From Anaerolineales bacterium (GTDB lineage: Bacteria; Chloroflexota; Anaerolineae; Anaerolineales; UBA6663), in assembly GCA_020845955.1 (NCBI GenBank), contig JADLEU010000369.1, positions 8,462 through 72,461 of the forward strand: a DNA stretch of 64,000 nt, written 5' to 3'. Shown here one piece after another: positions 1 through 64,000 of the stretch. The translations under genes and the position numbers were made by a program. A model generated the notes under the pieces. The model was not told the DNA's origin. It saw nothing but the letters and a program-made list of their open reading frames with translations, and ran no database searches. How positions within the stretch are numbered: the stretch's first letter is position 1; each line of letters starts with the position of its first letter.

Positions 1-1
1 T

Positions 2-529
2 CATGGGCGCAACCAGGGCAAGGGCGCGGCGTTGCGCAACGCGCTGCGCCTGGCGCGCGAGGACTACCTGGTGATCCAGGACGCCGACCTGGAATACGAC
101 CCGCGCGATTTTCGGAAGATGATGGCGCCGGTGGCGCGCGACGGGGCCCAAGTGGTCTACGGCTCGCGTTTTAGCGGCGGACCCCGGTCGGGCATGCTCT
201 GGACACACTACCTGGGCAACCGCCTGCTGACAGTCCTGTTCAACGCGTTGTACGGCCAACGCCTGACCGACATGGAGACGTGCTACAAGCTCTTTCGCAC
301 CGCGCTGCTGTGCGAACTAGGGATCGACAACGACCGCTTCGACATCGACCCTGAAATCACGGCTAAAGTGATCCGGGCCGGCCACAGGATCTACGAAGTG
401 CCGGTGTCATACGCGGGCCGCCCGTACCTGGCCGGCAAGAAGATCCGGCCGCAAGATGCGCTTTCGGCGATCGGGACGTTGTGGCGCTACCGGCACTGGC
501 GGCCGCCACCAGGACCGAAGCCGGCCTGA
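2..529 (+). CDS. Glycosyltransferase family 2 (DPM1/polyprenyl-phosphate glycosyltransferase-like), C-terminal part; 5' end is upstream of the window
   Basis: Frame 2 is open from base 2. The translation HGRNQGKGAALRNAL..LVIQDADLEYDP..VYGSRFSG carries the GT2 core motifs (NxGKG, DAD). The track 'M' at 32 is an in-frame TTG. Confidence 0.8.
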   Translation, partial: HGRNQGKGAALRNALRLAREDYLVIQDADLEYDPRDFRKMMAPVARDGAQVVYGSRFSGGPRSGMLWTHYLGNRLLTVLFNALYGQRLTDMETCYKLFRTALLCELGIDNDRFDIDPEITAKVIRAGHRIYEVPVSYAGRPYLAGKKIRPQDALSAIGTLWRYRHWRPPPGPKPA

Positions 530-532
530 AAG

Positions 533-560
533 ACGGGACGGCGCGCCGCCCCGTGCTTTG
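533..560. terminator. GC-rich palindromic hairpin between convergent genes; candidate bidirectional intrinsic terminator
   Basis: acgggacggcgcgccgccccgt (533-554) is a near-perfect palindrome with one mismatch. It is followed by gctttg on the plus strand and by tctttc on the minus strand. It sits between the plus-strand stop at 529 and the minus-strand stop at 569. Confidence 0.45.
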
Positions 561-568
561 AAGCGTCT

Positions 569-2401
569 TTACTGCACCACAATGGGCGCGGCGCTGCAGT
601 AGGTGGCGGTGTTGGGGTCGATGCTGATCACCGCGCACAGGTAATAGGTATTGGCGGTGACGCCGTCGGTATCCCACCAGAAGCTCAGATCGGCCTGGGG
701 CAGCGTATCGGCCCCACCGACTGCCCCGGCGCCGCGCGAGAGCAGCGGCACGAAGACCTCGTAGGGACCGAGCGGCGGGCTGGGTGTCCAGCGTTGGGCG
801 GCGGACTGCGTGGGGTTGTCGCGGTTGATCGTGTAGTAGTAGTTGACGCTGTCGACGGCGCTGCCCGGCTGGTTGAGCTCGATCTGCACCAGGTAGGGGG
901 TGCCGCGCAAGACGTGATCGGGGGCCGCGAGCCGGAACCAGTCGATGCGCTGGTGAAACGGGCCGCCGTCGGTGATCGGGTCGCTGTCCTCGGTGATGTT
1001 CTCGTTGGGGTCGAAGCGGAGATCCAGGATCGAGCCGGTGTTGGCCCAGGCCGCCGGCTGACCCGGGCAGTCGATCACCGAGGTGTCCTCGGGCACGCCG
1101 TTGAAGGCGTCGTGCAGGTCGATGACGTAGGTCTGCCAGCCCAGGTCCAGGGGAATATCGTGGCTGACCAGGTAGCAGCGGTTCGCCGGCTGCCCGCTTG
1201 CACCTTGGATTGACCAGATCCAGCGTCCGATCATGCCCTGGGGCGCATTGGGCCAGGGCGCGATCCATTCCGTGGATAGCCGGAAAACCAGGTAGCGATA
1301 GTCGCCACCGCTTAGGTCGAATGGCGAGTTCAGCCAAACCTGCGCGTCCGTCCCGCCAGGGGGCGGCCCCGAGGGGGTGTTCAGCTCAAGCTGACCGCCG
1401 CCGATGTTGGCGCTCGTGCCCGAAGATTGGACCAGGTCGGCCCCATCGGCGAAGTCCCAGGTGTTGCCGGCCTGGGAGGCGTAGTCGGCGCCGCTTATGA
1501 ACGAGGGGGTCACAAATTCGGCAATCGGCGCCTGATTGACGGTGAGATCGCCGTTGTTGGCATTTAGGGTGCAGCAACCGGCACTCGTGCCGAGGCGGAC
1601 TGTATAGATCCCGGGCTCCAGGCCTTGTACGTCGAGCTGGGTGGAGCCCGAGCTGCCATTCACGCCCGCCTTGGCGAGGATAGCTCGGCTCGTGCCCTGC
1701 GGCTGGACCCAGACGGCATTGACGCCGCCGTTGGGCGTCCAGGTCACGGTGTGGATGACGGGATCGCAGTCGGTCAGTCGCACCCAGTCGACGGCGTAGT
1801 TACGGTTGGCTTGGTTCGACGGGTCGATGCGCAGGCCTTGCCAGGCGGGGCGGCCGGTCCAGCCGGTGCCGTAGCCCGGAGCCTGGCTCAGATCCCAGAA
1901 ATAGACCGTCCAGCGCGAGTCCGTCGTGAGCAGGGCCTCTCCAACGCCCCAGGTGCCGGTGTTAAGCTGATCGTTCTCGAACCACATGACCTGGGCGTAG
2001 CTGCCGCCGCCCTCGACCTGCATGGCCACGTACAGGCATTGATAGGCCGCGGAGGTGATGGGGTATAGAGCGCCGACCTTGCCAGCCTTGATCGCGCCCT
2101 CAATGCCAGGGAAGAGCACGCTGAAGTTCGTGTCGGCGGTGCCGGTGGACTGGGCCGAGAAGACCCCGTTGGAGACCTGGATGTTCTGGGTGTCGTAGGA
2201 CTGGCCGGAGCGGTTGAGATACAGGGACACGTCGCTGAGTGAGGCCATGTCCCACGGGTCGCGCAGCACCTGTGTGGCGAAATCCTGGCCCTCGGCCACC
2301 AGCGCGGCGCCCGCTTGCCCGCCTTCGATCGCCGGAGCTTGGCGAGGCCAGGCCGGGATGGCCAGCACCAGGAGCAACAGGTATCTACTCAGTCGCTGCA
2401 T
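569..2401 (-). CDS. Secreted hypothetical protein (about 610 aa) with an N-terminal signal peptide; last gene of the glycan operon
   Basis: The internal ATG at 2401 gives MQRLSRYLLLLVLAIPAWPRQAPAIEG, with an n-region, a hydrophobic core and an AxA-like site. The long ORF has protein-like composition and no family motif I recognise. The upstream extension to 2608 overlaps the preceding GT4 gene. Confidence 0.6.
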   Translation of the reverse strand: MQRLSRYLLLLVLAIPAWPRQAPAIEGGQAGAALVAEGQDFATQVLRDPWDMASLSDVSLYLNRSGQSYDTQNIQVSNGVFSAQSTGTADTNFSVLFPGIEGAIKAGKVGALYPITSAAYQCLYVAMQVEGGGSYAQVMWFENDQLNTGTWGVGEALLTTDSRWTVYFWDLSQAPGYGTGWTGRPAWQGLRIDPSNQANRNYAVDWVRLTDCDPVIHTVTWTPNGGVNAVWVQPQGTSRAILAKAGVNGSSGSTQLDVQGLEPGIYTVRLGTSAGCCTLNANNGDLTVNQAPIAEFVTPSFISGADYASQAGNTWDFADGADLVQSSGTSANIGGGQLELNTPSGPPPGGTDAQVWLNSPFDLSGGDYRYLVFRLSTEWIAPWPNAPQGMIGRWIWSIQGASGQPANRCYLVSHDIPLDLGWQTYVIDLHDAFNGVPEDTSVIDCPGQPAAWANTGSILDLRFDPNENITEDSDPITDGGPFHQRIDWFRLAAPDHVLRGTPYLVQIELNQPGSAVDSVNYYYTINRDNPTQSAAQRWTPSPPLGPYEVFVPLLSRGAGAVGGADTLPQADLSFWWDTDGVTANTYYLCAVISIDPNTATYCSAAPIVVQ

Positions 2402-3656
2402 TAAGATGGAACTTATCCCTTCCAGTGGCGGCCTGGGCGTCGGCGTACACTGCTCGGAAGCGGCGCGCAATTTCAGGCCAGTTGTACCGCGTGCGGACCT
2501 TCTGGTAGCCGGCGGCACCCAGCACTTTAGCCCAGCCGGGATTGCTGAGCAATAGGACCAAGGCGTCAGCCAACTGCAGGGCGTGTTGATAGTCGACCAG
2601 CAGGCCATCGCGCCCGGCAGACACCACCCAGGGCACTGCGCCGCGCCAGCAACCGACGACCGGCAGGCCGCAAGCCCAAGCCTCGAGGTATGAGATACCG
2701 AACGACTCGTAGCCCGATGGGTAGGCCAGGACGTCGATGGCGCGGAAGAGCGCGTACTTCTCGTCGTGTTCGAAGTTATAAATCAGTTGGACCTTCTCCT
2801 GCTGGGCCGCGGGCCAGCTGCGGATCTCGGCCTCGACGAAGTTGCTGTACAGGGTGCGTGCCCCAGCAATCAGTAGACGCGCCTCGGGCACGGCCTGCCA
2901 GACGACCGGCATGGCACGCAGCAAAGTGTCCAGACCCTTGTGATGCCCCATCTGACCGATAAAGCCGATCACGGGTGCGCTGCCCAGCTCCAGACGCGCC
3001 TTGGCCGCCTCGGCCGTGATGGCGGCAAACGGCTCCAGGTCGACGCCGGTACCGACGATGTGGACGCGGCGCGGGTCGGCCCCGCGGGCGATGACGTAGT
3101 CGGCCTCGAACTGGGTATAGGCGATGTAGGCGTCGGCCTGCTGGATGGCGCGGTAGATCATCGGCCGGCCGAAACCCCAGTCATCGTCTGGGTGCAGACC
3201 GCCGGCGAGCACCACGGGACGGCCGGTCCGGTGACCGCTGCGCAGGGCGGCAACCATGTGCAGCAGCGGAAATGACGAAGCAGCGATGACGTCGGCGGGC
3301 TGGCGGGCAATGGCGTCGGCCAGGCCGGGAATGACCGGGCCGCTGGCGAGAGCGCGCAGGTATTGGTTGCCAGGCAGCTTGAAACCGTAGGCGGGGGCCT
3401 GCACCAGGCGCGCCGCACGGCTAACCTGGCTGAGCACTGGGAAACGGCGCACGCGGACGCCGGAGCGCTTCTCCCACCCGGTAGGCATACGCGGCAGGCG
3501 CGGAGTCCAGAAAGCCTCGCCGTTGTAGCAGTTTGTGGTGAACACCGTGACCTCGTCGCCAAACTGCGCGACCAGCTCCTCCGAGACGCGTTGGATGAGC
3601 CACTCGGTGCCCCCGATGGCGGGTTCGTAGCCCTGGGTCACATGGAGGACCTTCAC
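2385..3656 (-). CDS. Glycosyltransferase family 4 (GT-B, GT1-type)
   Basis: A GTG at 3656 gives VKVLHVTQGYEPAIGGTE, a typical GT4 N-terminus. The EX7E motif is present (YESFGISYLEAW). The start lies 5 nt after the upstream stop at 3662. Confidence 0.85.
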   Translation of the reverse strand: MKVLHVTQGYEPAIGGTEWLIQRVSEELVAQFGDEVTVFTTNCYNGEAFWTPRLPRMPTGWEKRSGVRVRRFPVLSQVSRAARLVQAPAYGFKLPGNQYLRALASGPVIPGLADAIARQPADVIAASSFPLLHMVAALRSGHRTGRPVVLAGGLHPDDDWGFGRPMIYRAIQQADAYIAYTQFEADYVIARGADPRRVHIVGTGVDLEPFAAITAEAAKARLELGSAPVIGFIGQMGHHKGLDTLLRAMPVVWQAVPEARLLIAGARTLYSNFVEAEIRSWPAAQQEKVQLIYNFEHDEKYALFRAIDVLAYPSGYESFGISYLEAWACGLPVVGCWRGAVPWVVSAGRDGLLVDYQHALQLADALVLLLSNPGWAKVLGAAGYQKVRTRYNWPEIARRFRAVYADAQAATGRDKFHLNAATE

Positions 3657-3661
3657 GCGGC

Positions 3662-6376
3662 CTAATAGCCCGATAAGCGCAGGCGCAGGTAGCGCAGCCC
3701 ACGACTGAGCATGGTGCCGAACCCTTCGGTGCTCCACAGATAGAGCGCCTGGCGCAGCCCTGTGCGCTGGACGGGCTGCTCGACGCGGCGCGGGGCCCGG
3801 TCGGGGGCGCTTTGACCAGCCAGGCAGTAGTGGCGCAAAGGCTCGACCACCCGCTGCCAGGAGAAGCGCTCAGCCAGGGGCGCGAAGGCCGGGGCCCAGG
3901 CAGACTTGGGTCGGGAGAGCATGTCGCCCAGGGCGGCGGCGATGGCGGCCTCATCGAAGGGAGGCACGACACAGCCCAGCCCCAGCTCGCGCACCCATTC
4001 GCTGGTCACATCGCCCTCGGTAACAAGCACGGGCAGGCCAGCCCAGAAGTAATCGAAGACGCGCGTGCGGATGGAGTAGCGCGTTTCAACGTGAACGGGG
4101 TGCAGGACGACGCCCACGTCGGCCTCGCTGAGCAGCGCCTCACGCTCGGCGTAGGGCAGCCATTCGATGAAGAAGACAGAGCGGTCCTTTTCGCCGAGCG
4201 CCTCGGCCAGGCGCAGGCACTCGCCCACGACGGCGTGTGAGGGCACGTCGGGATTAGGGTGGCGCGTGCCGAGGTAGACCAGGCGGGCGTACGGGTGGCG
4301 GCCAAGCACGGCCGGCCAGGCGCGCAGCAGGCTGAGGGGATCGAGCCAGTCCCACATCCCCCCACCCCACAGGACGATGCGGCTCTCAGGCGGGAAGGCA
4401 GGGTGGACGCCGCGCAGGTGGCGACCGGCGTGGAGCGGGCGGTCAGGGAAGCCAAGACTGACCACGTCAATTAACTGGCGCAGGGTGGCATCCTGGGCGA
4501 AGGTACGCGGGTTGACACGGCCATTGGCAGCCAGGACGCCCATCCACAGGTCGCGCTGGCGCTCGCTGCCGCAGATGAAGAAGTCGCCGAGGCGGGCCAG
4601 GCGGTTGACGATGCTGATTGCGTGGGTGTTGGCGCCTTCCTGCACGGCCAGCGGCTCGCGCACATAGTAATGCAGGTTTTCGAGCATGAAGGGGTCGTAG
4701 AGGTCGACGACCAGGCGGGTGTCGAGCATGCTGAGGTCAGGAAACTTCTCGACCATGTAGCCAGAGACCAGGGCGACGTCGGCATTCCGGGCAAGCACCG
4801 GCAGGCTGTGCGGCCGGCGCTCGTCGTAGCGCACTAAGCGTAGGCCCGGCTCGGTGAAATCGGTTTCGCCGGGGACGGCCAGGGTGACATCGCAATCGGC
4901 TGCCAGGGCGCGGGCCATCTCCAAGTAGCGCATGCCCGGGCCAGCCATGCGGGTGGCGACCACGTCGTTGCTGGCGATGAGGAGGTGGGGCCGGCGCGCG
5001 GGGCGCGGAGGGACTTCGAACTCAGGCAGCGGGCGGGCCTGGCCGGTATGCATGAGGGGCAGGTAGTGGCCAGCCACGGCGCGCCAGTCAAGGCGGGGCA
5101 GGCCGTTGTGGTCGAAGGGCGCGGGCCACGCGCCCTGCTGGGCGAAAAGCTGCGCGTCGGGGATCTGGCGGCGGCGGAGTAGCGCGCGGCGGCGGCCATA
5201 AAGTCGTGGCAGGCTTAGGAGCGCGGCGAGCCAGGCGCCGAGATAGGCGCGGACTTCGCCCCAGTCGCGGCGACCGGCGGCGCGGAGGAGGTTGCTGCGA
5301 TCCTCGGCCAGGTAGTTCCGCAGGAAGCGGCGCAGCGTGGAGCCAGTCAGGGTCTTGAGCGTGAAGCGCAGGCGGCCAAAGACGGCGCGGCGCAGCTTGA
5401 GCGGCGTAAGCGAGGCGGCAGCGCCGGTCGGCACACTGCTGCCAAAGGCATGGTAGATGACGGCGCGCGGGGCAGCGGCGATCTCGTAGCCGAGGAGGCG
5501 GGCACGATAGGACCATTCGGCGTCTTCGTAGTAGAGGGGGAAGGCCTCATCGGCGGGTCCGACCGCATCCCAGGCGTCGCGGGGAATGAGGGTGGCGGCG
5601 AAGCAGACCGAGGGCACCTGGCGCCAGCGGTCAAACTGGCCGAGATCAAGGTGGCCGTAGGCGATGTCGGCGCCCCAGGAGTGGTCGCGCACGTAGTTGC
5701 CCAGCCCGTTGATGAAGGCCTCCGCCCAGGTGAACCTGAGCATGGCCGCTACGGCCGCGCACTTGGGTTGAGCCTCGGCAACGGCCACTAACTCGGCCAC
5801 GGCGGCGGGGGCAAGGCGGATATCGGCATTGAGGAGGAGCAGGTAGCGGCCGCTGGCTGCTTCGGCGCCGCGGTTGAGGGCAGCTGAGAGCGACACCAAT
5901 TGCTCAGTGTGCACGCACTTGAAGGCGGGATGGTTGCGCGCCAGCCAGTCGCGCAGGCCATCGGTGGAGGCATTGTCCACCACGATGACCTCGAGCGCCG
6001 GGTAGGTCTGCGCGGCGAGCGAGGGCAGGCAGATCTCGAGCCAACTCATAGCGTTGTGGCTGACGACGATGGCGGAAACGGCGCCGGGTACGCCACTGGC
6101 AGCGCACGGCGCAGACGGCGCCGCGACAGGCACGCCAACGCGCTCAAGTAGGCCGGCCTCGGCCAGGCAGGCGAGCGCGGCCCGGACCTCGTCGGGAGCG
6201 GCGCCGGGAACGGGCTGAAGCGCCAGGACCTCGTCGGGCAAGCGGCCATCGGCGGCGCGCCACACGGCCAACAGGCGGTCGTCCACGGCAACGCGGCCGC
6301 CTGCAGGGGTGGTCAGCAAGGGCCGGCCTTCAACGGTCTGGGCCTCAACGCCCGGGGGAAGGCGATAAGAAAACAT
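3662..6376 (-). CDS. Three-module protein: N-terminal PqqD/RRE-like domain, GT2 domain, C-terminal GT-B-like domain
   Basis: aa 1-85 (PPGVEAQTVEGRPLLTTPAGGRVAVDDRLLAVWRAADGRLPDEV..ACLAEAGLLERV) fit the PqqD pattern. aa ~100-350 carry VSAIVVSHNAMSWLEICLPSLAAQTYPALEVIVVDNASTDG and LLNAD (GT2). The C-terminal ~440 aa are paralogous to ORF 8751-10106. Confidence 0.85.
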   Translation of the reverse strand: MFSYRLPPGVEAQTVEGRPLLTTPAGGRVAVDDRLLAVWRAADGRLPDEVLALQPVPGAAPDEVRAALACLAEAGLLERVGVPVAAPSAPCAASGVPGAVSAIVVSHNAMSWLEICLPSLAAQTYPALEVIVVDNASTDGLRDWLARNHPAFKCVHTEQLVSLSAALNRGAEAASGRYLLLLNADIRLAPAAVAELVAVAEAQPKCAAVAAMLRFTWAEAFINGLGNYVRDHSWGADIAYGHLDLGQFDRWRQVPSVCFAATLIPRDAWDAVGPADEAFPLYYEDAEWSYRARLLGYEIAAAPRAVIYHAFGSSVPTGAAASLTPLKLRRAVFGRLRFTLKTLTGSTLRRFLRNYLAEDRSNLLRAAGRRDWGEVRAYLGAWLAALLSLPRLYGRRRALLRRRQIPDAQLFAQQGAWPAPFDHNGLPRLDWRAVAGHYLPLMHTGQARPLPEFEVPPRPARRPHLLIASNDVVATRMAGPGMRYLEMARALAADCDVTLAVPGETDFTEPGLRLVRYDERRPHSLPVLARNADVALVSGYMVEKFPDLSMLDTRLVVDLYDPFMLENLHYYVREPLAVQEGANTHAISIVNRLARLGDFFICGSERQRDLWMGVLAANGRVNPRTFAQDATLRQLIDVVSLGFPDRPLHAGRHLRGVHPAFPPESRIVLWGGGMWDWLDPLSLLRAWPAVLGRHPYARLVYLGTRHPNPDVPSHAVVGECLRLAEALGEKDRSVFFIEWLPYAEREALLSEADVGVVLHPVHVETRYSIRTRVFDYFWAGLPVLVTEGDVTSEWVRELGLGCVVPPFDEAAIAAALGDMLSRPKSAWAPAFAPLAERFSWQRVVEPLRHYCLAGQSAPDRAPRRVEQPVQRTGLRQALYLWSTEGFGTMLSRGLRYLRLRLSGY

Positions 6377-6396
6377 GTCGTCAAAGAGCTCGCGAC

Positions 6397-7719
6397 TCAG
6401 GATACCAGGGTTCGGTGTACAACTGCATCCAGGAACCGTTTACGCCGGCTGCCATCGGGCGCCAGATGGGCGCGCCAGCGCGTCAGGGCAAGGGCCACGC
6501 GCCACGCCAGGCTGGCGCGAATCTCGGCAAGCTCGCGGTCAACGCCTTCGAGGCGCTTGACCTCAGCACGCAGCGACCAAACATAGGCCTCAAGCGCCCG
6601 GTGGCGCGGCTGCACCTGCTCGGCCACGCGCAGGAACATGGCACGCTGATCGTTCGAAAGGGCCGGGCGCGCGCCAGAGGCCAACACCTTTTGATACGCG
6701 GCCAGCCAATCGCCGGCCCCCGCCGAGAGCCGCCAATGGTCGCGCACGGTGGCCTGGGCGCCCGCGCCCAGCTTCTGGCGCAGCACGGGCGAAGCGACCA
6801 ATTGGTCAAGCGCGGCCTCCCATTCGGCCGGCGTGCTGGCCAGCAATCCATTCTCGCCTGAGCGGACGACAGCGGTGTAGGGCTCGAGGCGGCTGTAGAC
6901 ACCAGGCATCCCGAGCGCGCTGTACTCAAGGAACTTGATGGCGCTCTTGCAGCGGTTGAAGGCGTTGTCGCACAAGGGCGCAATAAAGATATCCGCCGTC
7001 TGGGTGGCGAACTGACGGGCAAACTCGGCATAGTCGAGCTGGTCGAGAGGCGTCCAGGCCACCTGGGATCGGTCACGCAGCGCCAGCGGCGGCGAGGCGC
7101 CCCAAAAATGTAAGCGCACCTGCCGGCCGCGGCGATCGAGCAAGTGGAGCAGGCCAGCCGCGACGCTCTCCAGGTCAGGCTGGTGGGTCGGACCGCCCAT
7201 GTAGCCGACCGTAACGGGTGCGGCGGAAGCCGGACGGTCCGGGCGGCCGGCCAGCGGCCATAGCTGGTCGTCGAGGTAGTTGGGCACGACGGCAACGTTG
7301 GGGTTCAAAGACCCGACCCGGGCGGCCAGGGGCGGCGTGGTGACGACCACCTGATCGCATTCGACCAATGCGGCCAACACCGCAAACAACTGGTCGGTAT
7401 AGGCCGGGGCAGCCAGGTGTCCTTCAGGTAGGTCAAAGAGCAGGTCGTCCAACTCGTAGACGAGCGGCTTGCCCGCGGCACGCGCCAGCGCCACGATCTG
7501 CCGGTAGGCCTCCCAGAAGCGGGCAAAGTCGCGTTGGATGACCACGAGATCGGCATCTGCGACGTACTCGGGCGCAACATTGTCACCCTGGTTGCCTTGA
7601 ATAACGCGCACACCGTTGATAGCAGCCGGACCGCGCACGCGCAGCCAGGGCAGAACGCTCTCCCACGGATCGGCGCTGTAGAGCACCACCGAGCGCAGCG
7701 GTTGGTTGGCAGCCGGCAT
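6397..7719 (-). CDS. GT-B-fold glycosyltransferase with a C-terminal coiled-coil tail
   Basis: The ATG at 7719 (MPAANQPL) overlaps the upstream TAA by 1 nt (TAATG). The body looks like a Glyco_trans_1-type domain (FLEYSALGMPGVYS). The C-terminal ~70 aa are heptad-like (ALEAYVWSLRAEVKRLEGVDRELAEIRASL). Confidence 0.7.
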   Translation of the reverse strand: MPAANQPLRSVVLYSADPWESVLPWLRVRGPAAINGVRVIQGNQGDNVAPEYVADADLVVIQRDFARFWEAYRQIVALARAAGKPLVYELDDLLFDLPEGHLAAPAYTDQLFAVLAALVECDQVVVTTPPLAARVGSLNPNVAVVPNYLDDQLWPLAGRPDRPASAAPVTVGYMGGPTHQPDLESVAAGLLHLLDRRGRQVRLHFWGASPPLALRDRSQVAWTPLDQLDYAEFARQFATQTADIFIAPLCDNAFNRCKSAIKFLEYSALGMPGVYSRLEPYTAVVRSGENGLLASTPAEWEAALDQLVASPVLRQKLGAGAQATVRDHWRLSAGAGDWLAAYQKVLASGARPALSNDQRAMFLRVAEQVQPRHRALEAYVWSLRAEVKRLEGVDRELAEIRASLAWRVALALTRWRAHLAPDGSRRKRFLDAVVHRTLVS

Positions 7720-8741
7720 TAGGCCCCCTGCCCTGGCGCGGGCAGGCTGAGATGCTGGTAGCGCTGCTGGACTTGGCAGGGCCAGACTGCGGGCGAGAGC
7801 CACTGAAAAACCTCGCGCGCCGAAGCCCGGCGGGCCGCCTGCGCCCTGCGGCGTTGGCGCAGCGCGTGCCCCGCCAGGCGCCAGAACGCCAGCCGGCCAC
7901 GCAAGCCACTGGCGGTGCGCTGGAGGAGCAGACTATTGGCGAGCGACAGCAAGTCGTACAACAGCAGGCCCGGCACAAAGCGCCAGGCGTGCAGCCAGGG
8001 GTAGTTCTTCACCAGCATCAGCAGCTTGTTGCGGGCGAGGTAGTAGGTCTTGAAGGCCGAGCCCTCGCGGCTGGTGGCTGACCCCACGTGCTGCACGCGC
8101 GCGGCCGGCGCCAATATGGCCCGCCAGCCGAGCCAGCGGGCCCGCCAGGCCAGATCAACATCTTCGAGATACGCAAAGAAGGCTTCGTCAAAACCGCCCA
8201 GCTCTGCCAGCATTTCGCGCCGATAGAGCGCGGCCCCGGCGCTGGCCCCAAACACCGGTATTGGCTGGGAACCGGGAGAGGGCACGCCGGAGCCGCCGGA
8301 ACAATCCCAACTGACACCAAGGCGATCGACGCAGACACCGGCCGAGTTGACCATGGACGGACGATCGGCGTAGACCATCAGCGAGGCCACCATGCCGGCG
8401 CCGGGCTCAGCCTCGGCGGCAGCCACCAGAGCATCGAGCCAGCCGTTCTCGGCAAAGGCATCGTTGTTGATCAGCGCCACGTACTGTCCCCGCGCCGCTT
8501 GAATCCCCTGGTTGTTGGCCGCGGCGAAGCCGAGGTTGCGCGGGTTACACAGCAGGCGCACACCCGGGTAGTTGTCGGCCAGCCATTGTGAGCTGCCGTC
8601 ACTGGAGCCGTTGTCGACGACGAGGATTTCGAAGGTGGGATAGCTCTGGGCCTGGAGCGCAGCCAGACAGGGCTCCAGATGATGCCGTCCATTCCAATTG
8701 GCGATGACCACCGAGACCAGCGGGGGTGGAGCGGCAGGCAT
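7719..8741 (-). CDS. Glycosyltransferase family 2 (rhamnosyltransferase-like)
   Basis: VSVVIANWNGRHHLEPCLAALQAQSYPTFEILVVDNGSSDGS and LINNDAF (DxD-type) match GT2. The start is an ATG at 8741. Confidence 0.85.
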   Translation of the reverse strand: MPAAPPPLVSVVIANWNGRHHLEPCLAALQAQSYPTFEILVVDNGSSDGSSQWLADNYPGVRLLCNPRNLGFAAANNQGIQAARGQYVALINNDAFAENGWLDALVAAAEAEPGAGMVASLMVYADRPSMVNSAGVCVDRLGVSWDCSGGSGVPSPGSQPIPVFGASAGAALYRREMLAELGGFDEAFFAYLEDVDLAWRARWLGWRAILAPAARVQHVGSATSREGSAFKTYYLARNKLLMLVKNYPWLHAWRFVPGLLLYDLLSLANSLLLQRTASGLRGRLAFWRLAGHALRQRRRAQAARRASAREVFQWLSPAVWPCQVQQRYQHLSLPAPGQGA

Positions 8742-8750
8742 GGCTGGCTG

Positions 8751-10106
8751 TCACACGTCCAAGTATAGCCGAATGTCGCGCAGCAGCCCGGCCGGCCCGC
8801 GCGCGCGCAGGCTCTGCCAGGCCTTGGCCAGCAGACCGGGTTCCAGACTGGGCCGCCGGCCTGACGCGCCACGGTCAGGCGCAAACACCGGCTGGCGAGC
8901 AAACTCCACGAGCGGCGTAACCACCTGGGACCAGCGCCAGGCATGGGCCACGGCGCGCACCTGTTCCTGGCGCCGCTGGCGCTGGTCCGGCGTTTCGTCC
9001 AGCCAGGCTTCTACGGCGGCGGCGACACCCGTCACGTCACCCGGCGCGGTGACCAGTGCCAGGCCCCGCGCGGCCAACTCGGCCGACAAGGCGTCACCAG
9101 CCGAAAGCACCATCGGTAGGCCAGCCCACAGGTAGTCCAGCAAACGGGTGCGATAGGCAAAGCGCGTCTCAATGTGATCGAAGTGCAGGCTGATCCCGAG
9201 ATCGGCGTCCAGCAGGTAATCGGCACGTTCGTGATAGGGCACCCAGTCCTCATTGAAGAAAACGTGCTGCCCAGTGAGGCCCAAGGCCGCGCTCTCAGCC
9301 TGGGCCGCCGCGACCTGGCGCATGGCCGGCACTGCCGGGTTGGGGTGCCGCACCCCCGCAAAGAACAAGCGCAGGCCGGGCCGGCGTCGAGCGAGCGCGG
9401 CCACCGCCCGGATGGCGGTCAATGGATCGAACCATTCCCAAATTCCCCCGCCCCAGTAGACGACCTGGTCACCGGCGGCGATCCCAGGCCACACACCCTT
9501 GAGCGCAGCCCGGCGAGCGACGGGGGCCTCATCGGGCAGGCCAAAGGGCAGCACCGCAATAAGGCGGCGCAGGCTGGGATCGGCCTGAAAATTGAGGGGA
9601 TTGACGCGCTCGGCCGCGGCCAGCATGCCAAGCCAGAAATCGCGCTGGGTCTCGCTGGCACACAGGAAGAAATCACCGCGCCGCAACTGCTCATCCAGCA
9701 CGGCCAGATCGAGGCGATGGCGGGCGGCCTGATCGGGAACAAGACTGGCAGCATGGATCTCGAGGTTTTCGAGCAGGAATGGGTCGTACAGATCGACGAC
9801 GAGAGGCGCGGCTGCCTGGGCCAATGCGGGATAGTGCCGCAGCGCAAAGCCGCTCACCAGCAACGCGCCTGCCTCGGCCAAGGGCGCGGCCAGCCCGGCG
9901 CCCGTGATCCAGTCAAAGGCTGCCAGGCGCAGCGGCGGTGCGCTGGCGGCCAAAGCGTCAGCGCGCGCGGCGTCGACGGGCACTGCCAAGATCACTGGCA
10001 CTTCCGCGGCCAGCGCACATGCCAGGTGCCAGCAACGGATGGCCGGGCCCGACATCCGCACGCCGGGAGCTTCGTGACTGACGACCAGGAACGGGCGCGG
10101 CGGCAT
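8751..10106 (-). CDS. GT-B-like glycosyltransferase, stand-alone paralogue of the C-terminal module of 3662-6376
   Basis: Shared blocks include VVDLYDPFLLENL, RGDFFLCASETQRDFWLGMLAA, WGGGIWEWFDPL, RHPNPAVP and IETRFAYRTRLLDYLWAGLPMV. Counterparts such as VVDLYDPFMLENL and GDFFICGSERQRDLWMGVLAA occur in the 904-aa protein. Confidence 0.75.
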   Translation of the reverse strand: MPPRPFLVVSHEAPGVRMSGPAIRCWHLACALAAEVPVILAVPVDAARADALAASAPPLRLAAFDWITGAGLAAPLAEAGALLVSGFALRHYPALAQAAAPLVVDLYDPFLLENLEIHAASLVPDQAARHRLDLAVLDEQLRRGDFFLCASETQRDFWLGMLAAAERVNPLNFQADPSLRRLIAVLPFGLPDEAPVARRAALKGVWPGIAAGDQVVYWGGGIWEWFDPLTAIRAVAALARRRPGLRLFFAGVRHPNPAVPAMRQVAAAQAESAALGLTGQHVFFNEDWVPYHERADYLLDADLGISLHFDHIETRFAYRTRLLDYLWAGLPMVLSAGDALSAELAARGLALVTAPGDVTGVAAAVEAWLDETPDQRQRRQEQVRAVAHAWRWSQVVTPLVEFARQPVFAPDRGASGRRPSLEPGLLAKAWQSLRARGPAGLLRDIRLYLDV

Positions 10107-10127
10107 CTGGCGCTCTACCGGCCGCGG

Positions 10128-10976
10128 CTAGGCTTGCCCCGTCCCGCCAGGCTCACGCCCGAGCAGCCGTCCCAGGCGGCGCCCCCAACGGACCAGTCGA
10201 GACCCTTCAAAGGCCTTTACCTGGGCTTCCAACTGGGCAATTTGGGCCTCACAGGCAGCCAACCGCTCCGCGACGGCGCCGTGAGGCTGGCCGCCGAATA
10301 GCTCGGGATTACGCTGTGCCACGACCTGGCGGCGCAGCGCCACGTTCTCCTCCCAAAGGCGCCAGAACTTGCGCTCGTAGCCCCGGACGACACGCTGCCA
10401 GGGCTCGGTGGTCAGGCGCAGGCGCATCGCCCAGGGAGTGATAAAGGAGGCGTCAAAATCCACGTCACGCACGTAGCGGTGGGCGGCGAAGCGTTCAGCC
10501 CAGTATTCAAGCGGTTGCACGTTCAGGTGGGTGGCCTCGGTGAAGTCGCGGGGCGTTGACGAGATCAACAGGTCGCCAGCCGCGCCGCAGAGGTTGGCGA
10601 TTGCGGCCTCGCCTTCCCGGGGCGGTAGATGTTCCAATACCTCAATACACACGACCAGATCATACCGTTCGGCCAGCGGCTCTGTGATTGAGGCGAGGCG
10701 GCAGTAGGGCCGAATATCAGGCCTGACCTGCTGGAGGGCATAGTCAGAGAAGTCCAGGCCATATGCTTCCACGCCCCTGTCGCGCAATGCCTCCACCAGT
10801 AGGCCCATGGCGCAGCCGGCGTCAAGCACCCGGCGCGGCCCAATCTCGCGCACGATCGCGTCAGCTATGCCGCCAAACAGATTGAGCCAGGTGATAGTGC
10901 GGCCGTAAGGCTCGCCACAGCCGTGGGCAAAATAGGCAGCGTCGTAGAAGCGCGCGTCGTTTGAAGGTAAGGTCAT
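10128..10976 (-). CDS. Class I SAM-dependent methyltransferase with a C-terminal coiled-coil segment
   Basis: Motif I is present (RVLDAGCAMGLLVEAL), along with post-I and II-like DLVVCIEVLEHL. The C-terminus ERLAACEAQIAQLEAQVKAFEG is coiled-coil-like. Confidence 0.8.
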   Translation of the reverse strand: MTLPSNDARFYDAAYFAHGCGEPYGRTITWLNLFGGIADAIVREIGPRRVLDAGCAMGLLVEALRDRGVEAYGLDFSDYALQQVRPDIRPYCRLASITEPLAERYDLVVCIEVLEHLPPREGEAAIANLCGAAGDLLISSTPRDFTEATHLNVQPLEYWAERFAAHRYVRDVDFDASFITPWAMRLRLTTEPWQRVVRGYERKFWRLWEENVALRRQVVAQRNPELFGGQPHGAVAERLAACEAQIAQLEAQVKAFEGSRLVRWGRRLGRLLGREPGGTGQA

Positions 10977-11048
10977 ACCGCTGGTCTCGGAAGCCTGACG
11001 ATCCAGATTCTAGCAGAAGCGAACTGGCAGCCAGGCGCGTCGCGCACC

Positions 11049-12284
11049 CTACGCCCCCCGGCCCACTTTCCAGCCGCCTCCCAAGGTCATCAGGCCGTAG
11101 TGCTCGCCCTGGTAATCGGACGGATTCGCCACGCGAAACGCGTACTGGTGGGAGTGATAGTCGTAGGTTTCGCCGTCGTCTTGGCTCACCGCAGCCACGG
11201 AGACAAGATACAGTCCATTGAGGAGCGGCAGCGCCGGCACGGAGAAGGCCACTGTGCCGCGCCCTTCCAGGCGCGGCAGACGCAGTCCGCCGGTGCCGGT
11301 GTTGGGACCCGTGACGTGCACGCCGTCCTGGCGGTGCACGGCTAGGCCCAGTAGCGGTGCCTCGACTGGCCCGTGGGCGTCGTAGTCCATTTCGATCACG
11401 AGCGGCTCGCCGGTGGCGAAGATCGAACTGGGTTGGCCGCGGCCGTCGAGGATGCGCACCGCCGTGATCTCGAGGCGCCGGGTGCCCCACCGCTGAGAGG
11501 CAGGGCCGCCGGAAAAGTGATCGAGCCGCGCGGCCTCCTGCTCGGTGGCGTAGGCCTGGTATTGGAGCACGACCGAGTCCACGGGCCCATCGGCGCGCAC
11601 TCGGCCATGGTCAAACCACAGGGCGCGGCGGCAGACGCTGCGCACCGTGTCGAGCGAGTGCGAGACGAGGCAGATTGTGACATCAGCGGCCTGAAGCTGC
11701 GCGATGCGGTCAAGACACTTGAGCTGAAAAGCCTGGTCACCCACCGCCAAGACCTCGTCGACGAGCAGGACATCGGGGTCAAGATGAATACTTACGGCGA
11801 AGGCCAGGCGCGCAAACATGCCCGAGGAATAGTGCTTGACGGGAACGTCGATGAAGTCGGCCAACTCCGAAAATTCTACGATGGCGTCGAACTTGCGCCG
11901 CATCGTATCGCGATCCATGCCAATCAGTGCCCCGCTGAGAAAGACGTTGTCGCGCCCGCTCAGATCCGGGTGAAAACCGGTGCCCAACTCCAGCAGTGCG
12001 GCTACTCGGCCGGCCACCCGCACACACCCGGCCGTGGGGACAATAACGCGGCTGATGAGCTTGAGCGCCGTGCTCTTGCCCGCGCCATTCGGCCCGATCA
12101 ATGCCACCGTTTCACCGCGCCGGACCTCGAAAGAGGCTTCTTGCAGGGCCCAAAGCGTTTCTCGCGTCAGCGGCGCAGACCTAGGGCGCAGGGCCTGCAG
12201 CAGGACAGCTCGCGCGGAGCGCGGCCGGTCGTGGCGCAGGACATAGCGCTTGCTGACACGCTCAAAAGCGACAATGGGCGTCAC
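11049..12284 (-). CDS. Polysaccharide/O-antigen-type ABC exporter ATP-binding protein (Wzt/TagH-like) with a C-terminal Wzt_C-like beta-sandwich domain
   Basis: Walker A GPNGAGKST, signature YSSGM and Walker B VLLVDEVLAVGD are present. A ~155-aa C-terminal extension follows the NBD. The start is a GTG at 12284 that overlaps the upstream TGA (GTGA). Confidence 0.9.
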   Translation of the reverse strand: MTPIVAFERVSKRYVLRHDRPRSARAVLLQALRPRSAPLTRETLWALQEASFEVRRGETVALIGPNGAGKSTALKLISRVIVPTAGCVRVAGRVAALLELGTGFHPDLSGRDNVFLSGALIGMDRDTMRRKFDAIVEFSELADFIDVPVKHYSSGMFARLAFAVSIHLDPDVLLVDEVLAVGDQAFQLKCLDRIAQLQAADVTICLVSHSLDTVRSVCRRALWFDHGRVRADGPVDSVVLQYQAYATEQEAARLDHFSGGPASQRWGTRRLEITAVRILDGRGQPSSIFATGEPLVIEMDYDAHGPVEAPLLGLAVHRQDGVHVTGPNTGTGGLRLPRLEGRGTVAFSVPALPLLNGLYLVSVAAVSQDDGETYDYHSHQYAFRVANPSDYQGEHYGLMTLGGGWKVGRGA

Positions 12285-13063
12285 CGGTCACTCGTCGCCG
12301 GCTCGACGGCGCTCTCCACGGATGTGATCGCTACGGGCCGGATCAGCCGGCCGCCGAGACCCCAGGCCAGCGCGGCCAGGACTGCCAGATAGGCGGCGAA
12401 CACCGCGGCATAGAAGAGGGGTTCGCCCAGCCAACCGGGTTTGTTGGCCGCCAATCGCTGGAGCCCGGCCGCAACTGCCCAGCTTGGGGCAGGCTGATAG
12501 AACAGCAGGAAAGACAGGTCCTGAGCCCCCAACGGGACATGGCCATCCAGAAATTGCGCCCGGCCGCCGGCGTACGCGTCAGCCTGGCGGGCACCCACGG
12601 TGATGGCATTCCCTGGTCTGGCGGCCGGCGCTTCGAGGCAAAAGAAGGCAGGCACGCCTGCCGGCAGCGGGAGCGGCGCAAACTTGAAGGTCTGATAGGC
12701 ATTGTCGCGCACTCCGGCCATGTCGACGGTGAGGGTGGCCAGGTCGGCGGTGACATAGGGCGAGGCCTTGATATGCAGGCGCAGCGGACCATGGTTGACA
12801 CGCTGATAGATCGCCAGGAAGACGTCCACCCGATGCAGGCCCGGCGCATTGGCCACGAACGTCTGCCCGAGACAACGGCCGGGAAGGAGCTCGCCGAGGG
12901 TGGTGTCCGCGACGGTCTGGCCGTAGGGTCCGCCGACAGTTCGCTGATGTCCGCGGAGCCAAAGGGACAGGACAATGACGACCACCAGGCTGGTTAGCAG
13001 CAGACGGCCAGCCGCATCGTTGAAACGGCCACGCGCCGCGCGAGGCGTCACGCCGCGGCCCAT
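12281..13063 (-). CDS. Hypothetical protein with TM helices at both ends and a ~190-aa extracytoplasmic-looking domain
   Basis: The ATG at 13063 gives MGRGVTPRAARGRFNDAAGRLLLTSLVVVIVLSLWL. A second hydrophobic helix lies near the C-terminus (LFYAAVFAAYLAVLAALAWGL). This is not a 6-TM Wzm. The start is uncertain. Confidence 0.5.
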   Translation of the reverse strand: MGRGVTPRAARGRFNDAAGRLLLTSLVVVIVLSLWLRGHQRTVGGPYGQTVADTTLGELLPGRCLGQTFVANAPGLHRVDVFLAIYQRVNHGPLRLHIKASPYVTADLATLTVDMAGVRDNAYQTFKFAPLPLPAGVPAFFCLEAPAARPGNAITVGARQADAYAGGRAQFLDGHVPLGAQDLSFLLFYQPAPSWAVAAGLQRLAANKPGWLGEPLFYAAVFAAYLAVLAALAWGLGGRLIRPVAITSVESAVEPATSDR

Positions 13064-13076
13064 CGGAAACAGGCCG

Positions 13077-13150
13077 CGCCGCGTGCGGGACGATAGACAG
13101 GCACAGGCTTCATGACGTCGGCAATGGATTGTACCAGACCGCACGCGGCG
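13077..13150 (-). promoter_or_regulatory. Perfect 12-bp inverted repeat (50-nt spacer) at the DGC / glycan-operon junction, enclosing an extended -10-like TGGTACAAT
   Basis: cgccgcgtgcgg (13077-13088) is the exact reverse complement of ccgcacgcggcg (13139-13150). On the minus strand the loop contains tggTACAAT (13128-13136). Confidence 0.3.
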
Positions 13151-13152
13151 GG

Positions 13153-16100
13153 CTAGCTGCTGCGGGCAGCCTCAGGAAGCGGAGCGGCAGCGATGACGCG
13201 GTTCTTGCCGCCGCGCTTGGCCGCCAACTCGGCGTTGTCCGCCGCCAGCAACAACTCTTCAGCGGTGAGGGCATCATTGGGAAAGCTGGCAACCCCCAGG
13301 CTCAGGCTGTAGCCGGATATCGGCCGGCCTGGCCGGGCGCCCTTGCCGGCGACGGCTTCAGCCGCGGTGCGAACGCGCTCGGCCAGCGCCAAAGCTCCAG
13401 CCTTGGTGGTATGGGGCAGCAGAAGCGCGAACTCCTCGCCGCCGTAGCGCACCGGCAAGTCAGGATCGCGCACGTTGGCGCGCAGAATGCCGGCGATGGC
13501 CTTGAGCCGCTCGTTACCGGCCGGGTGGCCATAGGTGTCGTTGTATTCTTTGAACGAGTCGATATCCATAATGACTAGCGACAAAGCGTAGCCGTAGCGA
13601 CCGGCGCGGTGAAACTCAGTGGCGAGCGCGTGCTCGAACGCGCGTGGATTGGCCAGCCCGGTCAAGCTGTCGGTGACGGCCAGGCGCTGCACCTCCGCGT
13701 GCAATTGGGCGTTGTCGATGGCGACGGCGGCGGTGTTAGCAAAGGCCACCAGGCGGCGCAGGTCGGCGCGCGTGAAGGTGTTGGGCCGGGCAGCACCGAG
13801 GCTGATGACGCCCAATGGGGGGCCGTCGGCTCCCTTAGGGGCAAGCGGCGCAACGATCGCCGAGCGCAGGGCGCTCAGCTCGGGCAGCTGCTCGGGTAAC
13901 TGCTTGGGCCACACGGCAGCGTCGAAAACGGCGGCATCGGCGACGAGCAGCGGCTGGTTTTCGCGCAAGGCGCGGCCTGGATACCCCTGGTGGATCGGGA
14001 AGTACAGGCCCTGCACGCGCTGATCGCGATAACCGTGCGCGGCGCGCACAGTGAGCAAGCGCTGCTGCGGATCGGCCAGGATGACGGCGCCCTTCTCAGC
14101 CGGCGGGATGGCCGTGATCGCCGCAGCCAGGATATTCTGAAGCAAGGGCTCCAGTTCAAGCGTGCTCAGCAGGGCTTCGCTCGCCTTGAGCAGGGCATCT
14201 TGCTCTCGAAGGTTCTCCTGGACAGCCGTGTGCAGCCGGGCGTTTTCGAGAGCCACGCCGGCTTGAGCGGCCAGTCTTTGGCCCAACTGCAGATCGGTCT
14301 CGGTAAACGCGGGCTGCCCCTCCAGGCGGAACACTTCCAGAAGCCCGTAGACTTTGTCGGCCGCCAACAAAGGCAAGAGAAGGGCAGAACCATTCTGATG
14401 AGCACGCAGATAAGCGACCTCCGCTGGATCGGCAGCGGGATCGTCGACCGCCACGATGACGGCCAGGCGCTGCTCGAGCACACGGCGCGTCTGGGGATAG
14501 CGAGCCAGCGGATAGGGTGTGCCGCCCGCCTCCTGACCGGTGGAGGGCGGCAGGGCGTAATCGAGCAGGGTGACCACGCGGTCAGCGTCGCGATCCCAGA
14601 GCGAGACGGTGCTGCTGCTGGCCTGGAGCGCAGCCGTGACGTGCCGGACGGCCGCGTTGAGCACGGCCTCCTGCGAAAGCCCGGCCGACAGGTCGCGGGC
14701 GGCCGACAGCAGCAAGCGCTCCTCTTCAGCCCGGCGGCGCTGAGCGGCATACAGGCGCGCATTCTGCAGGGCAGTCGCTACGTGCTGGGCCAGCGTCTCC
14801 AGGGCCACCACGTCGACCGGACTGAAGGCCTGGGGTTGGCCGGTCTCGACGTAGATCATGCCGAGCAACTGGCCTTCGCGCAGCAGCGGCAGCGCCAACG
14901 CCGAACCTTGAGACCGGCCAAGCGAATCGAAATAGTATGGATCCTCGGCGATGTTGTTGGCCAGGTAAGTGGAACGGGTCAGGGCTGCATGACCGGCTGC
15001 GCCAGTGCCCATCTTCAGGCGGAAACCGATTTGGACGGGGATGGCTTCGGTGGCGGCCAGAGCCACCACTGTAAGCTCACCGGCCTCGGCGGGCAGCATA
15101 ATGGCGGCCTCGGAGAAGCCTAGGCGATTGACCAAGGCGCCCGCCGCGCGCTGCAGCAACTGGGCTTCATCGAGCGTGTCAGCCACTTGCTGGCTGACCT
15201 CTGACAACAGCGCCAATTGCGCTGCACGGCGTCGCTCGGCGTCGAACAGGCGCGCGTTCTGAAGCGCCAGCGCGGCCTGGCCAGCCAGGGCCGACAACTG
15301 CTGGGCATGGAAGGGCTGGAAGTGGCCTGGCTCGCGTTTGCGCAGCACAAAGCAGGCAATAACCTTCCGCTGCGCCACGATGGGCACTCCCAACAGGGCA
15401 GGTAAGTAAGCGTCGATGGGGCTAGCGACCCAGCCAGGAGCCTCGCGCGTGTCGGCGATGAGCAGGGGGCGATGGGTCTCGGTCAGCCAGCGCAGATTGG
15501 GCGCCAGGCTGATGTGTTGATCGGGTGAAGCCAGCAAGTCTGAGGCCTCGGAATCGAGTCCTTCAAGCTCGCGATGGCGCACCATGCGCGCGCCCTGGCT
15601 GTCAGCGTCGAGCACCAGCAGGGAGGCAGCATCACAGGGCACAATCCGCGCCGCTTGATCGAGCAAGCGGTCAAGGACAGTGTCGATTTCCAGGGTCGTG
15701 CTGAGGGCGATGCTGGCTTCGTGCAGAGCGACCGCCAACTCGCGCTGGCGTCGCTCGGATTCGAACAGCCGGGCATTCTCGAGCGCCACGGCGGCCTGGT
15801 CGGCCAGCAGGTCCAGGATGCGCAGCTCGCCTTCGTCAAAAACGTGCGGCCGAGTGTAGGCCACATTCATGACGCCACACACCCGCTGCCCCATACGCAG
15901 TGGCAGCCCAACGATGGCGCCGCCCCATCGCCAATCGTTGAAGAGCTGATGCCGGTTGACGTCCGTCACGGCCAGGCGCTGGCCGGTGAGCGCAACCGTT
16001 TCGGTCAGGCCGCCGCGGCGCGCGGTGGTGAATGGCTCCTCGCGGTGGCCCTCGGCCCAGAGGGCGGCGCCGAACGTGAGGGTGTGTCCATCGTAGAGAA

Positions 16101-18444
16101 AGATGTGCGCGTCACTGGCGCCGACCAGCGTGAGCGTTTGCTGGAGGATGGCCTCCAGCACCTGGGTTAGCTCCAGGCTAGAGGTCAGGCGGAGACTGGC
16201 GGCCCGCAGTGTTTCCAGCTCAGCGCTGCGCCGCCGCTCGGCCTCGAGTGCCCGCACGCGAGCCAGTGCCAAAGCCAGCTGCCGGCCTGCTTGCTCGGCG
16301 GCGCTGAGCTCATCGGGCGCAAACGAGCGAGGCTGACGGAACATCAACAAGGCCGCGCCCAAGCGCTCTTCACCGGCCAATAGCGGCACCGCGAACACGG
16401 CGCGCGCCGCATCCGGCGCTGTTGGCGCGGTCAGCGCATAATAAGAGCGCTGGACATCGGGCACGGCCAGCGGCTGTCCGGCGTCCAGCGCCGCGGTCGT
16501 GAGCGCTTCCCAGGCCACAGACGGCCCGGCAGCGTTGGCCTGCTCACCGGCCGCCGAGGCCAAAGCCAACTCACCGCCGGCGCCGCGCAGCGCCAGGAGG
16601 CATGCGTCAGCACCCAGTAACTCGGCCAGGCGGCTGGTCAGGACGTCGAACAGGGCGGGGAGCTCGCCGACCTCCAGCGCGGCCTGGGTGATGGCGTTCA
16701 GCAGTCCCAGGGTGCCAGCCCGGCGCTGCCCGCTGGCAAATAGCCGGGCATTGTCGAGCGCCGCGGCAACCTGCGCGCCCAGTAGCTCCGCCGCCCCGGA
16801 TTCTTCGGGCGTGAAGCGCGCGGCGCGCTCGGCTTCGGCGATTACCAGCGCACCCAGCAGGCCGCGCTCGGTGCGCAGCGGCGCGACCACCAGCGAACGC
16901 GCCGGGCGCCCATCGCCAGGGAACAGCAGCGCGCGCCCGCGCGCCACGGACTGCGCGACCTGCGCATCCACGTCGAGGCCGGCCTCGGGCTGCCCGGTCT
17001 TGGCGGAAGCCGCCAACCTCCCGCAGCCAGCGGCCCGGGTGAGGCGGGCTTGATCGTCGTCCGCCAGCCATACTTCGACTCGCCCGGCCTGGAAGACCGC
17101 GCATGTTTCGGCACATAGGGTATTCAGGACCGTAGAAGACTCGAGCGAGGTATTGACCGCCGCGCCAATGCGACGCAGGCCTTCGGTCAGGCGTTGGCGG
17201 TGGCGCAGCTGCACGATCAGTTGATTGGTCTGCAGGCCGGCCACGACCAGATCGGACAGGGATTCCAGGGTACGCACATCGGTCGCGTCGAAGCGGCTAG
17301 GGTCTGTGCTGGCAACTTCGAGGACTCCCACGACGCTCTTGGCCAGGCGCAGTGGTACTACCACGATGCCCGCCAGGCCGCGACTGTCATCGGGAGCGCA
17401 GCGCGCATCGGCGGCCGGGTCCTCAATCCAGCAGCTTTCCCCATGCAGGCTGACCCAACCGACCACCCCCTGGCTCGACCGCACGCGCTGACCAGGCACG
17501 CGCCGGGTCGTGAAGAGGCCAAACGTGGCCCGCGTGATCAGAGCGTCATCCTCGACCAGATACACGGCGGCGGCCTCGAAGCCGAAGGACTGGCACAAGC
17601 GCCGCGCGGCTTCGTTCATCAACGCTTGCGGATCACTGAGCGCAGTCAGGCCGCGGGCAAAATCGTTGAGCAGCTCCAGGTGCTGGGCATGCTTGCACTC
17701 GGCCGCCAGGGCCTGGGCCAACTCCTGGGCCTGCGCCGTCTCGGCGGCGCGTAGCCGGTCGACATGCCGAAGCTCGGCTGCCAGGCGCTGGGCCGCCAGC
17801 CGCAGCATCACGGCGGACATGACAAACACAGCGACCTGCATGAGCCAGGCCGGCTGCAGGCCCGGCCCTGTCAGGCCAACGATCAGGCCAAGCGATTCGA
17901 GCAGTGAGACAGCCACCAGCAGCAGGCTGCTGGCGGCGGCATACAGCCCAGCACTGACGGCCCCCTGGAGCATCCCAGCGGCGATGATCACCAGCAGATA
18001 GGCCGACGCGCCCGCCCCGTGAAAACCTCCGCTGAGCGCCAGGCCCAGGGTAACGATGAGGAAGAGCAACAACGGGTACAGCGCGCGGGCCAGGCGCGCC
18101 CGGCGGCGCCAGATGAGGACATACAGGCCGACGTGAGCGCCTGCCAGCCAGCCCCCCAACACGAGCGGCAGCAGCCGGGCGGCGCCAACGGGCGTCACGG
18201 CCAGGAGCAGTGACATCCCAATGACGATGAGGAACGTCTCGCGCAGGATAGAGGCCAGTGTCTGCGTCAGGCGGTCCTCGCCTGGATCGGTATACCGGGG
18301 CGCCTGCCAACCGGCGCGCAGCGCCTGAGACAGGGGCAGGCCAGATCGACGCCAAGCTCCAATGAGGATCAACGCCAGGACAGACAGGTAGACTGCTAAG
18401 CCCAGCGCCAGGATCGTGAGTGCACTCACGCGCTCAGCCCCCAT
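13153..18444 (-). CDS. Membrane-anchored diguanylate cyclase: ~6 TM helices, eight tandem GAF domains, C-terminal GGDEF domain
   Basis: aa 1-215 are hydrophobic helices. Eight ~150-170-aa units each end in a recurring helix (LDNARLF, ALENARLFESERRQ, ALQNARLFDAERRR, ALQNARLYAAQRRR, ALENARLH, IDNAQLH). GGEEF is encoded at 13429-13443 (verified on the DNA), with an RxxD I-site (RDPD) 5 residues upstream. Confidence 0.9.
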   Translation of the reverse strand: MGAERVSALTILALGLAVYLSVLALILIGAWRRSGLPLSQALRAGWQAPRYTDPGEDRLTQTLASILRETFLIVIGMSLLLAVTPVGAARLLPLVLGGWLAGAHVGLYVLIWRRRARLARALYPLLLFLIVTLGLALSGGFHGAGASAYLLVIIAAGMLQGAVSAGLYAAASSLLLVAVSLLESLGLIVGLTGPGLQPAWLMQVAVFVMSAVMLRLAAQRLAAELRHVDRLRAAETAQAQELAQALAAECKHAQHLELLNDFARGLTALSDPQALMNEAARRLCQSFGFEAAAVYLVEDDALITRATFGLFTTRRVPGQRVRSSQGVVGWVSLHGESCWIEDPAADARCAPDDSRGLAGIVVVPLRLAKSVVGVLEVASTDPSRFDATDVRTLESLSDLVVAGLQTNQLIVQLRHRQRLTEGLRRIGAAVNTSLESSTVLNTLCAETCAVFQAGRVEVWLADDDQARLTRAAGCGRLAASAKTGQPEAGLDVDAQVAQSVARGRALLFPGDGRPARSLVVAPLRTERGLLGALVIAEAERAARFTPEESGAAELLGAQVAAALDNARLFASGQRRAGTLGLLNAITQAALEVGELPALFDVLTSRLAELLGADACLLALRGAGGELALASAAGEQANAAGPSVAWEALTTAALDAGQPLAVPDVQRSYYALTAPTAPDAARAVFAVPLLAGEERLGAALLMFRQPRSFAPDELSAAEQAGRQLALALARVRALEAERRRSAELETLRAASLRLTSSLELTQVLEAILQQTLTLVGASDAHIFLYDGHTLTFGAALWAEGHREEPFTTARRGGLTETVALTGQRLAVTDVNRHQLFNDWRWGGAIVGLPLRMGQRVCGVMNVAYTRPHVFDEGELRILDLLADQAAVALENARLFESERRQRELAVALHEASIALSTTLEIDTVLDRLLDQAARIVPCDAASLLVLDADSQGARMVRHRELEGLDSEASDLLASPDQHISLAPNLRWLTETHRPLLIADTREAPGWVASPIDAYLPALLGVPIVAQRKVIACFVLRKREPGHFQPFHAQQLSALAGQAALALQNARLFDAERRRAAQLALLSEVSQQVADTLDEAQLLQRAAGALVNRLGFSEAAIMLPAEAGELTVVALAATEAIPVQIGFRLKMGTGAAGHAALTRSTYLANNIAEDPYYFDSLGRSQGSALALPLLREGQLLGMIYVETGQPQAFSPVDVVALETLAQHVATALQNARLYAAQRRRAEEERLLLSAARDLSAGLSQEAVLNAAVRHVTAALQASSSTVSLWDRDADRVVTLLDYALPPSTGQEAGGTPYPLARYPQTRRVLEQRLAVIVAVDDPAADPAEVAYLRAHQNGSALLLPLLAADKVYGLLEVFRLEGQPAFTETDLQLGQRLAAQAGVALENARLHTAVQENLREQDALLKASEALLSTLELEPLLQNILAAAITAIPPAEKGAVILADPQQRLLTVRAAHGYRDQRVQGLYFPIHQGYPGRALRENQPLLVADAAVFDAAVWPKQLPEQLPELSALRSAIVAPLAPKGADGPPLGVISLGAARPNTFTRADLRRLVAFANTAAVAIDNAQLHAEVQRLAVTDSLTGLANPRAFEHALATEFHRAGRYGYALSLVIMDIDSFKEYNDTYGHPAGNERLKAIAGILRANVRDPDLPVRYGGEEFALLLPHTTKAGALALAERVRTAAEAVAGKGARPGRPISGYSLSLGVASFPNDALTAEELLLAADNAELAAKRGGKNRVIAAAPLPEAARSS

Positions 18445-19237
18445 GCTCCGCGGTCAGCCAGCGGTAACACTGCCAGACAAAACGGTGCGCAACCGAGTAA
18501 CTTCGGTCCAGGCCGCCAAAGGTGGCAGCGGCCCAGGAACGCAGTTCGGCCAGGCAGCGCCGATAAACCTCAACGGGAGCCTCCGCGCCAAGCGCCCAGG
18601 TGCGGTGTTCGATTGTTTCGATCTGGCGGGCCAGGGTGCGGGCCACGGTCCACTCACCGACAGTGCGCTCTTCGACCTGCGCCCCGGAAGCCAGCAGTGC
18701 AGCCTGGATGTCAGGAAAGTCACGCCCGCCCCCGCCGCTGCCGACCAGGCCGGCAGCGGCCAGCAGCTCGCGCCAGCGCGCAAGCAGCCGCGCCCCCGGC
18801 GAATGGGGCGGTCGCCAGTCGTAACCACTGAGCAGTGCGCTGCCCGGGCGCAGCACGCGGCGCGCTTCGGATAGGGCCGCCGGCCAATCCGACAACAGGT
18901 GGAGAACATGGACAGTCACCACGGCGTCGAAGGCGCCTGAAGCCAGCGGCAAGCACAGCGCATCGCCCTGGATAAGCGGCGGGCGCCAGGCGCCTGGCGG
19001 CAGCTGGAGTAGGAGTTGGTCCATCATCGCCCGCGACAGGTCCACACCCACGACGGCGACGCGCCGGTCAAGGAGCGGCCGAGCGATGCGGCCAGTGCCG
19101 ACGCCGATCTCCAAGACGCAGCGCGCTGACCCGAGCCATTCCAGCGCCGCGCCGACGACCGTCTCGGCTATCCCGGGCGGGAAACCGCGAGCCGCATCAT
19201 AATCACTTGCCGCCTGGTCAAAGGAGCCACTGCGCAT
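18434..19237 (-). CDS. Class I SAM-dependent methyltransferase (Methyltransf_11-like)
   Basis: Motif I is CVLEIGVGTGRIARPL, with AFDAVVTVHVLHLL downstream. The 3' end overlaps the DGC start by 11 nt. Confidence 0.8.
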   Translation of the reverse strand: MRSGSFDQAASDYDAARGFPPGIAETVVGAALEWLGSARCVLEIGVGTGRIARPLLDRRVAVVGVDLSRAMMDQLLLQLPPGAWRPPLIQGDALCLPLASGAFDAVVTVHVLHLLSDWPAALSEARRVLRPGSALLSGYDWRPPHSPGARLLARWRELLAAAGLVGSGGGGRDFPDIQAALLASGAQVEERTVGEWTVARTLARQIETIEHRTWALGAEAPVEVYRRCLAELRSWAAATFGGLDRSYSVAHRFVWQCYRWLTAEHGG

Positions 19238-19966
19238 GGGACGCGACGCCGAAGCTGTCTCCCGGCTATTTTACGTCTGAAACCGTTTAGCTGCCTTGAG
19301 CTGCGAAACCCTGACGAGCGACGGGCTGCCGGCTGGGCACGGTGGAGCGGCCGGTCAGCACGGAACACCAGAACCGATGCTCTTTCGGCACACACGAGTT
19401 CAGACCCTCCAGCATAGGCGCGGGCGAATGGCTGCGGGTAAGCGCGGACGACGCGGGCGGCGACCGAGACCAATTGCCGCTGCCGAGCATCGACCTCCGC
19501 CGGGTCACCGGCGCTGGCGGAAAGGCGAGGCCATTGGCCCGCATGACGTCTTGCTAGAGCGCGGCGTAGAACGCCCCTCACCGTGTGGTCCAGGGCGCCA
19601 CCCGCTCTCCGCGGACCTCGGCTAGGGTTGCCACGGCGCTGACGTGCGCGGGGATGTCTTCGGCGGATCGCCGGGCGGGCGAAGGCCGTAGGGCGGCGCG
19701 ACGTTGTGCGAGTGGCCGTGACCCGCCAGCAGATTGAGCGCCAACTGGTGACAACCACGGGCATCTAGGCTCCCAACTGGGCGCGTGTTGCCACCGACAC
19801 AAGAAAGACCTGGCACGCCATGAGCATTAAGGCGCTAAGGCGAAGATCAGCAGGGGCGCGCCGATCGGTGACGGCTCACGAAGGGCTCCGGTCGCCAGGC
19901 CGACAGCAGGCTGGTCCGCGAGCAGGCGCGATCCACCTGGGCCGATCACCCCGCGGGCCGCGCCAC

Positions 19967-21310
19967 TCAGCCGGTCACCGCGGCGTCGGTCAACTCGAGC
20001 GCCCGGTTGATGATCTCGAAGGCTCCGCGCAGCTCGGCCTCGGTGATCGACAGAGGCGGGTTGGTGAAGAAGTTGTTCCAGTGGATGAAGACGTAGAGCC
20101 CGTGGTCCTTGAAGAAGGCGGCCAGACGCTGCATTTCAGGGCTGGTGCCGTTGAAGGGCGCCATTGGCTCCTTGGTCGCGCGGTTCTTGACAAGTTCGAT
20201 GATGCCGAACAGGCCGATCGAGCGGACGTCGCCCACGGAGGGATGCTCCGCCTTTAGGTCATCCAGCAGGCCGGCCATCACCCGGCCCTGCCGCTGGGTG
20301 TTGCCCAGGAGATCGTCGTCCTGGATGACCTTGAGGTTGGCGATCGCGGCGGCAAGCGACATGGGGTGAGCGTTGTAGGTCAGCCCGCCGTAGTAGATCT
20401 GATCGTCCCAATAGGCCGCGATCTTGCCGCTCATGGCCACCGCGCCCAGCGGCATGTAAGCGGAGGTCAAGCCCTTGGCCATGGTGATCAAATCGGGAAC
20501 CACGTTCCAGTGATCGACGGCGAACCAGGTGCCGGTACGGCCCAGTCCGCACATGACCTCATCGCAGATCAGCAGAATGCCGTGCCTGTCACAGATCGCG
20601 CGCAGGCCCTGGAGGTAGCCCTCCGGCGGAATGATCAGGCCGTTGGTGCCCGTAACCGTCTCGATGAAAATAGCGGCAATGGTGTACGCGCCCTCGTACT
20701 GGATGACTTCTTCGACCTGGTCGAGACACTTACGGGCAAAGACCTCGTCGCTGTCACCCGCCTGGTAGAGCAGGCTGCGATATTGATAAGGATCAAACAC
20801 CCGCACAATCCCCGGGAGGCCGGGCTCGTTGGCCCAGCGGCGCGGATCGCCGGTGAGGCTGATGGCGCCGGCAGTGGCGCCGTGGTACGAGCGGTAGCGG
20901 GTAATGATCTTCTGGCGGCCAGTATAGCCGCGCGCCAGCTTGATGGCGTTTTCGTTCGCCTCGGCGCCGCCTAACGTAAAGAAGAACTTGTTCAGGTCGC
21001 CGGGCGTGAGCTCGGCCAGCATGCGCCCCAGCTCGGCGCGCACCGGGGTGGCCATACCCGGCCCCGCGTAGACGAGCTCGTCGGCTTGAGCCTTGATCGC
21101 GTCGATCACGCGCTGGTCGCCGTGGCCAATGTTGACGCACATCAACTGCGAGTTCAGGTCGAGATAGCGCTTGCCATGCGCGTCCCAGAAATAGACGCCC
21201 TTGGCCTTAACCATGGGGATGGGGTTAACGGCGGCCTGGGCCGACCAGGAGTAGAAGGTGTGCCGCTTCGACAGCGCCACCATCTCTTCGGCAGACATCA
21301 TCGGTGTCAT
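19967..21310 (-). CDS. Class-III (omega/beta-alanine-type) aminotransferase
   Basis: The ATG at 21310 gives MTPMMSAEEMVALSKRHTFYSWSAQAAVNPIPMVKAKGVYFWD. The body is typical class III (LICDEVMCGLGRTG, PLP-Lys context ITMAKGLTS). The 130-aa upstream extension in the track is Arg/Pro-rich junk. Confidence 0.9.
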   Translation of the reverse strand: MTPMMSAEEMVALSKRHTFYSWSAQAAVNPIPMVKAKGVYFWDAHGKRYLDLNSQLMCVNIGHGDQRVIDAIKAQADELVYAGPGMATPVRAELGRMLAELTPGDLNKFFFTLGGAEANENAIKLARGYTGRQKIITRYRSYHGATAGAISLTGDPRRWANEPGLPGIVRVFDPYQYRSLLYQAGDSDEVFARKCLDQVEEVIQYEGAYTIAAIFIETVTGTNGLIIPPEGYLQGLRAICDRHGILLICDEVMCGLGRTGTWFAVDHWNVVPDLITMAKGLTSAYMPLGAVAMSGKIAAYWDDQIYYGGLTYNAHPMSLAAAIANLKVIQDDDLLGNTQRQGRVMAGLLDDLKAEHPSVGDVRSIGLFGIIELVKNRATKEPMAPFNGTSPEMQRLAAFFKDHGLYVFIHWNNFFTNPPLSITEAELRGAFEIINRALELTDAAVTG

Positions 21311-21357
21311 CGGCGGGCTCCTAAGTAGAGGTAAGCACCGGCCTATTGTACCGCCGG

Positions 21358-22779
21358 CTAGAGCACGGCGCCGTGGGCGGCCCGCTTGAGCCAGCTTCCC
21401 CCGCCCGGCTCGCCGTTCCAGGTGTCGCCGTCGACCAGCAAGTTTCCGCGCAGGTAGACCTGCTCGGGGACGCCGCGGATTTCCCAACCTTCGTACAGGT
21501 TGTAATCGGTGCGCTGGTGCGAGGTGCGGGCGCCCATCACACGCGTCGTATTCGGGTTCCAGATGACGACATCGGCGTCGGCGCCCACGGCCAGGGTGCC
21601 TTTGCGGGGGTAGAGGCCGAAGATCTTGGCCGGGTTCGTGCAGCACAACTCGACCAGGCGGTTGAGGCTGATCCGTCCCTGCCCCACGCCGTAGGTCCAC
21701 AGGATCGGCATACGGTCCTCGATGCCGGGCACGCCGTTGGGGATCTTGTCGAAGCTGTCGCTGCCCAGCTCCTTGCCCGGCATCACAAACGGCTGGCCTT
21801 CGTATTCAATCGGCTTCGTGCCGTCGAACAAAAACGGGCAATGATCAGTGGAGACGGCTTGCAGCGCATTGCTGCGCACGGCCTCCCACAGGGCAGCATG
21901 GTCGGCGGCGGTGCGCATGGGCGGCGAGCACACCCACTTGGACCCGTCGGGCTGGCGCAGGTTGTCGACGGTGAAGAAGAAGTACTGGGTGCAGGTCTCC
22001 CCCATCACAGATAGGCCGCGCGCCCGCCCATAGGTGATCTGGTCCACGGCCATGGCGTTGGTGACGTGGACGACATAGAGTGGGGCGCCAGCCATACCGG
22101 CCAGGGCTACGGCACGCATAGTGGCCTCGGCCTCGGCCCAGGCCGGATGCGTCAGCGCATGCCACTCGGCCGCGCGGTGCCCCTTGGCCAATGCGGCCTT
22201 GATGAGAGTGTCGATGACATCGCCGTTCTCAGCGTGGACCATGGTCAGCATGCCGGCCTCCGCCGCTTTCATCAGGGCTTTGAAGAAGGTGGTGTCGTCC
22301 ACCTGAAGTACGCCCTTGTAGGCCAGGAAGAGCTTGAGCGAGGTGATGCCTTCGCCGGCCAGGGTGGGGATCTCGTCCATGACGGCCGGCGTCAGGTCGG
22401 TTATGGCCAGGTGAAAGCCGTAGTCGATCGCGGCCCTGGCATCTGATTTCTTGTGCCAGTTCTCCATCGCCTGATGCAGCGATTCGCCCTTGCCCTGGAT
22501 GACAAAGTCGATGTGGGTGGTCGTGCCGCCAAAGGCCGCGGCCTTTTGGCCGGAATAGAAGTCGTCGGAGGCAAAGGTCCCGAAGAAAGGCAATTCCATG
22601 TGGGTATGCACATCGATGCCCCCCGGCAATACGTACTTGCCACTGGCATCGACGACGCGGGCGCCCTCCGGTCGCAGCTCGTGGCCGAGCAGCACGATCT
22701 TGTTGTCCTCGATCAGCAAGTCGGCCGGAAAGGTCTCGGCGGCGGTGACAAGGGTGCCATTCTTAATCAGGGTCTTCAT
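21358..22779 (-). CDS. Dihydropyrimidinase / D-hydantoinase (cyclic amidohydrolase)
   Basis: MKTLIKNGTLVT..LPGGIDVHTHMELPF..AAFGGTTTHIDF..SLKLFLAYKG..VHAENGD..PLYVVHV..STDHCPF..IPNGVPGIEDRM match the family end to end. Confidence 0.9.
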   Translation of the reverse strand: MKTLIKNGTLVTAAETFPADLLIEDNKIVLLGHELRPEGARVVDASGKYVLPGGIDVHTHMELPFFGTFASDDFYSGQKAAAFGGTTTHIDFVIQGKGESLHQAMENWHKKSDARAAIDYGFHLAITDLTPAVMDEIPTLAGEGITSLKLFLAYKGVLQVDDTTFFKALMKAAEAGMLTMVHAENGDVIDTLIKAALAKGHRAAEWHALTHPAWAEAEATMRAVALAGMAGAPLYVVHVTNAMAVDQITYGRARGLSVMGETCTQYFFFTVDNLRQPDGSKWVCSPPMRTAADHAALWEAVRSNALQAVSTDHCPFLFDGTKPIEYEGQPFVMPGKELGSDSFDKIPNGVPGIEDRMPILWTYGVGQGRISLNRLVELCCTNPAKIFGLYPRKGTLAVGADADVVIWNPNTTRVMGARTSHQRTDYNLYEGWEIRGVPEQVYLRGNLLVDGDTWNGEPGGGSWLKRAAHGAVL

Positions 22780-22842
22780 GGGGGCCTCGTGGAGAAAGCA
22801 GTCGTTGCTCGCTGCGGATGATGGGCGACGCGGCTGCGCCGC

Positions 22843-23760
22843 TCAGGCGGTTGGCCAATTGATCGTGGACTTCAAGAAATGGAGCGCCAGGAACCCGGCC
22901 AGACCGTCGGCGCCGGAGGTGTGCCCAACAGACAGCACGGCGTCGACGGCGGCGGCCAGGTCGGCCTGGCGCTGGGAGCTATCCGGCTGGCATAGGGCCG
23001 AAAACAAGGTGTGCCAAGGGAGGGCGCATTCGCCCTGGCTGGCGGCCCGCACATAGGCAGCGGACAGTGTCGAAGTCAGAGGCGCTACCGCCCGACCAAC
23101 GACCGCCCCCAGGTCGGGCGCGGCCGGGCCATAAAGGCCCGCCCAGGACGCCAGACAGGCGCCCACCACGAAGTCATCGCCTGCTGGCGTCAGCCCGGCG
23201 CCCAGCCCGGCCAGGCACTGTCCGCCGATGGCTGCCTGCTCGAGCTGGCCGGTCAGCAGCCCCGTCGCGAGATCGTCAACACCCGCACGCGCTCGTCCGA
23301 ACAGCCCGGGCGGCAAGGGTGAGCGATCCGCAGCGACCAAGAACAGATCGAGCAGGCTGCCCGGCAAGGCACGGTCCGCGACCAGCCGCACCAGCGCATC
23401 CAGGCGCCCCGGGTCGGCATCCAGGCAGATTCGCAGCTCAGACCAGGATGGGCGCGGATCCCATGTGCGCACACCCTCGCCGGCGTAATCCAGGCGCAAC
23501 GGCCCGACACGCAGAACGGGCGGCGCCCGCACCACCTGGCTTTCGACGGTTACGGCCTTGAACGAGCCGGCGCGATTGGGCGCCACGACCAATCCAAAGG
23601 GCGTCAAACCCCGCGCATTGGTGACCATGGACATTACCTCGCCGGCCGCATCCACCAGATTACAGGCACGGTCGAAGACGTTGAGCACCTGGGCCGGCCT
23701 CGATTGCGCAAGCCATGCGCGGGCGGCGGGTGTCATCGACACCGCGGTCAGGGTGAACAC
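22843..23760 (-). CDS. DUF2877 protein (YlbF/AllH-like)
   Basis: GLGAGLTPAGDDFVVG and VLSVGHTSGADGLAGF resemble the two signature blocks I recall for YlbF-family proteins. The start is GTG 23760 or ATG 23736. Confidence 0.6.
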   Translation of the reverse strand: MFTLTAVSMTPAARAWLAQSRPAQVLNVFDRACNLVDAAGEVMSMVTNARGLTPFGLVVAPNRAGSFKAVTVESQVVRAPPVLRVGPLRLDYAGEGVRTWDPRPSWSELRICLDADPGRLDALVRLVADRALPGSLLDLFLVAADRSPLPPGLFGRARAGVDDLATGLLTGQLEQAAIGGQCLAGLGAGLTPAGDDFVVGACLASWAGLYGPAAPDLGAVVGRAVAPLTSTLSAAYVRAASQGECALPWHTLFSALCQPDSSQRQADLAAAVDAVLSVGHTSGADGLAGFLALHFLKSTINWPTA

Positions 23761-23769
23761 GGCCAGGCC

Positions 23770-24651
23770 TCAGACCAGGGCGCGGGCGATGAACGCAGCC
23801 AGCGAGGTTGGGGAGCGGCCCAGCAGCCAGGTTAACACCTGGGGGCTGCCACCTAGTCCAAAGCGCGCGTAGTAATCGAACATGGCGCGCAGCGTCGCGC
23901 GCTGATAATCGCCCCGGCCAGCCGCGCGGGCGCGGGCCTCCCACTCCTCCATTGGCTCCACCTGAGCGCGCACCGGGCGGCCGAGCTGCGCGCTCAGCCT
24001 TTCCGCGACTTCCGTCTGGGAGAGGGGCAGCGTGCCCACCAGCTCGTAGGTCGCCCCAACGTGGCGAGAATCTTCCAGGTTCAGCACCTGGGCGGCCGCG
24101 GCGGCCACGTCGTCCAAGTCCACGAGGCTAAGGCGGGTTTCGACCGGATAGGGCACGGTATGGACACCGTGCTGAGTGATGGCCTTCCAGTCGGCCAACA
24201 GGTTTTGCATGTAGGGCGCCGGCTGAAGGATCGTGTAGTCCAGACCGGACTCGAAGAGCGCCTGTTCGACCCGCAGCTTGCCCCAATGGTGGGGCATCCG
24301 CTCGGTCTGCGGGTGAAGCACGGAATGGTAGACCATGCGCCTGACGCCGGCTGAGCGCGCAGCCCTAATGACGATCCGGCCGATCGCCAGCTCATCGGGG
24401 TGAACATTCGGGCAGAGGTGATAGACGGCCTGAGCGCCCGTGAGGGCGCGGCGCACGTCGCTCACGTCGCGCAGGTCGCCCGAGATTACGCTCAGAGCAC
24501 CCAGGGCGGTCACCGTGGGCGCGTCTTCAGGACGCCGCACAAAGGCGCGCACGGTCTGCCCCGCGGCCGCCAGAGGCTTGAGAACGGCACGCCCGGTCTT
24601 CCCGGCCGCGCCCATCACGACGATGATTTGGCCACCTCGACTAACTCCCAC
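23770..24651 (-). CDS. NmrA-like / atypical SDR NAD(P)-binding oxidoreductase
   Basis: The N-terminal Rossmann motif is IIVVMGAAGKTGRAV. A GTG start at 24651 is needed to keep beta-1, so the gene overlaps the upstream stop by 37 nt. The alternative ATG at 24615 would delete beta-1. Confidence 0.75.
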   Translation of the reverse strand: MGVSRGGQIIVVMGAAGKTGRAVLKPLAAAGQTVRAFVRRPEDAPTVTALGALSVISGDLRDVSDVRRALTGAQAVYHLCPNVHPDELAIGRIVIRAARSAGVRRMVYHSVLHPQTERMPHHWGKLRVEQALFESGLDYTILQPAPYMQNLLADWKAITQHGVHTVPYPVETRLSLVDLDDVAAAAAQVLNLEDSRHVGATYELVGTLPLSQTEVAERLSAQLGRPVRAQVEPMEEWEARARAAGRGDYQRATLRAMFDYYARFGLGGSPQVLTWLLGRSPTSLAAFIARALV

Positions 24652-26960
24652 AGCCGGCTGGGGCTGAGCGGGATTTCTAGCAGCTCCAGCCCTGGCACGG
24701 CTAGAGCATTCTCCACAGCCTGGGCAAAGAGCGGGCCGACCGGGATCGCCCCAGCCTCGCCGGCTCCCTTGATGCCCAGCGGGTTGAGCGGCGAGAGGGT
24801 GACGGTGTGGCCGGCAATCACACGCGGCACTTCCATGGCCGTGGGCACCAGGTAATCCATAAAGGTGCCCGTGAGCAGCTGGCCATTCTCGTCGAAGACG
24901 AGCTGTTCATAGAAGGCGTTGCCGATGCCCTGGGCGACCCCGCCCTGCACCTGGCCCTCCAGGATCAGGGGGTTGAGGACAGTGCCACAATCGTGAACGA
25001 CAACATATCGCAAAATCTGAACGCCAAAGGTCTCGGGGTCGACCGCCAGGATCATGGCGTGGACGCCGCTGGCAGTGGCGGCGCTGGCCGGTCCAAAGTA
25101 GTTGGTCGCCTCCAGGCCGGGCGTAGTGCCTGGCTTGACGGCGCCGCGCAGCGGGTTGGCCTGGGCAGCCAGATCGCTCAGGGGGACGGCCCGCTGCGGC
25201 ACGCCCTTAACGCGCACCTGGCCGTCGACCAACTCCAGGTCTTCCTCGGCGGCCTCGAAGTGCTCGGCGGCCAGGCGCAAGACCTTATTGCGCACGTCTT
25301 TGGCGGCTTCGTTGACGGCGTTGCCGGCCACCACTGCGCCGCGGCTGGCAAACGTCCCGGCGCCCCAGTAGAACTGGTCGGTGTCACCGGTGACCACTTC
25401 CACATCCCGAACGCTAACGCCCAACTGATCGGCCACGATTTGGGCCAAGCTGGTGAAGTGGCCCTGGCCTTGGGTGCCGATGCCGGTGGCGAGCGAAACC
25501 TTGCCGCTGGCTTGGACCTTGACGCGGGCGCCTTCATAGGGGCCAATGCCGGTGCCTTCGACGTAGGCCACCACGCCAATGCCCACGTGCCGGCCGGCCG
25601 CGCGCAGGCGGGGCTGCTCTTCGGCGACAAAGCGGTCATACTCGATCAGTTCTAGGGCCTTGTCCATGACCGGCTGATAGTTGCCGCTGTCATACACGAG
25701 CGGCGCGAAGTCCTGGTAAATGACCTCGTTGTTATACGGAAAGGCATCGGGCGGGATGAAGTTGCGGCGGCGGATCTCGACCACACTGAGGCCTAGCTGC
25801 GGCGCGACCAGGTCGAGTAGCCGCTCGATCACGAACACCCCGTGCTGGCGGCCCGCGCCCCGGTAGGGCGTAACGATGGTCTTGTTGGTGAAGACAGCCC
25901 GAAACTCCGAGTAGTAGTTAGGGATGTCGTACGGACCGAGCAGTGTGCACTGGCTGTTGAGCGGCACGGTCAACCCATAGGGGTGATAGGCGCCGCCATC
26001 GTGCAGGAAAACGTCGTGAACACCCAGGATGCGACCGTCGGCGGCCAGGGCAATCTCCACGTCGTGGACCTGGTTGCGCTCCTGGGTAGTGGCCACGAAG
26101 TTCTCGGCCCGGTCCTCGATCCACTTGACGGGCCGGTTTAGGCGCAGCGCGGCCCACGGGATGAGGACTTCCTCCTGGTAGAACATCATGATCTTGGGGC
26201 CAAAGCCGCCCCCAATGAAGGGTGCTACGACGCGCACCTGGTTCTCCGAGAGGCCGAGCATACTGGCCAGACCGTTGCGGATCGCGATGGGGGCTTGCGT
26301 CGTGTCCCAGATTGTCAGGCGACCAGCGCGAGCGTCCCATTGGGCGACAATACCGCGGTTCTCCATGGCGGCCGCCGCGCCGTGGTCATACTTCAGGCGG
26401 CGGCGCAAGACGAGGTGGGCCTCGGCGCGGGCGGCCGCGTAGTCACCCTTGCGCTGGATGACGTGCGCGGCCAGGTTGGCCTCCAGGTCGTCGTGGATCC
26501 GGGGCGCATCGGGGTCGAGGGCGTGCTCCAGGTCAACGACCGGCGGCAGCGGCTCGTAGTTGACGGCTACGTCGATGAGCGCATCCTCGGCCAGGTAGCG
26601 GCTCTCGGCAATCACAACCGCCACCGGCTCGCCCACAAAGCGCACTTTGTCGCGCGCCAGGGGCACTTGGGTGCGGCGGTGAAAGACGGCGCCCTCGACC
26701 GGCGGCGGGTTGACCAACAACGGGCCCGGCTTCCAGTAGTCGCCCAGATCGGCGGCGGTGTAGACCGCCACCACGCCGGGCCGGGCGCGCGCAGCCGTGG
26801 CATCGACGCTGCGCAGCCACGCGTGGGCATAGGGGCTGCGCACAAAGGCCGCGTGCAGCATGCCGGGCAGGTCCACGTCGTCGGTGAAGAGCGCCTGACC
26901 GGTCAACAGGCGAGGGTCTTCGTTGCGGGTGATAGGCGCCCCCAGATAGCGCGTTTCCAT
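24615..26960 (-). CDS. Xanthine dehydrogenase-family molybdopterin-binding large subunit (CoxL/aldehyde-oxidase type, substrate unknown)
   Basis: The protein is 781 aa. The N-terminus RNEDPRLLTGQALFTDD is typical. The active-site loop YRGAGR is encoded at 25848-25865 (checked on the DNA). This is not the VAYRCSFR loop of true CO dehydrogenases. Confidence 0.9.
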   Translation of the reverse strand: METRYLGAPITRNEDPRLLTGQALFTDDVDLPGMLHAAFVRSPYAHAWLRSVDATAARARPGVVAVYTAADLGDYWKPGPLLVNPPPVEGAVFHRRTQVPLARDKVRFVGEPVAVVIAESRYLAEDALIDVAVNYEPLPPVVDLEHALDPDAPRIHDDLEANLAAHVIQRKGDYAAARAEAHLVLRRRLKYDHGAAAAMENRGIVAQWDARAGRLTIWDTTQAPIAIRNGLASMLGLSENQVRVVAPFIGGGFGPKIMMFYQEEVLIPWAALRLNRPVKWIEDRAENFVATTQERNQVHDVEIALAADGRILGVHDVFLHDGGAYHPYGLTVPLNSQCTLLGPYDIPNYYSEFRAVFTNKTIVTPYRGAGRQHGVFVIERLLDLVAPQLGLSVVEIRRRNFIPPDAFPYNNEVIYQDFAPLVYDSGNYQPVMDKALELIEYDRFVAEEQPRLRAAGRHVGIGVVAYVEGTGIGPYEGARVKVQASGKVSLATGIGTQGQGHFTSLAQIVADQLGVSVRDVEVVTGDTDQFYWGAGTFASRGAVVAGNAVNEAAKDVRNKVLRLAAEHFEAAEEDLELVDGQVRVKGVPQRAVPLSDLAAQANPLRGAVKPGTTPGLEATNYFGPASAATASGVHAMILAVDPETFGVQILRYVVVHDCGTVLNPLILEGQVQGGVAQGIGNAFYEQLVFDENGQLLTGTFMDYLVPTAMEVPRVIAGHTVTLSPLNPLGIKGAGEAGAIPVGPLFAQAVENALAVPGLELLEIPLSPSRLWELVEVAKSSS

Positions 26961-26962
26961 CC

Positions 26963-27745
26963 TTAGTCCGTCCAGGCCACCGCGCGGCAGAAGGCGGCCT
27001 CACCGCCCTGAAACTTCCAGGGGAAGACGCCCAGCGTTAGGCGGCGGTTATGCAGCTCCGGACGCCCGATGTCGCCGCCCAGGTTCTCGACATGGATGCA
27101 GTCGTGAGGGAAGAGGGCATTGTGAGTCAACTGGTAGGCCGAATCAGGAAAGAGCTCGTCGACTTGGCCGGCGCCGAACTTCGCTTCCACGCGGGCGCGC
27201 ACCTTCTGCCAATGCTCCAGGCCGCCACGCCCGAGGAAACGCCCGATGGGCAGGTTCATGGGATGATCCGTCGAAATCATGTCCACGCCCCAAATGTGAA
27301 TCTTCTTCTGCAGCAGCCAGTCGCAAATGCTGTAGTGCGGGCCCGGATGGCGTTGGATGTAGCGCTCCTCGTCGCCATCGGGGCTGAGGAACGAGTATTT
27401 GTGCCAGCCGGTATGAATGAAGAGTAGGTCGCCGTCGCGGATCTCGGCCCGGTCTTCCAGCATCTGCGGCGTGAATATATCCAGGTCGTCGAGAACGTCG
27501 CTGAGGTCTACGATGACGCCAGGACCGTAGCACCACTCGATGGGGATCTGGTCGATGGTCTTGCCCTTGGTCACGAAGTGGTGCGGGGCGTCCAGGTGCG
27601 TGCCCATGTGGTTCGAGGTCATGATGTATTGGGCATTGACGCCATGCTCCGACTTGCGCTTGATGTACTTAGCCTCGAACGGAGGGTAATAGGGCCAGAA
27701 CGAGCAGTCGGCATTCAAGGGTTGAGAGAGGTCGTAGATTTTCAT
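26963..27745 (-). CDS. Cyclase-family protein (kynurenine formamidase / isatin hydrolase-like metal hydrolase)
   Basis: The HxGTHxDxPxH motif is present as NHMGTHLDAPHHF. The size is ~260 aa. Confidence 0.8.
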   Translation of the reverse strand: MKIYDLSQPLNADCSFWPYYPPFEAKYIKRKSEHGVNAQYIMTSNHMGTHLDAPHHFVTKGKTIDQIPIEWCYGPGVIVDLSDVLDDLDIFTPQMLEDRAEIRDGDLLFIHTGWHKYSFLSPDGDEERYIQRHPGPHYSICDWLLQKKIHIWGVDMISTDHPMNLPIGRFLGRGGLEHWQKVRARVEAKFGAGQVDELFPDSAYQLTHNALFPHDCIHVENLGGDIGRPELHNRRLTLGVFPWKFQGGEAAFCRAVAWTD

Positions 27746-27926
27746 AGGTCTCCTCTAGTAGTCGCTGTTGCGCGGGGATGAAAAGCGCAAGTGGCCGAGG
27801 TCAGCAGTTGAGAACCAGGGCGCCCTTCGAATTCAGGAACAGCTTCGGGCATGCCGAGGAGCGGTCCGGCGCCGGCGAAGTAGGGCGGCACAGGCTCCTG
27901 TGTCGGCGCCATCGGCCGTCCACCCG

Positions 27927-29171
27927 CTACAACCCATACTGGCCGGCGAACGCGACCAGCGCTTCCTCAAAGATCGCCATGGGCGGGCGTACCAAGCCGG
28001 CGCCGATCTGTCCCACCCCGGCCTGCTTGTGCGCGATGCCGGTGTTGACGCGTGGGGTGATCCCTGTTTCCACGACCTTGCGAATATCGATGCCGACCGG
28101 CGTGCCGCGGAAGTCCAGGGCCGGGATAGTGAAGTGTTTGTGCTCAGCTACGGTGATCTCATACATCTCCAGCGTGGCGTTGACGGCATGTTTGGGCGTA
28201 CTGCCGACAAAGGTGACGATGGCCGGAGCAGCGGCCATGGCGAATCCGCCGATGCCGGCGGTCTCGGTGATAGTGCTGTCACCGATGTCGGGGTTAGCGT
28301 CGGCGGCCGTAAAGCCAGGGAACCAGAGGCCTTGGGGCGTCTCGCACGGCGCCGCAAACCAGCGATCGCCCAGGCCGCTGACGCGCAGCCCAAAGTCCGT
28401 GCCGTTGCGGGCCATGACGCTCACGACGGTGCTGCCCTCGACATTGTGGGCCGCGTCGGCCATCGCTTTGCAGCCCGCCATGACCGGGTTGAGCACGCTG
28501 AGGGCGTTGTCACCCAGGAACTTGAGCACTTCGGCGGCCACGGCGCTGTCGCCGGACGCGCGCGCGACCAGCGGGGCCAGCCACTTTAGAAACAGCAGCG
28601 ATCCGGCCTTGTTGCGGTTGTGACCCTCGTCGCCCATGTGCAGTGCTTCGGACAGCAGGGCCCGCACGTCCAAGCCGTCGGGACTACTGGTTATGGCTTC
28701 GGCCAGCACCGGCCCCATAACGGTGTTCATCCAGCGCAGGCGATTGAGCACGTCGGCGCTGAAGGCGCCGTAGCGCAGCACCTTGCCATAACCCTCGTTA
28801 AGGTTGGAGTAGGCACGATTGCCATGAGTGATGTTTTCGACGATGTAGACCAGCATGGAGGCCGAGGTGACGCCGGCCATCGGCCCAACCGTGGCGTGCT
28901 CGTGACAGGGCGCGAAGTCCACCTCACCGCGCTCGACCATGGCCACTGCGGCTGGCTCGTCCGGCGCCAGGCCCTCGTAGATCAGCGCGCCGATCACGGC
29001 CCCGCGCAAGGGACCCGACATGCGCGCCCACTCGATCGGCGGCCCAGCGTGCAGCAGCAGATTGGGTCGCATACCGGGGACGACATCACGGGCCGGCGCC
29101 AGGCCTTTGAGAATTGGCCGGGCGGACATCATCTTCTCGACGGCAGTCTGGTTGGCAGCAGCGATGTCCAC
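27927..29171 (-). CDS. DUF1116 protein (YlbE/AllG-like)
   Basis: The protein is collinear with E. coli YlbE as I recall it. Shared blocks include LLHAGPP, GEVDFAPCHEH..VGPMAGVTSASM, VENITHGNRAYSNLNEGYGKVLRYGA, GDSTITETAGIGGFAMAAAP and VETGITPRVNTGIAHKQAGVGQIGAG. The start is GTG, with AGGAG 6 nt upstream. Confidence 0.85.
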   Translation of the reverse strand: MDIAAANQTAVEKMMSARPILKGLAPARDVVPGMRPNLLLHAGPPIEWARMSGPLRGAVIGALIYEGLAPDEPAAVAMVERGEVDFAPCHEHATVGPMAGVTSASMLVYIVENITHGNRAYSNLNEGYGKVLRYGAFSADVLNRLRWMNTVMGPVLAEAITSSPDGLDVRALLSEALHMGDEGHNRNKAGSLLFLKWLAPLVARASGDSAVAAEVLKFLGDNALSVLNPVMAGCKAMADAAHNVEGSTVVSVMARNGTDFGLRVSGLGDRWFAAPCETPQGLWFPGFTAADANPDIGDSTITETAGIGGFAMAAAPAIVTFVGSTPKHAVNATLEMYEITVAEHKHFTIPALDFRGTPVGIDIRKVVETGITPRVNTGIAHKQAGVGQIGAGLVRPPMAIFEEALVAFAGQYGL

Positions 29172-29222
29172 AGGCGGCTCCTAGATCATGCAAGACGGAC
29201 GCGGATAGGCGACCATGACCGG

Positions 29223-30923
29223 TTACGACTTCAACCTCGCTAGGAGCGCCATCAAGCGCTCGTTGCCGCCTGCCGGCGGACGCCAGTCGACGTGCACGGC
29301 GCTGGCGCCCTGGCTGACGAGGCTGGCGTAGAAAGACTCCAGCCCAAGATTGATGGCAGCGAAGGGTTCGGGCGCCAGGCGGTCCAGCGCCACCGGCGGC
29401 TGGGGCGGGGCCGGACGCTGGCCAAGGCGACGACTGACGATCTCAACCGCTTCGGCGGTCGTGCGGCAGACCATAGCTCCAGCCTGCGCGAAGCGCTCGA
29501 CCTGGCTGTCCAGACCCTGCGGGTCGGCGTCGGTGCCAACGACGAGGGCCAGGAACTCCAGGTCACGGCGGTGCTGCCGGGCGGCCGAAATGGCCGGCGC
29601 TAACTCGGCCGCCGGGTCGGGATGAGCGCCCTCCCCCAGCACGACGTCCAGCCAGATCAACCCCACCTGCGGGTCACCCGCTTCCTGGCCCAGCCGGCGC
29701 AGGCGCAGATCATTGTCGAGCATGGGATGCAGCCGGCCTACGGTGAAGATGTCCTCACCCAGGTCCAGGACAGTGTGCGCCTGACTGCGCAGCGGGTCGG
29801 GCAGGCGCTGCGCGTCAGTGATCGGGACATTGGAGTACAGCGGCGCCAGGATGGCCTGAAGCCCCAGCACAGCCTCATAAGCGAGGGTGCCGCCAGAAAA
29901 GAGGGCGCGCAGATAACGGCCGGAAGGGGATTGAAAGCCAGATGCCTGCGGTATTTCGATCGTTGCCGAAGCGCCGGCGTCAGCCGGCAGCAAGCCAACT
30001 GCCAGCTCAGCGGCTTCTGCCAGCGTGCTGGCAAAGCGGATCGCCCCGAGCCGCCGGGCGGGCGGTGGATAGCCGAGGAAGTCGACGACTACGGGCTTCC
30101 CAACCGTCTGAGCCGCGGCCAAGAGGCGAGTAACCACCTCGGGCGCGGGTGGTTTGGAAATGAGCACGACGACGCGCGTACCGGGGTCGCGGGCCAGGAC
30201 GTCGAGCGCCTGATGGGCCGTGATCGCTCCGACCTCGGCCTTCAGATCGCGCCCGCCGGTGCCAAGCGCGTGCGAGACACCCGAGCCCAGGGCATGAATG
30301 CGGCTGGTAACGGCCTGGAGGCCGGTGCCAGAGGCGCCCACCAGACCAATAGGACCGCGCCGTACGCGGTTGGCAAACCCGAGCCCAACGCCACCGACTA
30401 TGGCTGTGCCGCAATCGGGACCCATCACCAGCAGCCCCTTATCTCGAGCAGCCTGCTTGAGCGCCACCTCGTCCTCCAACGGGACGTTGTCGCTGTAAAG
30501 GAAGACGTGCCGGTCCAGGTCCAAAGCCTGGCGGGCGACGCTGGCGGCGAAACGGCCGGGCACCGAGACCAGCACCCAGGCGGCTTCGGGCAACTGGCGC
30601 ACGGCAGTCTCGAGGCTCTTAGGCCGGAACGCCTCGGCGGCGACCGACCGGCGGCGCGCCAACAGGGCGTCTACCTGCCCAAGCGCAGCCAGGGCCGCGG
30701 CCTCAGTCTCGGCGCGCACAACCAGCAGCAGGTCATTGGGGCCAGCTCTCGGCGTACCCGCCAGCAAGTCGCTCTGGTCAAGCAGCTCGCAGTTGGCCGG
30801 CGTAGCCATCACCACGCCCGCATCGGCCACGCCCGGCAGTTCCAGCAACGCGCGCTGAAGCCGCATGAGCACGGCCGAGTCGTAGTACGCGCCCGAGCGA
30901 ACTTCACTGCGAACGACGGTCAT
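29223..30923 (-). CDS. fdrA: FdrA (AllF-like; succinyl-CoA-ligase-alpha-like fold protein)
   Basis: The protein is collinear with E. coli FdrA as I recall it. Shared blocks include YYDSAVLM, SDNVPLEDEVALKQAARDKGLLVMGPDCGT, GLVGASGTGLQ, ISKPPAPEV and the C-terminal INLGLESFY..WRPPAGGNERLMALLARL. The start is the ATG at 30923; the track start at 30929 is TTG. Confidence 0.9.
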   Translation of the reverse strand: MTVVRSEVRSGAYYDSAVLMRLQRALLELPGVADAGVVMATPANCELLDQSDLLAGTPRAGPNDLLLVVRAETEAAALAALGQVDALLARRRSVAAEAFRPKSLETAVRQLPEAAWVLVSVPGRFAASVARQALDLDRHVFLYSDNVPLEDEVALKQAARDKGLLVMGPDCGTAIVGGVGLGFANRVRRGPIGLVGASGTGLQAVTSRIHALGSGVSHALGTGGRDLKAEVGAITAHQALDVLARDPGTRVVVLISKPPAPEVVTRLLAAAQTVGKPVVVDFLGYPPPARRLGAIRFASTLAEAAELAVGLLPADAGASATIEIPQASGFQSPSGRYLRALFSGGTLAYEAVLGLQAILAPLYSNVPITDAQRLPDPLRSQAHTVLDLGEDIFTVGRLHPMLDNDLRLRRLGQEAGDPQVGLIWLDVVLGEGAHPDPAAELAPAISAARQHRRDLEFLALVVGTDADPQGLDSQVERFAQAGAMVCRTTAEAVEIVSRRLGQRPAPPQPPVALDRLAPEPFAAINLGLESFYASLVSQGASAVHVDWRPPAGGNERLMALLARLKS

Positions 30924-31054
30924 CCCCAATTGTCCTGGCCAGCCCCAAACTTATCCATAAGGCAGGCATAAAACCTCTCAAGCACCTTCTGGCCAATGGG
31001 GCGCTTGCGGACTGGCCCTGCCGCTGAGGCGCGGGCCGCCAAGCTGCGCAGCCC

Positions 31055-32347
31055 CTAGTGGCGCAGCACCCCCAACGCGCCAGCCAACTGCGGCGCCGCC
31101 CAGCCCAGAAGCGATTCGTCCGCCTGCCAGCGCCCGATCACCTGTAGGCCGAGTGGCAGTCCATTGCCCGCCTGGCCGGCCGGAAGGCTGACGGCGGGCA
31201 ACCCGCTGTGGGTCCAGGGCAGATTCATCACGGGGTCGCCGGTGCTGTCCAGGCCGCGCGGCGCGGGACCAGGGGCAGCGGGCGCCAGCCAGACGTCTAG
31301 CTCATGCGCGTCCATCAGAGCCAGCAGCTCAGCCCGCAGGGCGGCGCGGCCGGACAGGGCCTCCGCCAGGGCTTCGGGCGCCACGGCCTGCCCTCGCTCG
31401 ATCAGCTCAACCGTTTTGGAGTGATACAAGTCCCGGTAGCGGCGGAACCAGGCAGCATGCACCCCAGCGGCCTCGGCCGCCACGATCAGGTTGTGCCGCG
31501 CCCGGATCGCTTCGAAGTCCGGCATAGCTGGCACGAGGCGCACGTCGTATCCGGCACCCGCCAGGCGTTGCACAGCCAGCCGCAGATGGGCCTGGGCCTC
31601 GGCACTGGCCTGGGCCAGGTAAGGTCCCTCGGGGATGCCCACCACGGGCCTCCCGGTGGGCGAAACCGCCAGCCACTCCTGGCAGAGCAGTTCAGCCGCC
31701 AACGCGACCCCAGGTAGATCTAACGCGAAGACGCCTACATGGTCGAGCGAAGGCGACAACGGGATAACGCCGTCGGCCGCAATCCGGCCGTAGGTCGGCT
31801 TGTAACCGACCACGCCGCAATAGGCAGCCGGGCGAATGATCGACCCAATGGTTTGCGTGCCAAGCGCCAATGGACACAGGCCGGCCGCCACGGCAGCCGC
31901 GGAGCCGCTGCTAGAGCCGCCCGGCGTATGTTCGGGCTGGCAGGGATTGCGTGTGGGGCCCGGCGCAAAATAGGCGAACTCGGTGGAGATGGTTTTTCCC
32001 AGCACCAAGGCGCCGGCAGCCTTCAACCGGGCAACCGCGGCGCTCTCGGGCCCCCGCAGCACTTCGGGAGGCAGCCGGCTGCCACCGCGCGTCGGCAGGC
32101 CGGCGGCATGAAAGATGTCCTTTACGCCCAGCAGAACGCCGTAGAGTGGTGGGCGGGCGGACGGGTTCGGGTAAGCAGTCTCGAGCTCCGCCGCCTCGCG
32201 CCGCAGCCGTTCAAAACGGTCCTCTTCGGGAACAAACGCCTGCACAGCCGGCTCGACCTCAGCAAAACGGCGCTCAAGATCGGCGTAGTAATCGCCAAGC
32301 GACAATTGGCCCATGCGCAAGGCCGCGGCCAATTCAGTCAAGTTCAC
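31055..32347 (-). CDS. Amidase-signature (AS) family amidase
   Basis: GVKDIF (catalytic Lys context) and the GGSSSGSAAAVAAG signature are present. The GTG start overlaps the upstream gene by 14 nt. Confidence 0.85.
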   Translation of the reverse strand: MNLTELAAALRMGQLSLGDYYADLERRFAEVEPAVQAFVPEEDRFERLRREAAELETAYPNPSARPPLYGVLLGVKDIFHAAGLPTRGGSRLPPEVLRGPESAAVARLKAAGALVLGKTISTEFAYFAPGPTRNPCQPEHTPGGSSSGSAAAVAAGLCPLALGTQTIGSIIRPAAYCGVVGYKPTYGRIAADGVIPLSPSLDHVGVFALDLPGVALAAELLCQEWLAVSPTGRPVVGIPEGPYLAQASAEAQAHLRLAVQRLAGAGYDVRLVPAMPDFEAIRARHNLIVAAEAAGVHAAWFRRYRDLYHSKTVELIERGQAVAPEALAEALSGRAALRAELLALMDAHELDVWLAPAAPGPAPRGLDSTGDPVMNLPWTHSGLPAVSLPAGQAGNGLPLGLQVIGRWQADESLLGWAAPQLAGALGVLRH

Positions 32348-32837
32348 GGCTGGCAGCTCCGAGGTTACCCCTTTGGGCGGCTAGAAGCACCGCATCGACA
32401 ATATGCTGGTAGCCCGTGCAGCGGCAAAGATTGCCTGAGATTGCCTCGCGCACTTCGGGTTCGGTCGGGTTCGGGTTTTCGGCCAGGAAGGGCACCAGCG
32501 TCATCAGGAAACCGGGGGTGCAAAAGCCGCACTGCAGGCCATGGGCGTCGCGGAAGGCCTGCTGGAGGGGATGCAGCTGGTTTGGGTCGGCTGCCAACCC
32601 CTCGACCGTCAGGAGCGCATGGCCGTTGGCCTGCACCGCGAGCATCAGGCAGGAGCGGACCGGCTGGCCGTCGAACATGACGGTGCAGGCACCACAGACG
32701 CCATGCTCGCAGCCCACGTGCGTGCCGCTGAGACCCAGTTCGTGCCGCAAGAAGTCGCTGAGGAGTAGGCGCGCCTCCACCTCGCGCGCGTAGACTTGGC
32801 CGTTAATGGTGACCGAAATGGCGTGACGGGCATTCAT
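32334..32837 (-). CDS. (2Fe-2S)-binding small subunit of a molybdenum hydroxylase (CoxS-like)
   Basis: Both cluster motifs are present: GCEHGVCGACTV and CGFCTPGF..NLCRCTGY. The junction with the upstream gene is an ATGA overlap. Confidence 0.9.
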   Translation of the reverse strand: MNARHAISVTINGQVYAREVEARLLLSDFLRHELGLSGTHVGCEHGVCGACTVMFDGQPVRSCLMLAVQANGHALLTVEGLAADPNQLHPLQQAFRDAHGLQCGFCTPGFLMTLVPFLAENPNPTEPEVREAISGNLCRCTGYQHIVDAVLLAAQRGNLGAASRELD

Positions 32838-33733
32838 GCTGGGCTCGCAGGGTCGGAGCCACCCCGAGCACGCTCGACAGCCATGGCCAGCGCGCGGCGG
32901 GTGAGCACGCGGGCCAGGTGGCGCTGATAGGCCGGCGTGGCGTGCACATTGCCGGTTGGCGCAATCTCATGCTCGGCAGCGTGGTTGGCCGCGGCCAAGA
33001 AGGCCGCGGGCGTCGGGGGCCGGCCGCGCAGCAACTCGGCCGCCTGGCGCGCGTCCAGCGGGCCGTCGCCGGCGTTCAAGTAGACGAGGCGGGCCTGCAG
33101 GCAGCCGCCGCGCTCGTCCAGGCTGACGACCGCGGCCACACCCAGTATGGCGTAGTCCCCGCGACGCCGCGCAAATTCTAGAAAGGATGTGCCGGTGCGA
33201 GGTGGAAGGGCAGGCAGGGCGATTTCGACCAACATCTCTTCCGGGGTCAGCACTGTGGTGAATAGGCCCTGAAAGAAGTCGGCCGCAGGGATCCAGCGCT
33301 CGCCATGGGCCGACTGCACCCGTAAACGCGCATCGAGCGCCAGCACGATCACGGGCAGTTCCGCGGCCGGATCAGCATGGGCCAGGCTGCCCCCCAGGGT
33401 GCCCCGGCTGCGGATCTGCGGATGAGCGACGCAAGGCATGGCTTCGAAGAGCAGCGGCGCATGCCGCGCGACCAGGGGGTCACGCTCCAACCGCCGCTGG
33501 CGTACCATGGCGCCCAGCCGCAGACCGCCGGCGGGGTCGGGCCAGACGAAATCGAGCTCGGCCAGCGGGTTGACATCAACCAGCAACGCCGCCTGGACCA
33601 GGCGGAAGTTCATGGCCGGCACTAGGCTTTGGCCGCCAGCCAGGAACTTGGCCTCGTCGCCGTGCTCGGCCTTGAGGGCCAACGCGGCCTCCAGCGAATC
33701 CGGGGCAGCGTAGTCGAAGGGCGCCGGTTTCAT
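32834..33733 (-). CDS. FAD-binding medium subunit of a molybdenum hydroxylase (CoxM-like)
   Basis: MKPAPFDY..FLAGGQSLVPAMNFRL and the CO_deh_flav_C-like C-terminus match the family. Confidence 0.9.
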   Translation of the reverse strand: MKPAPFDYAAPDSLEAALALKAEHGDEAKFLAGGQSLVPAMNFRLVQAALLVDVNPLAELDFVWPDPAGGLRLGAMVRQRRLERDPLVARHAPLLFEAMPCVAHPQIRSRGTLGGSLAHADPAAELPVIVLALDARLRVQSAHGERWIPAADFFQGLFTTVLTPEEMLVEIALPALPPRTGTSFLEFARRRGDYAILGVAAVVSLDERGGCLQARLVYLNAGDGPLDARQAAELLRGRPPTPAAFLAAANHAAEHEIAPTGNVHATPAYQRHLARVLTRRALAMAVERARGGSDPASPA

Positions 33734-33739
33734 CGCGGG

Positions 33740-34609
33740 TCAGGCCGCCGGGTTCGTGAGGTCGCCGTACATCTCCGGCCGGCGGTCGCGGTAGAATTGC
33801 CAGGTGTTGCGTACCTGGCGCACCTGGTCGAGATCCAGGTCGCAGACGATCAACTGCTCTTCGCAGTCGCTGGCCTTCGGCGCCCCGGTTGTGAGATCGG
33901 GCAGGTACTGGCCGCGCGGGTCGGTGAAGTATGAGCTGCCATAGTAGTCGTTCGGCCCTAGGTCAGGCTCCCGTCCCACGCGGTTGATGGTGCCGACAAA
34001 GACGCCGTTGAAGATGGCGTGCGCGCGCTGCTCGATGTCCCACAAGTGCATCGATAGCCCGCGTGAGGTGGCCGAAGGGATGAAGATCAGTTCGGCGCCG
34101 TGCAGGCCCAGCAGCCGCGGCCCTTCGGGGAAGTGACGGTCGTAGCAAATATAGACGCCGACGCGACCGGCGGCAGTATCAAAGACCGGGTAGCCCAGGT
34201 TGCCGGGCTTGAAATAAAACTTCTCCCAGAAGCCGGTCACCTGGGGGATATGGGTCTTGCGATACTTGCCCAGGTAGGTGCCGTCGGCGTCGATCACGGC
34301 GGCCGTGTTGAAGTAGACGCCGGTCTGCTCCTCTTCGTACATGGGCACAATCAGCACCAGTTTGTGCCGGCGGGCCAGGTCCTGCATTAGGCGCGTGGTC
34401 GGGCCGTTAGGGATCGCCTCGGTGTAGTTGTAGAACTGCGGATCCTGTACCTGGCAAAAATAAGGGCCGTAGAAGAGCTCCTGAAAACACATCACCTGTG
34501 CCCCCTGGTCGGCAGCCTGCTCGACATAGGCGACGTGCTTGTCAATCATCGACTGCTTGTCGCCAGTCCAGGTGGCCTGCAACAGAGCACCGCGGATCAG
34601 ACGTGACAT
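33740..34609 (-). CDS. Beta-ureidopropionase-type nitrilase-superfamily carbamoyl-amidohydrolase
   Basis: The ATG at 34609 has GAGGGAG upstream. The E-K-C triad contexts are CFQELF, GKYRKTHIP and VYICYDRHFPE. NGPTTRLMQDLARRHKLVLIVPMYEEE closely parallels eukaryotic-type beta-alanine synthase. The 130-aa upstream extension in the track is rejected. Confidence 0.85.
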   Translation of the reverse strand: MSRLIRGALLQATWTGDKQSMIDKHVAYVEQAADQGAQVMCFQELFYGPYFCQVQDPQFYNYTEAIPNGPTTRLMQDLARRHKLVLIVPMYEEEQTGVYFNTAAVIDADGTYLGKYRKTHIPQVTGFWEKFYFKPGNLGYPVFDTAAGRVGVYICYDRHFPEGPRLLGLHGAELIFIPSATSRGLSMHLWDIEQRAHAIFNGVFVGTINRVGREPDLGPNDYYGSSYFTDPRGQYLPDLTTGAPKASDCEEQLIVCDLDLDQVRQVRNTWQFYRDRRPEMYGDLTNPAA

Positions 34610-34630
34610 CGGATCTCCCTCGCTGTGGTT

Positions 34631-34682
34631 CCCCTCAGACCCCTGGCCCCTTGGGTCACAAGGGGCCAGGAGGCCTGAGGGG
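34631..34682 (-). promoter_or_regulatory. Very stable ~22-bp GC-rich stem-loop between the binding-protein gene and the beta-ureidopropionase gene
   Basis: cccctcag-acc-cctggccccttg / ggtca / caaggggccagg-aggc-ctgagggg pairs as 12 bp plus 2 bp plus 8 bp, with a 5-nt loop and small bulges. No U-tract follows on either strand. Confidence 0.5.
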
Positions 34683-34697
34683 CATTCTTGCTGGCGC

Positions 34698-35864
34698 CTA
34701 TTCGCCGCCGGGGTTGAGCTCGACGGTGATGGGGGTGAAGTTGGCGCCGATCGTGTCGCCCTCGAGGCCGTCGAGCGCCTGGGCCGACAGGTCGGTGCGG
34801 GCTGCGCCCTCGTCCGGCTCGGCGGCGAACACCGCCCCCTCGAGCGCGACGCGGACGGTCTGATCGTATAGGGCCTGGTCCAACTGGCCGATGCCGTTGG
34901 GCGAAGGCCAGATGAGTTTGTTGACTTCGTTGAGCTGCCAGCGCATGTGGCTCTCGCCCAGCGTGGGACCAGCATCGAGCACATGCTGCACACAGGCATC
35001 GAAGTTATCGCGGCAGAACATCCAGCCGCGATAGCTGGCGCGCAGGAAGCGCACGGCCACGTCTTCGCTGCCCGGTTGGCCGAGCCAGCTCTCGGTGGTC
35101 CAGACGGCGTCCTGGAGCATGGCGGTGCCGACTTCGTTGTAGTCGATGACGCTCAGGTCACCAGGCTGATAAAGCTCGCCGGTAGCCGGGTTCACCTGCT
35201 CAAGCACCTGGGCATACTCATTGTACGTCATTGCCTCGGCCGCGTCGATCTCATCGGTCAGCAGCAGAGTCATGTCGAAGGGCTGGATCTTGATAGTCAC
35301 ATCGTCGGGGTTTTCAGGATCGATGCCGGCAGCGCGCAGGGCTGCAAAGACCTCGTGCTCGTTGCCGAAGTCCCACACGCCGACGCGCTTGCCGCGCAGA
35401 TCCGCGACGCCACTGATCCCCTTGGACGTGAACGAGACGGAGAGCGTGCCCGAGCGCTGGAAGACCTGGCTGATGTTCACCAGGTCGGCGCCCTGCTCGC
35501 GCGACTGGAGCGCCTTGGGCACCCAGGCCAGGCAGAACTCCGCGCCGCCGTTGGCGCAGACCTGTTGCGGAGTGATCTCGGGCGCGCCTTCGAGGATGGT
35601 GACGTCGAGGCCTTCCGCTTCGTAGTAGCCTTGGCCCAGCGCGGCGTAATAGCCGGCGAACTGGGATTGCGCCACCCATTGCAGCTGCAGCCTAACAGGC
35701 GTCAGCGCGGCGGGGGGCGCCTGAGTTGCGGCCGGCGCTTCCGTTGCGGCCGGCGCTTGCGTTGCGGCCGGCGCCTGGGTGGCGGTGGCGGCCGGGCTGC
35801 AGGCGCTCAACAGCAGGCCGATCAAGGCCATTGCGCCGGCCAGGCGTGAAACAGTGCGGTTCAT
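34698..35864 (-). CDS. ABC transporter substrate-binding lipoprotein, NMT1/THI5-like (NitT/TauT family)
   Basis: MNRTVSRLAGAMALIGLLLSAC is a lipobox signal. It is followed by an (ATQAPA)n linker and then an NMT1-like body (QLQWVAQSQFAGYYAA). A GGAGGAG Shine-Dalgarno sequence precedes the ATG at 35864. Confidence 0.85.
   Translation of the reverse strand: MNRTVSRLAGAMALIGLLLSACSPAATATQAPAATQAPAATEAPAATQAPPAALTPVRLQLQWVAQSQFAGYYAALGQGYYEAEGLDVTILEGAPEITPQQVCANGGAEFCLAWVPKALQSREQGADLVNISQVFQRSGTLSVSFTSKGISGVADLRGKRVGVWDFGNEHEVFAALRAAGIDPENPDDVTIKIQPFDMTLLLTDEIDAAEAMTYNEYAQVLEQVNPATGELYQPGDLSVIDYNEVGTAMLQDAVWTTESWLGQPGSEDVAVRFLRASYRGWMFCRDNFDACVQHVLDAGPTLGESHMRWQLNEVNKLIWPSPNGIGQLDQALYDQTVRVALEGAVFAAEPDEGAARTDLSAQALDGLEGDTIGANFTPITVELNPGGE
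35725..35778 (-). repeat. In-frame 18-bp tandem repeat (3 clean units, degenerate units on both sides) encoding the Ala/Thr/Gln/Pro lipoprotein linker
   Basis: The three units are gttgcggccggcgcttcc, gttgcggccggcgcttgc and gttgcggccggcgcctgg. They translate on the minus strand to the linker ATQAPAATQAPAATEAPAATQAP. Confidence 0.7.
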
Positions 35865-35979
35865 GCAGGTCTCCTCCAATGCCAATTGAGTGGAACGATC
35901 GATGGAACAGCCGGCAAGGCGATCGAGGTCAGGCGGCCTCCTTTCTGGCCGGGCATCGCCGGCCGGGTCGCGACGCTGC

Positions 35980-36810
35980 TCAGTGGTCTTGAGCGCGCAC
36001 CGAAATGTGCCAAGGCATGGCGACGCGCTCGATCAAGGCGATGAGCCAATAGAAGACAATGCCGACCAGGCTGACGAGCAGAATTGCGGCCCAGGTGTTG
36101 GCAAAGCGAAACGCGGCCGACTCTTGGGTAATGTACTTACCAATCGTCAGTCGGTCGACGCCAAAGAAATCAGCCACTACGGCGCCGATCATGCTGAGCA
36201 CCGTGGCCACGCGCAGGGCGCTGAACACAAACGGCAGCGCGTTCGGGATGCGCAGCGCGACCAGCACCTTGAAGTCGCTGGCGGCGTAGGAGCGCATGAG
36301 CTCCAGGGCGCGTGGGTTCACCAGGGTCAGGCCACGCACCGCGTTGATCATCACAGGGAAGAAGACGATAACGGCGACGATTACCATCCAAGAAAAGGGA
36401 TTGCTCGGGCCAAACCAATTGAACAGGATCGGCGAGAAGGCCACGATGGGCACCGAGTTGGCCGCAATCGCAAACGGCAGCATGGCCTGCCGCAGCGTCA
36501 CCCAGCGGGCGGTGATCAGCGCCACCAGCAGGCCAAGCCCGACGCCCAGCGCGAAGCCGCCTAGAGCGCTGCGCAGGGTGCTGAGCGCCTTGCTGGTGAG
36601 AATGGGCCACTGATCCACCAGCGCCTGCACAATACTGGTCGGCTTGGGCAGCAGAAACTCGCGGATCCCCAGGAAGCGCACCGCCACTTCCCAAGCCACT
36701 AACAGCAGCGCCGCTACCAGCACGGTAGGCAGGTAGAACCGCAAGCGCTCCAGGGCGCGCCGGCCGTGCGGCGTCGTGGTGTTGGCAGAAGCGGCTGAGG
36801 CGCTGATCAT
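35980..36810 (-). CDS. ABC transporter permease (BPD_transp_1, NitT/TauT family)
   Basis: The ORF is a ~6-TM membrane protein with the EAA-like loop region (LMRSYAASDFKVLVALRIPNALPF). Confidence 0.85.
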   Translation of the reverse strand: MISASAASANTTTPHGRRALERLRFYLPTVLVAALLLVAWEVAVRFLGIREFLLPKPTSIVQALVDQWPILTSKALSTLRSALGGFALGVGLGLLVALITARWVTLRQAMLPFAIAANSVPIVAFSPILFNWFGPSNPFSWMVIVAVIVFFPVMINAVRGLTLVNPRALELMRSYAASDFKVLVALRIPNALPFVFSALRVATVLSMIGAVVADFFGVDRLTIGKYITQESAAFRFANTWAAILLVSLVGIVFYWLIALIERVAMPWHISVRAQDH

Positions 36811-36833
36811 GGTGTCAATGGCAGGCAGCCGGC

Positions 36834-37658
36834 TCAGGCGCCATAGGCCTCGCGCAGGCTCTCGCGCACGTCGGTGACCGCGGTGAAAAATCGCGGGTCC
36901 TCGCGCGTCTCGAAATTGCGCGGGCGCGGCAGGTCAATGTCAATCACTTTCGTGATCTGGCCCGGGCGCGGCGACATGACCACCACCCGGTTGGATAGGA
37001 ACACGGCCTCGGCGATGCTGTGAGTCACGAAGATGACGGTGCCGCCGGTCTGGTCCCAGATCTTAAGCAGTTCCATATTCATACGCTCGCGCGTGAACTC
37101 GTCCAGCGCGCCGAAGGGCTCATCCATGAGCAGCAGGGCCGGCTGAAAGGCCAATGCGCGGGCGATGGCCACCCGCTGCTGCATACCGCCCGAAAGCTGC
37201 CAGGGATAATGCCGGGCAAACTGCTCCAGTTCGACCAGCCTGAGCATCTCGCGAGCGCGCTGGGCACGCCTGGCCGGTGAATAGCCCATCACCTCCAGCG
37301 GCAGTTGGACGTTGTGGGCCACCGTGCGCCACTCATAGAGCGTGGCGGCCTGGAAGACAAAACCATAGTCCCGGTCCAGGCGCGCCTGGCGCGGCGGTTT
37401 GCCATTGACCAGCAGGTCGCCGGACGTGGGCTCGAGCAGATCGGCGATCAAGCGCAGCAGGGTCGACTTGCCGCAGCCCGAGGGGCCAGTGAGCGAAATA
37501 AACTCATTGGCCTGGACCTCCAGGTTGATGTCCTTAAGCGCCACCATGGTCTGCCCGCCGCCAAGCTCGAACACCTTGCTCGCATTGCGCACGGCCACGA
37601 CCGGCGCGCCGGGGGCGTCTTCCGGGGTGCCGCGCGCCTGCCTGGTGATCTCTGCCAA
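36834..37658 (-). CDS. ABC transporter ATP-binding protein (NitT/TauT family)
   Basis: Walker A GPSGCGKST, signature LSGGMQQRVAIARAL and Walker B LLLMDEPFGALD are present. The start is TTG at 37658, with GGAGG 9 nt upstream. Confidence 0.9.
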   Translation of the reverse strand: MAEITRQARGTPEDAPGAPVVAVRNASKVFELGGGQTMVALKDINLEVQANEFISLTGPSGCGKSTLLRLIADLLEPTSGDLLVNGKPPRQARLDRDYGFVFQAATLYEWRTVAHNVQLPLEVMGYSPARRAQRAREMLRLVELEQFARHYPWQLSGGMQQRVAIARALAFQPALLLMDEPFGALDEFTRERMNMELLKIWDQTGGTVIFVTHSIAEAVFLSNRVVVMSPRPGQITKVIDIDLPRPRNFETREDPRFFTAVTDVRESLREAYGA

Positions 37659-37686
37659 GGCTATACGCCTCCGATCGCGAGTCTAG

Positions 37687-38979
37687 TTACTCGGCCGCCG
37701 GCCGGGTGCGCAAGAACCAGCGCTCCACCAGCGACACCGCCGCAAAAAACAGCATGCCCACCAGAGCGGCCATCAAGATTGTAGCCCATAACTTCTCAGG
37801 CTCCGCGGCGTAGTTGCCGCTGGCGCGCAGGATGGCCGCCGCCAAGCCGTCGCTGCGGCTGGAAGGCAGCTCACCCACGATAGCGCCCACGACGCTACCG
37901 GTGGCCGACACTTTGAGAGCCGTGAAGATGTAGGGCAGGGCTGCCGGAAGCCGCAGTTTCCTCAGGACGATCCAGCGCGAGGCAGCGTAAGAGCGCAGCA
38001 GCTCCAGCGCCATGGGATCAGGCGACAGCAGCCCGCGCAGCGTATTAATGGTCACCGGGAAGAAGGTCAGGTAGGCCGAAATGACGGCGACGGGCACCCA
38101 TCCGGCGCCCAGCGCGGTCACGATCATCGGCGCCAGCGCCAGGATGGGCACGGTCTGCGAAGCGACCGCGTAGGGCAGCAGCGCCCGCTCAAGCAGACGC
38201 GAGTGGGCAAAAAGAGCACCCAGGCCGAAGCCCAGCAGACTGCCGGCCACAAACCCGGTAAAAGCCTCGCGCCAAGTTATGTAGGCCGCATCGGCCAGGA
38301 TGCTGACCAACAGCACCGGGCCGTTACGCCGGGCCGGTTGGAGCAGTTGCTCGACGATGTCCTGCCAGTGTGGCATTTTCCAGGGGAAGTCGGTCAGCGG
38401 AAGTCGGCCGCCGGCCGCCTGGCCCAAAGCGATGTAGACCTCCCAAAAGAGCAGGGCGGCGGCAATGACGACGCCGGTGCCCATCACGGCGGAGACCGTT
38501 CCCTGGGTCACGAAGAGCAGCGCCAGGGCCAGCGCCAGCCCCGCCAGTACCAGCCAGTACCACGCCCCGGCTGCCACCGGAACGATTACTAGCAGCAACA
38601 CAAAAGCCAGCAGCGCCCAGAACAGCACCGGGCGGCTTGCACGCGGCAGAATCCAGAGCCTCCACATGCCGGCCAACGACGCGGCGGCAGCCATGACGTG
38701 AAGCGCGACCAGCACCAACCGCGCCCGAGCCAGATAGCGGCCGGGCTCGGCATTAGTGCGGCCGGCCAACCAGAGCGCTAATTGGCCCGGGGTCGATTCC
38801 ACCAAGCCGGGGTGGTCGGACGGCGCCAGGGCATAGCCAAGCGCCAGAAGCGTCGCCACGATCAGGAGCCCCGCCGCCAGCCAGAGCGGGAGCCAGCGGC
38901 CGGCCTTCGCGCGCGCTCGAGCCGCGGTGGACAGGCCGGGCCGCAGGGAACCAACATTGGACTCAAGGAAATTCGCCAT
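37687..38979 (-). CDS. ABC transporter permease with a ~170-aa N-terminal multi-TM extension
   Basis: The C-terminal half has the same BPD_transp_1 pattern (LLRSYAASRWIVLRKLRLPAALPY). The N-terminal half adds hydrophobic helices. Confidence 0.8.
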   Translation of the reverse strand: MANFLESNVGSLRPGLSTAARARAKAGRWLPLWLAAGLLIVATLLALGYALAPSDHPGLVESTPGQLALWLAGRTNAEPGRYLARARLVLVALHVMAAAASLAGMWRLWILPRASRPVLFWALLAFVLLLVIVPVAAGAWYWLVLAGLALALALLFVTQGTVSAVMGTGVVIAAALLFWEVYIALGQAAGGRLPLTDFPWKMPHWQDIVEQLLQPARRNGPVLLVSILADAAYITWREAFTGFVAGSLLGFGLGALFAHSRLLERALLPYAVASQTVPILALAPMIVTALGAGWVPVAVISAYLTFFPVTINTLRGLLSPDPMALELLRSYAASRWIVLRKLRLPAALPYIFTALKVSATGSVVGAIVGELPSSRSDGLAAAILRASGNYAAEPEKLWATILMAALVGMLFFAAVSLVERWFLRTRPAAE

Positions 38980-39000
38980 GACTCCGCCGCCAGCGCGCGA

Positions 39001-40887
39001 TCAGTGCGCCTCGGCGCGCACCGCGTTGGGCAGCACGGTTTCGGCTGTGGGAACGCCGTTGGCATCCCAGGCCCGTAGACGATAGTAATCGGCCAGCATG
39101 CGCGGCATGTCGGGCAGCACGCCGGCCGCGCTGCCGGTTGGGCGCGGCTCGTGCGCCAGGCGATAGGGGAGCACGTCGTCGCGAGCCGTGACGCCCAGGC
39201 GCACATTGATCAAACGTTTGTAGTTGAAGATACGGGCGCCGGTGTCGAGCAGGTCAGCGCCCGTCCACTGCCAGCCCATGGCCCGGTTGAGAAGTTCAGC
39301 CATCTGGGCCGGCGCGTACGACCCCTTGGCGATGAACTTACACAGGCCGCCAGGGTTGAACACACTCATGTAGTTCTGGAAGTCCACGGCCATCTGCGCG
39401 CCCAGGCTAGAATCGAAGCGCTTGGCGTCGATCCAGGCCTGGGCGTCGCCCTCCTGCCAGCCAGGCCACTCAAGGCCGACCCCGCGCCAATAAGAGATGG
39501 CCTCCAGGTGGCAGGCGCCACGGTTGGCGGTGGCGTAGTTGGCGGCCATACTCACAAAGCCACGCGGATCGTGGTAGGGCATCTCCAGGCCCTTGACATG
39601 CATGGCGAACTTGCCCGAGGCCTGCCCAATGCGCGCCGCGGCGGCGCGCACCCCGTCAGCCAGCAGATCGCCGAGATCTTCGCGCCGGGCAATCTTGTCG
39701 ATCATGGTCAGGATGGCCCCGGCGTCGCCCCAATGCAGGGCAATGCCGCCCGTGTCGGCCTCAGTGATCAGGCCCTTTTCGAAACACTCGAAGGCAAACG
39801 CCAGCACGCCGGTTGTGGAGATCGTGTCGAGCGCATGGCGGTTGCACGCGTCATTCATCGCCGCGATGGCGTTGAGATCGTCGCACTGCAAGTTGGACCC
39901 AAAACCGCAGAGGGTTTCGTATTCTGGCCCCTCGCCCGAGACACCGGCATAGGGACCCGCCTTGATCTCGACCGCCTTGCCGCAGCCGATGGGACAGGCG
40001 TGGCAAAACGTATGCTTGGAAAAGATCGTTTCAGCAATGGCTTTGCCAGAGGTCTTGACCGTGCCTTCGAGCCAGCTACCGCCGCGCCAGTTGCGGATGG
40101 CGTTGTCGCCAAACGTATCGGTCGCGGGATGGCCGCCGGCCGTGCCGACCAGATGCAGCGCCTCAGCCGCACCGTGGGACATGATGGAATGGTTGCTTTC
40201 TTTGACCACGGCGTGGAAACCCTTGGCGTCGGCGTACGTTGGCTTCTCCTTGCCGCGCACCACAATCGCCTTGACGCGCTTCGCGCCCATCAGCGCGCCC
40301 ATGCCGCCCCGGGCAGCCAGGCGCGAATGGGTGCGCCCACCGCTCGCCACACCCGCAATCCTGACCAGGTTTTCACCGGCCTGCCCGATCGAGGCGCAGC
40401 GGGCCTTGGGATCGGTCTCCGCCAACAGCCGGTCGTGTGTCTCGAACTGGTCCTGCCCCCAAACATGACTGGCGTCGCGGAACTCAACGCCCTCCGCGGT
40501 CACCCATAGGTAGCTCGGCTGCTGGCACTGCCCAGTGAGGATCAGACCGTCCCAACCGGCAAAGCGCAGCTCGGCGCCCCAGTGGCCGCCCAGATTGGCC
40601 TCGTTCCAGATGCCGGTAAGCGGAGAGCGCCCACACCACGAAGAGCGGCAGCCGGTTGGCGCGAAAGTGCCAGACAGCACGCCGTTGATCACGATCAGAG
40701 GATTGCGCGGATCGAGGGGATCGATCGCCGGGTTCAGGAGGTCGGCAAACTCCTCGCAGAGAATCTTGGCCGCCAGACCCGAACCTAACAGGAAGGCCTG
40801 GACTTCGACCTCGGTTACTGGCCGGACAGACACGTGCCGCCCGGTAAGGTCTATCCGCAAGATCTTCCCGGAGTAAACGTTCGGCAT
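39001..40887 (-). CDS. aor: Aldehyde:ferredoxin oxidoreductase family (tungsto/molybdopterin, 4Fe-4S)
   Basis: The ATG at 40887 (GGGAG 8 nt upstream) gives MPNVYSGKILRIDLTGRHVSV, a typical AOR N-terminus. FCHACPIGCGK is the cluster motif. The protein is ~628 aa. The 72-aa upstream extension in the track is rejected. Confidence 0.9.
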   Translation of the reverse strand: MPNVYSGKILRIDLTGRHVSVRPVTEVEVQAFLLGSGLAAKILCEEFADLLNPAIDPLDPRNPLIVINGVLSGTFAPTGCRSSWCGRSPLTGIWNEANLGGHWGAELRFAGWDGLILTGQCQQPSYLWVTAEGVEFRDASHVWGQDQFETHDRLLAETDPKARCASIGQAGENLVRIAGVASGGRTHSRLAARGGMGALMGAKRVKAIVVRGKEKPTYADAKGFHAVVKESNHSIMSHGAAEALHLVGTAGGHPATDTFGDNAIRNWRGGSWLEGTVKTSGKAIAETIFSKHTFCHACPIGCGKAVEIKAGPYAGVSGEGPEYETLCGFGSNLQCDDLNAIAAMNDACNRHALDTISTTGVLAFAFECFEKGLITEADTGGIALHWGDAGAILTMIDKIARREDLGDLLADGVRAAAARIGQASGKFAMHVKGLEMPYHDPRGFVSMAANYATANRGACHLEAISYWRGVGLEWPGWQEGDAQAWIDAKRFDSSLGAQMAVDFQNYMSVFNPGGLCKFIAKGSYAPAQMAELLNRAMGWQWTGADLLDTGARIFNYKRLINVRLGVTARDDVLPYRLAHEPRPTGSAAGVLPDMPRMLADYYRLRAWDANGVPTAETVLPNAVRAEAH

Positions 40888-41030
40888 TGACGCAACTCCC
40901 AAAATGGGAACGATTGTGAACGGAAACGGCTCCGAGCCTGGCGACTGCCCGAGGTCGATCAGTGCCAGCATCGCCGATGGGGGCCGGCTCGGCCGGCGGC
41001 GGATTACCGGAGCCAACAGCCGACCAAGGC
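40888..41030 (-). promoter_or_regulatory. Structured ~140-nt 5' leader of the AOR gene; candidate riboswitch (Moco/Tuco class not confirmed)
   Basis: On the minus-strand RNA, GGCUCCG (41014-41008) pairs with CGGAGCC (40934-40928). That stem encloses the hairpin GCCGGC-cga-GCCGGC (40997-40983) and a second stem GGCGA...UCGCC (40975-40940). A CCGAGCC element is present. The leader lies directly upstream of a pterin-cofactor enzyme. Confidence 0.25.
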
Positions 41031-41036
41031 AAACCG

Positions 41037-41064
41037 ATTCTAACGCAAGCGGAAGCAAAGTCAA
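41037..41064 (-). promoter_or_regulatory. Sigma70-like promoter candidate for the AOR-led array
   Basis: The minus strand reads TTGACT (41064-41059), a 16-nt spacer, then TAGAAT (41042-41037). It lies in the locally AT-richer intergenic region ~150 nt upstream of the AOR ATG. Confidence 0.4.
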
Positions 41065-41104
41065 ATTGGGTTTCTCGGCCAGCATTGAAAATATCTTCAT
41101 CAAC

Positions 41105-41126
41105 CTTCCGCCCCCCCCCCCGGAAG
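41105..41126. repeat. Homopolymeric C11 (G11 on the minus strand) flanked by a 6-bp inverted repeat
   Basis: The element reads cttccg, cccccccccc, cggaag. The C run spans 41111-41121. It lies in the divergent intergenic region upstream of the candidate AOR promoter. Confidence 0.8.
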
Positions 41127-41232
41127 TCGCTCAGCAGACCTGTCCAGAACGAAAGTTCTGAGTCCAAAGTGCCCGCCAAGCACAGATACAACCGCCGCGC
41201 AACTGCCATTTGTCACCTCTCATATGACGAAT

Positions 41233-41280
41233 GTCATTGATTAACTGTGATCCCAACCATATTCTTACATGATCAATGAC
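41233..41280. promoter_or_regulatory. Perfect 9-bp inverted repeat GTCATTGAT / ATCAATGAC (30-bp spacer) in the AT-richest stretch of the window; operator-like
   Basis: The left arm is 41233-41241 and the right arm is 41272-41280. The arms bracket a plus-strand TTGATT-N17-TATTCT promoter-like pair. An adjacent TGACgaatGTCA palindrome lies at 41226-41237. Confidence 0.4.
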
Positions 41281-41361
41281 ACGTAGGGAAACTGCGTAAA
41301 TTTGATATGGTTTGTGCGGTTGGACGCGGCGGGGGGACCGTACGCAGATGAGGAGACGGCC

Positions 41362-41559
41362 ATGTGGCTGCTAATCCTGGCAGGACTGGCGGTATGGATC
41401 GTCCTGGCGGCAATCGTTTCCCTCACCGTCTGTATGGCGGCCGGCCGTTTCAATCGCGAGACGGAAGCAAACGCCCCTTTCCGTGAAGCCAGCCCGCTGT
41501 CCGGTCAGCAAGCCTTCGAGGCGCGGGCCAGGCTGGCGCCACACCGATCACATCCCTGA
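41362..41559 (+). CDS. Possible small single-pass membrane protein (65 aa)
   Basis: The ATG is preceded by GAGGAG. The product MWLLILAGLAVWIVLAAIVSLTVCMAAG is one clear TM helix. Third-position GC looks lower than in neighbouring genes, and I recognise no homology. Confidence 0.3.
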   Translation: MWLLILAGLAVWIVLAAIVSLTVCMAAGRFNRETEANAPFREASPLSGQQAFEARARLAPHRSHP

Positions 41560-41683
41560 GCCAAGACTACCCCATATACTCCTGACCGCCATTGCGGTCG
41601 TGGCGTCAGGCGCCGAGTGCGCGACCGTGGCCTAGCTGGAGTGGTTGCCGCGCGGGACGGGGCCGTGCCGGCTGCTGTGTCGG

Positions 41684-42598
41684 CTACTGGCGCAGGCGTT
41701 GCTTTAGGCGGCTCTGGCGGGCGGCTGATGGACTTGACCTCGCGGAGGGGGACAGGATCAGTCGTGACCGCCCGCTTGGCCGGCCCGCGGCGGCCACGCA
41801 GCTTGGTCGAGTGGTGGGGTGGCATGAAGAGCTGTTTGCCCAGGGGCGCGGCACCGCCGAGGCCGCGCAGGGTCGTGCCGACCGGGTCACTGGCGGCGGC
41901 CAGACCACGGTTGAGCAGATCGCCGGAAACGGAGCGAGCTCCGTCGAGACCGTCCAAGGCCTTGCGATGGCATCTGCCAAGCCCGGCTGTGCGCCGTCGC
42001 GGGGCGTTTCCGGCTCGGGCGGCAGCGACGCCCGCGAGGCCTCAGCAGTCTGGCCGGTGAGGGTATCGAGGACGTGCATCAGAGCAGCGCCGTCGGCGAC
42101 GGCATGCGATTGGCGCATGATGAGGGCGCTGCCCGCGCCGAAGCGCTCAACCACGTGCATTTTCCATAACGGCCGGCGCGGGTCGAGCGGGACTGCCATC
42201 AGGTGTCCGACGAGCCATAGGAGGGCGGCCCAATCGCCAGGCGCCGGCAGGGTGACATGCACAACGTGAGCGCCCAAGTCGAAATGCGGGTCCAGCTCCC
42301 AAACAGGCAGGCCCATGGCCAGTCGCGATTCCCGGGGGCGCTGGCAGAAGCGGGCAAAGCGCAACAGACGGTCGGCGAACACCGCCTGCAGCTGGCGAAC
42401 CGTGACCGGCTGATCCAAGATGGCTGTACCGACGATAAGCGTGTCGCAGAGTGTGCCCATGTGCAGCCAGGCAGCGTTGACGCCAAAGAAGCGCTCAGGA
42501 TGGACGGAGACGTTGAAAGCTATGGCAGCCTCCAGCACCAGTAGCCGTCGGGCGACGGCAGGCAGAGGGCGCACGGTGGCAGGACGACAGGTGCTCAA
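41684..42598 (-). pseudogene. Wax-ester synthase/DGAT-like acyltransferase, N-terminal domain only, apparently frameshifted and truncated
   Basis: WELDPHFDLGAHV, PLDPRRPLWKMHVVE and SHAVADG (in place of HHxxxDG) match the WS/DGAT N-domain. The expected next segment (TKLRGRRGPAKRAVTTDPVPLREVKSI) is in another frame (ORF 41505-41957). No C-terminal half follows. Confidence 0.45.
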
Positions 42599-42665
42599 TT
42601 GTCAGTGTGCGTCGATGGCGCCCTAACTTCCATGGGCGAAAGGCGATTCGGCTAAATCTGATGCA

Positions 42666-43391
42666 TCAGGGAGAAATAGACAGGTCAGGGCGATCCATCC
42701 CGCGAGGCTCGCCGCGCTCTGGCCCCCCAAGCCGCTGAACGGCCTGCTCGATCGTCTGCACTACTTTGGGCAGGTTGGCGTTCACGGTGGCTTCGGGGAA
42801 GGTCAGGTACACACCCGCCGGGCGCTCGCGCATCTCTGAAGCGGGTAGATCGCCAAGGGAGATGCCCAGGGTGCCCAGCGCGCACAGGAGCGCCAGGTCT
42901 AACTCACCCGCGCCTCGCTGCTCGTACTGCTTCTCAGCGGCCAGGCCGCGCTCGTGGAGCGCTTTCCACAGCCGCTCGCGCTCCTCCGACTGCACGATCA
43001 AATCGTTCAGCTCAGTCGCGGCCAGCAGCCGCTCGCCGGTCGTGTATAGGAACGTGATGCGGCGCCAGGCGCGGGAGGGGACAGGACGCGGCAGACGCTC
43101 GAGCGGACCGATCTGGATCTTGTAGTATGGCTCCTGGGCGCGGGGATGGTCGGGCTGGGTGCGCAGCAGCTCAGCCCGCGTGGTCAGCTCGTGGCCGCGC
43201 ACCAGCGCGACGTAGTTGATCGACCACTTCTCTGCACCGAACTTCGCCGCCTGGTAGAAGGCCAGGTAGTCGACCGCCACGGTCTTGGGGGCCGACTTGA
43301 GGGGAATCCGGTACCAACCCAGGACGCGGGCAATCTCCAAGTCGCGCTTGTCTTTCAGGATGCAGACCAGGACGAGGTCGGATGGGTCCAT
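42666..43391 (-). CDS. Hypothetical protein (241 aa), family not recognised
   Basis: The ORF is clean, starts at an ATG and has protein-like composition. Its N-terminal domain contains LGWYRIPLKSAPKTVAVDYLAFYQ..YYKIQIGPLERLPRPVPS..ITFLYTT. I recognise no catalytic motif. Confidence 0.6.
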   Translation of the reverse strand: MDPSDLVLVCILKDKRDLEIARVLGWYRIPLKSAPKTVAVDYLAFYQAAKFGAEKWSINYVALVRGHELTTRAELLRTQPDHPRAQEPYYKIQIGPLERLPRPVPSRAWRRITFLYTTGERLLAATELNDLIVQSEERERLWKALHERGLAAEKQYEQRGAGELDLALLCALGTLGISLGDLPASEMRERPAGVYLTFPEATVNANLPKVVQTIEQAVQRLGGPERGEPRGMDRPDLSISP

Positions 43392-43399
43392 GTGACAGG

Positions 43400-44506
43400 T
43401 CAGAGGCGTCGCGGCCCAGTGGGGTTCTGCATCGCCTGGGCGGCTGCGGCGTCCACCATCGGGCCAGGCGCCGGCCGGCGGACGCTGCTGAGCCAGGTAA
43501 AGGCCAGTACGCTGGCGGCGGCCGCGGCCAGGGCGAGCGCGGCCAACGCCGGCGCGGGCTGCAGCGCTCCACCCCAGCCGACGGCAATCGGCGCCGCGCC
43601 GGCAGCAATAGCTAGGCCAAGGCCTAACCCGGCCGCGATGGCCGGCTGGCGGGGCAGCAGCCGCAGCGTGGCCGCCAGGGCCGCGGGCGTAGCCGATTGC
43701 AGAAGCGCCACGCCAAGCAGCAGCATGATGAGGTTGCCGGCGCTAAGGGTCAGCAGGGCCGCGGCGCATCCAAGAGCAGCCAACGTCCAGCGCCGCCAGC
43801 CCAGGCGGTCGGCCAGCGAGCCACCCAGCGCTTTGCCCAGCGCGGCGGCAATGGCCATGAGCAGCAGCATTTCCACGCGCCCTTCGAGGGCGTACTGCAG
43901 CGTGGTCCACACTAGCGAGCGCAGCGCGACGGCCGCCAGGAGCACCAGCATGATCAAGTCATGGCGCTCGAAGGCGGGCTCAGCGAGACCGGCATCGGTG
44001 TAGGGCAGCCCCGGCTGCTCCAGCAGCGCCACGGCGCCCGCCAGCTCGGCCAACAAGATCAGGAAGGGCCAAGTCGCCTCCCTGCCAGCCAGGGCCAGGT
44101 AGCCGCCGAGCGCGAGGCCCAGGACGCCCGGCGCGGCGAACAGCCCCGGGCCGCTGGCGCGGCCGTGGGTAGCGCACAGCGCCATCGCCCCGCCGGCCAC
44201 GTGGAAGCCGCTGGAGCCCAAGCCGGCCAGGGCCACGGCCGGCATCGGGTAGGCCGGGAGCAAGAGCGGGCTCGCCGCCAGCAGCCCAAGGCCGGCCAAC
44301 GCCACAGGCCGGGGGCGGCGCAGTTGGCCGGTGAGCAGGCCAAAGGCCGGCTGGCAACCGAACGCCAGCAGGTTGTAAAGTTGCGCCCTCAGGCCCACCT
44401 CGGCCAGAGGCAGCGCGCCCGGCAGGCGGCCAAGCCGGAGCCCGGCGGCGCCATCGGCAGCGCCGTGGGCCAGGCCGAGCGTAATGGGCAGGATCAGGCG
44501 GCGCAT
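43400..44506 (-). CDS. Polytopic membrane protein, MFS-like (divergent)
   Basis: About 10-12 hydrophobic helices are arranged in two halves. An MFS-like loop GKALGGSLADRLGWRR is present. Confidence 0.55.
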   Translation of the reverse strand: MRRLILPITLGLAHGAADGAAGLRLGRLPGALPLAEVGLRAQLYNLLAFGCQPAFGLLTGQLRRPRPVALAGLGLLAASPLLLPAYPMPAVALAGLGSSGFHVAGGAMALCATHGRASGPGLFAAPGVLGLALGGYLALAGREATWPFLILLAELAGAVALLEQPGLPYTDAGLAEPAFERHDLIMLVLLAAVALRSLVWTTLQYALEGRVEMLLLMAIAAALGKALGGSLADRLGWRRWTLAALGCAAALLTLSAGNLIMLLLGVALLQSATPAALAATLRLLPRQPAIAAGLGLGLAIAAGAAPIAVGWGGALQPAPALAALALAAAAASVLAFTWLSSVRRPAPGPMVDAAAAQAMQNPTGPRRL

Positions 44507-44509
44507 GCG

Positions 44510-45886
44510 CTAAGCGCGCATCTCCTTGATGCGCGCATCCATTTCAGGCACGAGCGCTTGATGCTGGATCCACCAGTCCGGATCCTTCTGAGCATCGAGC
44601 TCCTCAACCGTCTTGCCCTGCTGCTCAACCCAGGTGTAGTACTTGAGATTGTGCCATTGCCGGCGCACGTCAGGGGTGCCGTCCTTGATCCAGTCAGTAG
44701 TCGCGCCGTGGAAGATGGCCTCGACGTAAGCCGTGCCGCGAGTGTAATCGATCGGGCCATAATCGCGGGCCATATCGGCCATGACGGAGTGATAGCGGTC
44801 AATAGCGTCGGTGCAGATCGTTACAACGACGTCGTCTTTGCCAAGCCGGTAGTGCTTGGCTGTCTTGATAGCGCCCAGCAGGTTGCACACCCCGCTGATG
44901 CCAAAGATAGTGCCCAGATGCTCAACCACGGGCTGGGGCGCGCCGTAGCGCTCCACCAGCAGGCTCTGGCCGGCCGGGTCAGTGAGCACCTGCAGTCCCT
45001 TCTTGCAGGCGATATCGTCGAGGCACATGATGGCGTCCATGTTGAGGACATTGTGGATCCAAGTCACGTGCTTGTCGCCGATACCCTGGATATCGTGCCC
45101 GCCATAGCCGTTGTTGTACAGCGTAGGGCATTGGATCGGTTCGAGGCCGACGGTTTTGAGATCGGGGAATACCTGCTTTAGCCGGTCGCCGGCCGCGATC
45201 GTGCCGGCGCTGCCCATGGCCGAGCAAAAGGCCGCCACGCGCCCCTGGCCGATGCCACGAGCTTTGAGCGCGCCGGACAACTCCACGATAGTGTTGCCGG
45301 TAACGTGGTAGTGGAAGCGGTAATTGCCCATCACCTCGAACTGGTTGAGGATGCGGATGTTAGGATCGCGGCGCAACTCCCAGGTCTTATCGTAGATCTC
45401 CTTCACATTGGACTCGACGCCGGGCGTTTTTATAATTTGCCCGCCGTAGCGTTCGATTTGCTCAAAGCGCTCGCGGCTCATGCCCTCCGGCAGCACGACG
45501 ATAGAGCGGGCGCCGACGCGCCCACCGACCCAGGCGCCGCCAATGCCATAGTTGCCGGTGCTGGGCCAGACAACCGTATGCTGGTCGATGTCCACCTGGC
45601 CGAATAAGAGCGCCTCCGCCAGCACGGAATAGGCCGCGCCCACCTTGTGAGCGCCGGTGGGAAAGTCACGGCTGTAAAGGACGACAATAGGCGCCGCTAC
45701 GCCCGTGATCTCGGGCGGAATGACTTCATACTTGATAGCGTCGTCCGCGCCGCGCCAGGTGATGTTGTACAGGTTCACCGGGTTGAGCGGGTCGTCCTTG
45801 AGCGCCGCCACGGCCTGGGCGCGGATGGCGGGGTCGATCGAGGCCGGGTGAAGCATCTCATCAAACGTAGGTCCAAGCCGAAACAT
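44510..45886 (-). CDS. Fold-type II (Trp-synthase-beta/cysteine-synthase superfamily) PLP-dependent enzyme with a long C-terminal extension
   Basis: FPTGAHKVGAAY (Lys context), STGNYGIGGAW and SAMGSAGT (Gly-rich phosphate loop) are present. I prefer the ATG at 45886 (AGGAGAG 8 nt upstream) over the TTG at 45922. Confidence 0.8.
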   Translation of the reverse strand: MFRLGPTFDEMLHPASIDPAIRAQAVAALKDDPLNPVNLYNITWRGADDAIKYEVIPPEITGVAAPIVVLYSRDFPTGAHKVGAAYSVLAEALLFGQVDIDQHTVVWPSTGNYGIGGAWVGGRVGARSIVVLPEGMSRERFEQIERYGGQIIKTPGVESNVKEIYDKTWELRRDPNIRILNQFEVMGNYRFHYHVTGNTIVELSGALKARGIGQGRVAAFCSAMGSAGTIAAGDRLKQVFPDLKTVGLEPIQCPTLYNNGYGGHDIQGIGDKHVTWIHNVLNMDAIMCLDDIACKKGLQVLTDPAGQSLLVERYGAPQPVVEHLGTIFGISGVCNLLGAIKTAKHYRLGKDDVVVTICTDAIDRYHSVMADMARDYGPIDYTRGTAYVEAIFHGATTDWIKDGTPDVRRQWHNLKYYTWVEQQGKTVEELDAQKDPDWWIQHQALVPEMDARIKEMRA

Positions 45887-45955
45887 GTCGCTCACTCTCC
45901 TGAGTGCCAAGGGTTCTGCCAACTCCTCCGGGGGCGAAGCGATTGTACCTGAGAT

Positions 45956-47011
45956 TCAGCGCACTTCCTCTACGGCCACCCGCCGGTGCTCGCGTGCTGA
46001 GAGGCGGGCGGCATCGATGACGCGCTGCGTGGCGTAGGCCGACTCGAGCGTCGGAAGGTCGGGAGGCATCGAGTCACCCGCAAGCGCGCCAGCCAACCGC
46101 TCCAGCAGGACGGGGAAACCACCCAGCAGGCCATTTTCACCGCGAGTCTCTTCGAGATAGGCGGCGGGCGGAAAGAGCGGCCGGGTACGGGCCTCACCCA
46201 TCGGCAGCAGCCCAGCTTCCTCCCCAAAAGCTTCAATATAGACCGATGCGCTCGAGCCATGCACCGCGATCTGGTTGCGGCTGGCGGCAACGACGGCGCT
46301 ATAGCTGAAGGTAGCCAGCATACCGCTCTCAAAGTGCAGCGCCAGTTGGCCCGTGTCGTCGGCGGGCGCCTGGCCGGGATACCGGCTGGGCGGCGCGGCC
46401 CGCGCAGACAGCGTCGCCTCTACCGCGCTCACCGGTCCGAACAAGCGGCTGGCCAGATCGATCCCATGCGAAAGGAAGTTGGCCAGCACGCCGCCGCCAT
46501 AATCGGCATCCCAAAACCAGGCGTATTCCACGGCCGCCTGTTCCATGAAGCTCGTGTAGAAATCCACGTGCATCAGGCGCGGCTGGCCCAACCCGCCCTG
46601 CGCCAGGACGTCGGCCACGTGGCGCACAGTGGGCACGTAGGGCAGCGCGTACGCCACCGCGCCCACGCGCTGGTGCTCGCGCGCCAGGCCGGCCAGGATG
46701 CGCGCATCGGCAGCGCAGCCGACGTAAGCGACCTCGACCAATACGTGCTTGCCCGCCGCGAGAGCTGCTGCAGCGTAGCCGGCATGGGTCGGGGGCGGCG
46801 AGGCGATCGCGATCAGGTCCAGCGAGGAGGCCAGCAGCCGCCGGGGATCCGTGTACCAGCGCGGAATGTTGTTCTCGCGCGCAACTGCCTCGGCCCGGCC
46901 GGGCGTGCGCGCGCAAACAGCCACCAAATCGTACTTGGTGTTGCCTTTGAATGCAGGCAGGTGCACCTGGGCGCCATAGTTGAGGCCAAGCAGGCCGACT
47001 CGAATGCTCAT
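45956..47011 (-). CDS. Gfo/Idh/MocA-family NAD(P)-dependent oxidoreductase
   Basis: The N-terminal Rossmann motif is IRVGLLGLNYGAQVHLPAF, followed by the typical two-domain layout. Confidence 0.85.
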   Translation of the reverse strand: MSIRVGLLGLNYGAQVHLPAFKGNTKYDLVAVCARTPGRAEAVARENNIPRWYTDPRRLLASSLDLIAIASPPPTHAGYAAAALAAGKHVLVEVAYVGCAADARILAGLAREHQRVGAVAYALPYVPTVRHVADVLAQGGLGQPRLMHVDFYTSFMEQAAVEYAWFWDADYGGGVLANFLSHGIDLASRLFGPVSAVEATLSARAAPPSRYPGQAPADDTGQLALHFESGMLATFSYSAVVAASRNQIAVHGSSASVYIEAFGEEAGLLPMGEARTRPLFPPAAYLEETRGENGLLGGFPVLLERLAGALAGDSMPPDLPTLESAYATQRVIDAARLSAREHRRVAVEEVR

Positions 47012-47099
47012 AGAGTACCAGGCAGTCGCCGCGCCGAGCTCTCCCCGAATAGCCGCCGGGCGTCCTTGATCGTGAAGGTTTATCTGGCCGCACGCCTTC

Positions 47100-47933
47100 T
47101 TAATCGCGGGCCAGGGCTACCATCGCCCGAAAGGCGCGATGGGCGGTGAGCATATCCGGCGCGGTGTACTCCAGGCGCGTGCCGCCCGGGCGCTCGGCGC
47201 CGGGCAACAGAAAAGCCCGGTCCACGTGCTGGGTGAAGACAAATTCAACCGCCAGCCGCACGGGCAGGCTGACCACGAGCGGCGCGGGCGCGCGGCCCTC
47301 GCGCAGTCTGAGCAAGCCGCGCGCCGCGGCCTCGCAGATGCGTTCGCGAGCCTCCGGCAGCGGCAGGCACTGGGCCGCGTAGCGCCCGGTGGCGCTTTTG
47401 ACCACAGCAATTTCCAGTGCCGGGCCCAGCAGATCCTGCCCTTCGGCGCAAGTATGCTGATCACCGGTTAGGGCGACGACGGGCACCCCATAGGCGCCCG
47501 CCAGCGCGGCATTGAGACCGATCTCGCCCACTAACTGATCGTTGAGAAAGACGGCGCGAATGCGCTCATCGGACCAGGTGTGATCAAGCACGCCCTTGCG
47601 CGTGCCCGACAGCGCATGATAGCCCAGCAGCAAGAGAGCGTTGGGCGCGGGCGTGTCGTCGAGGCTTTGCAGCATGGAGAAGGGCGAGGGCGAACCCGAG
47701 TTGAGCCGGGCGCGCGGGTCCAGTTCTTCCAGCAGGAGGTTGCGGGCGTCGCCATGGGCGTCGCTAACCACGACCTCGTCCGCTCCGCCCTCGAAGGCGC
47801 CGTTGACGGCGGCGTTCACGTCGCCCATCATCAGCCGCCGGCCCCGGGCATATTCGATCTGGCCTGGCGTCGTTTGCTCCCAGGCCACGATGCCGGAGAT
47901 GCCTTCCATGTCGGCGGAGATGAGGAGCTTCAT
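47100..47933 (-). CDS. dppA: M55-family D-aminopeptidase (DppA-like)
   Basis: The ATG at 47933 gives MKLLISADMEGISGIV..VVVSDAHG, the family's N-terminal signature. The 147-aa upstream extension in the track is rejected. Confidence 0.85.
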   Translation of the reverse strand: MKLLISADMEGISGIVAWEQTTPGQIEYARGRRLMMGDVNAAVNGAFEGGADEVVVSDAHGDARNLLLEELDPRARLNSGSPSPFSMLQSLDDTPAPNALLLLGYHALSGTRKGVLDHTWSDERIRAVFLNDQLVGEIGLNAALAGAYGVPVVALTGDQHTCAEGQDLLGPALEIAVVKSATGRYAAQCLPLPEARERICEAAARGLLRLREGRAPAPLVVSLPVRLAVEFVFTQHVDRAFLLPGAERPGGTRLEYTAPDMLTAHRAFRAMVALARD

Positions 47934-47976
47934 GCGTGTGGCGCTGTCCTGTGCGGAAAGGGGCCCGGCAGTTCGC

Positions 47977-48005
47977 ATTATCACCGCAACCTGACCTTTC
48001 GCCAA
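47977..48005 (-). promoter_or_regulatory. Sigma70-like promoter candidate for dppA
   Basis: The minus strand reads TTGGCG (48005-48000), a 17-nt spacer, then GATAAT (47982-47977). It lies in the 77-nt gap after the upstream stop. Confidence 0.3.
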
Positions 48006-48010
48006 ACCGC

Positions 48011-48820
48011 TTAGGGCCGCCGCACCCAAAGATTGCGCCAGCGGCCCACGGCGCGCCTCAGCGCTGCCAGCAGCAGCGTCCCGCCCGCCACCTGGACAAA
48101 GCCACCGAGCAAAGCCGCGTCGACCCGCGCCACGCCCAGCGTCTTGCTGGCGTAGTCGCCGGTAATGAACCCTGCCAGGATGGCAGCCAGTGTCCAGGCC
48201 AGGGCCGCCCCTGCAATGGCGCCGCGCCGGCCCAGGCGATAGCCGGCGCCGCCCAGATAGTAGCCGCTCAGCGCCCCGGCGACCGTGCCAGCCAGCGCGC
48301 CCGCCGCCAGTCCCAGCACTCCCAGATTCGGGTCGGCACGGAGCAAGGCCCACAATGTCCGGAAACCCTCCCAACCGCCGATCCAGCCCGTCACGACCAG
48401 CACGACCAGCAGGCCCACCGGCAGCGCCAGCAACCCGCCCAGCCCGCCCATCGCCAGGCCAAAGCGCTCGGCGCCTCGTCGGTCGGGGATTGGTCCGGCC
48501 ACGGTCTCACCCAACAGCGCACTGGCGCCCGCGCCCAGCGCCCCGACCAGCGATCCAAAGGCCGCCTGGCCCAGTGCCAGCCCCAGCAGCAAGCCCGCAC
48601 CGGCGCCAAGCAGCGCGCCGGCGGCCCCCAGCAGCCACTGCGGCCGGCGCATCTGCCACAACGGAGCCAGCCTTGGCCGGGTGGCCGCCAAGGTCTTGGG
48701 CGCGGACCGCGCCGGGCGGCGGCCAACCCACGACCAGCGGAATGGCACGGTCGCGCCGCAGTAGGCACAAAAGCGCACGCCGGCGGGCAGGTGTTTGCGG
48801 CACGAGGGGCAGTCGATCAT
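48011..48820 (-). CDS. Zinc-ribbon membrane protein with a glycine-zipper-rich TM region
   Basis: The N-terminus MIDCPSCRKHLPAGVRFCAYCG has two CxxC pairs. The rest is Gly/Ala-rich hydrophobic helices (GxxxG repeats). Confidence 0.65.
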   Translation of the reverse strand: MIDCPSCRKHLPAGVRFCAYCGATVPFRWSWVGRRPARSAPKTLAATRPRLAPLWQMRRPQWLLGAAGALLGAGAGLLLGLALGQAAFGSLVGALGAGASALLGETVAGPIPDRRGAERFGLAMGGLGGLLALPVGLLVVLVVTGWIGGWEGFRTLWALLRADPNLGVLGLAAGALAGTVAGALSGYYLGGAGYRLGRRGAIAGAALAWTLAAILAGFITGDYASKTLGVARVDAALLGGFVQVAGGTLLLAALRRAVGRWRNLWVRRP

Positions 48821-48835
48821 GCGGCCGGGACAGGG

Positions 48836-50137
48836 CTAGACAACCCGGAGGCCGCAGCGCGGGCAGAACCGGGCATTCTGCGGAATACCCCGGCCGCAGT
48901 GCGGGCAAGCCCGTTTGCCGGCCAGGCGGGCAGCGCAGTTCTGACAATAGACCTCGTCGCCAGGGTTGGCGTGCTGGCAGACCCGGCAAAGTACGCGCGC
49001 CGGCTGAACCGCGGCGGCGGCCGGCCGCGACAGGGCAGCGAGCCAGCCAGGCAGCGACGGCGCCAGGCGAGGCGCGGCGCCAGCGGTCGGGACCCTGGCG
49101 AGCGCCGGCGCAGGCTGCGCCGCCGGGCTTTGAGCGGCGGCCGCAAGCACAGCGCAGCTGGGACATTGGGCCAGGTGCCGCGAGTAGAAATGTCCCTGCC
49201 GGCAGGTCACGAGGGCCTTCTCGGCCGTAGCGATGGCCCGTTCCCAGGCCTCGGGCGTAGGGCGACTAGCCGGCCGGGCGTGACCGTCAACGAAACACAG
49301 GCGCATCAGGGTCGCCAGCTCAGGGTGCAGGCTGTCCAGCGCGGGCGCATGGCGCGGCGGCGCAATGGGCAGCCCCGGCTTGGACGCATAGGGCCAATGG
49401 CCGTCGCGGATACGGGCTTCGACCGGAGGTGGGTCGCTAGCGGCCAGCCACAAGGCTCGGAACGGATGATTGCCTTCCATGAGCAGCTGAAAGACGAGCA
49501 CGGCTAGGCCGAAGCGGTCATGCTCGGGCTGGCGCGGCACCTCGGCGAAGGTCCTGCCCTGGAGCTCGGGCGGGGTGTACTCCGGCTTGCCAACGGGGCA
49601 GGGATGCAGCACCGGCTTGGCGCCGACACGCCGCTGCACCTGAAATGAATCGGCGTCAATGAGGGTCACTAACGCCGAGGGCATGACCATGACGTTGCTC
49701 TCGTTGAGGTCGCCCACGACGTAGTTCGTGGCGTGCAGCGCGCCCAGCGCGGCAGCCAGGTTGCGGGCCGTGCGGTGCAGGTAGCGGCGGTTGAAGTTGG
49801 GGAGAGTCTTGGCGCGCAGGCGCGGGTTGAAGACCAGCAGCAGCGGCACCGCGTTCTGGACATGCACCATCGCATAGCCGACCAGCGCGCCGCGCGCATC
49901 GTAGAGTAGTTGGGTGGGCCAGGCGATGGACGCGTGGCCCAGGGATTGCGTTGGGTCAGTGGGCGGGTGGGCCTGCATCCAGGCGAGCTTGAGGTCGTAG
50001 CCTGGGCGCGGCGCCCGATGATAGAGCTTGGCCAGCACGGCGGGCTGTCCGGCCAGCCTGTAGACGGCGGCCTCACCTCCCCGGCCCACCTCGGATCCCA
50101 GTGCCAGCGGGCGGCGTTGAGCGTCGTAGACGATCAA
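48836..50137 (-). CDS. Atypical Ser/Thr protein kinase-like protein (YegI/TerY-P-triad type) with three C-terminal zinc ribbons
   Basis: The kinase-like motifs are the Gly-loop GRGGEAAVYRL, VLAKLY (Lys), VVGDLNESNVMV (catalytic loop) and LIDADSF (DFG-equivalent). The tail has CRQGH..CPSC, CRVC..CQNC and CPHC..CPRC. I prefer the TTG start at 50137, which overlaps the PP2C stop (TTGA); an alternative TTG is at 50167. Confidence 0.7.
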   Translation of the reverse strand: MIVYDAQRRPLALGSEVGRGGEAAVYRLAGQPAVLAKLYHRAPRPGYDLKLAWMQAHPPTDPTQSLGHASIAWPTQLLYDARGALVGYAMVHVQNAVPLLLVFNPRLRAKTLPNFNRRYLHRTARNLAAALGALHATNYVVGDLNESNVMVMPSALVTLIDADSFQVQRRVGAKPVLHPCPVGKPEYTPPELQGRTFAEVPRQPEHDRFGLAVLVFQLLMEGNHPFRALWLAASDPPPVEARIRDGHWPYASKPGLPIAPPRHAPALDSLHPELATLMRLCFVDGHARPASRPTPEAWERAIATAEKALVTCRQGHFYSRHLAQCPSCAVLAAAAQSPAAQPAPALARVPTAGAAPRLAPSLPGWLAALSRPAAAAVQPARVLCRVCQHANPGDEVYCQNCAARLAGKRACPHCGRGIPQNARFCPRCGLRVV

Positions 50138-50928
50138 GCGCCTCCGCCCGGCTCGGCCGGCGGCCAACGCACAGCCAGGACCAGCGTCTTGTCGTCGTCA
50201 GTGCGGGCAGTCACGCGGTCTGAGGCTAGAAAGGCGGCCAGGTCAGCGCAGCCCTGGTCTTCATCAGGCGCGCCGTGGGCAAAGGCCAGCAGCGGCCGGA
50301 AGAAAGGCACGTGGGGCGCCTTGCGCTCCAAATCCAGCACCAGCCGCAGCAAGCCGTCGGTCATCACCGCCAGGCCCTGTGGGAGCTCAGCAAAGGCCGC
50401 AACCTCAAGCCGGTCGAGGGCGCCGGGTTGGGTAAGGAAGTGCGTTTCATTGGCGTACTCGCCCTTTTGAGGGGCCGCCGCCAGGAACCATCCGCCGCCC
50501 GACAGGGCCGCCACGGCCACCCCATCGCCCAACTGGGCCACGGCGAATCCTTCAGCCCAGACGGCAGCGCAGAGCAGTGTCGTGGCGTAAGCGCGCGCGC
50601 TGCTGCCGGCGGCCTGAGCTCCGATCAGGACCGCCTGCCGGGCCTGACCGTACGCCTCAAGCATGAGCGCCTGCCAACCGGCCTCGCTCGACGGCCAGCC
50701 GCCCGCCAGCGCGCGGACCAGCGCCCCACAGGCCGCGTTGGCGGCCAGCCCAGCCCCCTCTTCGGCGCGTTCAGCCGAGCCGGCTCCATCGGCCGCCACC
50801 AGCACGGCCCCACCGGGCAGCGCCCGGTAGGCATGTGCATCCTGACAAGGTAAGCCGGCGCGCAGATGCGCCGACCCCATGACCGAGGCCCCGAGCACCC
50901 GCCAGCCGCGACCCAACGAGCCGGTCAC
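50134..50928 (-). CDS. PP2C-family protein phosphatase (PphC/YegK-like)
   Basis: WRVLGASVMGSAHLRAGLPCQDAH..AVLVAADGAGSAE is the PP2C_2-type N-terminal pattern. The start is GTG, 4 nt after the vWA stop. Confidence 0.75.
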   Translation of the reverse strand: MTGSLGRGWRVLGASVMGSAHLRAGLPCQDAHAYRALPGGAVLVAADGAGSAERAEEGAGLAANAACGALVRALAGGWPSSEAGWQALMLEAYGQARQAVLIGAQAAGSSARAYATTLLCAAVWAEGFAVAQLGDGVAVAALSGGGWFLAAAPQKGEYANETHFLTQPGALDRLEVAAFAELPQGLAVMTDGLLRLVLDLERKAPHVPFFRPLLAFAHGAPDEDQGCADLAAFLASDRVTARTDDDKTLVLAVRWPPAEPGGGA

Positions 50929-50932
50929 CAGG

Positions 50933-51637
50933 CTACGTATCCACCTGCGCCCAGCCCACGGGCGGCAGCGGCGCCTGCTCGCCGGGCTTGGAGTGTGTTA
51001 CGGCCGAGAGGCTCTTGGAAAGCCATTGGAACAACTCGGCAAAGGCCAGACCTTTGAGCCGCAGCGGCGCACGTTGTCCCGAGAACTGCGTCAGGATGGG
51101 CAAATCGGCGCCCTCCACGCCAACGGCAAAGAAGATGACGCCTTTGCGGCCTTCCTCTTCGCGCAGTTGCTGAGCGGCCAACTGCCACTCGTCGGTAGGC
51201 TTGCCATCGGTGATGAGGAACATCCAGGGCCGGAAATAGTCGATGCCGTTCTGCTTGTAGACCTCCTTGCGGTCGCGCAGGAGTTGCAGACCCTGGCGCA
51301 CCGCCGCACCCATGGGGGTATCGCCCGAGGCGGTAAGGATGGGCGGGTCGAAGCTGTCGACCGTGACGAAGGGCTGGGAGGCGTCGAAGGGCGCGCGGTT
51401 GTCAGCGCGCACATCCACCGGCCGCACCAGGCCGCCAAATGGGATGATGGCGACCTCGACACGCAGCGAAGCCAGACGGTCGGCCTGGATAGCATCTCTA
51501 AAGGCACGCAGCCCCTCGTTGAGCTCACGGATCGGCTCACCCTGCATTGAGCCGGAGGTGTCCAGCGCCAGCGCGACCGGGCAGCGCGGCTCGGGGTTGT
51601 CGGCAAACTCGGCTTGCTCCAGGACGGTGAGGGCCAT
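50933..51637 (-). CDS. von Willebrand factor A domain protein (TerY/YegL-like)
   Basis: NPEPRCPVALALDTSGSMQGEPI contains the MIDAS DxSxS motif and is followed by ITDGKPTD. AAGGAG lies 6 nt upstream of the ATG. Confidence 0.85.
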   Translation of the reverse strand: MALTVLEQAEFADNPEPRCPVALALDTSGSMQGEPIRELNEGLRAFRDAIQADRLASLRVEVAIIPFGGLVRPVDVRADNRAPFDASQPFVTVDSFDPPILTASGDTPMGAAVRQGLQLLRDRKEVYKQNGIDYFRPWMFLITDGKPTDEWQLAAQQLREEEGRKGVIFFAVGVEGADLPILTQFSGQRAPLRLKGLAFAELFQWLSKSLSAVTHSKPGEQAPLPPVGWAQVDT

Positions 51638-51669
51638 GGCGAGCTCCTTGGCGGACGGTGGGGCTTAGT

Positions 51670-52935
51670 TTACGCGAGCGCGGCGTTGACGGCTTCCAGG
51701 GTGGGTTCAATCCTAGCCGGTGGACCGGCGGCGCGCATGGCGGATTTGACATCCTTCAGGCCGCTGCCGGTGTTGAGCACGACAATCGTTTCATCGGCGC
51801 GCACCAGGCCTTGCCGGACGGCCCGAACCAGCCCGGCATGGGCGGCGGCCCCCGCCGGCTCGGCAAACACGGCCGCCTCGCGCCCCAATGTTGAAATGGC
51901 GCCCAGGATCTCATCGTCGCTGACCGTGACGAAGGCGCCGGCGGTCTCACGGACAGCGCGCACGGCGCGCACTCCGTCGCGCGGCAGGTCGACCGAGATG
52001 CTGTCGGCCAGGGTGTTGGCGGCCACCGGCGTGATGGTCTCGGTGCCAGCGGCCCAGGCCTGAGCACAGGCGGCCGAACCCTCGGCCTGCACCGCCATCA
52101 GGCGCGGCATCCGGTCGATCCAGCCCAGCGCAGTCAGGTCCTTGAGGCCCTTGTGCAGGCCGCTGATGATGTTGCCGTCACCGACCGAAACGAAGATACA
52201 GCCAGGCGCCGCCCAACGGTTGCCGGGCGCGCCCACCGCGCGCGCCAACTGATCGCAGATCTCGTAAGCAGCGGTCTTCTTGCCCTCCACGGTAAAGGCG
52301 TTGTAGCCGGTGTTGCGGCAGTACCAACCGAACTCGCGCGCGGCTGCCACCGAAAGATCGAAGGCCTGGTCGTAGTTGCCGCGCACCAGCAGGACGCGCG
52401 CGCCAAAAATCAGCAATTGCGCCACCTTGGCGGGCGGAGCCGTCTCGGGCGCGAAAATCACGGCCGGCTGAGCGACCGCACCGGCCATGCCCGCCAGGGC
52501 AGCCCCGGCATTGCCGGTGGAGGCCGTCACGACAACCTGGGCGCCTAATTCGCGGGCCCGGGTCACCACCACGGCCGAGGCGCGATCCTTGAGAGAGGCG
52601 GTTGGGTTGCGGCCATCGTCTTTGAGCCAGACGTCGCCCAGCCCAAGGCCCTGGCCGAGCCGCTCGGCACGATACAGGGGCGTGCCGCCCACGGCGCGCA
52701 GCGGCGTGCCCTGGCAGCCAGGGTCGCCCACCGGCAGCAGCGGCAGATAGCGCCAAAGTGAGAGGTCTGCCGAGTCTGCCAGCGATGACGGTGAGACAGA
52801 TCGGCCTATAGCAGCATAGTCGAGCACCACATCGAGATTGCCGCTGTCGCCGTGCCGGGGACAAACGTAACCATCGAAGTCGGGTCCATATTCTGCGGCG
52901 CACAGCGAACAGCGATAGCCAAGGAAGTGGGTCAA
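51670..52935 (-). CDS. thrC: Threonine synthase
   Basis: The N-terminus has a zinc-ribbon-like YRCSLC..CPRHG. NPTASLKDRAS gives the PLP-Lys context, and STGNAGAALA is present. The TTG start overlaps the upstream TGA (TTGA). Confidence 0.85.
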   Translation of the reverse strand: MTHFLGYRCSLCAAEYGPDFDGYVCPRHGDSGNLDVVLDYAAIGRSVSPSSLADSADLSLWRYLPLLPVGDPGCQGTPLRAVGGTPLYRAERLGQGLGLGDVWLKDDGRNPTASLKDRASAVVVTRARELGAQVVVTASTGNAGAALAGMAGAVAQPAVIFAPETAPPAKVAQLLIFGARVLLVRGNYDQAFDLSVAAAREFGWYCRNTGYNAFTVEGKKTAAYEICDQLARAVGAPGNRWAAPGCIFVSVGDGNIISGLHKGLKDLTALGWIDRMPRLMAVQAEGSAACAQAWAAGTETITPVAANTLADSISVDLPRDGVRAVRAVRETAGAFVTVSDDEILGAISTLGREAAVFAEPAGAAAHAGLVRAVRQGLVRADETIVVLNTGSGLKDVKSAMRAAGPPARIEPTLEAVNAALA

Positions 52936-54068
52936 GGCCGAGCCTGTGCACTGTCCAGTTCTTGCCGGGCGCGGGCCCGGCTGGCCGCATCGGGGGCCAG
53001 CTGCGCGGCCTGCTCGAAATCGGCCTGTGCCTCTTCGCGCCGGCCGAGCGAGCGCCGGACGACGCCGCGCCAGTAGTGAAGGTTGTGCTGACCTGGCTGC
53101 AGGGCAAGGGCGGCGCCGAATTCGGACAGCGCCTCTTCGCGCCGCCCTTGCTGCATGAAGCTGAAGGCCATTTGGCTATGCAGCTGCGCGCGTGGGCCGG
53201 CGGATAGATCGCCCATCAGCGCCCCGCGAGCGGCGCGCTCGGCCTGGGCGTAGTGCCGCTGGTCAAAGGCCAGTTGGGCCCGGGCGAACTGCAGCAAACT
53301 GTGATTGGGGTCGAGCGCAGCCGCGCGGCCGAGATAGCGCTCGGCCAGCGCCGGCTCGCCGCTGTCGAGGTAGAACAACGCCAGGTGCACCAACGGCGTG
53401 GCGCTGCCTGGCTGCGCGTCGACCACGGCTTCGAGCCGGCGGCGCGTCTCCACGAGCGCCGCCGGCTGGCGCGCCAGCCGGCGGGCAACAGCCCAGGAGC
53501 TGCGGTTGAGCCGCCACAGCGAGACCAGCAGGGTGAGATGGGCTATGGCGGTGGCCTGAGCATACGGCGCAATGCTGAAGTCGTAGATTGTCACCCAGTC
53601 GCCGAAACCGATGAACGTAAACGCCGGGTACCAGAGTAGGGCGTACAGAAGCTGCTGGCGCGCGAAACTCTCCAGGATCTCAGACCAAATGCCCCTGCGC
53701 ACGCGCAGCAGTAGCGCGATTGGCAGCAGGCCCAGCGCAATCGAGACGAGATTGCCGCTCAGCGCAATCCACCAATCTTGGAGCGGCGTGAAATTTCCGC
53801 TGGGGATGATGTAGCCCCAGAAGACGCGCCACTGGAATTCAGCTACCCGCCCGCCCACTTGCCAGGTCGCCAGGGCGTGCCCAGCCTCGTGCAGAAAAAC
53901 ACCGAGCGGAATGAAGACGAAGAAGGCCAACTCATTGGCCAGGCGGCGGTCGCTGGCGGTCACCTCGGCATCCCAGAAGCCGCGCCAGCCGCGCGCCAGC
54001 CGCAGCAGCACCTGGCCGCCGCGGAACAGGTACAGGAGGGAGATGAGGTCGAAAAGTGACGTAAGCAA
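52932..54068 (-). CDS. M50 (site-2-protease-like) membrane metallopeptidase fused to C-terminal TPR repeats
   Basis: An HExxH motif lies within a TM helix (FLHEAGHALATW). Further TM helices follow, then ~4 TPR-like repeats (ALFYLDSGEPALAERYLGRAAALDP and others). The start is uncertain: I chose the TTG at 54068 because the rest of the 525-aa track ORF overlaps proS. Confidence 0.6.
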   Translation of the reverse strand: MLTSLFDLISLLYLFRGGQVLLRLARGWRGFWDAEVTASDRRLANELAFFVFIPLGVFLHEAGHALATWQVGGRVAEFQWRVFWGYIIPSGNFTPLQDWWIALSGNLVSIALGLLPIALLLRVRRGIWSEILESFARQQLLYALLWYPAFTFIGFGDWVTIYDFSIAPYAQATAIAHLTLLVSLWRLNRSSWAVARRLARQPAALVETRRRLEAVVDAQPGSATPLVHLALFYLDSGEPALAERYLGRAAALDPNHSLLQFARAQLAFDQRHYAQAERAARGALMGDLSAGPRAQLHSQMAFSFMQQGRREEALSEFGAALALQPGQHNLHYWRGVVRRSLGRREEAQADFEQAAQLAPDAASRARARQELDSAQARP

Positions 54069-54075
54069 GCGGTGT

Positions 54076-55857
54076 CTAGGGCGCTTCGGGATACGGCACC
54101 GGCCCGACGCCGCTGGCGATGGCGTCGTACAGCGCCGTGATCTCAGCCTGCAGGCGAGACACGGCCTGGCCGAGCGGGACGATCGCGCGGTCGGGGGCGG
54201 TGCGCCGCTTAAGCTCGACGCCGCCTTGCTTGAGCGAGCGCTCGCTAACCGTGACACGCAAGGGTAAGCCGATGAGGTCGGCGTCTTTGAACTTGACACC
54301 GGGACGCTCGTCACGGTCGTCAAAGAGGACTTCGACGCCAGCCGCCTGGAGGCGGGCATATAGCGCCTCGGCTTCGCGCTGGGCCTGACCGGCCGCGTCG
54401 GGCAGGAGCACCAGGTGCACCTGGTACGGCGCCACGGTGATTGGCCAAGCCAGCCCGTCGGCGTCGTGGTGCGCCTCCGCCACGCAGGCCAGCAGCCGGC
54501 CGCTGCCAATGCCGTAGGAACCCATGATCACCGCGCGCTGGCTGCCGCCGCGGTCAAGGAACGTCGCACCCATAGCGTCGGTATAGCGCGTGCCCAACTT
54601 GAAGATATTGCCGACCTCCACACCGCGCGAGACGCGCAGGGCGTGCCCGCACACAGGGCAGGCGTCGCCCTCCCCGGCCGCAGCAATATCGGCCACGATG
54701 GCGGCCGTAAAGTCACGGCCGTAATTCACGCCGCGCGTGTGGTAGCCCGGCTCGTTGGCGCCGCCGACCAGGTTGGGCGAGGTTGGGATGGCCTCGTCGA
54801 CCACGACCAACACTCGGCGCGGGTCAAGCCCGACCGGCGAAGCATAGCCCGGCACGGCGCCCACCGCCCGAATTTCTTCCTCCCGGGCGGGACGCAACTC
54901 CTTGGCCTTGACGGCGTTGGCCAGCTTGGTTTCGTTGACTTCCATATCGCCGCGCACCAGCGCTAAGACAAAGCGGTCCACGGCGCTGTCGCCCTGGGGC
55001 ACGCTGGCGATCAGGAACACCGCTTTGGCTGTGCGGGCCTTGGGTACCCCCAGAAACTCGGCCAGCGCCTCGATGGTGGCCACGCCGGGCGTGGCCACCC
55101 GCTCCAGCGGCTGGGGAGCTTCGGCCGCGGTGGCCGGCTTGCGGAAGCGCGCGATCTGCCGGTTGGCCGCATAGCCACAGTGGTCGCAGAGCAGCAGCGT
55201 GTCCTCGCCAATGGGGGTGAGGTACATGAACTCATGTGCCAAGCTGCCGCCCATCATGCCAACGTCGGACTTGACGGTGATGGTCGGCAGCGCACAACGG
55301 TTGAAGATGTTGAAATAGGCCTGGTAGTGAGCCCGATACTGACGGTCGAGGCTGGCCTCATCGGCGTCGAGGCTGTAACTGTCGAGCATGGTGAACTCGC
55401 GCACGCGGATGAGGCCGGCGCGCGGCCGCGGGTCGTCGCGCCACTTGGTCTGGATGTGGTACACCAGCATGGGCAGTTGGCGGTAGGACTGTACCTCGCG
55501 GCGCGTCAGGTCGGCGACGACCTCCTCATGGGTCATGGCCAGGGCCATGTCGCGGCCGGATTTGTCCTTCAGGCGCCCCATCTCCGTGCCGATCTGGTGC
55601 CAGCGGCCGGTCTCCTTCCAGATGTCGGCCGGGTGCACGACGGGCATGGTCACCTCCTGCCCGCCGATGGCGTTGATCTCCTCGCGCATGATATTTTCGA
55701 TCTTGGTCAAAGAACGCCGGGCTAGACCCAGATAGCTAAAGATGCCGGCGCCAAGCTGGCGGATGAAGCCAGCGCGCACCAGCAATTGGTGGCTGACGAC
55801 TTCGGCCTCGGCCGGCGCCTCGCGCAAGGTCTGGCCGAATTGGTGACTCATTCGCAT
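54076..55857 (-). CDS. proS: Proline--tRNA ligase (bacterial type with INS editing domain)
   Basis: FGQTLREAPAEAEVVSHQLLVRAGFIRQLGAGIFSYL..VHPADIWKETGRW matches the family. The ~590-aa length fits the bacterial-type enzyme. A GAGGAA Shine-Dalgarno sequence lies 7 nt upstream of the ATG at 55857. Confidence 0.95.
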   Translation of the reverse strand: MRMSHQFGQTLREAPAEAEVVSHQLLVRAGFIRQLGAGIFSYLGLARRSLTKIENIMREEINAIGGQEVTMPVVHPADIWKETGRWHQIGTEMGRLKDKSGRDMALAMTHEEVVADLTRREVQSYRQLPMLVYHIQTKWRDDPRPRAGLIRVREFTMLDSYSLDADEASLDRQYRAHYQAYFNIFNRCALPTITVKSDVGMMGGSLAHEFMYLTPIGEDTLLLCDHCGYAANRQIARFRKPATAAEAPQPLERVATPGVATIEALAEFLGVPKARTAKAVFLIASVPQGDSAVDRFVLALVRGDMEVNETKLANAVKAKELRPAREEEIRAVGAVPGYASPVGLDPRRVLVVVDEAIPTSPNLVGGANEPGYHTRGVNYGRDFTAAIVADIAAAGEGDACPVCGHALRVSRGVEVGNIFKLGTRYTDAMGATFLDRGGSQRAVIMGSYGIGSGRLLACVAEAHHDADGLAWPITVAPYQVHLVLLPDAAGQAQREAEALYARLQAAGVEVLFDDRDERPGVKFKDADLIGLPLRVTVSERSLKQGGVELKRRTAPDRAIVPLGQAVSRLQAEITALYDAIASGVGPVPYPEAP

Positions 55858-55871
55858 GGAAACGATTCCTC

Positions 55872-56840
55872 TTAGGCTCCGCGCTCGCCGCGGATGTAGG
55901 GCAACCCCAGTGCCGCTGGCGCCCCCAGGCGCTTACGCAGCGCCTCGCGCGACCCGATGATCAAGACAACGATGGTAAATAGATACGGCAGCATCTGCAG
56001 GAAGAAGCCCAGGTACGGGTTGAAGAAGAAGGGGTTGCGCAAGCCCAGCAGGGCCTGTGGTCCCTGGATGTCTAGAATCATGCGGCGCAGCGCGCCAAAG
56101 GTGTAGGCTCCAAAGGCGGCCCGCCACGGGTCCCACTGGGCAAAGATGACCAACCCGATCGCGATCCAACCTTGGCCCGAAGTTGTGAGCTCACTGAACC
56201 AACCCGGCGAAATCGCCAGGCTGATAGTGCCACCGGCCAGGCCGGCCAGCGTGCCGCCAACGAAGACGTAGAGGTAACGCAGGCGATAGACGTTTAGCCC
56301 CATGGCATCGGCCGCGGTCGGGTTTTCGCCCACGGCCCGCAGGTGCAGGCCGGGCCGGGTAAAGTGGATGTAGGCCCAGACCGCGGGCACCAGCAGGTAG
56401 CCGACATAGACCATGATGCTGTGGTTGGTGAAGAAGATCGGCCCCAAGATTGGAATGGCCGAGAGCACAGGAACGGACTGCACGGGCAGGAGTGAAATCG
56501 CGCCTGCCTTATTCAACCCTTCGCCGAAGACTAGGCTCAGGCCGGTGCCCAGGAAGGTAAGGGCCAAACCGCTGACAACCTGGTCGGCTTGGAAATGGAT
56601 GGTAACGACGCCGTGCAGCAGCGCCAGGAGGCCGGCCACCAGCATGGCGACCAACAATCCCAGGAACCCATTGCCGGTCGTCACCGTAACGCCAAAAGCG
56701 CTCATGGCGCCGATCAACATCATCCCCTCAAGCCCCAGGTTCATGACCCCAGACCGCTCGGTGATGATTTCGCCAATGGTGGCGAACAGCAGGACGGTGC
56801 CGCTGGCGACACCGGCCTGCAGGATGATGATCGGATCCAA
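55872..56840 (-). CDS. ABC transporter permease (BMP/nucleoside-type, YufQ/NupQ-like)
   Basis: The TTG at 56840 is preceded by AAGGAGAGGAG. The product LDPIIILQAGVASGTVLLFATIGEIITERSGVMNLGLEGMM is typical of the family. The track's longer ATG start overlaps the upstream gene by 65 nt. Confidence 0.85.
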   Translation of the reverse strand: MDPIIILQAGVASGTVLLFATIGEIITERSGVMNLGLEGMMLIGAMSAFGVTVTTGNGFLGLLVAMLVAGLLALLHGVVTIHFQADQVVSGLALTFLGTGLSLVFGEGLNKAGAISLLPVQSVPVLSAIPILGPIFFTNHSIMVYVGYLLVPAVWAYIHFTRPGLHLRAVGENPTAADAMGLNVYRLRYLYVFVGGTLAGLAGGTISLAISPGWFSELTTSGQGWIAIGLVIFAQWDPWRAAFGAYTFGALRRMILDIQGPQALLGLRNPFFFNPYLGFFLQMLPYLFTIVVLIIGSREALRKRLGAPAALGLPYIRGERGA

Positions 56841-56856
56841 GTCGCGCTCCTCTCCT

Positions 56857-57990
56857 TCAGGCCGGTTCCGCGTCCACACGCACCAGCCGAACGCGGTAGC
56901 GCAGCAGGACTTCGCTGGCAATCAGCGTGAACAAGATAATACCCTGGATCAACCGCGGGACACCAGCCGGCTGGATTTCGCGCCCGGCCAGGATCAGGCC
57001 GCCAAACAGGACCGATACCGGGGCGACGACCAACGGGTTGAGCTTGGCCAGCCAGGCAATGATAATGCCGGTGAAGCCATAGCCCGGCGAGATGGAGGTC
57101 TGCAAGCGGTGGACCACGCCGGAGATCTCCGACATACCCGCCAGGCCAGCCAATGCCCCCGAAAGCATCATGACCAGAACAGTGTTGCGGACGATGTTGA
57201 CGCCGGCGTAATGGGCCGCACGCGGGTTGTCGCCTACCAACCTGATCTCAAAGCCCCAAAGGCTGCGGTACAGGATGTACCACACCACGCCGGCAGCCAC
57301 AAGCGCGAAGGCCAGTCCCAGGTGGGTGGTCAGCCCCCGAAACAGCGGCACCTGGCTGGCATAGTCAGCCAGGCGCGGTAGCCAGGCAGCCCGTTGAAAG
57401 GTCGGGCTCATCTGAAAACCGCCTTCGCTCCAGACTGCAAAAACAAAGAAGTTCACCAGCGAGATAGCGACATAGTTCAACATCAGTGTGGTGATGACTT
57501 CGTTGACGCGCAGGGTGGCCTTGAGCAGGCCGGGGATGGCGCCCCACAGCGCTCCGAAGGCCATACCAGCGACCAGCATGGCTGGAATGGTCACCCAGCG
57601 CGGAGCTTCGATTGGAACGATGGGCGCCAGAACGACGACACTAGCTCCCAGCGCGCCCATGAAGAACTGGCCTTCGGCCCCGATGTTCCAAAGCTTCATC
57701 TGAAAGGCAACGGCACAGGCCAGGCCGACCAGGATCAGCGGCGTGGCCTTGACCAGCGTATCGGAGAACACCCCCAAATTGCCAAAGGCCGCGCGGCCAA
57801 TGTGGGCATAAGCGGCGACCGCGTCGCCGCCCACGATCTCGAGGATCACCGCGCCCAGGAGCAGTGCGACGAGAATGGCGCCCAGCGAGACCAGCGGGCT
57901 CAGCCAGCGAGGCGCCTCCAGACGCCGGTCAACTTGCAGGCGATAGGGCAGCCGCCAGCGCCGCGGCACGGCGGTTGCGGTGGTCGCCAT
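56857..57990 (-). CDS. ABC transporter permease (BMP/nucleoside-type, YufP/NupP-like)
   Basis: The ORF is a multi-TM protein with FQMKLWNIGAEGQFFMGA, the family pattern. Confidence 0.85.
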   Translation of the reverse strand: MATTATAVPRRWRLPYRLQVDRRLEAPRWLSPLVSLGAILVALLLGAVILEIVGGDAVAAYAHIGRAAFGNLGVFSDTLVKATPLILVGLACAVAFQMKLWNIGAEGQFFMGALGASVVVLAPIVPIEAPRWVTIPAMLVAGMAFGALWGAIPGLLKATLRVNEVITTLMLNYVAISLVNFFVFAVWSEGGFQMSPTFQRAAWLPRLADYASQVPLFRGLTTHLGLAFALVAAGVVWYILYRSLWGFEIRLVGDNPRAAHYAGVNIVRNTVLVMMLSGALAGLAGMSEISGVVHRLQTSISPGYGFTGIIIAWLAKLNPLVVAPVSVLFGGLILAGREIQPAGVPRLIQGIILFTLIASEVLLRYRVRLVRVDAEPA

Positions 57991-57991
57991 G

Positions 57992-59590
57992 TCAGCCTCC
58001 TTCCCCCGCCGGGGCCGCGTAGGCGCGTTTCCCGCCGGTCATCATCAGTCCGATAGCCTCCGGATCGTGTTCAGTGACCTCACCGGCCACTTCGCCCTCG
58101 TATATAACGACGATGCGATCGCTGAGGGCGAAGATCTCCTCCAGTTCTTCCGAGATGAGCAACACCGCGGCCCCGGCTTCGCGTTGCGCCAGCAGGAGCC
58201 GCTGGACTCCCTCGATGGCCCCGACGTCCAGGCCGCGGGTAGGCTGCACGGCGATCAAGAGCTGAGGCCGCACCGAAAGCTCGCGCGCCAGTATGACGCG
58301 TTGCAAGTTGCCGCCGGAGAGGAAGCGCGCCGGAGTCTTGACGCTGGGTGCCAGGATTTGATACTCGGTCTTGAGCGTCTCAGCGGCCGCCTGAGCCGTG
58401 GTGTAGTTCAGGCTCCAACCTTGCGCCAGGGGCGCATGGCGGTACTGCTTCATGATCACGTTGTCCGTGATCGTCAAGTTAGGCGCGCTACCCACATGGG
58501 TACGGTCTTCCGGCACATGGGCAACCCCTTGCTCGATCAGGGCGCGCGGTGGCGAGTTGGTGACTTCTAGGCCATGCACCAGGAGCCGCCCAGACGTGCA
58601 TCGGCGCAGCCCGGTGATCACCTCGGCCAGCTCGGCCTGCCCGTTGCCGGCCACGCCCGCCACGCCGACGATCTCGCCGGCCCGCACGGTCACCGAGAAA
58701 TTGCGCAGTGCCGGCCGGCCCTTGTTGTTTTCGGCGCACACTTGATCCACCGTCAGCACGACTTCACCGGGCGCCTGAGGTCTCTTCTGCAAGTCAAACA
58801 GGACCGTCCGCCCGACCATCAAGCGTGCCAACTCGGGGATTGTGGTCTCGTTGGCGCGGACCCCAGCGGCCGTGACGCGCCCCTGCCGCAGAACGGTGAC
58901 ACGATCGGCGATCGCCATCACCTCGTTGAGCTTGTGGCTGATGAAAACAATCGACTTGCCTTCGGCCACCATCGAGCGCAGCGTGGCAAACAACCCCTCG
59001 ATCTCGTGGGGCGCCAGGACGGCGGTGGGCTCGTCCATGACAAGGATCTGCACGCCCCGATAGAGCATTTTGAGAATCTCAACACGCTGCTGCTCGCCCA
59101 CCGAGAGCTGCCAGATCTTGGCCTGGGGCGCGACGCTCAGGCCAAAGCGCTGGCCGAGGTCGGCCACGCGCCGGTCATGCTCAGGCAGCCGCAGCCAAAA
59201 GCGCGGCGTGGCAAGGCCCAGGAGCACATTTTCAGTCACGCTCTGGCTCTGCACGAGCGTGAAGTGCTGATGGATCATGCCCAACCCGTGAGCGATGGCA
59301 TCACGCGGCGAATTGAACGCCACCGGCTGGCCATGCAGGAGAATGCTGCCGGCCTCCGGTTTGTATAGGCCAGCCAGGACGCTCATGAGCGTGCTCTTGC
59401 CGGCGCCGTTCTCGCCCAGCAAGGCATGGATCTCGCCGGGCCGCAAATCAAAGTCAACGTGGTCGTTGGCCAACACGCCGGGAAAACGCTTGACGATGCC
59501 GCGCATTTCGACGGCGTTTTGGTTGACCGCCAGGTTGGCGTCAACCGCGGGTATGGCCGCGTTTGGGTGTTCAACCATGAGCTTGCCCAT
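57992..59590 (-). CDS. ABC transporter ATP-binding protein with duplicated NBDs (sugar/nucleoside type)
   Basis: The first Walker A is GENGAGKST and the second NBD has GVAGNGQ. Two signature regions are present (LSVGEQQRVEI and LSGGNLQRVIL). The start is ATG 59590 or 59578. Confidence 0.9.
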   Translation of the reverse strand: MGKLMVEHPNAAIPAVDANLAVNQNAVEMRGIVKRFPGVLANDHVDFDLRPGEIHALLGENGAGKSTLMSVLAGLYKPEAGSILLHGQPVAFNSPRDAIAHGLGMIHQHFTLVQSQSVTENVLLGLATPRFWLRLPEHDRRVADLGQRFGLSVAPQAKIWQLSVGEQQRVEILKMLYRGVQILVMDEPTAVLAPHEIEGLFATLRSMVAEGKSIVFISHKLNEVMAIADRVTVLRQGRVTAAGVRANETTIPELARLMVGRTVLFDLQKRPQAPGEVVLTVDQVCAENNKGRPALRNFSVTVRAGEIVGVAGVAGNGQAELAEVITGLRRCTSGRLLVHGLEVTNSPPRALIEQGVAHVPEDRTHVGSAPNLTITDNVIMKQYRHAPLAQGWSLNYTTAQAAAETLKTEYQILAPSVKTPARFLSGGNLQRVILARELSVRPQLLIAVQPTRGLDVGAIEGVQRLLLAQREAGAAVLLISEELEEIFALSDRIVVIYEGEVAGEVTEHDPEAIGLMMTGGKRAYAAPAGEGG

Positions 59591-59664
59591 CCAGGCCTGG
59601 GCCAGCGGCAGGCCGCCGGCCCAGGCCCAGCACATTCTTACGAACTAGCGGCAGCTGCCAGGAG

Positions 59665-60939
59665 CTAGTTGCCTCCTAGGGCAGGCAGCTCATTGACGAT
59701 GCCGTCGGCCCACCAATACATGCAGTACTGGCACTCCAGGCCGGGTGCGCCGGGCGGGAACTGATCCAGGTCAGCCTGTTCGAAGTGCTCGCCCTCCGGC
59801 ACGATGACGTTGCCCTGGTTGTCCATGATCGGCCCTTTGAAGACGTCAAAGCGGGTGAACTCGCCCGCCAGGGCAGCGGCCAGCGTGTCGCGCACCAACT
59901 GCACGTCCTCATCCGGCAGGTCCGCCACGCCCGGCTGCGGGGTCTGGCCTTCCATGAAGCCATACAGGCCCATGCCGCCCGCGTCGGCGTCGAAGTATTG
60001 GAAGCCGGGCGTGTACGTGCCCGCGCGGATCCCCTCGACCATGGCGGCGTAGATCGGGCCCCAGGTCCAGTACGGCGTAGTCAGGCAGCGTTCAACCTTG
60101 CAGTTGCCGAACCAGTCGTAGTTGACGCCCCACTTGCCTTTCTCTTGGGCCACGTCGCTGGCCGCCGGCGTATCAGCGCCCGTGAAGACCACCTGGGCGC
60201 CGGCGTCAAACAAGGAGGCCGCCGCTTCCTTCTCGATGATGGGATCGTGCCAGGTGTTGATCCAGCGCACATCCATGGTGCACTCGGGACAGGTGCGCTT
60301 AGCGCCGAGCATGATGGCATTGCCCAGGCGCAGCTCTTCCGGAATGGGGAAGGTGGCCATGTAGCCAAGGCGCGGGTTGCCGTCGACCTTAGCGCGCGAG
60401 CCGGCCAGCATGCCGGCCATATACTTGAAGACCTCCATGGCCCCAAACATGTTGCCGTAGTTAGTGCCGTTGGACTTGTAGCCGGTCAAGTGGATAAACA
60501 TCTGATCGGGGAATTCCTCGGCCACAATCGCCATCGGATCCATGTAGCCAAAGGAGGTGCCCACGATCAGGTCAAAGCCCTTGCGCGCCAGGCTGCGGAA
60601 GACCTGCTCGGAGTCGGCGCCCTCCGGAACCAGCTCGATGTAGGCGACGTGCGTGTCAGGCACGTTTTCCTGGACGTAGACCAGGCCCTCGTATTGCGCC
60701 TGGCTCCAGCCGCCATCGTCGTGGGGACCGATCAAGACCATCCCAACGTTGAACTTGCCCGCCTCAATGTCGGGGATCTGCAGCCCGCCGGTTTCAGGCG
60801 CGGTGGTCGGCGGCACTGCGGTGGCCTGGGGCGCCGAGGTAGCCTGCGGGGCTGCTGTCTCGGTCGCTGGCGTGCAGGCGCCCGCCATCATCGCCAGGAT
60901 GGTCAGGAGACCTGCCAAGCGCGTTAGTTTTGCTGACAT
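59665..60939 (-). CDS. BMP-family ABC transporter substrate-binding lipoprotein (nucleoside/purine-binding type)
   Basis: The lipobox is LAMMAGAC, followed by a Pro/Thr/Ala linker and a BMP-like body (VGMVLIGPHDDGGWSQAQYEGL). A strong GGAGGAG Shine-Dalgarno sequence precedes the start. Confidence 0.9.
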   Translation of the reverse strand: MSAKLTRLAGLLTILAMMAGACTPATETAAPQATSAPQATAVPPTTAPETGGLQIPDIEAGKFNVGMVLIGPHDDGGWSQAQYEGLVYVQENVPDTHVAYIELVPEGADSEQVFRSLARKGFDLIVGTSFGYMDPMAIVAEEFPDQMFIHLTGYKSNGTNYGNMFGAMEVFKYMAGMLAGSRAKVDGNPRLGYMATFPIPEELRLGNAIMLGAKRTCPECTMDVRWINTWHDPIIEKEAAASLFDAGAQVVFTGADTPAASDVAQEKGKWGVNYDWFGNCKVERCLTTPYWTWGPIYAAMVEGIRAGTYTPGFQYFDADAGGMGLYGFMEGQTPQPGVADLPDEDVQLVRDTLAAALAGEFTRFDVFKGPIMDNQGNVIVPEGEHFEQADLDQFPPGAPGLECQYCMYWWADGIVNELPALGGN

Positions 60940-61046
60940 CTTTGCTCCTCCACTCTATCTATCAGTTGCGGCGTACGCTAGTCGATGCAGTGCGCGATCG
61001 GGAATACGCATCACCTCCTTGCCTGGCCTCGTTGACCGCCGCGAAG

Positions 61047-61988
61047 CTATGGCACCACCCAGGTGCCCGTTTCACCCGCCAGCGCCCGGCCGATATTCTC
61101 GGGGTTGGTGATCAGGGCTTGCTGGCCGCCGCGCTCCAGGAACGAGATGATGGCGTCGATCTTCGGCCCCATGCTGCCCTTTTGAAAATGGCCTTCGGAT
61201 TGATACTGCCGCGCCTCGGCCAGGGTCAGGCGATCGAGCCAGCGCTGGTTGGGCTTGTTGAAGTTCAGGGCCACCTTTTCCACGGCGGTGGAGATCACGA
61301 ACAGGTCCGCCGGCAGGGTGTTCGCCAGCAGCGCGGAGGCGTAGTCCTTGTCGATGACGGCCTCCACCCCGACCAAATTGCCATTCTCATCCTCGACGAC
61401 GGGAATGCCTCCGCCGCCAACACCGATGACGACGAAGCCCCTGTCGACCAGGGCCAGGATCGCATCGCGCTCGACAATGCGCTGCGGTTTGGGCGAGGCC
61501 ACCACGCGCCGCCAGCCTCGACCGGCGTCGTCGACCATACTCCAGCCTTCCGACTGTATCTTGGCGCGGGCCTCGACTTCGCTCATAAACGAGCCGATCG
61601 GCTTGGTGGGGTTCTGGAAGGCGGGATCGCCGCGGTCGACCAGCACCTGGGTAACCACGGTAACGGCCTGACGCGCCATCCCCCGGTGCTTGAACTCGTT
61701 GTGCAGCGCCTTCTGGAACATGTAACCGATAGCCCCCTGTGTGTCGGCGCCGCAGGAATCCAGGGGAACCTCGTGCAGCTCGTGCCGACCCAGCTCGGAT
61801 CGGCGCAGGATAAAACCGACCTGCGGCCCATTCCCATGGGTCACGACGACCTTCCAGCCGGCGGCCAGCATATCGGCAATATGGTGCATCGACTCGGCCG
61901 CGGCCACATACTGGTCTGGCACGGTCCGGCGTTTCTCGTCCTTGATCAGGGAGTTGCCTCCCACCGCAACAACGGCGACGTTGCTCAT
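61047..61988 (-). CDS. arcC: Carbamate kinase
   Basis: The ATG at 61988 gives MSNVAVVAVGGNSL..VVVTHGNGPQVG. The start is 5 nt after the upstream stop. The 86-aa extension in the track is rejected. Confidence 0.9.
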   Translation of the reverse strand: MSNVAVVAVGGNSLIKDEKRRTVPDQYVAAAESMHHIADMLAAGWKVVVTHGNGPQVGFILRRSELGRHELHEVPLDSCGADTQGAIGYMFQKALHNEFKHRGMARQAVTVVTQVLVDRGDPAFQNPTKPIGSFMSEVEARAKIQSEGWSMVDDAGRGWRRVVASPKPQRIVERDAILALVDRGFVVIGVGGGGIPVVEDENGNLVGVEAVIDKDYASALLANTLPADLFVISTAVEKVALNFNKPNQRWLDRLTLAEARQYQSEGHFQKGSMGPKIDAIISFLERGGQQALITNPENIGRALAGETGTWVVP

Positions 61989-61993
61989 CGGCG

Positions 61994-62974
61994 TCAGGCC
62001 ATCGTCAACGCCATGACCGCCTTCTGAACATGCAGGCGGTTCTCGGCTTCGTCGTAGACCACCGACTGGGGCCCGTCGACAACTTCGTCGGTGACCTCCA
62101 GGTTGCGGTCGGCCGGCAGACAGTGCATATAGATGCAGTCCGCGCGCGCCCGGCTCATGCGGCGCTGGTCGGTGATCCAGGAGTGATACTTCTCGATAGC
62201 GGTCCTGCCCTCGTCGTTGGTGGTCGTGGTCAGGAGCGGTCCCCACGACTTGGGATAGACCACGTCGGCGCCCTTGAAAGCCGCGTCCATGTCGTCGGTC
62301 ACGTCGAAGCCGACGTGATAGCGGCGGGCGTTGTCGCGCGCCTGATCCATGATCTCGGGCATGAGCTTGAACTCCGGCGGATGCGCCAGCACGACGTCAC
62401 AGCCAAAGCGCGTGAGCTGCAGGATGAGCGATTGGGGCACGGAGATGGGCTTGCTGTAGGACACGGCATAGGCCCAGGAAACCACGACCCTTTTGCGGCG
62501 CAGGTCGCGGCCCTTGTTCTCAATGATGGTCATCAGGTCGGCTAGGCATTGGAAAGGGTGGTAGATGTCGCACTGCATGTTGAGCACCGGGATGCGGCTG
62601 GCCCGGGCGACGTCATTGATGTACTGATTGCCAAACTGCCAGTCGCACTGGCGGATGGCGATGCCATCGAAGTAGCGGCCAAAGATCTCGCCGATTTCCT
62701 TGGCGGTGTCGCCGTGCGCGATCTGGGTCGTCTGTGAATCGATGAAGGCAGCGTGTCCGCCTAATTGGGCCATGCCGGCCTCGAATGAGCCGCGCGTGCG
62801 CGTGCTGGTGAAGAAGAACAGCATGGCCAGGGCCTTGTCGCGCAGGTAAGCGTGCGGCTCGCCGAGGGCCCGCTTGCGCTTGAGGTCGAAGGCCACGTCC
62901 AGGACGGTCTCAACCTCGTCTTTACTGAAGTCGAGGTCGCCGATGAAGTCGCGGCCCCGCAGGTGCGTTTGCAT
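61994..62974 (-). CDS. YgeW-like (non-canonical) carbamoyltransferase
   Basis: The carbamoyl-phosphate motifs STRTR, HPFQ and HCLPAD are present. Blocks shared with E. coli YgeW as I recall it are TQIAHGDT, NMQCDIYHPFQCLADL, WAYAVSYSKPISVPQS, TRFGCDVVLAHP, VVYPKSWGP and IYMHCLPAD. The ornithine/aspartate-specific loops are absent. Confidence 0.8.
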   Translation of the reverse strand: MQTHLRGRDFIGDLDFSKDEVETVLDVAFDLKRKRALGEPHAYLRDKALAMLFFFTSTRTRGSFEAGMAQLGGHAAFIDSQTTQIAHGDTAKEIGEIFGRYFDGIAIRQCDWQFGNQYINDVARASRIPVLNMQCDIYHPFQCLADLMTIIENKGRDLRRKRVVVSWAYAVSYSKPISVPQSLILQLTRFGCDVVLAHPPEFKLMPEIMDQARDNARRYHVGFDVTDDMDAAFKGADVVYPKSWGPLLTTTTNDEGRTAIEKYHSWITDQRRMSRARADCIYMHCLPADRNLEVTDEVVDGPQSVVYDEAENRLHVQKAVMALTMA

Positions 62975-63044
62975 TCGTGTCAGTCTCCTTATGTGTTGGT
63001 CTAGCGGCAGAACGCCGCGCGTATATCTGGTTCCTCAGCCAAGC

Positions 63045-64000
63045 TCAGCCCGGCAGCACGACCGGAACGTGCGCACGGCGCGTGACATCGACCAGGCCCA
63101 GGTCGGAGATGCGCAGTTCCGGAATCACGGCCAGCGCCAGCAGGCTCAGCTGCATGTTGGCGTTGTTCAGGGCACAGCCGCAAGCACGGAACTCGGCCAG
63201 CACGGCCTCGGCCTTGCGCGCCACCACCTCGGCCCGCTCGTCCGACATCACGCCGCCGATCGGCAGTTCCACGACCGCCTGCACTTGCCCGGCGCGCACC
63301 ACCAGCATCCCCCCACCTCGCTCGGCTAGCGCGTTCGCGGCCAGCGCCATAGCCTCGTCGTCGGTGCCCACCACCAGCATGTGATGCGAGTCGTGGGCAA
63401 CGGTCGAGGCGACGGCGCAGGGCACGTTAAAGCCAAAGCCCTGCACGAATCCCGCCTGGACGCCCCCCGTGGCGCGGTGGCGCTCGACCACGGCCACCTT
63501 GCAGATGTCTTGGGCGGGGTCGGCGTGCACTTCCCCAGCGTTGGCCCGCAGGTCACACACGGCGTGCCGGGTGGGCGCCTGGTTCTCGATCACGCCAATG
63601 ACGTTGGCCCGCACCGTGCCCGCTGCCCGGTCGGCTGGCGCCGGGACGACAAAGTCGCCGGGGGTGAGCGCCCGGGCCAAGTGCACCGACTGTTTGACCT
63701 CGGCCGGGTATTCAAAGATCGGCAGATCGACGCGCCATTGGCCGTGCTCGGCGATAACGTCTCCGCCGGCCACGACGACCTCGGCCTGAAAATCGGCAAG
63801 ATCGGAGGCCAGCACGATGTCGGCATAGCGGCCGGGAGCGATCTGGCCCACATCGGCGTTGACGCCGAAATGCTCGGCAGCGTTCAGCGTCATCATCTGA
63901 ATGGCCGTGATCGGCTTCAGGCCCTGCGCAATCGCGTGCCGCAGAACGCGGTCCATGTGACCCGCTTGCGCCAGGGTGCCCGAGTGCGAATCGTCGGTGC
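63045..64000 (-). CDS. ade: Adenine deaminase (amidohydrolase), C-terminal two-thirds; 5' end is beyond the window
   Basis: The frame stays open to base 64000 (..TDDSHSGTLAQAGHMDRVLRHAI). AIQMMTLNAAEHFG, VVERHRATGG, FGFNVPCAVASTVAHDSHHMLVVGTDD and LPIGGVMSD match the Ade family. Confidence 0.85.
   Translation of the reverse strand, partial: TDDSHSGTLAQAGHMDRVLRHAIAQGLKPITAIQMMTLNAAEHFGVNADVGQIAPGRYADIVLASDLADFQAEVVVAGGDVIAEHGQWRVDLPIFEYPAEVKQSVHLARALTPGDFVVPAPADRAAGTVRANVIGVIENQAPTRHAVCDLRANAGEVHADPAQDICKVAVVERHRATGGVQAGFVQGFGFNVPCAVASTVAHDSHHMLVVGTDDEAMALAANALAERGGGMLVVRAGQVQAVVELPIGGVMSDERAEVVARKAEAVLAEFRACGCALNNANMQLSLLALAVIPELRISDLGLVDVTRRAHVPVVLPG

Follow-up and report, generated by a model that had tools for sequence, protein, structure and literature searches.

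In the oxidative (barbiturate) pathway of pyrimidine degradation, known from Rhodococcus erythropolis, the enzymes are uracil/thymine dehydrogenase, barbiturase and ureidomalonase, and the known ureidomalonase is itself an amidase-signature enzyme. Ureidomalonate is the homologue of oxalurate, longer by one carbon. The reductive pathway comprises dihydropyrimidine dehydrogenase (PydA/PreTA), dihydropyrimidinase (PydB), beta-ureidopropionase (PydC) and a beta-alanine aminotransferase. The oxidative pathway is mentioned in PMC3758960 and PMC4051656. Purified Escherichia coli AllFGH catalyses, in both directions, the conversion of an acylurea, oxalurate, to oxamate and carbamoyl phosphate (PMC11326118). 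The E. coli yahEFG-yahI-yahJ genes bring together DUF2877, FdrA-like and DUF1116 proteins, a carbamate kinase and a cytosine-deaminase-like amidohydrolase; being an uncharacterised paralogue set, they offer no substrate.

The locus compared here with these systems belongs to an Anaerolineae-like member of the Chloroflexota and is a minus-strand array at positions 19967-40887 of the window, i.e. the whole 64-kb stretch of DNA that was analysed. In the reading that we favour, and to which we give about an even chance, it would be a composite three-layer cluster for the catabolism of a uracil-type pyrimidine, the core being a variant of the oxidative pathway. No paper describing the cluster or its seven-gene core was found.

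Gene content of the array

Open reading frame calling over the interval yields 17 genes, not the 20 counted in the sequence-only reading, whose own list also names 17. Its family names were all confirmed by Pfam and NCBIfam profile searches, on which we regard the assignments as secure. In the order of transcription, with the neighbouring features, these are:

39001-40887, minus: aldehyde:ferredoxin oxidoreductase (AOR, tungsten type), backbone; AFOR_N 220 bits, AFOR_C 402 bits
37687-38979, minus: ABC permease 1; BPD_transp_1, residues 250-422
36834-37658, minus: ABC ATPase, NitT/TauT type; ABC_tran
35980-36810, minus: ABC permease 2; BPD_transp_1
34698-35864, minus: NMT1/THI5-like substrate-binding lipoprotein; PF09084, 116 bits
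33740-34609, minus: CN-hydrolase of the N-carbamoyl-amine amidohydrolase group, accessory layer; PF00795, 207 bits
32834-33733, minus: CoxM-like FAD subunit of a Mo hydroxylase, core; FAD_binding_5 and CO_deh_flav_C
32334-32837, minus: CoxS-like 2x[2Fe-2S] subunit, core; Fer2_2 and Fer2
31055-32347, minus: amidase-signature amidase, core; PF01425, 229 bits
29223-30923, minus: FdrA/AllF-like subunit of a three-part carbamoyltransferase, core; NF004760, 508 bits (cutoff 433)
27927-29171, minus: DUF1116/AllG-like subunit, core; PF06545, 302 bits
26963-27745, minus: cyclase-family metal hydrolase, core; PF04199, 128 bits
24615-26960, minus: CoxL-like molybdopterin subunit, core; three Mo-cofactor-binding domains
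23770-24615, minus: NmrA-like NAD(P)-binding protein; PF05368 and PF13460
22843-23760, minus: DUF2877/AllH-like subunit; PF11392, 70 bits
21358-22779, minus: dihydropyrimidinase/D-hydantoinase, accessory layer; TIGR02033, 563 bits (cutoff 393)
19967-21310, minus: class-III (omega-amine) aminotransferase, backbone; PF00202, 298 bits; NF004718, 547 bits (cutoff 472)
41037-41064, minus: TTGACT-16-TAGAAT, resembling a sigma-70 promoter and lying some 150 nt ahead of the AOR start; agrees with the consensus at 10 of 12 positions, a consensus match only
61053-61988, minus: carbamate kinase, 20 kb upstream of the array; TIGR00746, 375 bits (cutoff 358)
19168-19764, minus: no family assigned, just downstream of the array, unrelated
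18434-19237, minus: methyltransferase, downstream, unrelated
13153-18444, minus: GAF/GGDEF protein, downstream, unrelated

Intergenic gaps range from -14 to 181 nt, with overlaps at three junctions (coxS and coxM share 4 nt), terminator-like sites show no excess inside the array, and a GGGAG precedes the AOR ATG at 40887. The single-strand arrangement, with its tight gaps and overlaps, stands as earlier described. Its co-orientation carries little weight in a window that is minus-strand almost throughout, tiled by about 45 minus-strand open reading frames; the special features are tight spacing and conservation.

Layering among relatives

The comparison set comprised 165 related loci; tallies out of 85 refer to related loci, and tallies out of 33, like the order counts, to species loci whose flanks were long enough. 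The order CoxM-CoxS-amidase-AllF-AllG-cyclase-CoxL is kept in 22 of these 33, each core gene is found in 26-30 of them, and the core proteins are 50-90% identical across relatives. Such conservation of the neighbourhood is far beyond chance, and gene order, a point on which the sequence-only reading could have failed, holds for the seven core genes.

The array as a whole is a mosaic of core, accessory genes and backbone pair. The core layer consists of the seven genes, often together with those for the NmrA-like protein (adjoining coxL in 19 of the 85 loci, and without a role in the proposed scheme) and for AllH, detected in 23 of the 85 loci and 13 of the 33 full ones, a tally that is probably an undercount because AllH is divergent. 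The accessory layer, i.e. the ABC importer, the CN-hydrolase (9 of 85 loci) and the dihydropyrimidinase (8 of 85), is confined to the nearest relatives; among the 33 full loci, dihydropyrimidinase, CN-hydrolase and aminotransferase occur in only 4, 4 and 2, respectively. AOR and the aminotransferase, finally, are neighbours in many related contigs, including genomes without the intervening 19-kb block (the aminotransferase adjoins AOR orthologues in L088, L089, L095, L098 and L102), and after AOR orthologues in relatives comes either the aminotransferase or the ABC block.

Other genes flank the core in relatives: XdhC and CoxG (in 25 and 21 loci, respectively), maturation genes that fit an active Mo hydroxylase; an NCS2 permease (16 loci); a malonyl-CoA-synthase (MatB)-like ligase (10 loci, often directly after AllH; 541 bits, cutoff 558); family-III CoA-transferases (4 loci); and, rarely, a cytosine-deaminase-like amidohydrolase (4 loci). 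NCS2, MatB, XdhC and CoxG are all absent from the window itself. More distant homologues are found on a Halostagnicola megaplasmid, where CoxLMS and the cyclase (CoxL 31%, cyclase 38% identity) accompany cytosine deaminase, codB, NCS2, amidohydrolases, an M20 hydrolase, an aminotransferase and AOR, and in Nonomuraea (CoxL 47%), where CoxMSL and two NCS2 genes lie beside AllH-AllF-AllG in a locus that also holds a PucR-like regulator. These settings count for the favoured reading, and the remoteness of their proteins counts against it.

These distributions bear directly on the possibility that all 17 genes serve one substrate in a single linear route, with dihydropyrimidinase or cyclase opening the product of the Mo enzyme, CN-hydrolase, amidase or AllFGH taking the ureido acid, and the resulting amine passing to the aminotransferase and AOR. 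The genes are indeed interleaved and tightly spaced, with the CN-hydrolase upstream of the core and dihydropyrimidinase and aminotransferase downstream; this arrangement recurs in several relatives (L001/L044, L007, L093 and L114); and the haloarchaeal megaplasmid groups comparable functions with no dihydropyrimidine dehydrogenase in view. However, in most species the core occurs without dihydropyrimidinase, CN-hydrolase and aminotransferase, the backbone pair is found adjacent where the whole block is missing, and no chemically plausible route was found from a hydroxylated, i.e. more oxidized, pyrimidine to beta-alanine. A single hybrid route is therefore unlikely: of the earlier proposal that three modules form one such route, the gene identities and the conserved neighbourhood survive, and the unity of the pathway does not.

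Predicted reactions and competing readings

For the favoured composite cluster, substrates and reactions are inferred from gene context and homology alone, on the observed gene identities, spacing, conservation and context. The Mo/FAD/FeS hydroxylase would convert uracil to barbiturate. The nearest solved relatives of its CoxL subunit differ in substrate (CO dehydrogenase, 553 bits; quinoline oxidoreductase, 514; 6-hydroxypseudooxynicotine dehydrogenase, 484), and the enzyme is not placed within a clade whose known substrate is unrelated, an outcome that would have spoken against the sequence-only reading. The CoxL loop PYRGAGR occupies the alignment position of CSFR in CO dehydrogenase and of YRGVG in quinoline oxidoreductase; judged from the lack of the Cu-binding CSFR loop in this alignment and scores under both CODH NCBIfam cutoffs, CoxL is not a CO dehydrogenase, and we predict a uracil-type C-H hydroxylase. 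One data source routinely labels this CoxL as CO dehydrogenase.

Opening of the barbiturate ring to ureidomalonate may fall to the cyclase-family metal hydrolase, in place of classical barbiturase, for which no family match was found among the scanned open reading frames, as already noted from the sequence. It keeps the metal motif HMGTHLDAPHH, and relatives with 74-91% identity occur in at least 591 species genomes. Structures have been solved for its relatives kynurenine formamidase and isatin hydrolase, the latter a lactam-opening member of the family; a ring-opening amidohydrolase acting on a hydroxylated pyrimidine is thus predicted.

In parallel with the oxalurate reaction, the AllFGH-like enzyme would use phosphate to split ureidomalonate, giving malonamate and carbamoyl phosphate. 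The FdrA complex had been viewed as a module of allantoin use brought into the array; AllF and AllG are instead among the most constant core members. Malonamate would then be cleaved to malonate and ammonia by the amidase, for which malonamidase E2 is the top-scoring solved relative (1ock, E=4e-51, over the full length): Lys62, Ser131, Thr150, Ser155 and Arg158 align to identical residues, so that the catalytic triad and the carboxylate-binding Arg158 of malonamidase E2 are conserved. This likeness suggests consecutive steps for the AllFGH-like enzyme and the amidase and not, as formerly proposed, alternative ones. Since ureidomalonase is also an amidase-signature enzyme, the amidase alone could release urea, leaving AllFGH without a job. 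The carbamate kinase is a possible partner that would gain ATP from carbamoyl phosphate; such a gene lies beside the core in locus L008. The window's own copy adjoins an OTCase-family gene and a nucleoside importer and may serve another pathway. In relatives, the MatB-like ligase would activate the malonate.

The importer is also relevant to the substrate. Next to the core, the NCS2 permease and the ABC importer are each found in 16 loci and in none together, which would be expected if they were interchangeable importers of a single substrate; the NMT1-type ABC system would stand in for the NCS2 carrier of other lineages, with the NMT1/THI5-like lipoprotein as its predicted substrate-binding component. 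Uracil permease is the best NCBIfam match of the NCS2 gene (220 bits, against 125 for xanthine permease), below the curated cutoff; that this match and the malonyl-CoA-synthase match both fall under their cutoffs weighs against the favoured reading, as do the lack of NCS2, MatB, XdhC and CoxG in the window, the low AllH tally, the NmrA-like protein left without a role and the remoteness of the carbamate kinase. The nearest solved relatives of the lipoprotein include ThiY, which binds formylaminopyrimidine (3ix1, E=1e-9), and the ATPase best matches the taurine ABC ATPase (228 bits, below cutoff). ABC permease 1 carries a poorly conserved hydrophobic N-terminal extension of about 155 aa, relatives aligning from about residue 156-200.

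The accessory and backbone genes would form a side branch. CN-hydrolase and dihydropyrimidinase would run the lower part of the reductive pathway, taking a dihydropyrimidine to beta-alanine, which the aminotransferase and AOR would convert to malonate semialdehyde and then malonate. The CN-hydrolase is a candidate beta-ureidopropionase (178-180 bits, and 182 to N-carbamoylputrescine amidohydrolase), the aminotransferase a candidate beta-alanine aminotransferase (best solved relative taurine:2-oxoglutarate aminotransferase, 6jix, 373 bits), and AOR is predicted to oxidize the aldehyde made by the latter, e.g. malonate semialdehyde. The absence of PreT/PreA from the window, observed earlier, was confirmed by tblastn and extends to the 165 related loci; there is thus no dihydropyrimidine dehydrogenase to feed this branch, which counts against the favoured reading.

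Alternatively, the substrate of the Mo hydroxylase and the cyclase might be a different N-heterocycle or an aldehyde (pyridines, quinolines, thiamine-type pyrimidines and xenobiotics are examples), and the pyrimidine-looking neighbours would be coincidental. CO, quinoline and a nicotine intermediate are indeed the substrates of the nearest solved CoxL relatives, the nearest characterized relative of the binding protein binds a pyrimidine of thiamine breakdown, and the transporter and ligase matches are all under curated cutoffs. We consider it quite unlikely, as three independent context signals, namely importer type, malonamidase-like amidase and MatB-like ligase, converge on uracil in and malonate out, and the array holds no ring-cleavage oxygenase or other aromatic-pathway gene. 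Of the substrate classes first envisaged (pyrimidine, hydantoin or ureide), the pyrimidine type is the one backed by the NCS2, cytosine-deaminase-like and malonyl-CoA-synthase-like neighbours in relatives.

A two-carbon ureide series would have a purine-derived or imidazolidine N-heterocycle yield oxalurate for the AllFGH homologue, the amidase acting on oxamate and a ligase or CoA-transferase activating oxalate. Oxalurate is the only proven AllFGH substrate, and the CoA-transferases, the sub-threshold score of the ligase and the PucR-like regulator of Nonomuraea would all accord with it. Nevertheless, family searches found no allantoinase, allantoate amidohydrolase or ureidoglycolate dehydrogenase in the array, the NCS2 permease scores higher to uracil than to xanthine permease, cytosine-deaminase-like genes occur in relatives and haloarchaea, and the closest matches of amidase and ligase are malonamidase and malonyl-CoA synthase, which makes this series improbable. 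Finally, that functionally unrelated genes merely share a strand in a mostly minus-strand region is very improbable, even with separable layers, and is already contradicted for the core by its conserved order and protein identity, with gaps down to -14 nt and no excess of terminator-like sites pointing the same way.

Comparison with described pathways

With the E. coli AllFGH and AllK system (PMC11326118), the array shares all three subunit families (AllF-like 40%, AllG-like 51% and AllH-like 31% identity), a carbamate kinase in the same window and, as proposed, the chemistry of acylurea phosphorolysis. It differs from the allFGHK operon in that its genes are not contiguous, AllH lying three genes away from AllF and AllG and the carbamate kinase 20 kb off, in lacking allantoin genes, and in the proposed substrate, ureidomalonate and not oxalurate. 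The array proteins are equally close to the YahEFG paralogues (AllF-like likewise 40% to YahF, AllG-like 50% to YahG), and the carbamate kinase shares 52% identity with YahI; as in the yah cluster, a cytosine-deaminase-like gene adjoins the core in four relatives, whereas yah lacks a Mo hydroxylase, a cyclase and an amidase-signature amidase.

Form II CoxL-like and quinoline 2-oxidoreductase-type Mo hydroxylases have the same three-subunit architecture, YRGxG-type active-site loop and conserved catalytic Glu. The array CoxL nevertheless forms a distinct clade, its scores to the solved relatives in the branch all lying at about 444-553 bits, and sits in a nucleobase-type gene context.

With the reductive pathway, the array has in common a dihydropyrimidinase that exceeds the equivalog cutoff, a CN-hydrolase about as near to beta-ureidopropionase (PydC) as to its other best match and an omega-amine aminotransferase. 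It differs in the missing dehydrogenase and in an aldehyde step that would use a tungsten-type AOR and not a CoA-acylating dehydrogenase; its reductive-type genes are a clade-specific addition, not a conserved part.

In the favoured reading, the counterpart of the core is the oxidative pathway of R. erythropolis, with which it shares a three-subunit Mo/FAD/FeS hydroxylase, a ring-opening hydrolase, an amidase-signature amidase and malonate as predicted end product, fitting the MatB-like ligase in relatives. In the array, however, a PF04199 cyclase-family hydrolase takes the place of barbiturase (AtzD-type fold), the amidase looks malonamidase-E2-like, and an AllFGH-type carbamoyltransferase is integral, and nitrogen would exit as carbamoyl phosphate and ammonia and not as urea. 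If the favoured reading is correct, the array would encode a variant of oxidative pyrimidine breakdown that yields ATP.

Layout of the array and its flanks

The window has a G+C content of about 67% and is tiled nearly throughout by minus-strand open reading frames (ORFs) with high third-position G+C. The array at 19967-40887 consists of 17 minus-strand genes, with gaps of -14 to 181 nt and overlaps at three junctions; the sequence-only reading had counted 20 genes, which is too many, and its list of gene families was borne out when all 17 were assigned with Pfam and NCBIfam profiles.

Genes of the array in order of transcription, with families assigned by Pfam and NCBIfam profiles
39001-40887, minus strand, aldehyde:ferredoxin oxidoreductase (AOR)
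37687-38979, minus strand, ABC permease 1
36834-37658, minus strand, ABC ATPase
35980-36810, minus strand, ABC permease 2
34698-35864, minus strand, NMT1/THI5-type binding protein
33740-34609, minus strand, CN-hydrolase
32834-33733, minus strand, CoxM
32334-32837, minus strand, CoxS
31055-32347, minus strand, amidase-signature amidase
29223-30923, minus strand, FdrA/AllF
27927-29171, minus strand, DUF1116/AllG
26963-27745, minus strand, PF04199 cyclase-family protein
24615-26960, minus strand, CoxL
23770-24615, minus strand, NmrA-like protein
22843-23760, minus strand, DUF2877/AllH
21358-22779, minus strand, dihydropyrimidinase (TIGR02033 equivalog, 563 bits against a cutoff of 393)
19967-21310, minus strand, class-III aminotransferase

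The flanks are unrelated to the array, with a wax-ester-synthase-like gene upstream and, downstream, a methyltransferase and a 1763-aa GAF/GGDEF protein. The latter carries seven to eight GAF domains and a C-terminal GGDEF domain, and is preceded by the SAM methyltransferase gene (13153-19237 for the two together, minus strand). In the related loci L001 and L007 these two genes likewise come after that of the aminotransferase, while in L044 only the methyltransferase is seen before the flank ends; they are therefore the syntenic limit of the cluster on its downstream side. On the other side, upstream of AOR, lie two conserved minus-strand ORFs (42666-43391 and 43400-44506) to which Pfam gives no secure family; one of them has a faint MFS match only, and the 241-aa one is syntenic with AOR in five related loci (L088, L092, L095, L096 and L116). 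In ABC permease 1 a hydrophobic stretch of about 155 residues extends the N terminus; L092, the closest relative, is the only one to conserve it, the alignments of other relatives beginning near residue 156-200.

A consensus match to a sigma-70-like promoter lies at 41064-41037, about 150 nt upstream of the AOR start. In the AT-rich island upstream of AOR (41037-41281), 11 consecutive G lie near 41112-41122, and the arms of a perfect 10-nt inverted repeat, TGTCATTGAT / ATCAATGACA, stand 30 nt apart (41232-41281); this repeat could be an operator. There is no regulator gene within the array, and the window gave no Rfam match to a riboswitch or leader RNA. Terminator-like sites are not in excess in the array and are absent from its intergenic gaps, as judged by a crude scan for signals that may differ in Chloroflexota.

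A conserved core and later additions

All 17 array proteins were compared with 85 related loci. Flanks of at least 7 kb upstream and at least 5 kb downstream of the cyclase gene are available for 33 species loci. The exact order coxM-coxS-amidase-allF-allG-cyclase-coxL is kept by 22 of these, and each of the seven genes is present in 26-30; the NmrA-like and AllH genes often follow CoxL. More than 120 cluster representatives, mainly out of Anaerolineales assemblies, are 76-91% identical to CoxL, and the cyclase relatives are 74-91% identical; a pattern scan of species genomes, built on an alignment of cyclase homologues, places such relatives in at least 591 of them. A genome scan with the single AllH protein gave no matches, because single-protein patterns reach close relatives only. 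In 29 of the 85 loci (L010, L029 and L046 among them) a gene for a PF05635 protein, a small four-helix bundle named ‘23S rRNA intervening sequence protein’, is found between allG and the cyclase gene, a position that is empty in the window (27746-27926).

The reductive-type genes are distributed differently. The CN-hydrolase and dihydropyrimidinase are found in four of the 33 loci each and the aminotransferase in two, all carriers being the closest relatives. In the related locus L037 the genes for the binding protein, the CN-hydrolase and the dihydropyrimidinase come, in this order, ahead of the core; the accessory genes therefore represent a movable add-on. Loci centred on AOR occur in two states: in L093, L114, L111, L092 and L097 the ABC block and the core come after AOR, as in the window, whereas in L088, L089, L095, L098 and L102 an aminotransferase orthologue (72-77% identical) does so, with one small variable gene only in between. 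L088 and L095 also have upstream synteny in common with the window, and AOR and the aminotransferase are paired in more distant contigs too. Thus, in the window, a 19-kb block sits between a backbone pair formed by AOR and the aminotransferase. The genes intervening in the pair gave no functional clue, since they vary (DUF4013, enoyl-CoA hydratase, Uma2, DUF559).

The order of the core genes is conserved among relatives, a point that the sequence-only reading had asked to be checked. Its picture of three modules of equal standing, joined in a single pathway, is not borne out: the conserved unit is an oxidative-type core of which AllFG is an integral part, to which the reductive-type genes were added recently, and AOR and the aminotransferase already existed as a pair.

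Enzymes of the array and neighbours of the core

The CoxL, CoxM and CoxS domains are all present and adjacent, in the architecture of a three-subunit Mo/FAD/[2Fe-2S] hydroxylase. The PYRGAGR loop of CoxL aligns with YACSFR of 8uem, YRCSFR of 1ffu and YRGVG of quinoline 2-oxidoreductase; form I CO dehydrogenase, in contrast, has a Cu-binding Cys loop (AY[RA]CSFR) that this protein lacks. Both NCBIfam scores for CO dehydrogenase also fall below their cutoffs (NF040766, 908.6 against 950; TIGR02416, 579.5 against 991), so that the identity suggested by the CODH_aero_grp5 match (908 bits) was rejected. The nearest solved relatives of CoxL, ranked by bit score in place of a formal tree, score 444-553 bits and differ in substrate. 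On these matches CoxL is predicted to be a hydroxylase and no CO dehydrogenase. Many of its homologues at 76-91% identity (P0001-P0120) are named ‘carbon-monoxide dehydrogenase large subunit’ in one data source, although the CoxL of the window has PYRGAGR where the Cu-binding loop has CSFR; coxL counts in Chloroflexota-rich metagenomes may therefore overstate CO-oxidation potential. An exact-sequence look-up found no record of the CoxL of the window itself. An NmrA-like or atypical SDR protein (23770-24615 in the window) stands beside the Mo hydroxylase in 19 related loci, and SDR genes are present in loci L172 and L169 as well.

The PF04199 cyclase has the metal motif HxGTHxDxPxH in the form HMGTHLDAPHH, mostly invariant among 23 homologues. 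Kynurenine formamidase and isatin hydrolase, the latter an opener of a lactam ring, are its relatives of solved structure. This protein and the dihydropyrimidinase are the only ring-hydrolase candidates in the array and the scanned flanks. The nearest solved relative of the amidase is malonamidase E2 (1ock; E=4e-51, full length), with which K62, S131, T150, S155 and R158 pair as identical residues (GVKD, GGSSSG, GTQT, GSIIRP); they include the Ser-cisSer-Lys triad and the carboxylate-binding Arg three residues past the nucleophile.

All three AllFGH subunits are present (NF004760, 508 bits against a cutoff of 433; PF06545, 302 bits; PF11392, 70 bits). Their identities to E. coli AllF, AllG and AllH are 40%, 51% and 31%, and they are about equally close to the uncharacterised E. 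coli YahF, YahG and YahE. The purified E. coli AllFGH interconverts oxalurate plus phosphate and oxamate plus carbamoyl phosphate (PMC11326118). Allantoin-pathway families (allB, allC, allD, allE) are absent among the ORFs scanned in the window. The carbamate kinase at 61053-61988 is genuine, and in the related locus L008 a carbamate kinase adjoins the core. In the window it belongs to a second nucleobase-type cluster (55872-64000, minus strand).

Genes of the second cluster
63045-63956, minus strand, adenine-deaminase C-terminal-domain protein
61994-62974, minus strand, OTCase-family carbamoyltransferase (below every NCBIfam cutoff)
61053-61988, minus strand, carbamate kinase
59665-60939, minus strand, Bmp/PnrA-type binding protein
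57992-59635, minus strand, double ABC ATPase
55872-57990, minus strand, two BPD_transp_2 permeases

Among the reductive-type genes, the CN-hydrolase stands about as near to N-carbamoylputrescine amidohydrolase (182 bits) as to beta-ureidopropionases (178-180 bits), and its score for the aguB family is below the cutoff. The aminotransferase has taurine:2-oxoglutarate aminotransferase as its nearest solved relative (373 bits) and is therefore a candidate omega-amine enzyme for two-carbon-spaced substrates, a match from which specificity is not readable.

Two of the absences noted in the sequence-only reading are borne out. Dihydropyrimidine dehydrogenase, sought with E. coli PreT and PreA as tblastn queries (E<=1e-6, coverage of 40% or more), is found neither in the window nor in the 165 related loci, and neither the 17 array proteins nor the flanking ORFs that were scanned match a barbiturase family (AtzD/cyanuric-acid-hydrolase fold). 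The view of an undescribed route for an N-heterocycle also stands: no description of the cluster was found in the literature searched (on DUF1116/DUF2877/FdrA, barbiturase/ureidomalonase, malonamate, yah, form II CoxL, AllFGH and uracil-thymine dehydrogenase), which covers subscription journals incompletely and so is no proof of absence.

For the neighbourhood of the core, the ORFs of the 85 loci were clustered and representatives scanned against Pfam and NCBIfam. XdhC (25 loci) and CoxG (21 loci) are its partners in relatives, and an NCS2 permease lies by the core in 14-16 loci, its best match being uracil permease (220 bits, below the NCBIfam cutoff; RutG scores 175 and xanthine permease 125). 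In 10 loci a ligase, often directly after AllH, matches malonyl-CoA synthase (MatB) at 541 bits, under the cutoff of 558; a cytosine-deaminase-like amidohydrolase and a family-III CoA-transferase occur in four loci each. For the rarer core neighbours, the family search gave only a 5'-3' exonuclease and the family-III CoA-transferase. The usual layout is a divergent NCS2 gene, then CoxG-XdhC-CoxM-CoxS-amidase-AllF-AllG-cyclase-CoxL-(NmrA)-AllH-MatB; NCS2, MatB, XdhC and CoxG are all absent from the window. Sixteen loci have the NCS2 permease and 16 the NMT1-type ABC importer, and none has both, as would be expected if the two were alternative importers of one substrate.

More distant lineages offer related assemblies. 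On a Halostagnicola larsenii megaplasmid, XdhC, CoxS, CoxL, CoxG, CoxM and a cyclase-family gene lie by genes annotated as cytosine deaminase, cytosine permease and NCS2 carriers, together with two amidohydrolases, an M20 hydrolase, AOR and a class-III aminotransferase; a Halorussus plasmid has the same Mo-hydroxylase and cyclase part, with an epimerase-family SDR gene near XdhC. Identities of the haloarchaeal proteins to those of the window are 38% for the cyclase, 31% for CoxL, 45% for the aminotransferase and 31% for AOR, and these loci lend support without being decisive. In Nonomuraea gerenzanensis (NZ_LT559118, at about 9.29 Mb; locus L174) CoxM-CoxS-CoxL, two NCS2 genes and a PucR-like regulator stand back to back with AllH-AllF-AllG (CoxL 47% and AllG 55% identical to the window), and cyclase and amidase genes are not nearby; the locus is a minimal pairing of Mo hydroxylase and three-part carbamoyltransferase in a cultured actinomycete. 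Rhodococcus plasmid matches to the cyclase and AllG were left unused for their unrelated contexts, with aromatic dioxygenase and glutamine-synthetase-like genes, respectively.

A putative pyrimidine route and its known counterparts

The simplest reading of the core makes it a variant of the oxidative pyrimidine pathway; we give this reading about an even chance and infer its substrates throughout. The Mo hydroxylase would convert uracil to barbiturate, which the cyclase-fold hydrolase, in place of barbiturase, would open to ureidomalonate; the AllFGH-like enzyme would then cleave ureidomalonate, the one-carbon homologue of oxalurate, with phosphate to malonamate and carbamoyl phosphate, and the malonamidase-like amidase would release malonate and ammonia. 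Carbamoyl phosphate could yield ATP through carbamate kinase, and in relatives malonate would be activated by MatB. The accessory dihydropyrimidinase and CN-hydrolase might convert dihydropyrimidines or related ureido compounds to beta-alanine, and the aminotransferase and AOR beta-alanine to malonate. Context support for uracil or thymine as substrate, with barbiturate as intermediate, comes from the uracil-permease-like NCS2, cytosine-deaminase-like and MatB-like genes of relatives.

Weak points of the scheme are the absence of an enzyme making dihydropyrimidines, the transporter and ligase matches below cutoffs, and the NmrA-like protein, which no proposed step needs. A further one is that the amidase alone might act as the ureidomalonase: the enzyme of that name in the oxidative pathway, which releases urea and malonate, is also of the amidase-signature family, but the nearest solved relative of the array amidase is malonamidase E2.

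It is possible, though less likely than not, that the core constitutes an energy-conserving route of pyrimidine degradation, unrecognised before and widespread in Anaerolineae, with a CoxL-type uracil dehydrogenase, a cyclase-fold substitute for barbiturase and AllFGH acting on ureidomalonate. In that case, the ureido group would be regained as ATP via carbamoyl phosphate, the CoxL-type enzyme would be the long-sought uracil dehydrogenase, and a large clade of Chloroflexota ‘CO dehydrogenase’ genes in environmental surveys would be nucleobase hydroxylases; this lineage would have fused to the core a lower branch without dihydropyrimidine dehydrogenase and ending in a tungsten-type AOR, both branches meeting at malonate.

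If the predicted core pathway holds, genes would be assigned to the oxidative pyrimidine pathway in a major phylum rich in uncultured members, with non-orthologous replacement of two of its three classical enzymes; the recently discovered AllFGH would gain a second substrate and a general role in the ATP-saving phosphorolysis of acylureas, with a hint at the function of the E. coli yahEFGIJ genes; and a large, highly conserved CoxL clade would be relabelled, coxL counts serving to infer CO oxidation in metagenomes. The scheme is directly testable, as uracil, barbiturate, ureidomalonate and malonamate are simple small molecules.

Compared with known systems, the array shares a dihydropyrimidinase (TIGR02033) with the reductive pyrimidine pathway but lacks its PydA or PreT/PreA. 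Unlike a contiguous allFGH operon with the carbamate kinase allK, the window has AllH parted from AllG by the cyclase, CoxL and NmrA-like genes, and its carbamate kinase lies 20 kb away. With respect to the oxidative pyrimidine pathway, the array has a PF04199 cyclase instead of the AtzD-fold barbiturase, while the three-subunit Mo/FAD/[2Fe-2S] architecture of the uracil/thymine dehydrogenase is matched by that of CoxLMS.

Follow-up and report, generated by a model that had tools for sequence, protein, structure and literature searches.

The window, a stretch of 64,000 nt from a metagenome-assembled genome of the Anaerolineales (Chloroflexota), carries genes for an AllF/AllG/AllH-type (AllFGH) enzyme within a molybdenum (Mo) hydroxylase operon, and comparison with related genomes, some of which have a true barbiturase gene in the cluster, suggests an undescribed, probably ATP-yielding, route for the degradation of uracil-type pyrimidines. 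Our favoured reading, given a probability of about 0.55 as a whole, is that the block from ~19.9 to 39 kb is a single catabolic operon for oxidative breakdown of uracil/thymine-type pyrimidines, proceeding through barbiturate, ureidomalonate and AllFGH phosphorolysis to malonate, with every substrate and product in the scheme predicted. What was observed directly is which genes are present, the families to which they belong, their conserved synteny, the occurrence of a true barbiturase and a carbamate kinase in clusters of other lineages, and exchange of cyclase and barbiturase genes in the same slot.

Organisation of the gene cluster

The core of the block (22843-33733, minus strand) has the order CoxM-CoxS-amidase-AllF-AllG-cyclase-CoxL-NmrA-AllH, with family assignments that pass curated thresholds. 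These genes, together with the accessory genes and a distant carbamate kinase gene, are as follows:

61047..61982, minus strand: carbamate kinase (TIGR00746, 376 bits; cutoff 358)
34698..38979, minus strand: ABC transporter with an NMT1/THI5-type binding protein (PF09084, PF00528, PF00005), comprising binding protein 34698-35885, permease 35980-36810, ATPase 36834-37658 and permease 37687-38979
33740..34612, minus strand: carbon-nitrogen hydrolase of the N-carbamoyl-amine amidase type, an accessory gene of the window's sub-clade (PF00795, 205 bits)
32834..33733, minus strand: CoxM-type Mo-hydroxylase FAD subunit (PF00941, PF03450)
32334..32837, minus strand: CoxS-type Mo-hydroxylase [2Fe-2S] small subunit (PF01799, PF00111)
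31055..32347, minus strand: amidase-signature amidase, proposed malonamidase and/or ureidomalonase (PF01425, 229 bits)
29223..30923, minus strand: AllF/FdrA-type subunit, succinyl-CoA-synthetase-alpha-like (NF004760, 508 bits, cutoff 433; PF00549, PF02629)
27927..29171, minus strand: AllG/DUF1116-type subunit, 414 aa (PF06545, 302 bits)
26963..27745, minus strand: cyclase-family metal-dependent hydrolase, proposed ring-opening enzyme and barbiturase analogue (PF04199, 128 bits)
24615..26960, minus strand: CoxL-type Mo-hydroxylase large subunit, proposed catalytic subunit of a uracil/thymine dehydrogenase (PF01315, PF02738, PF20256)
23770..24651, minus strand: NmrA-like NAD(P)-binding protein (PF05368, 102 bits)
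22843..23760, minus strand: AllH/DUF2877-type subunit, 305 aa (PF11392, 70 bits; cutoff 25)
21358..22779, minus strand: dihydropyrimidinase/D-hydantoinase, an accessory gene of the window's sub-clade (TIGR02033, 563 bits; cutoff 393)
19967..21340, minus strand: accessory class-III (omega/beta-alanine-type) aminotransferase (PF00202, 297 bits; NF004718, 547 bits, cutoff 472)

All of the operon genes share one strand, with intergenic gaps of -37 to +181 bp. The CoxS gene overlaps those for CoxM and the amidase by 4 and 14 nt, respectively, and the CoxS/amidase, cyclase/CoxL and CoxL/NmrA junctions are all tight or overlapping. The AllF reading frame spans 29223-30929 on the minus strand, with an ATG at 30923, whilst that of the carbon-nitrogen hydrolase extends to 34999, with the true start near 34610. 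Profile matches and coordinates bear out the initial annotation, which described AllF, AllG and AllH homologues split by a Mo subunit, a cyclase and an NmrA-like protein, with the S and M subunits upstream of the amidase and fdrA genes and the L subunit downstream of the DUF1116 gene. AllH lies ~4.2 kb from the AllF-AllG pair, with three other genes between.

The ABC transporter is the probable uptake system of the cluster. For the carbon-nitrogen hydrolase, the top NCBIfam match, at 254 bits and short of its cutoff, is to N-carbamoylputrescine amidase, and hydrolases of the N-carbamoyl-amine amidase type are present in seven related loci; the dihydropyrimidinase gene follows AllH in four (L003, L004, L008 and L016). 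The carbamate kinase gene lies ~30 kb from the cluster, where an OTCase-family gene is its partner; it encodes the sole enzyme in the window able to convert carbamoyl phosphate to ATP.

Sequence relationships of the encoded proteins

A search upheld the assignment of 22843-23760 as a DUF2877/YlbF homologue, as its product aligns over its full length to E. coli AllH/YlbF (31 % identity, E-value 3e-10) in addition to the PF11392 match. This is a fast-evolving protein (median 35 % identity across relatives), with an AF2 model of pLDDT 95 that matched no fold in the PDB. AllG has a PDB homologue, the uncharacterised 3clq. AllF and AllG are about as close to E. coli AllFG (40 and 51 % identity) as to YahFG (40 and 50 %), so their substrate is not told by sequence alone. 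Natural fusions exist elsewhere; those seen combine AllF with AllG, and none includes a Cox subunit. The sole characterised member of the family, the recently discovered E. coli AllFGH, generates carbamoyl phosphate from an acyl-ureide, converting oxalurate and phosphate to carbamoyl phosphate and oxamate (PMC11326118).

CoxL scores 909 bits against NF040766, under the cutoff of 950, and 404 bits against the xanthine dehydrogenase type. Its PYRGAGR motif is form-II-like, and the Cys motif of CO dehydrogenase was absent when sought. The top PDB matches are 8uem (CoxL) and 1t3q (quinoline 2-oxidoreductase), a dehydrogenase of the nicotine pathway is also amongst its nearest solved relatives, and it shares 46-52 % identity with CoxL of barbiturase-linked clusters. 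We propose, from gene context, that the Mo enzyme acts on uracil. Conservation within the cluster is highest for the cyclase (median 84 % identity); this protein retains an intact metal-binding motif, HxGTHxDxPxH, at residue 46, and has kynurenine formamidase and isatin hydrolase as distant PDB relatives. The amidase falls below the cutoffs of the NCBIfam models; its top solved relative is malonamidase E2 (PDB 1ock; E-value 4e-51, full length), and the Lys/cis-Ser/Ser triad is kept (equivalents of Lys62, cis-Ser131 and Ser155). The NmrA-like protein best matches 5f5l and YtfG/QOR2 in the PDB.

Conservation across the Anaerolineae

A genomic-context survey of 80 species-level Anaerolineae genomes confirmed that the association of AllFGH with CoxLMS-type genes recurs. 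Amongst the informative loci, defined by the presence of both CoxS and CoxL (n = 46), the interleaved order CoxM-CoxS-amidase-AllF-AllG-cyclase-CoxL is found in 42, and thus neither arises by chance nor is unique to one genome; CoxMSL is contiguous in the remaining four. The amidase and AllF genes are conserved together, side by side, in 53 of 63 loci. Recurrent neighbours include an NCS2 permease with uracil permease as its top match (19 loci), a malonyl-CoA synthase (NF005702, 565 bits, cutoff 558) directly after AllH in 8-9 loci, Na+-decarboxylase carboxyltransferase and beta subunits (4 loci), a cytosine-deaminase-like amidohydrolase (7 loci), a family-III CoA-transferase with some similarity to oxalate/formyl-CoA transferases (10 loci), XdhC (22 loci) and CoxG (31 loci), as well as CoxD/E.

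Related clusters in other lineages

Beyond the Anaerolineae, unrelated high-GC lineages also place AllF/AllG genes beside CoxMSL: this was seen in 24 of 80 metagenome loci, and in 15 of 28 when loci shorter than 12 kb were set aside. Intact AllH-AllF-AllG and CoxM-CoxS-CoxL blocks adjoin one another in the Nitriliruptoria (Actinomycetota), as they do in other high-GC metagenome lineages, and are accompanied by genes for a carbamate kinase, an NCS2 permease, an amidase and a barbiturase. The Nitriliruptoria order is PucR, then barbiturase-NCS2 permease-carbamate kinase-AllH-AllF-AllG-NmrA-CoxM-CoxS-CoxL-CoxG-amidase, such that the carbamate kinase gene directly adjoins the triad and NmrA lies directly 3′ of AllG. 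The AtzD-family protein encoded here scores 512 bits, at ~70 % identity, against the Rhodococcus 'Barbiturase' structure 5hwe, versus ~290 bits against cyanuric acid hydrolases.

Barbiturase homologues are present in eight AllG loci, although the window itself contains no AtzD/barbiturase-family gene. Closely related clusters differ in what fills the slot from AllG to CoxM, which is either a barbiturase gene (AllF-AllG-barbiturase-CoxMSL in L160 and L161) or a cyclase-family gene (AllF-AllG-(PhzF)-cyclase-CoxMSL in L157, L158 and L164), with flanking genes that remain 82-85 % (AllG) and 78-79 % (CoxL) identical. In L113 and L094 an NMT1/THI5-type ABC transporter replaces the NCS2 permease beside barbiturase and AllHFG, and in L169 and L113 an asparaginase gene sits inside the carbamate kinase-AllH-AllF-AllG module. 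The isolate Egicoccus sp. AB-alg2 (L167) has barbiturase-permease-CoxMSL-CoxG-amidase, equating to the three classical enzymes, with carbamate kinase, AllHFG and NmrA absent from the locus. These last genes therefore constitute an add-on module, with which NmrA co-varies in other lineages, and the Mo enzyme appears able to work without AllFGH.

A proposed pathway and its alternatives

Under the favoured reading, the substrate would be taken up by the ABC transporter, and the CoxL/M/S-type hydroxylase would hydroxylate ring C6, oxidising uracil (or thymine), with uracil yielding barbiturate. The cyclase-family metallo-hydrolase would then open the ring to ureidomalonate (3-oxo-3-ureidopropanoate), a task performed by barbiturase in other bacteria. 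From this acyl-ureide and phosphate, the AllFGH-type enzyme would form carbamoyl phosphate and malonamate, a one-carbon-longer analogue of the E. coli reaction. The malonamidase-E2-like amidase would free malonate and NH3, and carbamate kinase, encoded elsewhere, would convert carbamoyl phosphate to ATP, CO2 and NH3. Amongst the candidate substrates initially listed, context thus favours ureidomalonate and disfavours oxalurate. Several observations count against this scheme: NmrA and AFOR are given no step; none of the 80 Anaerolineae loci has a carbamate kinase gene less than 10 kb from AllG; in 13 of 35 loci AllH was not found over that distance, whereas all three genes are required in E. 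coli; and the dihydropyrimidinase, N-carbamoyl-amine amidase and aminotransferase of the window's sub-clade hint that there is a reductive-type branch, or that some other cyclic amide is degraded.

The amidase could equally be a ureidomalonase, and its match to 1ock does not discriminate, because this enzyme and malonamidase E2 would both hydrolyse a malonyl-amide bond. Were it to cleave malonyl-urea to malonate and urea, the Mo enzyme, ring-opener and amidase would complete the classical route without AllFGH, as in Egicoccus sp. AB-alg2. AllFGH might then work in parallel, mainly for nitrogen recovery without urease, taking either a share of the ureidomalonate or another ureide (e.g. a product of the hydantoinase branch that derives from thymine or carries an N-carbamoyl group); the asparaginase in L169 and L113 could be the module's own malonamidase. 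We consider this doubtful, as the conserved amidase/AllF adjacency better fits enzymes in series than redundant ones, and no urease or urea carboxylase genes were seen in the neighbourhoods examined. A true oxamate carbamoyltransferase, handling a purine- or hydantoin-type compound via oxalurate, with the amidase converting oxamate to oxalate, would accord with the only characterised family member, to which AllG is 51 % identical, and with the CoA-transferase found in 10 loci. It is nevertheless improbable: allantoinase, allantoate amidohydrolase, ureidoglycine hydrolase and ureidoglycolate dehydrogenase were found at none of the loci, CoxL is of the CoxL/quinoline-oxidoreductase rather than the xanthine dehydrogenase type, the triad is equally close to YahEFG and AllFGH, and the true barbiturase, malonyl-CoA synthase and malonamidase-like amidase all point to C3 malonyl chemistry.

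Still less probable is degradation of another N-heterocycle (a pyridine, quinoline or hydantoin derivative), with the AllFGH-like proteins acting as an ADP-forming acyl-CoA-synthetase-like enzyme, as in older FdrA annotations. The succinyl-CoA-synthetase-alpha-like domains of FdrA, the quinoline and nicotine-pathway relatives of CoxL and the D-hydantoinase would suit this, whereas the carbamoyltransferase activity of E. coli AllFGH (PMC11326118), the carbamate kinase gene beside the Nitriliruptoria triad, and the recurrence of barbiturase, uracil-type permeases and malonyl-CoA enzymes do not. The initial annotation had argued from the interleaving that the two enzymes serve the same pathway and perhaps assemble together. 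The former is strongly supported by the conserved core and by the CoxMSL neighbours elsewhere; the latter, in which the interleaved order would serve co-translational assembly of a physically joined super-complex, is unsupported and the least credible reading, despite the retention of that order in 42 loci and the tight junctions. None of the fusions seen includes a Cox subunit, and AllH is often >10 kb away. Moreover, because the blocks are intact outside the Anaerolineae, CoxMSL is contiguous in four Anaerolineae loci, and L167 has the Mo enzyme but no AllHFG at the locus, the interleaving is a rearrangement, specific to this lineage, of two enzyme modules in one pathway, and neither a requirement nor a sign of a joint complex.

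Comparison with known systems

The window triad belongs to the same families as E. coli AllFGH (NF004760 FdrA, PF06545 and PF11392; 40, 51 and 31 % identity for F, G and H), and its proposed chemistry, phosphorolysis of an N-acyl-urea to carbamoyl phosphate and an amide, would by analogy be the same. As initially stated, E. coli fdrA-ylbE-ylbF are contiguous and followed by a carbamate kinase gene, which is ybcF; the window genes, in contrast, are not contiguous, with AllH behind three others, have no adjacent carbamate kinase, are embedded in a Mo-hydroxylase/amidase/cyclase operon instead of an allantoin regulon, and are predicted to act on ureidomalonate rather than oxalurate. The uncharacterised paralogous triad YahE-YahF-YahG of E. 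coli, accompanied by the carbamate-kinase-like YahI, represents the same three families (29, 40 and 50 % identity), and its H-F-G gene order is that of the Nitriliruptoria clusters. The window carbamate kinase is likewise nearer to YahI (52 % identity) than to AllK (39 %), although no Mo hydroxylase adjoins yahEFG in E. coli.

The classical oxidative route, as outlined in PMC3758960, runs from uracil via barbiturate and ureidomalonate to urea and malonate, and the Rhodococcus erythropolis enzymes are given as uracil/thymine dehydrogenase, barbiturase and ureidomalonase (Soong et al. 2001/2002, cited in PMC3758960 and PMC4051656); our literature search found no published genes for its Mo enzyme. 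The proposed intermediates barbiturate, ureidomalonate and malonate are shared, the window encodes an amidase-signature amidase along with a Mo enzyme of three subunits, and Nitriliruptoria relatives of the cluster encode the barbiturase resembling 5hwe. Differences are that a cyclase-family hydrolase fills the barbiturase slot, that an added AllFGH-type enzyme would give carbamoyl phosphate instead of urea, and that the host is of an anaerobe-type Chloroflexota lineage. Malonamidase E2 of Bradyrhizobium japonicum (1ock) aligns over its full length to the amidase, with catalytic triad equivalents kept, whilst the similarity is moderate and the substrate, judged from sequence, could be ureidomalonate. 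Finally, form-II CoxL-type hydroxylases and quinoline 2-oxidoreductase (8uem, 1t3q) share the three-subunit L/M/S architecture and domain set, and PYRGAGR resembles the form-II AYRGAGR; the window CoxL departs from true CO dehydrogenase in having no Cys-containing loop and scoring below the NF040766 cutoff, and from its form-II and quinoline relatives in the pyrimidine substrate predicted from its context.

Composition and surroundings of the gene cluster

The cluster lies on the minus strand within a window of approximately 67 % G+C, and its genes are separated by intergenic distances of −37 to +181 bp. Read from 33733 to 22843, it and its immediate neighbours comprise:

upstream of the cluster: CN-hydrolase of the N-carbamoyl-amine amidase type
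upstream of the cluster: ABC transporter with an NMT1/THI5-type binding protein
first ORF of 33733-22843, minus strand: CoxM, FAD subunit (PF00941/PF03450)
after CoxM, minus strand: CoxS, 2×[2Fe-2S] subunit (PF01799/PF00111)
between CoxS and AllF, minus strand: amidase-signature amidase
between amidase and AllG, minus strand: AllF/FdrA (NF004760, 508 bits, cutoff 433; PF00549 and PF02629)
between AllF and cyclase, minus strand: AllG/DUF1116 (PF06545, 302 bits)
between AllG and CoxL, minus strand: cyclase-family hydrolase (PF04199, 128 bits)
between cyclase and NmrA, minus strand: CoxL, large Mo-pterin subunit (PF01315/PF02738/PF20256)
between CoxL and AllH, minus strand: NmrA-like protein
22843-23760, minus strand: AllH/DUF2877 (PF11392, 70 bits, cutoff 25)
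downstream of the cluster: dihydropyrimidinase/D-hydantoinase (TIGR02033, above cutoff)
downstream of the cluster: class III aminotransferase

Domain searches recover all three subunits of a xanthine oxidase (XO)-family Mo hydroxylase of the CoxLMS type. Pfam and NCBIfam scores for FdrA, AllG and AllH exceed the curated cutoffs, with full-length identities to E. coli AllF, AllG and AllH of 40, 51 and 31 %, respectively (E = 3 × 10−10 for AllH, BLASTP). All three defining subunits place the triad in the AllFGH/YahEFG family. AllG and AllH match proteins of an Anaerolineales (Chloroflexota) MAG at 100 % identity. These profile and BLASTP matches bear out the initial annotation, which had the triad split by the CoxL, cyclase and NmrA-like genes and had set this against the contiguous fdrA-ylbE-ylbF-ybcF of E. 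coli K-12, an order that was also confirmed. In particular, 22843-23760 does encode a DUF2877/YlbF homologue, by both its PF11392 score and its full-length match to E. coli AllH.

Two gaps within the cluster coincide with genes found elsewhere. The 131 bp between amidase and AllF (30924-31054) are occupied by a CoxG gene (PF06240) in the closest relatives of the window, L001/L003, L007 and L016 (7828-8292 in L001), and the 181 bp between AllG and cyclase (27746-27926) mark the exact position of a four-helix-bundle gene in 21-22 related loci (e.g. L008 and L085), the product of which belongs to TIGR02436/PF05635, '23S rRNA intervening sequence protein'. An aldehyde:ferredoxin oxidoreductase (AFOR) of the tungsten type (39001-41103, minus strand) lies immediately upstream of the ABC transporter, shared only with locus L048, which, speculatively, might oxidise malonate semialdehyde made by an aminotransferase branch. 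Directly downstream of the cluster, 13153-18444 (minus strand) encodes a protein of 1763 aa that combines eight GAF domains with a GGDEF diguanylate cyclase domain at its C-terminus, and 569-13144 (minus strand) encodes glycosyltransferases (GT2, GT4), a methyltransferase and a Wzt-type ABC exporter, an O-antigen-like polysaccharide export region that is syntenic with L086. Promoter and terminator scans of 19-38.9 kb returned counts at or below shuffle expectation and nothing usable. Rfam gave no riboswitch, the NMT1/xanthine motif included, either across the entire window (gathering threshold) or in 19-42.5 kb at E ≤ 1.

Conservation of gene order within the Anaerolineae

Among genomes sampled at one per species, 491 AllG relatives were recovered, the best 80 of which were taken for locus comparison, with the window proteins mapped onto them to score gene order. 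These best 80 display 71-85 % identity and all derive from Chloroflexota MAGs, belonging to the Anaerolineae in the broad sense (Anaerolineales, Ardenticatenaceae, Caldilineaceae, Thermoflexus, Promineifilaceae and Aggregatilineales). The interleaved arrangement, in which AllF-AllG has CoxM-CoxS on its upstream and CoxL on its downstream side, is present in 42 of the 46 loci holding both CoxS and CoxL, although, as the 80 species are related, this and the following counts represent non-independent events. The order is thus not peculiar to the window genome. CoxM-CoxS-CoxL is contiguous in four loci (L026, L036, L064 and L078). Where enough sequence is available, AllF directly precedes AllG (59/66 loci) and the amidase is present (53/63). 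Of 35 loci whose sequence extends 9 kb or more downstream, 22 have a downstream AllH by profile search, never adjoining AllG, and in the other 13 none lies within 10 kb. The proteins diverge at very unequal rates, with median identities to the window of 84 % (cyclase), 75 % (AllG), 73 % (CoxL), 62 % (AllF), 57 % (amidase) and 35 % (AllH). The flanks vary widely between the 80 loci, whilst the core remains intact.

Relatives outside the Anaerolineae

When representatives at 50 % identity were searched exhaustively, the nearest AllG relatives beyond the Anaerolineae clade proved at most 54 % identical, many of them being natural AllF-AllG fusions. From one of the representatives, 80 metagenome loci were reached, mostly of 70-75 % G+C, with AllG 47-58 % identical to that of the window. 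CoxM-CoxS-CoxL adjoins AllF-AllG in 24 of these 80 (15 of the 28 loci of at least 12 kb), and in these 24 both enzymes form intact, non-interleaved blocks.

The best-resolved type (L092, L095, L096 and L168-L170; Nitriliruptoraceae by source names) has the order PucR regulator, AtzD-family amidohydrolase, NCS2 permease, carbamate kinase, (asparaginase), AllH, AllF, AllG, NmrA, CoxM, CoxS, CoxL, CoxG and amidase, with PucR set apart from the remainder. The AtzD-family protein matches PDB 5hwe, 'Barbiturase', over its full length at 512 bits and ~70 % identity, compared with ~290 bits against cyanuric acid hydrolases, and possesses SNG, as in barbiturase, where the latter have SRG. On these matches, it is a barbiturase. 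Homologues (PF09663) occur in eight AllG loci beyond the Anaerolineae, and tblastn finds none in the window or the 80 Anaerolineae loci.

The slot equivalent to that of barbiturase is filled by a cyclase-family gene. In L160/L161 the AllG/CoxM slot holds barbiturase, whilst in L157/L158/L164 it holds PhzF-like and cyclase-family genes, these clusters being otherwise closely related (AllG 82-85 %, CoxL 78-79 % identical). From sequence, this exchange looks like a non-orthologous replacement of the ring-opening enzyme. In the isolate Egicoccus sp. AB-alg2, the locus comprises barbiturase, permease, CoxMSL, CoxG and amidase, and carries no carbamate kinase, AllHFG or NmrA. As the three classical enzymes stand alone there, the carbamate kinase, AllHFG and NmrA genes behave as an add-on module. 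An asparaginase-family gene lies inside the carbamate kinase-AllH-AllF-AllG part of the module in two lineages beyond the Anaerolineae (L113, 6516-7520; L169, 12123-13106), and, by the resemblance of malonamate to the asparagine side chain, is a candidate malonamate hydrolase.

Subunits of the AllFGH-like enzyme

The triad is equidistant in sequence from AllFGH and its E. coli paralogue YahEFG, and sequence comparison is therefore uninformative as a guide to an AllFGH-like or YahEFG-like substrate. The last ~50 residues of AllF are the counterpart of the first ~50 of E. coli YahG (L083/L084), a segment that has moved between subunits. Together with natural AllF-AllG fusions of ~1000 aa (P0250, P0252, P0253, P0255 and P0259), this argues for a tight association of the two. 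AllH evolves approximately twice as fast as its partners, retaining the invariant motifs G-x-G-x-G-L-T-P-A-G-D-D and G-H-T-S-G-x-D. Its AlphaFold model (22843-23760; pLDDT 95) has an N-terminal beta domain and a C-terminal all-alpha domain, and Foldseek identified no PDB relative (best E 0.49).

The NmrA-like protein travels with AllHFG and not with the Mo enzyme. In Nitriliruptoria its gene lies 3′ of AllG with a stop/start overlap (L169, 15496-17841; L170, 16379-18618; L095, 9830-12348). One assembly calls the two as a single 781-aa protein. The apparent AllG-NmrA protein P0298 was rejected as a fusion, as the parts are in different frames in L095 and the genes are separate in L170; it may reflect adjacency and a possible assembly frameshift (L169).

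Mo hydroxylase, cyclase and amidase

The active-site loop of CoxL reads TPYRGAGRQ (PYRGAGR), without the Cu-binding Cys of the form I loop VAYRCSFR, which rules out a CO dehydrogenase; the form I model TIGR02416 reaches 580 bits, its cutoff being 991. By sequence, this is an XO-family enzyme with a CoxL of the form II/quinoline-oxidoreductase type. Its predicted role as a uracil/thymine dehydrogenase is suggested by context, namely barbiturase, uracil-type permeases, a cytosine-deaminase-like gene and malonyl-CoA synthase.

The cyclase shares the metal-binding motif of PF04199 proteins of the kynurenine formamidase/isatin hydrolase type, HxGTHxDxPxH being intact as HMGTHLDAPHH (residues 46-56). 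The closest solved relative of the amidase is malonamidase E2 (E = 4 × 10−51, full length), with the catalytic triad kept. Arg158 of malonamidase E2 was dropped as a specificity marker, as the GGS-I-R-P motif is generally shared by amidase-signature enzymes.

Variable flanks and carbamate kinase

All ORFs of the 80 Anaerolineae loci were clustered and the recurrent families annotated.

Recurrent families in the flanks of the 80 Anaerolineae loci
NCS2 permease, best model uracil permease: 19 loci
Bmp-type nucleoside ABC transporter: recurrent
cytosine-deaminase-like amidohydrolase, between CoxL and AllH: 7 loci
malonyl-CoA synthase (NF005702, 565 bits, cutoff 558), directly after AllH: 8-9 loci
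Na+-translocating (methyl)malonyl-CoA-type decarboxylase, carboxyltransferase and membrane beta subunits: 4 loci
family III CoA-transferase: 10 loci
Mo-enzyme maturation: XdhC, 22 loci; CoxG, 31 loci; CoxD/CoxE

Taken with the malonamidase E2-like amidase, these genes suggest that a pyrimidine enters and a malonyl compound leaves.

No carbamate kinase gene lies within 10 kb of AllG in the window or the 80 related loci. As three genes also part AllH from AllG and no all genes are nearby, contiguity does not point to oxamate carbamoyltransferase (EC 2.1.3.5), and the triad should not be filed as such. A separate nucleobase-type module, resembling ygeW/yqeA-type purine modules, occupies 55872-63956 (minus strand):

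55872-60939, minus strand: Bmp/PnrA-type ABC transporter
61047-61982, minus strand: bona fide carbamate kinase, 30 kb from the cluster (TIGR00746 above cutoff; 52 % identity to E. coli YahI)
61994-62974, minus strand: OTCase-family carbamoyltransferase, below every equivalog cutoff
63045-63956, minus strand: adenine deaminase, cut by the window end

The kinase acting with the AllFGH-like enzyme may come from this module.

A proposed route of pyrimidine degradation

In the known oxidative route, pyrimidines are converted to barbiturate, barbiturase yields 3-oxo-3-ureidopropanoate (ureidomalonate), and ureidomalonase releases urea and malonate (PMC3758960, PMC4051656). Ureidomalonate is oxalurate plus one CH2 and the sole acyl-ureide of this route, and it is here that an AllFGH step is proposed. 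CoxLMS would act as uracil/thymine dehydrogenase and the cyclase-family protein as a barbiturase analogue; AllFGH, as a ureidomalonate:phosphate carbamoyltransferase, would then form carbamoyl phosphate and malonamate. The amidase would serve as malonamidase, malonyl-CoA synthase would activate malonate where its gene is present, and carbamate kinase would harvest ATP. Relative to the classical route, the cell would come out one ATP ahead and recover both ureido nitrogens with no need of urease, a rationale that Kim & Kim reportedly put forward for urease-negative enterobacteria.

In a bolder reading, given a probability of roughly 0.45, the AllFGH-type enzyme would be a ureidomalonate-specific, Pi-dependent carbamoyltransferase ('malonamate carbamoyltransferase') in a urease-independent, ATP-yielding pathway, the cyclase-fold protein a second, unrelated kind of barbiturase, CoxLMS the hitherto unassigned uracil/thymine dehydrogenase genes, and the whole widespread in uncultured Anaerolineae and Nitriliruptoria. 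The observed gene content, homology, synteny and natural variants are the material of this comparative genomic proposal, from which every substrate is predicted.

With regard to other explanations, the amidase could itself be the ureidomalonase, with AllFGH forming a parallel branch. The malonamidase and ureidomalonase reactions both cleave a malonyl-amide bond, so that the leaving group, urea or NH3, is indistinguishable from sequence, and the asparaginase of some AllHFG modules could be the module's own malonamidase. A strict oxalurate function would follow E. coli AllFGH, which converts oxalurate and Pi to carbamoyl phosphate and oxamate, AllK then making ATP (PMC11326118); with no allantoin-pathway genes nearby, a CoxL that is not of the xanthine dehydrogenase type and a triad no closer to AllFGH than to YahEFG, this is unlikely. 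The dihydropyrimidinase, N-carbamoyl-amine amidase, aminotransferase and AFOR of the window's sub-clade would be compatible with a reductive-type branch that joins at malonate semialdehyde or malonate, although no dihydropyrimidine dehydrogenase is present.

The initial annotation had also taken the interleaving to suggest a shared pathway and perhaps joint assembly of the two enzymes. Nothing beyond gene order favours a joint complex, and both the non-interleaved and the AllFGH-less variants speak against it; interleaved subunit genes need not imply one.

AllFGH has been known as an enzyme only since 2024, with one substrate. YahEFG and some 680 sequence clusters of the family have no assigned function, and ureidomalonate is a concrete candidate for a second substrate. 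The cluster would tie this family to oxidative pyrimidine degradation via barbiturate, a route 70 years old and genetically incomplete, offering candidate genes for its Mo dehydrogenase and suggesting that a non-homologous, cyclase-fold hydrolase has replaced barbiturase. If true, fermentative Chloroflexota, which are abundant in soils, sediments and sludge, could do without urease and still obtain one ATP and both ring nitrogens from each pyrimidine.

No literature linking FdrA, DUF1116 or DUF2877 to barbiturate, uracil dehydrogenase or Mo hydroxylases was found in a search that covered only a minority of subscription-journal papers. The sole further genomic setting on record for allFGHK is beside triuret and biuret genes in Nitrospira MAGs (PMC12625717). 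The pathway proposed here would resemble in its working the oxidative pyrimidine pathway of Rhodococcus, without the barbiturase family that defines the latter and with a phosphorolytic step added.

Follow-up and report, generated by a model that had tools for sequence, protein, structure and literature searches.

A short YgeW-like carbamoyltransferase paired with carbamate kinase in Anaerolineae, with a probable role in anaerobic purine degradation

Background

What does a transcarbamylase do when its gene is followed by that of a carbamate kinase, preceded by that of an adenine deaminase, and neighbored by an ABC importer? The question is raised by one end of a 64-kb stretch of DNA (64,000 nucleotides, hereafter the window) from an Anaerolineales bacterium, and several known systems offer themselves as models. 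In the arginine deiminase (ADI) pathway, OTC and carbamate kinase (CK) apply the logic of ureido phosphorolysis followed by ATP formation by the kinase. Allantoin fermentation in E. coli likewise joins ureide phosphorolysis to a CK; there allFGH, encoding an oxamate carbamoyltransferase of unrelated fold and three subunits, shares an operon with allK. The third model comes from gut bacteria, in which the ATP-forming step of anaerobic urate breakdown, catalyzed by YgeW and YqeA, was elucidated in 2025. Phosphorolysis of 2,3-diureidopropionate by the E. coli YgeW protein was demonstrated in two studies from that year, one of which also obtained ATP in vitro from YgeW together with YqeA; the regiochemistry of YgeW is disputed. 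The statement in the initial annotation of this DNA that the YgeW substrate is unsettled is thus out of date.

The literature also mentions that the uricolytic cluster centred on SsnA has a variant in Chloroflexota that includes an F420-type reductase. One survey sought YgeW with a 63% identity cut-off, and the other counted any PF00185 protein near SsnA. In Thermoflexus, an OTC-CK gene pair was interpreted as part of an ADI pathway; that organism has a second OTC gene elsewhere, and adenine and adenosine were all that it took up from the medium.

Results

The locus and its surroundings

All genes of the locus lie on the minus strand, in the order partial ade, carbamoyltransferase (CT), CK and BMP-type ABC importer (Table 1). 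Besides the 70-nt spacer between ade and CT, 5 nt separate the CT stop from the CK start and 107 nt the CK stop from the Bmp start, as read from the sequence. This content, with the 70-nt and 5-nt gaps, had been described in the initial annotation and is upheld by the sequence and by domain matches. The ade reading frame is open up to the window edge, the 5-nt spacing suggests co-translation of CT and CK, and the N-terminus of the Bmp protein reads like a lipoprotein signal. An Rfam match, a promoter and a terminator were all sought in the ade-CT spacer without result. No Rfam match was found in the whole window, and a promoter and terminator scan around the trio returned nothing above shuffled expectation. 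The FdrA module, made up of AllF, AllG and AllH, lies about 31 kb from the CT-CK locus, and the gene for a HyuA-like D-hydantoinase sits in the same region, outside the ade-CT-CK trio; this enzyme could possibly supply an upstream ring-opening step.

Table 1. Features of the window discussed in the text
Feature	Position	Strand	Evidence or remark
Adenine deaminase (ade), C-terminal 317 codons	63045..64000	minus	Pfam Adenine_deam_C 4.7e-59; TIGR01178 model positions 250-550
ade-CT spacer, 70 nt (ade stop to CT start)	62975..63044	minus	AAGGAG ribosome-binding site
Short YgeW-like carbamoyltransferase (CT), 326 aa	61994..62974	minus	OTCace_N 6.7e-38 and OTCace 5.3e-37
Carbamate kinase (CK), 313 aa	61047..61988	minus	NF009007 and TIGR00746 cut-offs passed
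BMP/PnrA-type substrate-binding protein of ABC importer	59665..60939	minus	Pfam Bmp 5.5e-31
ABC ATPase, two ABC domains	57992..59635	minus	ABC_tran matched twice, 1.9e-49
Two ABC permeases	55872..57990 (56857..57990 and 55872..56921)	minus	BPD_transp_2
ThrC-like PLP enzyme	51670..52935	minus	PALP 7e-71; tied to cluster in relatives
CysK/SbnA-like PLP protein, 470 aa	44510..45922	minus	Tied to cluster in relatives
AllF	29223..30929		FdrA module
AllG	27927..29171		FdrA module
AllH	22843..23760		FdrA module
D-hydantoinase, HyuA-like	21358..22779	minus	TIGR02033 562.8 (cut-off 393); 38% identity to E. coli HyuA

Family assignment of the carbamoyltransferase

The CT carries STRTR, HPFQ and HCLPAD, which correspond to the SxRT, HPxQ and HxLP motifs that define the ATC/OTC transcarbamylase superfamily in the literature, along with both Pfam domains. 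Within the superfamily, however, it scores under all of the curated NCBIfam cut-offs for OTC, AOTC, PTC, YgeW and ATC. The best model is OTC, with 260.7 against a cut-off of 306 (NF001986) and 246.1 against 280.85 (TIGR00658), while the AOTC model gives 253.5 against 288, the putrescine carbamoyltransferase model TIGR04384 223.6 against 500, and the YgeW equivalog models 200.9 against 453 (NF005538) and 192.9 against 500 (TIGR03316). In overall identity YgeW, at 34%, is no closer than AOTC or Pyrococcus furiosus OTC (PDB 1pvv, the best PDB sequence match), both at 37%. An AlphaFold2 model built from the single sequence reached a pLDDT of 37.7, too low to be of use, and one built from a 58-sequence alignment reached 66.8; with the latter, a Foldseek search of the PDB placed AOTC (the top match, TM 0.75) and OTC (TM 0.76) equally and so gives no pointer to the subfamily or to a knot.

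The DxxxSMG motif of the 240s loop, by which the literature recognizes OTC, occurs in none of 120 CT family members, and the window CT has YPKSWGP in its place, in agreement with the initial annotation, which had found no ornithine loop; the DGNN-type segment of OTC is missing as well. Five blocks around the second-substrate site are common to the CT and YgeW, namely QIAHG[DE]T, QCDIxHPxQ, WAYxxSYxKPxSVPQ, YPKSW and HCLPAD, and with slight relaxation of the first two (QIAHG[DE][TS] and QCD[IV]xHPxQ) they are found in 106 to 120 of the 120 family members. They are present in YgeW of both E. coli and E. faecalis and absent from AOTC and two OTCs, with P0166 having four of the five. A three-residue insertion in the proline-rich loop is likewise shared with YgeW alone. 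Knotted transcarbamylases are marked by a proline-rich loop, an extended 120s loop and a trefoil knot; the CT has a proline-rich-type loop (SYSKPISVPQ), but its 120s loop exceeds that of OTC by only about four residues.

The same alignment sets the CT apart from YgeW, as all of the YgeW features listed in the literature are absent from it. At 326 aa against 396, it lacks both the 14-aa N-terminal helix and the C-terminal helix; its 120s loop is much shorter; the PQRPA, 19-aa 240s-loop and ISGVS inserts are missing; and the C-terminus (ENRLHVQKA) is of the OTC/AOTC type. Resemblance to AOTC (Xanthomonas ArgF', PDB 3kzc/3l02) extends to that C-terminus, to a similar length, to KSWG in the 240s loop and to the K-P proline-rich loop. 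AOTC, however, has HCLPLR where the CT has HCLPAD, and the long AOTC 80s loop, with its substrate-binding Trp and the Glu92 region, is not there; the 80s loop of the CT is short, as in OTC and YgeW. These comparisons support a YgeW-like protein that shares the second-substrate side of YgeW and dispenses with its extra helices and loops.

The short clade

The CT is a member of a closely knit clade from Anaerolineae, with 77-89% identity. In a library holding one genome per species, relatives occur at 536 genomic places, the best 80 of which are nearly all from Anaerolineae. An NJ tree, the sole source of the monophyly figures given here, recovers the short CT clade with 100% bootstrap and tentatively places it as sister to a group (90%) formed by YgeW and a short gammaproteobacterial family, P0125, all three together receiving 60%. 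The CT falls inside neither OTC nor PTC. The alignment and tree proposed as a check in the initial annotation thus agree with its view of a distinct, YgeW-like subfamily shortened at both termini.

Carbamate kinase and adenine deaminase

The window encodes a single CK, which passes both curated cut-offs, with 410.8 on NF009007 (266) and 375.8 on TIGR00746 (358.25). It shares 49% identity with E. coli YqeA, against 39% with AllK. The window Ade, a partial copy, scores 248 bits on TIGR01178 over the model positions that it covers, the cut-off of 472.5 applying to whole proteins. Identity amounts to 72% with the Ade of one related locus, L004, and to 34% with AdeD of E. coli. Of two full-length orthologues, that of locus L001 lies above the cut-off (526.6) and that of L004 just below (464.8).

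Conserved neighborhood

Gene neighborhoods were compared in 80 related loci from genomes of different species, these being the best 80 of the 536 places. CK directly follows CT in 72 of them, a recurrence that puts the pairing far beyond chance. On the other side, the gene before CT encodes, in 65 of 67 loci, either a hydrolase of the YgeY family or another CT that is ATCase-like, the second CT standing in YgeY's place in 21. With 476.8 on TIGR03526 against 321.5, the YgeY partner lies above the equivalog cut-off. Among the 80 loci, the YgeY family is counted in 51, GntR in 54, an 8-oxoguanine-deaminase-like protein in 47 and Ade in 47, and a Bmp homolog comes after CK in about 47-50. Homologs of the ABC ATPase (35-79% identical) were found in 47, and of the permeases in 44, of the loci searched. 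The usual order is Ade-GntR-YgeY (or the second CT)-CT, and direct ade-CT adjacency is seen in just one (L014) of the 47 loci with Ade upstream. The "tight trio" of the initial annotation therefore holds for its CT-CK pair and is overstated for Ade, which usually lies two or three genes further upstream; the proposed tie of that pair to purine catabolism and uptake is backed by the conserved neighborhood.

Further members of the purine pathway, namely SsnA, YgfK, XDH subunits and the F420-type reductase, join part of the clusters. Two loci, L020 and L023, read XdhFAD-XdhFeS-XdhMo-GntR-YgeY-CT-CK-ThrC-like-PALP460-YgfK-SsnA, and L004 has, besides the F420-type reductase, an SsnA that clears the cut-off of its model (507.8 versus 444). 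The 8-oxoguanine-deaminase-like neighbor was considered as a form of SsnA and rejected, with 691 bits on NF006055 versus 143 on the SsnA model. In the sister short family, in Woeseiaceae, the order is YgfK-SsnA-YgfM-XdhD-PALP-YgeY-CT-CK-PALP. The 64-kb window itself contains no YgeY, SsnA, YgfK, F420-type reductase or 8-oxoguanine deaminase, all of which would have to be located elsewhere in the genome.

Compared with YgeW clusters, the short-CT clusters add Ade, the 8-oxoguanine-deaminase-like protein and the BMP-type ABC importer, and they usually lack HyuA and DpaL (YgeX), having two other PLP enzymes instead. The first is the ThrC-like protein, whose homologs (55-66% identical) are encoded behind CK or behind the ABC genes in 41 of the 80 loci; in L093, an operon from Woeseiaceae, the gene after CK encodes one with 51% identity. 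The window protein scores 171.4 on TIGR00260, just over the cut-off of 167.1, and 259 on the threonine synthase model NF006050, under the cut-off of 303; that it might be a diverged DpaL was rejected, with 56 bits on the DpaL model. The second, the CysK/SbnA-like protein, is under the cysK cut-offs. It occurs in 21 of the 80 loci and also, at 43% identity, in L093 and L094, and is 80% identical to the product of a PALP gene two genes upstream of CT in L004, where the PALP gene precedes luciferase-like and YgeY genes, with CT after them.

Genes for ArgB, ArgC, ArgE and ArgH are found in none of the 80 loci, and arginine deiminase in none of those with Pfam annotation. Nor do AllF, AllG and AllH of the window have a counterpart within 10 kb in any of the 80.

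Discussion

A probable Chloroflexi counterpart of YgeW/YqeA

The shared second-substrate blocks, the YqeA-like kinase downstream and relatives flanked by YgeY, SsnA, YgfK and XdhD make it fairly likely that the short CT and its kinase do in Chloroflexi what YgeW and YqeA do in reductive (2,8-dioxopurine) degradation of purines and urate. By analogy, the CT would act on the YgeW substrate or a near analog of it, in a pathway presumed to run in the Anaerolineales host. A purine or nucleoside would enter through the BMP-type importer, and adenine would join the pathway after conversion to hypoxanthine by adenine deaminase. The short CT would then phosphorolyse a single ureido group, either on 2,3-diureidopropionate or on the mono-ureido product, to carbamoyl phosphate, from which, with ADP, CK would form ATP, NH3 and CO2. 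Since the short-CT clusters usually exchange HyuA and DpaL for two other PLP enzymes, the lower pathway and the exact substrate may differ.

Such a difference might go further, although we consider this unlikely: the CT would handle another ureido compound, the candidates being mono-ureido diaminopropionate only, ureidoglycine, oxalurate and N-carbamoyl-beta-alanine. The lower part of anaerobic purine (or pyrimidine) breakdown would then have a branch with different chemistry, for which we see an outside chance. Short-CT clusters in two phyla do carry the ThrC-like and CysK/SbnA-like enzymes. Two loops on which specificity depends in the transcarbamylase superfamily, those of the 120s and 240s, are far shorter than in YgeW, and the second CT that takes the place of YgeY in 21 loci implies that two ureido substrates are split between two CTs. 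Against this, the five blocks that line the YgeW-type site hardly vary, and YgeY, SsnA, YgfK and XdhD co-occur as in the characterized pathway.

That CK mainly serves carbamoyl phosphate made by AllF, AllG and AllH some 30 kb away, with the CT incidental, is improbable. The proposal in the initial annotation that CK may serve the FdrA module as well as the CT is thinly supported. The window does have a single CK, and its AllFGH genes lack an adjacent one, unlike allFGH of E. coli with its allK; however, the genome may encode more CKs beyond the window, the kinase is nearer to YqeA than to AllK, its spacing suggests co-translation with CT, and it follows the short CT in locus after locus devoid of nearby AllF, AllG or AllH.

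Also improbable is that the CT is an OTC or AOTC, either the catabolic, ADI-type partner of CK or an anabolic, Pyrococcus-like enzyme working with a CK-like carbamoyl-phosphate synthetase: source annotations, the best PDB match, the top NCBIfam model and the interpretation of the Thermoflexus gene pair all point that way, but motifs, model cut-offs and neighborhood lead us to reject arginine biosynthesis and the ADI pathway, and Thermoflexus has its other OTC gene.

Implications

Placing the short CT beside YgeW corrects the existing names of its family (OTC, AOTC or "ADI pathway"), a widespread misnaming. A survey with a 63% identity cut-off would miss the short CT, as it is only 34% identical to YgeW. 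The short CT, CK and the ThrC-like and CysK/SbnA-like PLP enzymes, usually without HyuA or DpaL, could make up a module in which the lower part of anaerobic purine degradation follows a chemistry of its own, the short CT acting on a substrate unlike that of YgeW, a prospect that we consider unlikely. For the sub-variant in which a pseudo-ATCase replaces YgeY, both ureido groups would, if the reading is true, end as carbamoyl phosphate, doubling the ATP per purine, and this would be the first function for pseudo-ATCases. The alternation of YgeY with a second CT also offers a comparative handle on the order in which the ureido groups are cleaved, and the short CT is a natural minimal scaffold for finding the parts of YgeW that set specificity.

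Anaerolineae are abundant in digesters, sediments and aquifers. With relatives of the short CT at 536 genomic places, the best 80 nearly all in this class, the pathway would reach beyond gut bacteria, to common environmental Chloroflexi.

Gene order around the carbamoyltransferase

The initial annotation described a tight run of adenine deaminase (Ade), a short YgeW-like carbamoyltransferase (CT) and carbamate kinase (CK); coordinates and domain matches bear out this order and the 70-nt and 5-nt gaps as written.

Features of the window bearing on the carbamoyltransferase cluster, with side features
Feature	Position	Strand	Remarks
Ade, partial	63045..64000	-	open to window edge
Ade-CT spacer		-	70 nt, with AAGGAG
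CT	61994..62974	-	326 aa
CT-CK spacer		-	5 nt
CK	61047..61988	-	313 aa
CK-Bmp spacer		-	107 nt
BMP-type binding protein (Bmp), ATPase, two permeases	down to 55872	-	ATPase with two ABC domains
proS and TPR/M50-like gene	52932..55857	-	between ABC permeases and ThrC-like gene
ThrC-like PLP enzyme	51670..52935	-	TIGR00260 171.4, cut-off 167.1
CysK/SbnA-like PLP protein	44510..45922	-	470 aa; under all cysteine-synthase cut-offs
AllF/AllG/AllH region	19967..34999	-	
GAF/GGDEF protein	13153..18444	-	1763 aa

GC content is high across the whole window (about 0.64-0.69), and the CT protein is 100% identical to an Anaerolineales MAG protein. An Rfam search of the window and a promoter/terminator scan around Ade-CT-CK gave no prominent riboswitch, promoter or terminator signals. 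The genes for AllF, AllG and AllH, which make up the FdrA module (22.8-30.9 kb), lie about 31 kb from Ade-CT-CK. The 1763-aa protein, which combines seven or eight GAF domains with a GGDEF domain at its C-terminus, is unrelated to the CT finding.

A short carbamoyltransferase family resembling YgeW

CT carries all three superfamily motifs (STRTR, HPFQ and HCLP) and scores under the curated cut-off of each NCBIfam model compared: 260.7 against 306 for ornithine (OTC, NF001986), 253.5 against 288 for N-acetylornithine (AOTC), 223.6 against 500 for putrescine (PTC), 200.9 against 453 for YgeW (NF005538) and 128.2 against 263 for aspartate carbamoyltransferase (ATC, NF002032). Pairwise identity is 37% to both Pyrococcus furiosus OTC and Xanthomonas AOTC, 34% to Escherichia coli YgeW, 28% to ArgI and 26% to PyrB. 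By the motif definitions of the Shi et al. review, the source for DxxxSMG and other transcarbamylase motifs, the ornithine motif DxxxSMG occurs in none of the 120 closest family members; in our alignment, CT does not show the long 80s loop of AOTC.

The same alignment reveals five blocks common to CT and YgeW, namely QIAHG[DE]T, QCDIxHPxQ, WAYxxSYxKPxSVPQ, YPKSW and YMHCLPAD, the third of which includes a 3-residue insertion that AOTC and OTC lack. Each occurs in 106-120 of the 120 family members and in two YgeW proteins, from E. coli and from E. faecalis; another YgeW-type sequence, P0166, carries four of them, and none was found in the AOTC or two OTCs compared. CT lacks YgeW's 14-residue N-terminal helix, most of its 120s-loop extension, the inserts PQRPA and ISGVS, a 19-residue 240s-loop insert and the C-terminal helix, ending instead in ENRLHVQKA, as in OTC and AOTC. 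The earlier description, YgeW blocks in a protein shorter at both ends, was thus accurate, and the distinct subfamily it proposed forms its own short clade with 100% bootstrap in a neighbor-joining tree of 72 sequences rooted on PyrB. An alignment-based AF2 model of CT (pLDDT 66.8) matched AOTC and OTC equally, and a putative trefoil-type knot is suggested, inconclusively, by the proline-rich-loop signature alone.

In the tree, YgeW joins the P0125 family, a second short form (333 aa) present in MAGs of Woeseiaceae and Xanthomonadales, at 90%, and these join the short clade at 60%; the resulting group adjoins other uncharacterized short enzymes and neighbors the AOTC clade. In a library of one genome per species, relatives of CT are encoded at no fewer than 536 places, the best 80 being 77-87% identical and nearly all from Anaerolineae. 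The next full-length relatives in a 50%-identity representative library are only 54% and 47% identical.

Neighborhoods of the related enzymes

Eighty loci were annotated by tblastn with a reference panel of E. coli pathway proteins and proteins of the first Chloroflexi loci. The most frequent arrangement is 8-oxoguanine-deaminase-like, Ade, GntR, YgeY, CT, CK, Bmp, ATPase, permease, permease, ThrC-like, CysK-like PLP protein. Among the 80 loci, many of them incomplete, CK occurs in 72, GntR in 54, YgeY in 51, Bmp in 50, Ade and the 8-oxoguanine-deaminase-like gene in 47 each, the ThrC-like gene in 41, an ATCase-like second carbamoyltransferase (CT2) in 22, the CysK-like gene in 21, SsnA in 8 and YgfK in 3; the panel found ArgB, ArgC, ArgE or ArgH in none. 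The YgeY partner (476.8 against 321.5, an equivalog cut-off) and the 8-oxoguanine deaminase (691.5 against 532) exceed their cut-offs. Loci L020 and L023 read XdhFAD-XdhFeS-XdhMo-GntR-YgeY-CT-CK-ThrC-like-PALP460-YgfK-SsnA, where PALP460 is the CysK/SbnA-like gene, and L004 has, in addition, a luciferase-like reductase of the F420 type and a genuine SsnA (score 507.8, cut-off 444). In Woeseiaceae, the short family's context is YgfK-SsnA-YgfM-XdhD-PALP-YgeY-CT-CK-PALP. The genes around short CTs are those of the reductive urate pathway. Two small genes occur within the cluster in some species: in 20 loci YgeY and CT are separated by a histidine-phosphatase-superfamily gene (for instance, L053:9442-9966), and in nine a gene for a '23S rRNA intervening sequence' four-helix-bundle protein separates CT from CK (L053:11036-11542).

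Direct abutment of Ade and CT recurs in one related locus only, L014. In most relatives the permeases are followed directly by the ThrC-like gene; since proS and the TPR/M50-like gene stand between them here, the window's cluster looks rearranged or interrupted. It additionally lacks GntR and YgeY, and neither these nor CT2, SsnA or 8-oxoguanine deaminase were found within the 64-kb window. Both PLP genes do occur farther downstream, with unrelated genes between them and the importer. By TIGR00260 score the ThrC-like enzyme would carry the name threonine synthase; it is probably not one, and may replace DpaL (YgeX). In the Woeseiaceae urate operon L093, the gene after CK is a ThrC-like copy with 51% identity. 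The CysK-like protein is 80% identical to the PLP protein encoded two genes upstream of CT in L004 (PALP460, luciferase-like, YgeY, CT), has homologs in loci L093 and L094 and might, as one guess, perform beta-elimination on an amino-ureido-propionate.

Outside the window, CT2 is the immediate upstream neighbor of the short CT in 21-22 of the 80 loci (L076:8970-9923; also L067, L070-L079 and L082-L090). This 317-aa protein is 36% identical to PyrB and above the TIGR00670 cut-off, with HSLP and VQP where HPLP and RxQ are expected, the 'pseudo-ATCase group 3' signature. YgeY and CT2 are nearly mutually exclusive (YgeY only, 47 loci; CT2 only, 15; both, 3; neither, 2). Phosphorolysis of the second ureido group may be the task of CT2; if so, pseudo-ATCases would gain a function.

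Proposed role

Two 2025 studies reconstituted the pathway, in which XdhD/XdhAC convert urate to 2,8-dioxopurine, YgfK reduces it, ring openings by SsnA and HyuA yield 2,3-diureidopropionate, YgeW phosphorolyzes one ureido group, YgeY hydrolyzes the other and YgeX forms pyruvate; YgeW with YqeA made ATP in vitro. Which ureido group YgeW takes off is still disputed, according to a commentary. The pathway is already known; the Life Metabolism paper mentions a Chloroflexota cluster variant with an F420-type reductase, its 'YgeW' called by Pfam PF00185 alone. The other study's 63% YgeW identity cut-off would leave out the short-CT family. A Thermoflexus study took an adjacent OTC-CK pair as an arginine deiminase pathway and also described another OTC gene at a separate place; adenine and adenosine were the sole medium compounds consumed. 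The literature searched describes neither this distinct minimal CT family nor its broad distribution and alternative partners.

From the genes observed here, their order, families, shared motifs and conservation, the short CT and CK are probably the YgeW/YqeA counterpart in reductive purine breakdown. The BMP importer would bring in a purine or nucleoside, Ade would convert adenine to hypoxanthine, and Mo hydroxylases and reductive steps encoded elsewhere would give a diureido acid, from which the short CT would pass one carbamoyl group to phosphate; CK, probably co-translated given its 5-nt spacing from CT, would then make ATP. This chemistry would follow that shown by others for the E. coli proteins; we infer both that the short CT uses the YgeW substrate and that this genome encodes the upstream steps.

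It is rather unlikely that the short CT handles another ureido substrate or serves a different lower branch, a reading consistent with its much shorter specificity loops and with clusters from two phyla in which PLP enzymes of the ThrC-like and CysK-like types are present and HyuA and DpaL are usually missing. AllFGH is an oxamate carbamoyltransferase whose E. coli operon also holds the kinase AllK. Other genes of the AllF/AllG/AllH region here specify XDH-like Mo, FAD and FeS subunits, a D-hydantoinase with 38% identity to HyuA, a CN_hydrolase of the carbamoylase type, an amidase, a cyclase and a class-III aminotransferase. The region has the look of a second module for degrading ureides or hydantoins, one that could provide or complement steps absent next to Ade-CT-CK. 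No CK gene was found inside it, and the CK next to CT is the only one within the 64-kb window; nevertheless, that this CK mainly serves AllFGH is very improbable, as it accompanies CT in 72 of the 80 loci, where neither AllF, AllG nor AllH occurs within 10 kb, and is nearer YqeA (49%) than AllK (39%). The annotation of CT as OTC or AOTC, contradicted by motifs, model cut-offs and gene context, is very improbable. The CT family is real, conserved and misannotated, and for the CT-CK pair the best reading is a Chloroflexi equivalent of YgeW/YqeA.
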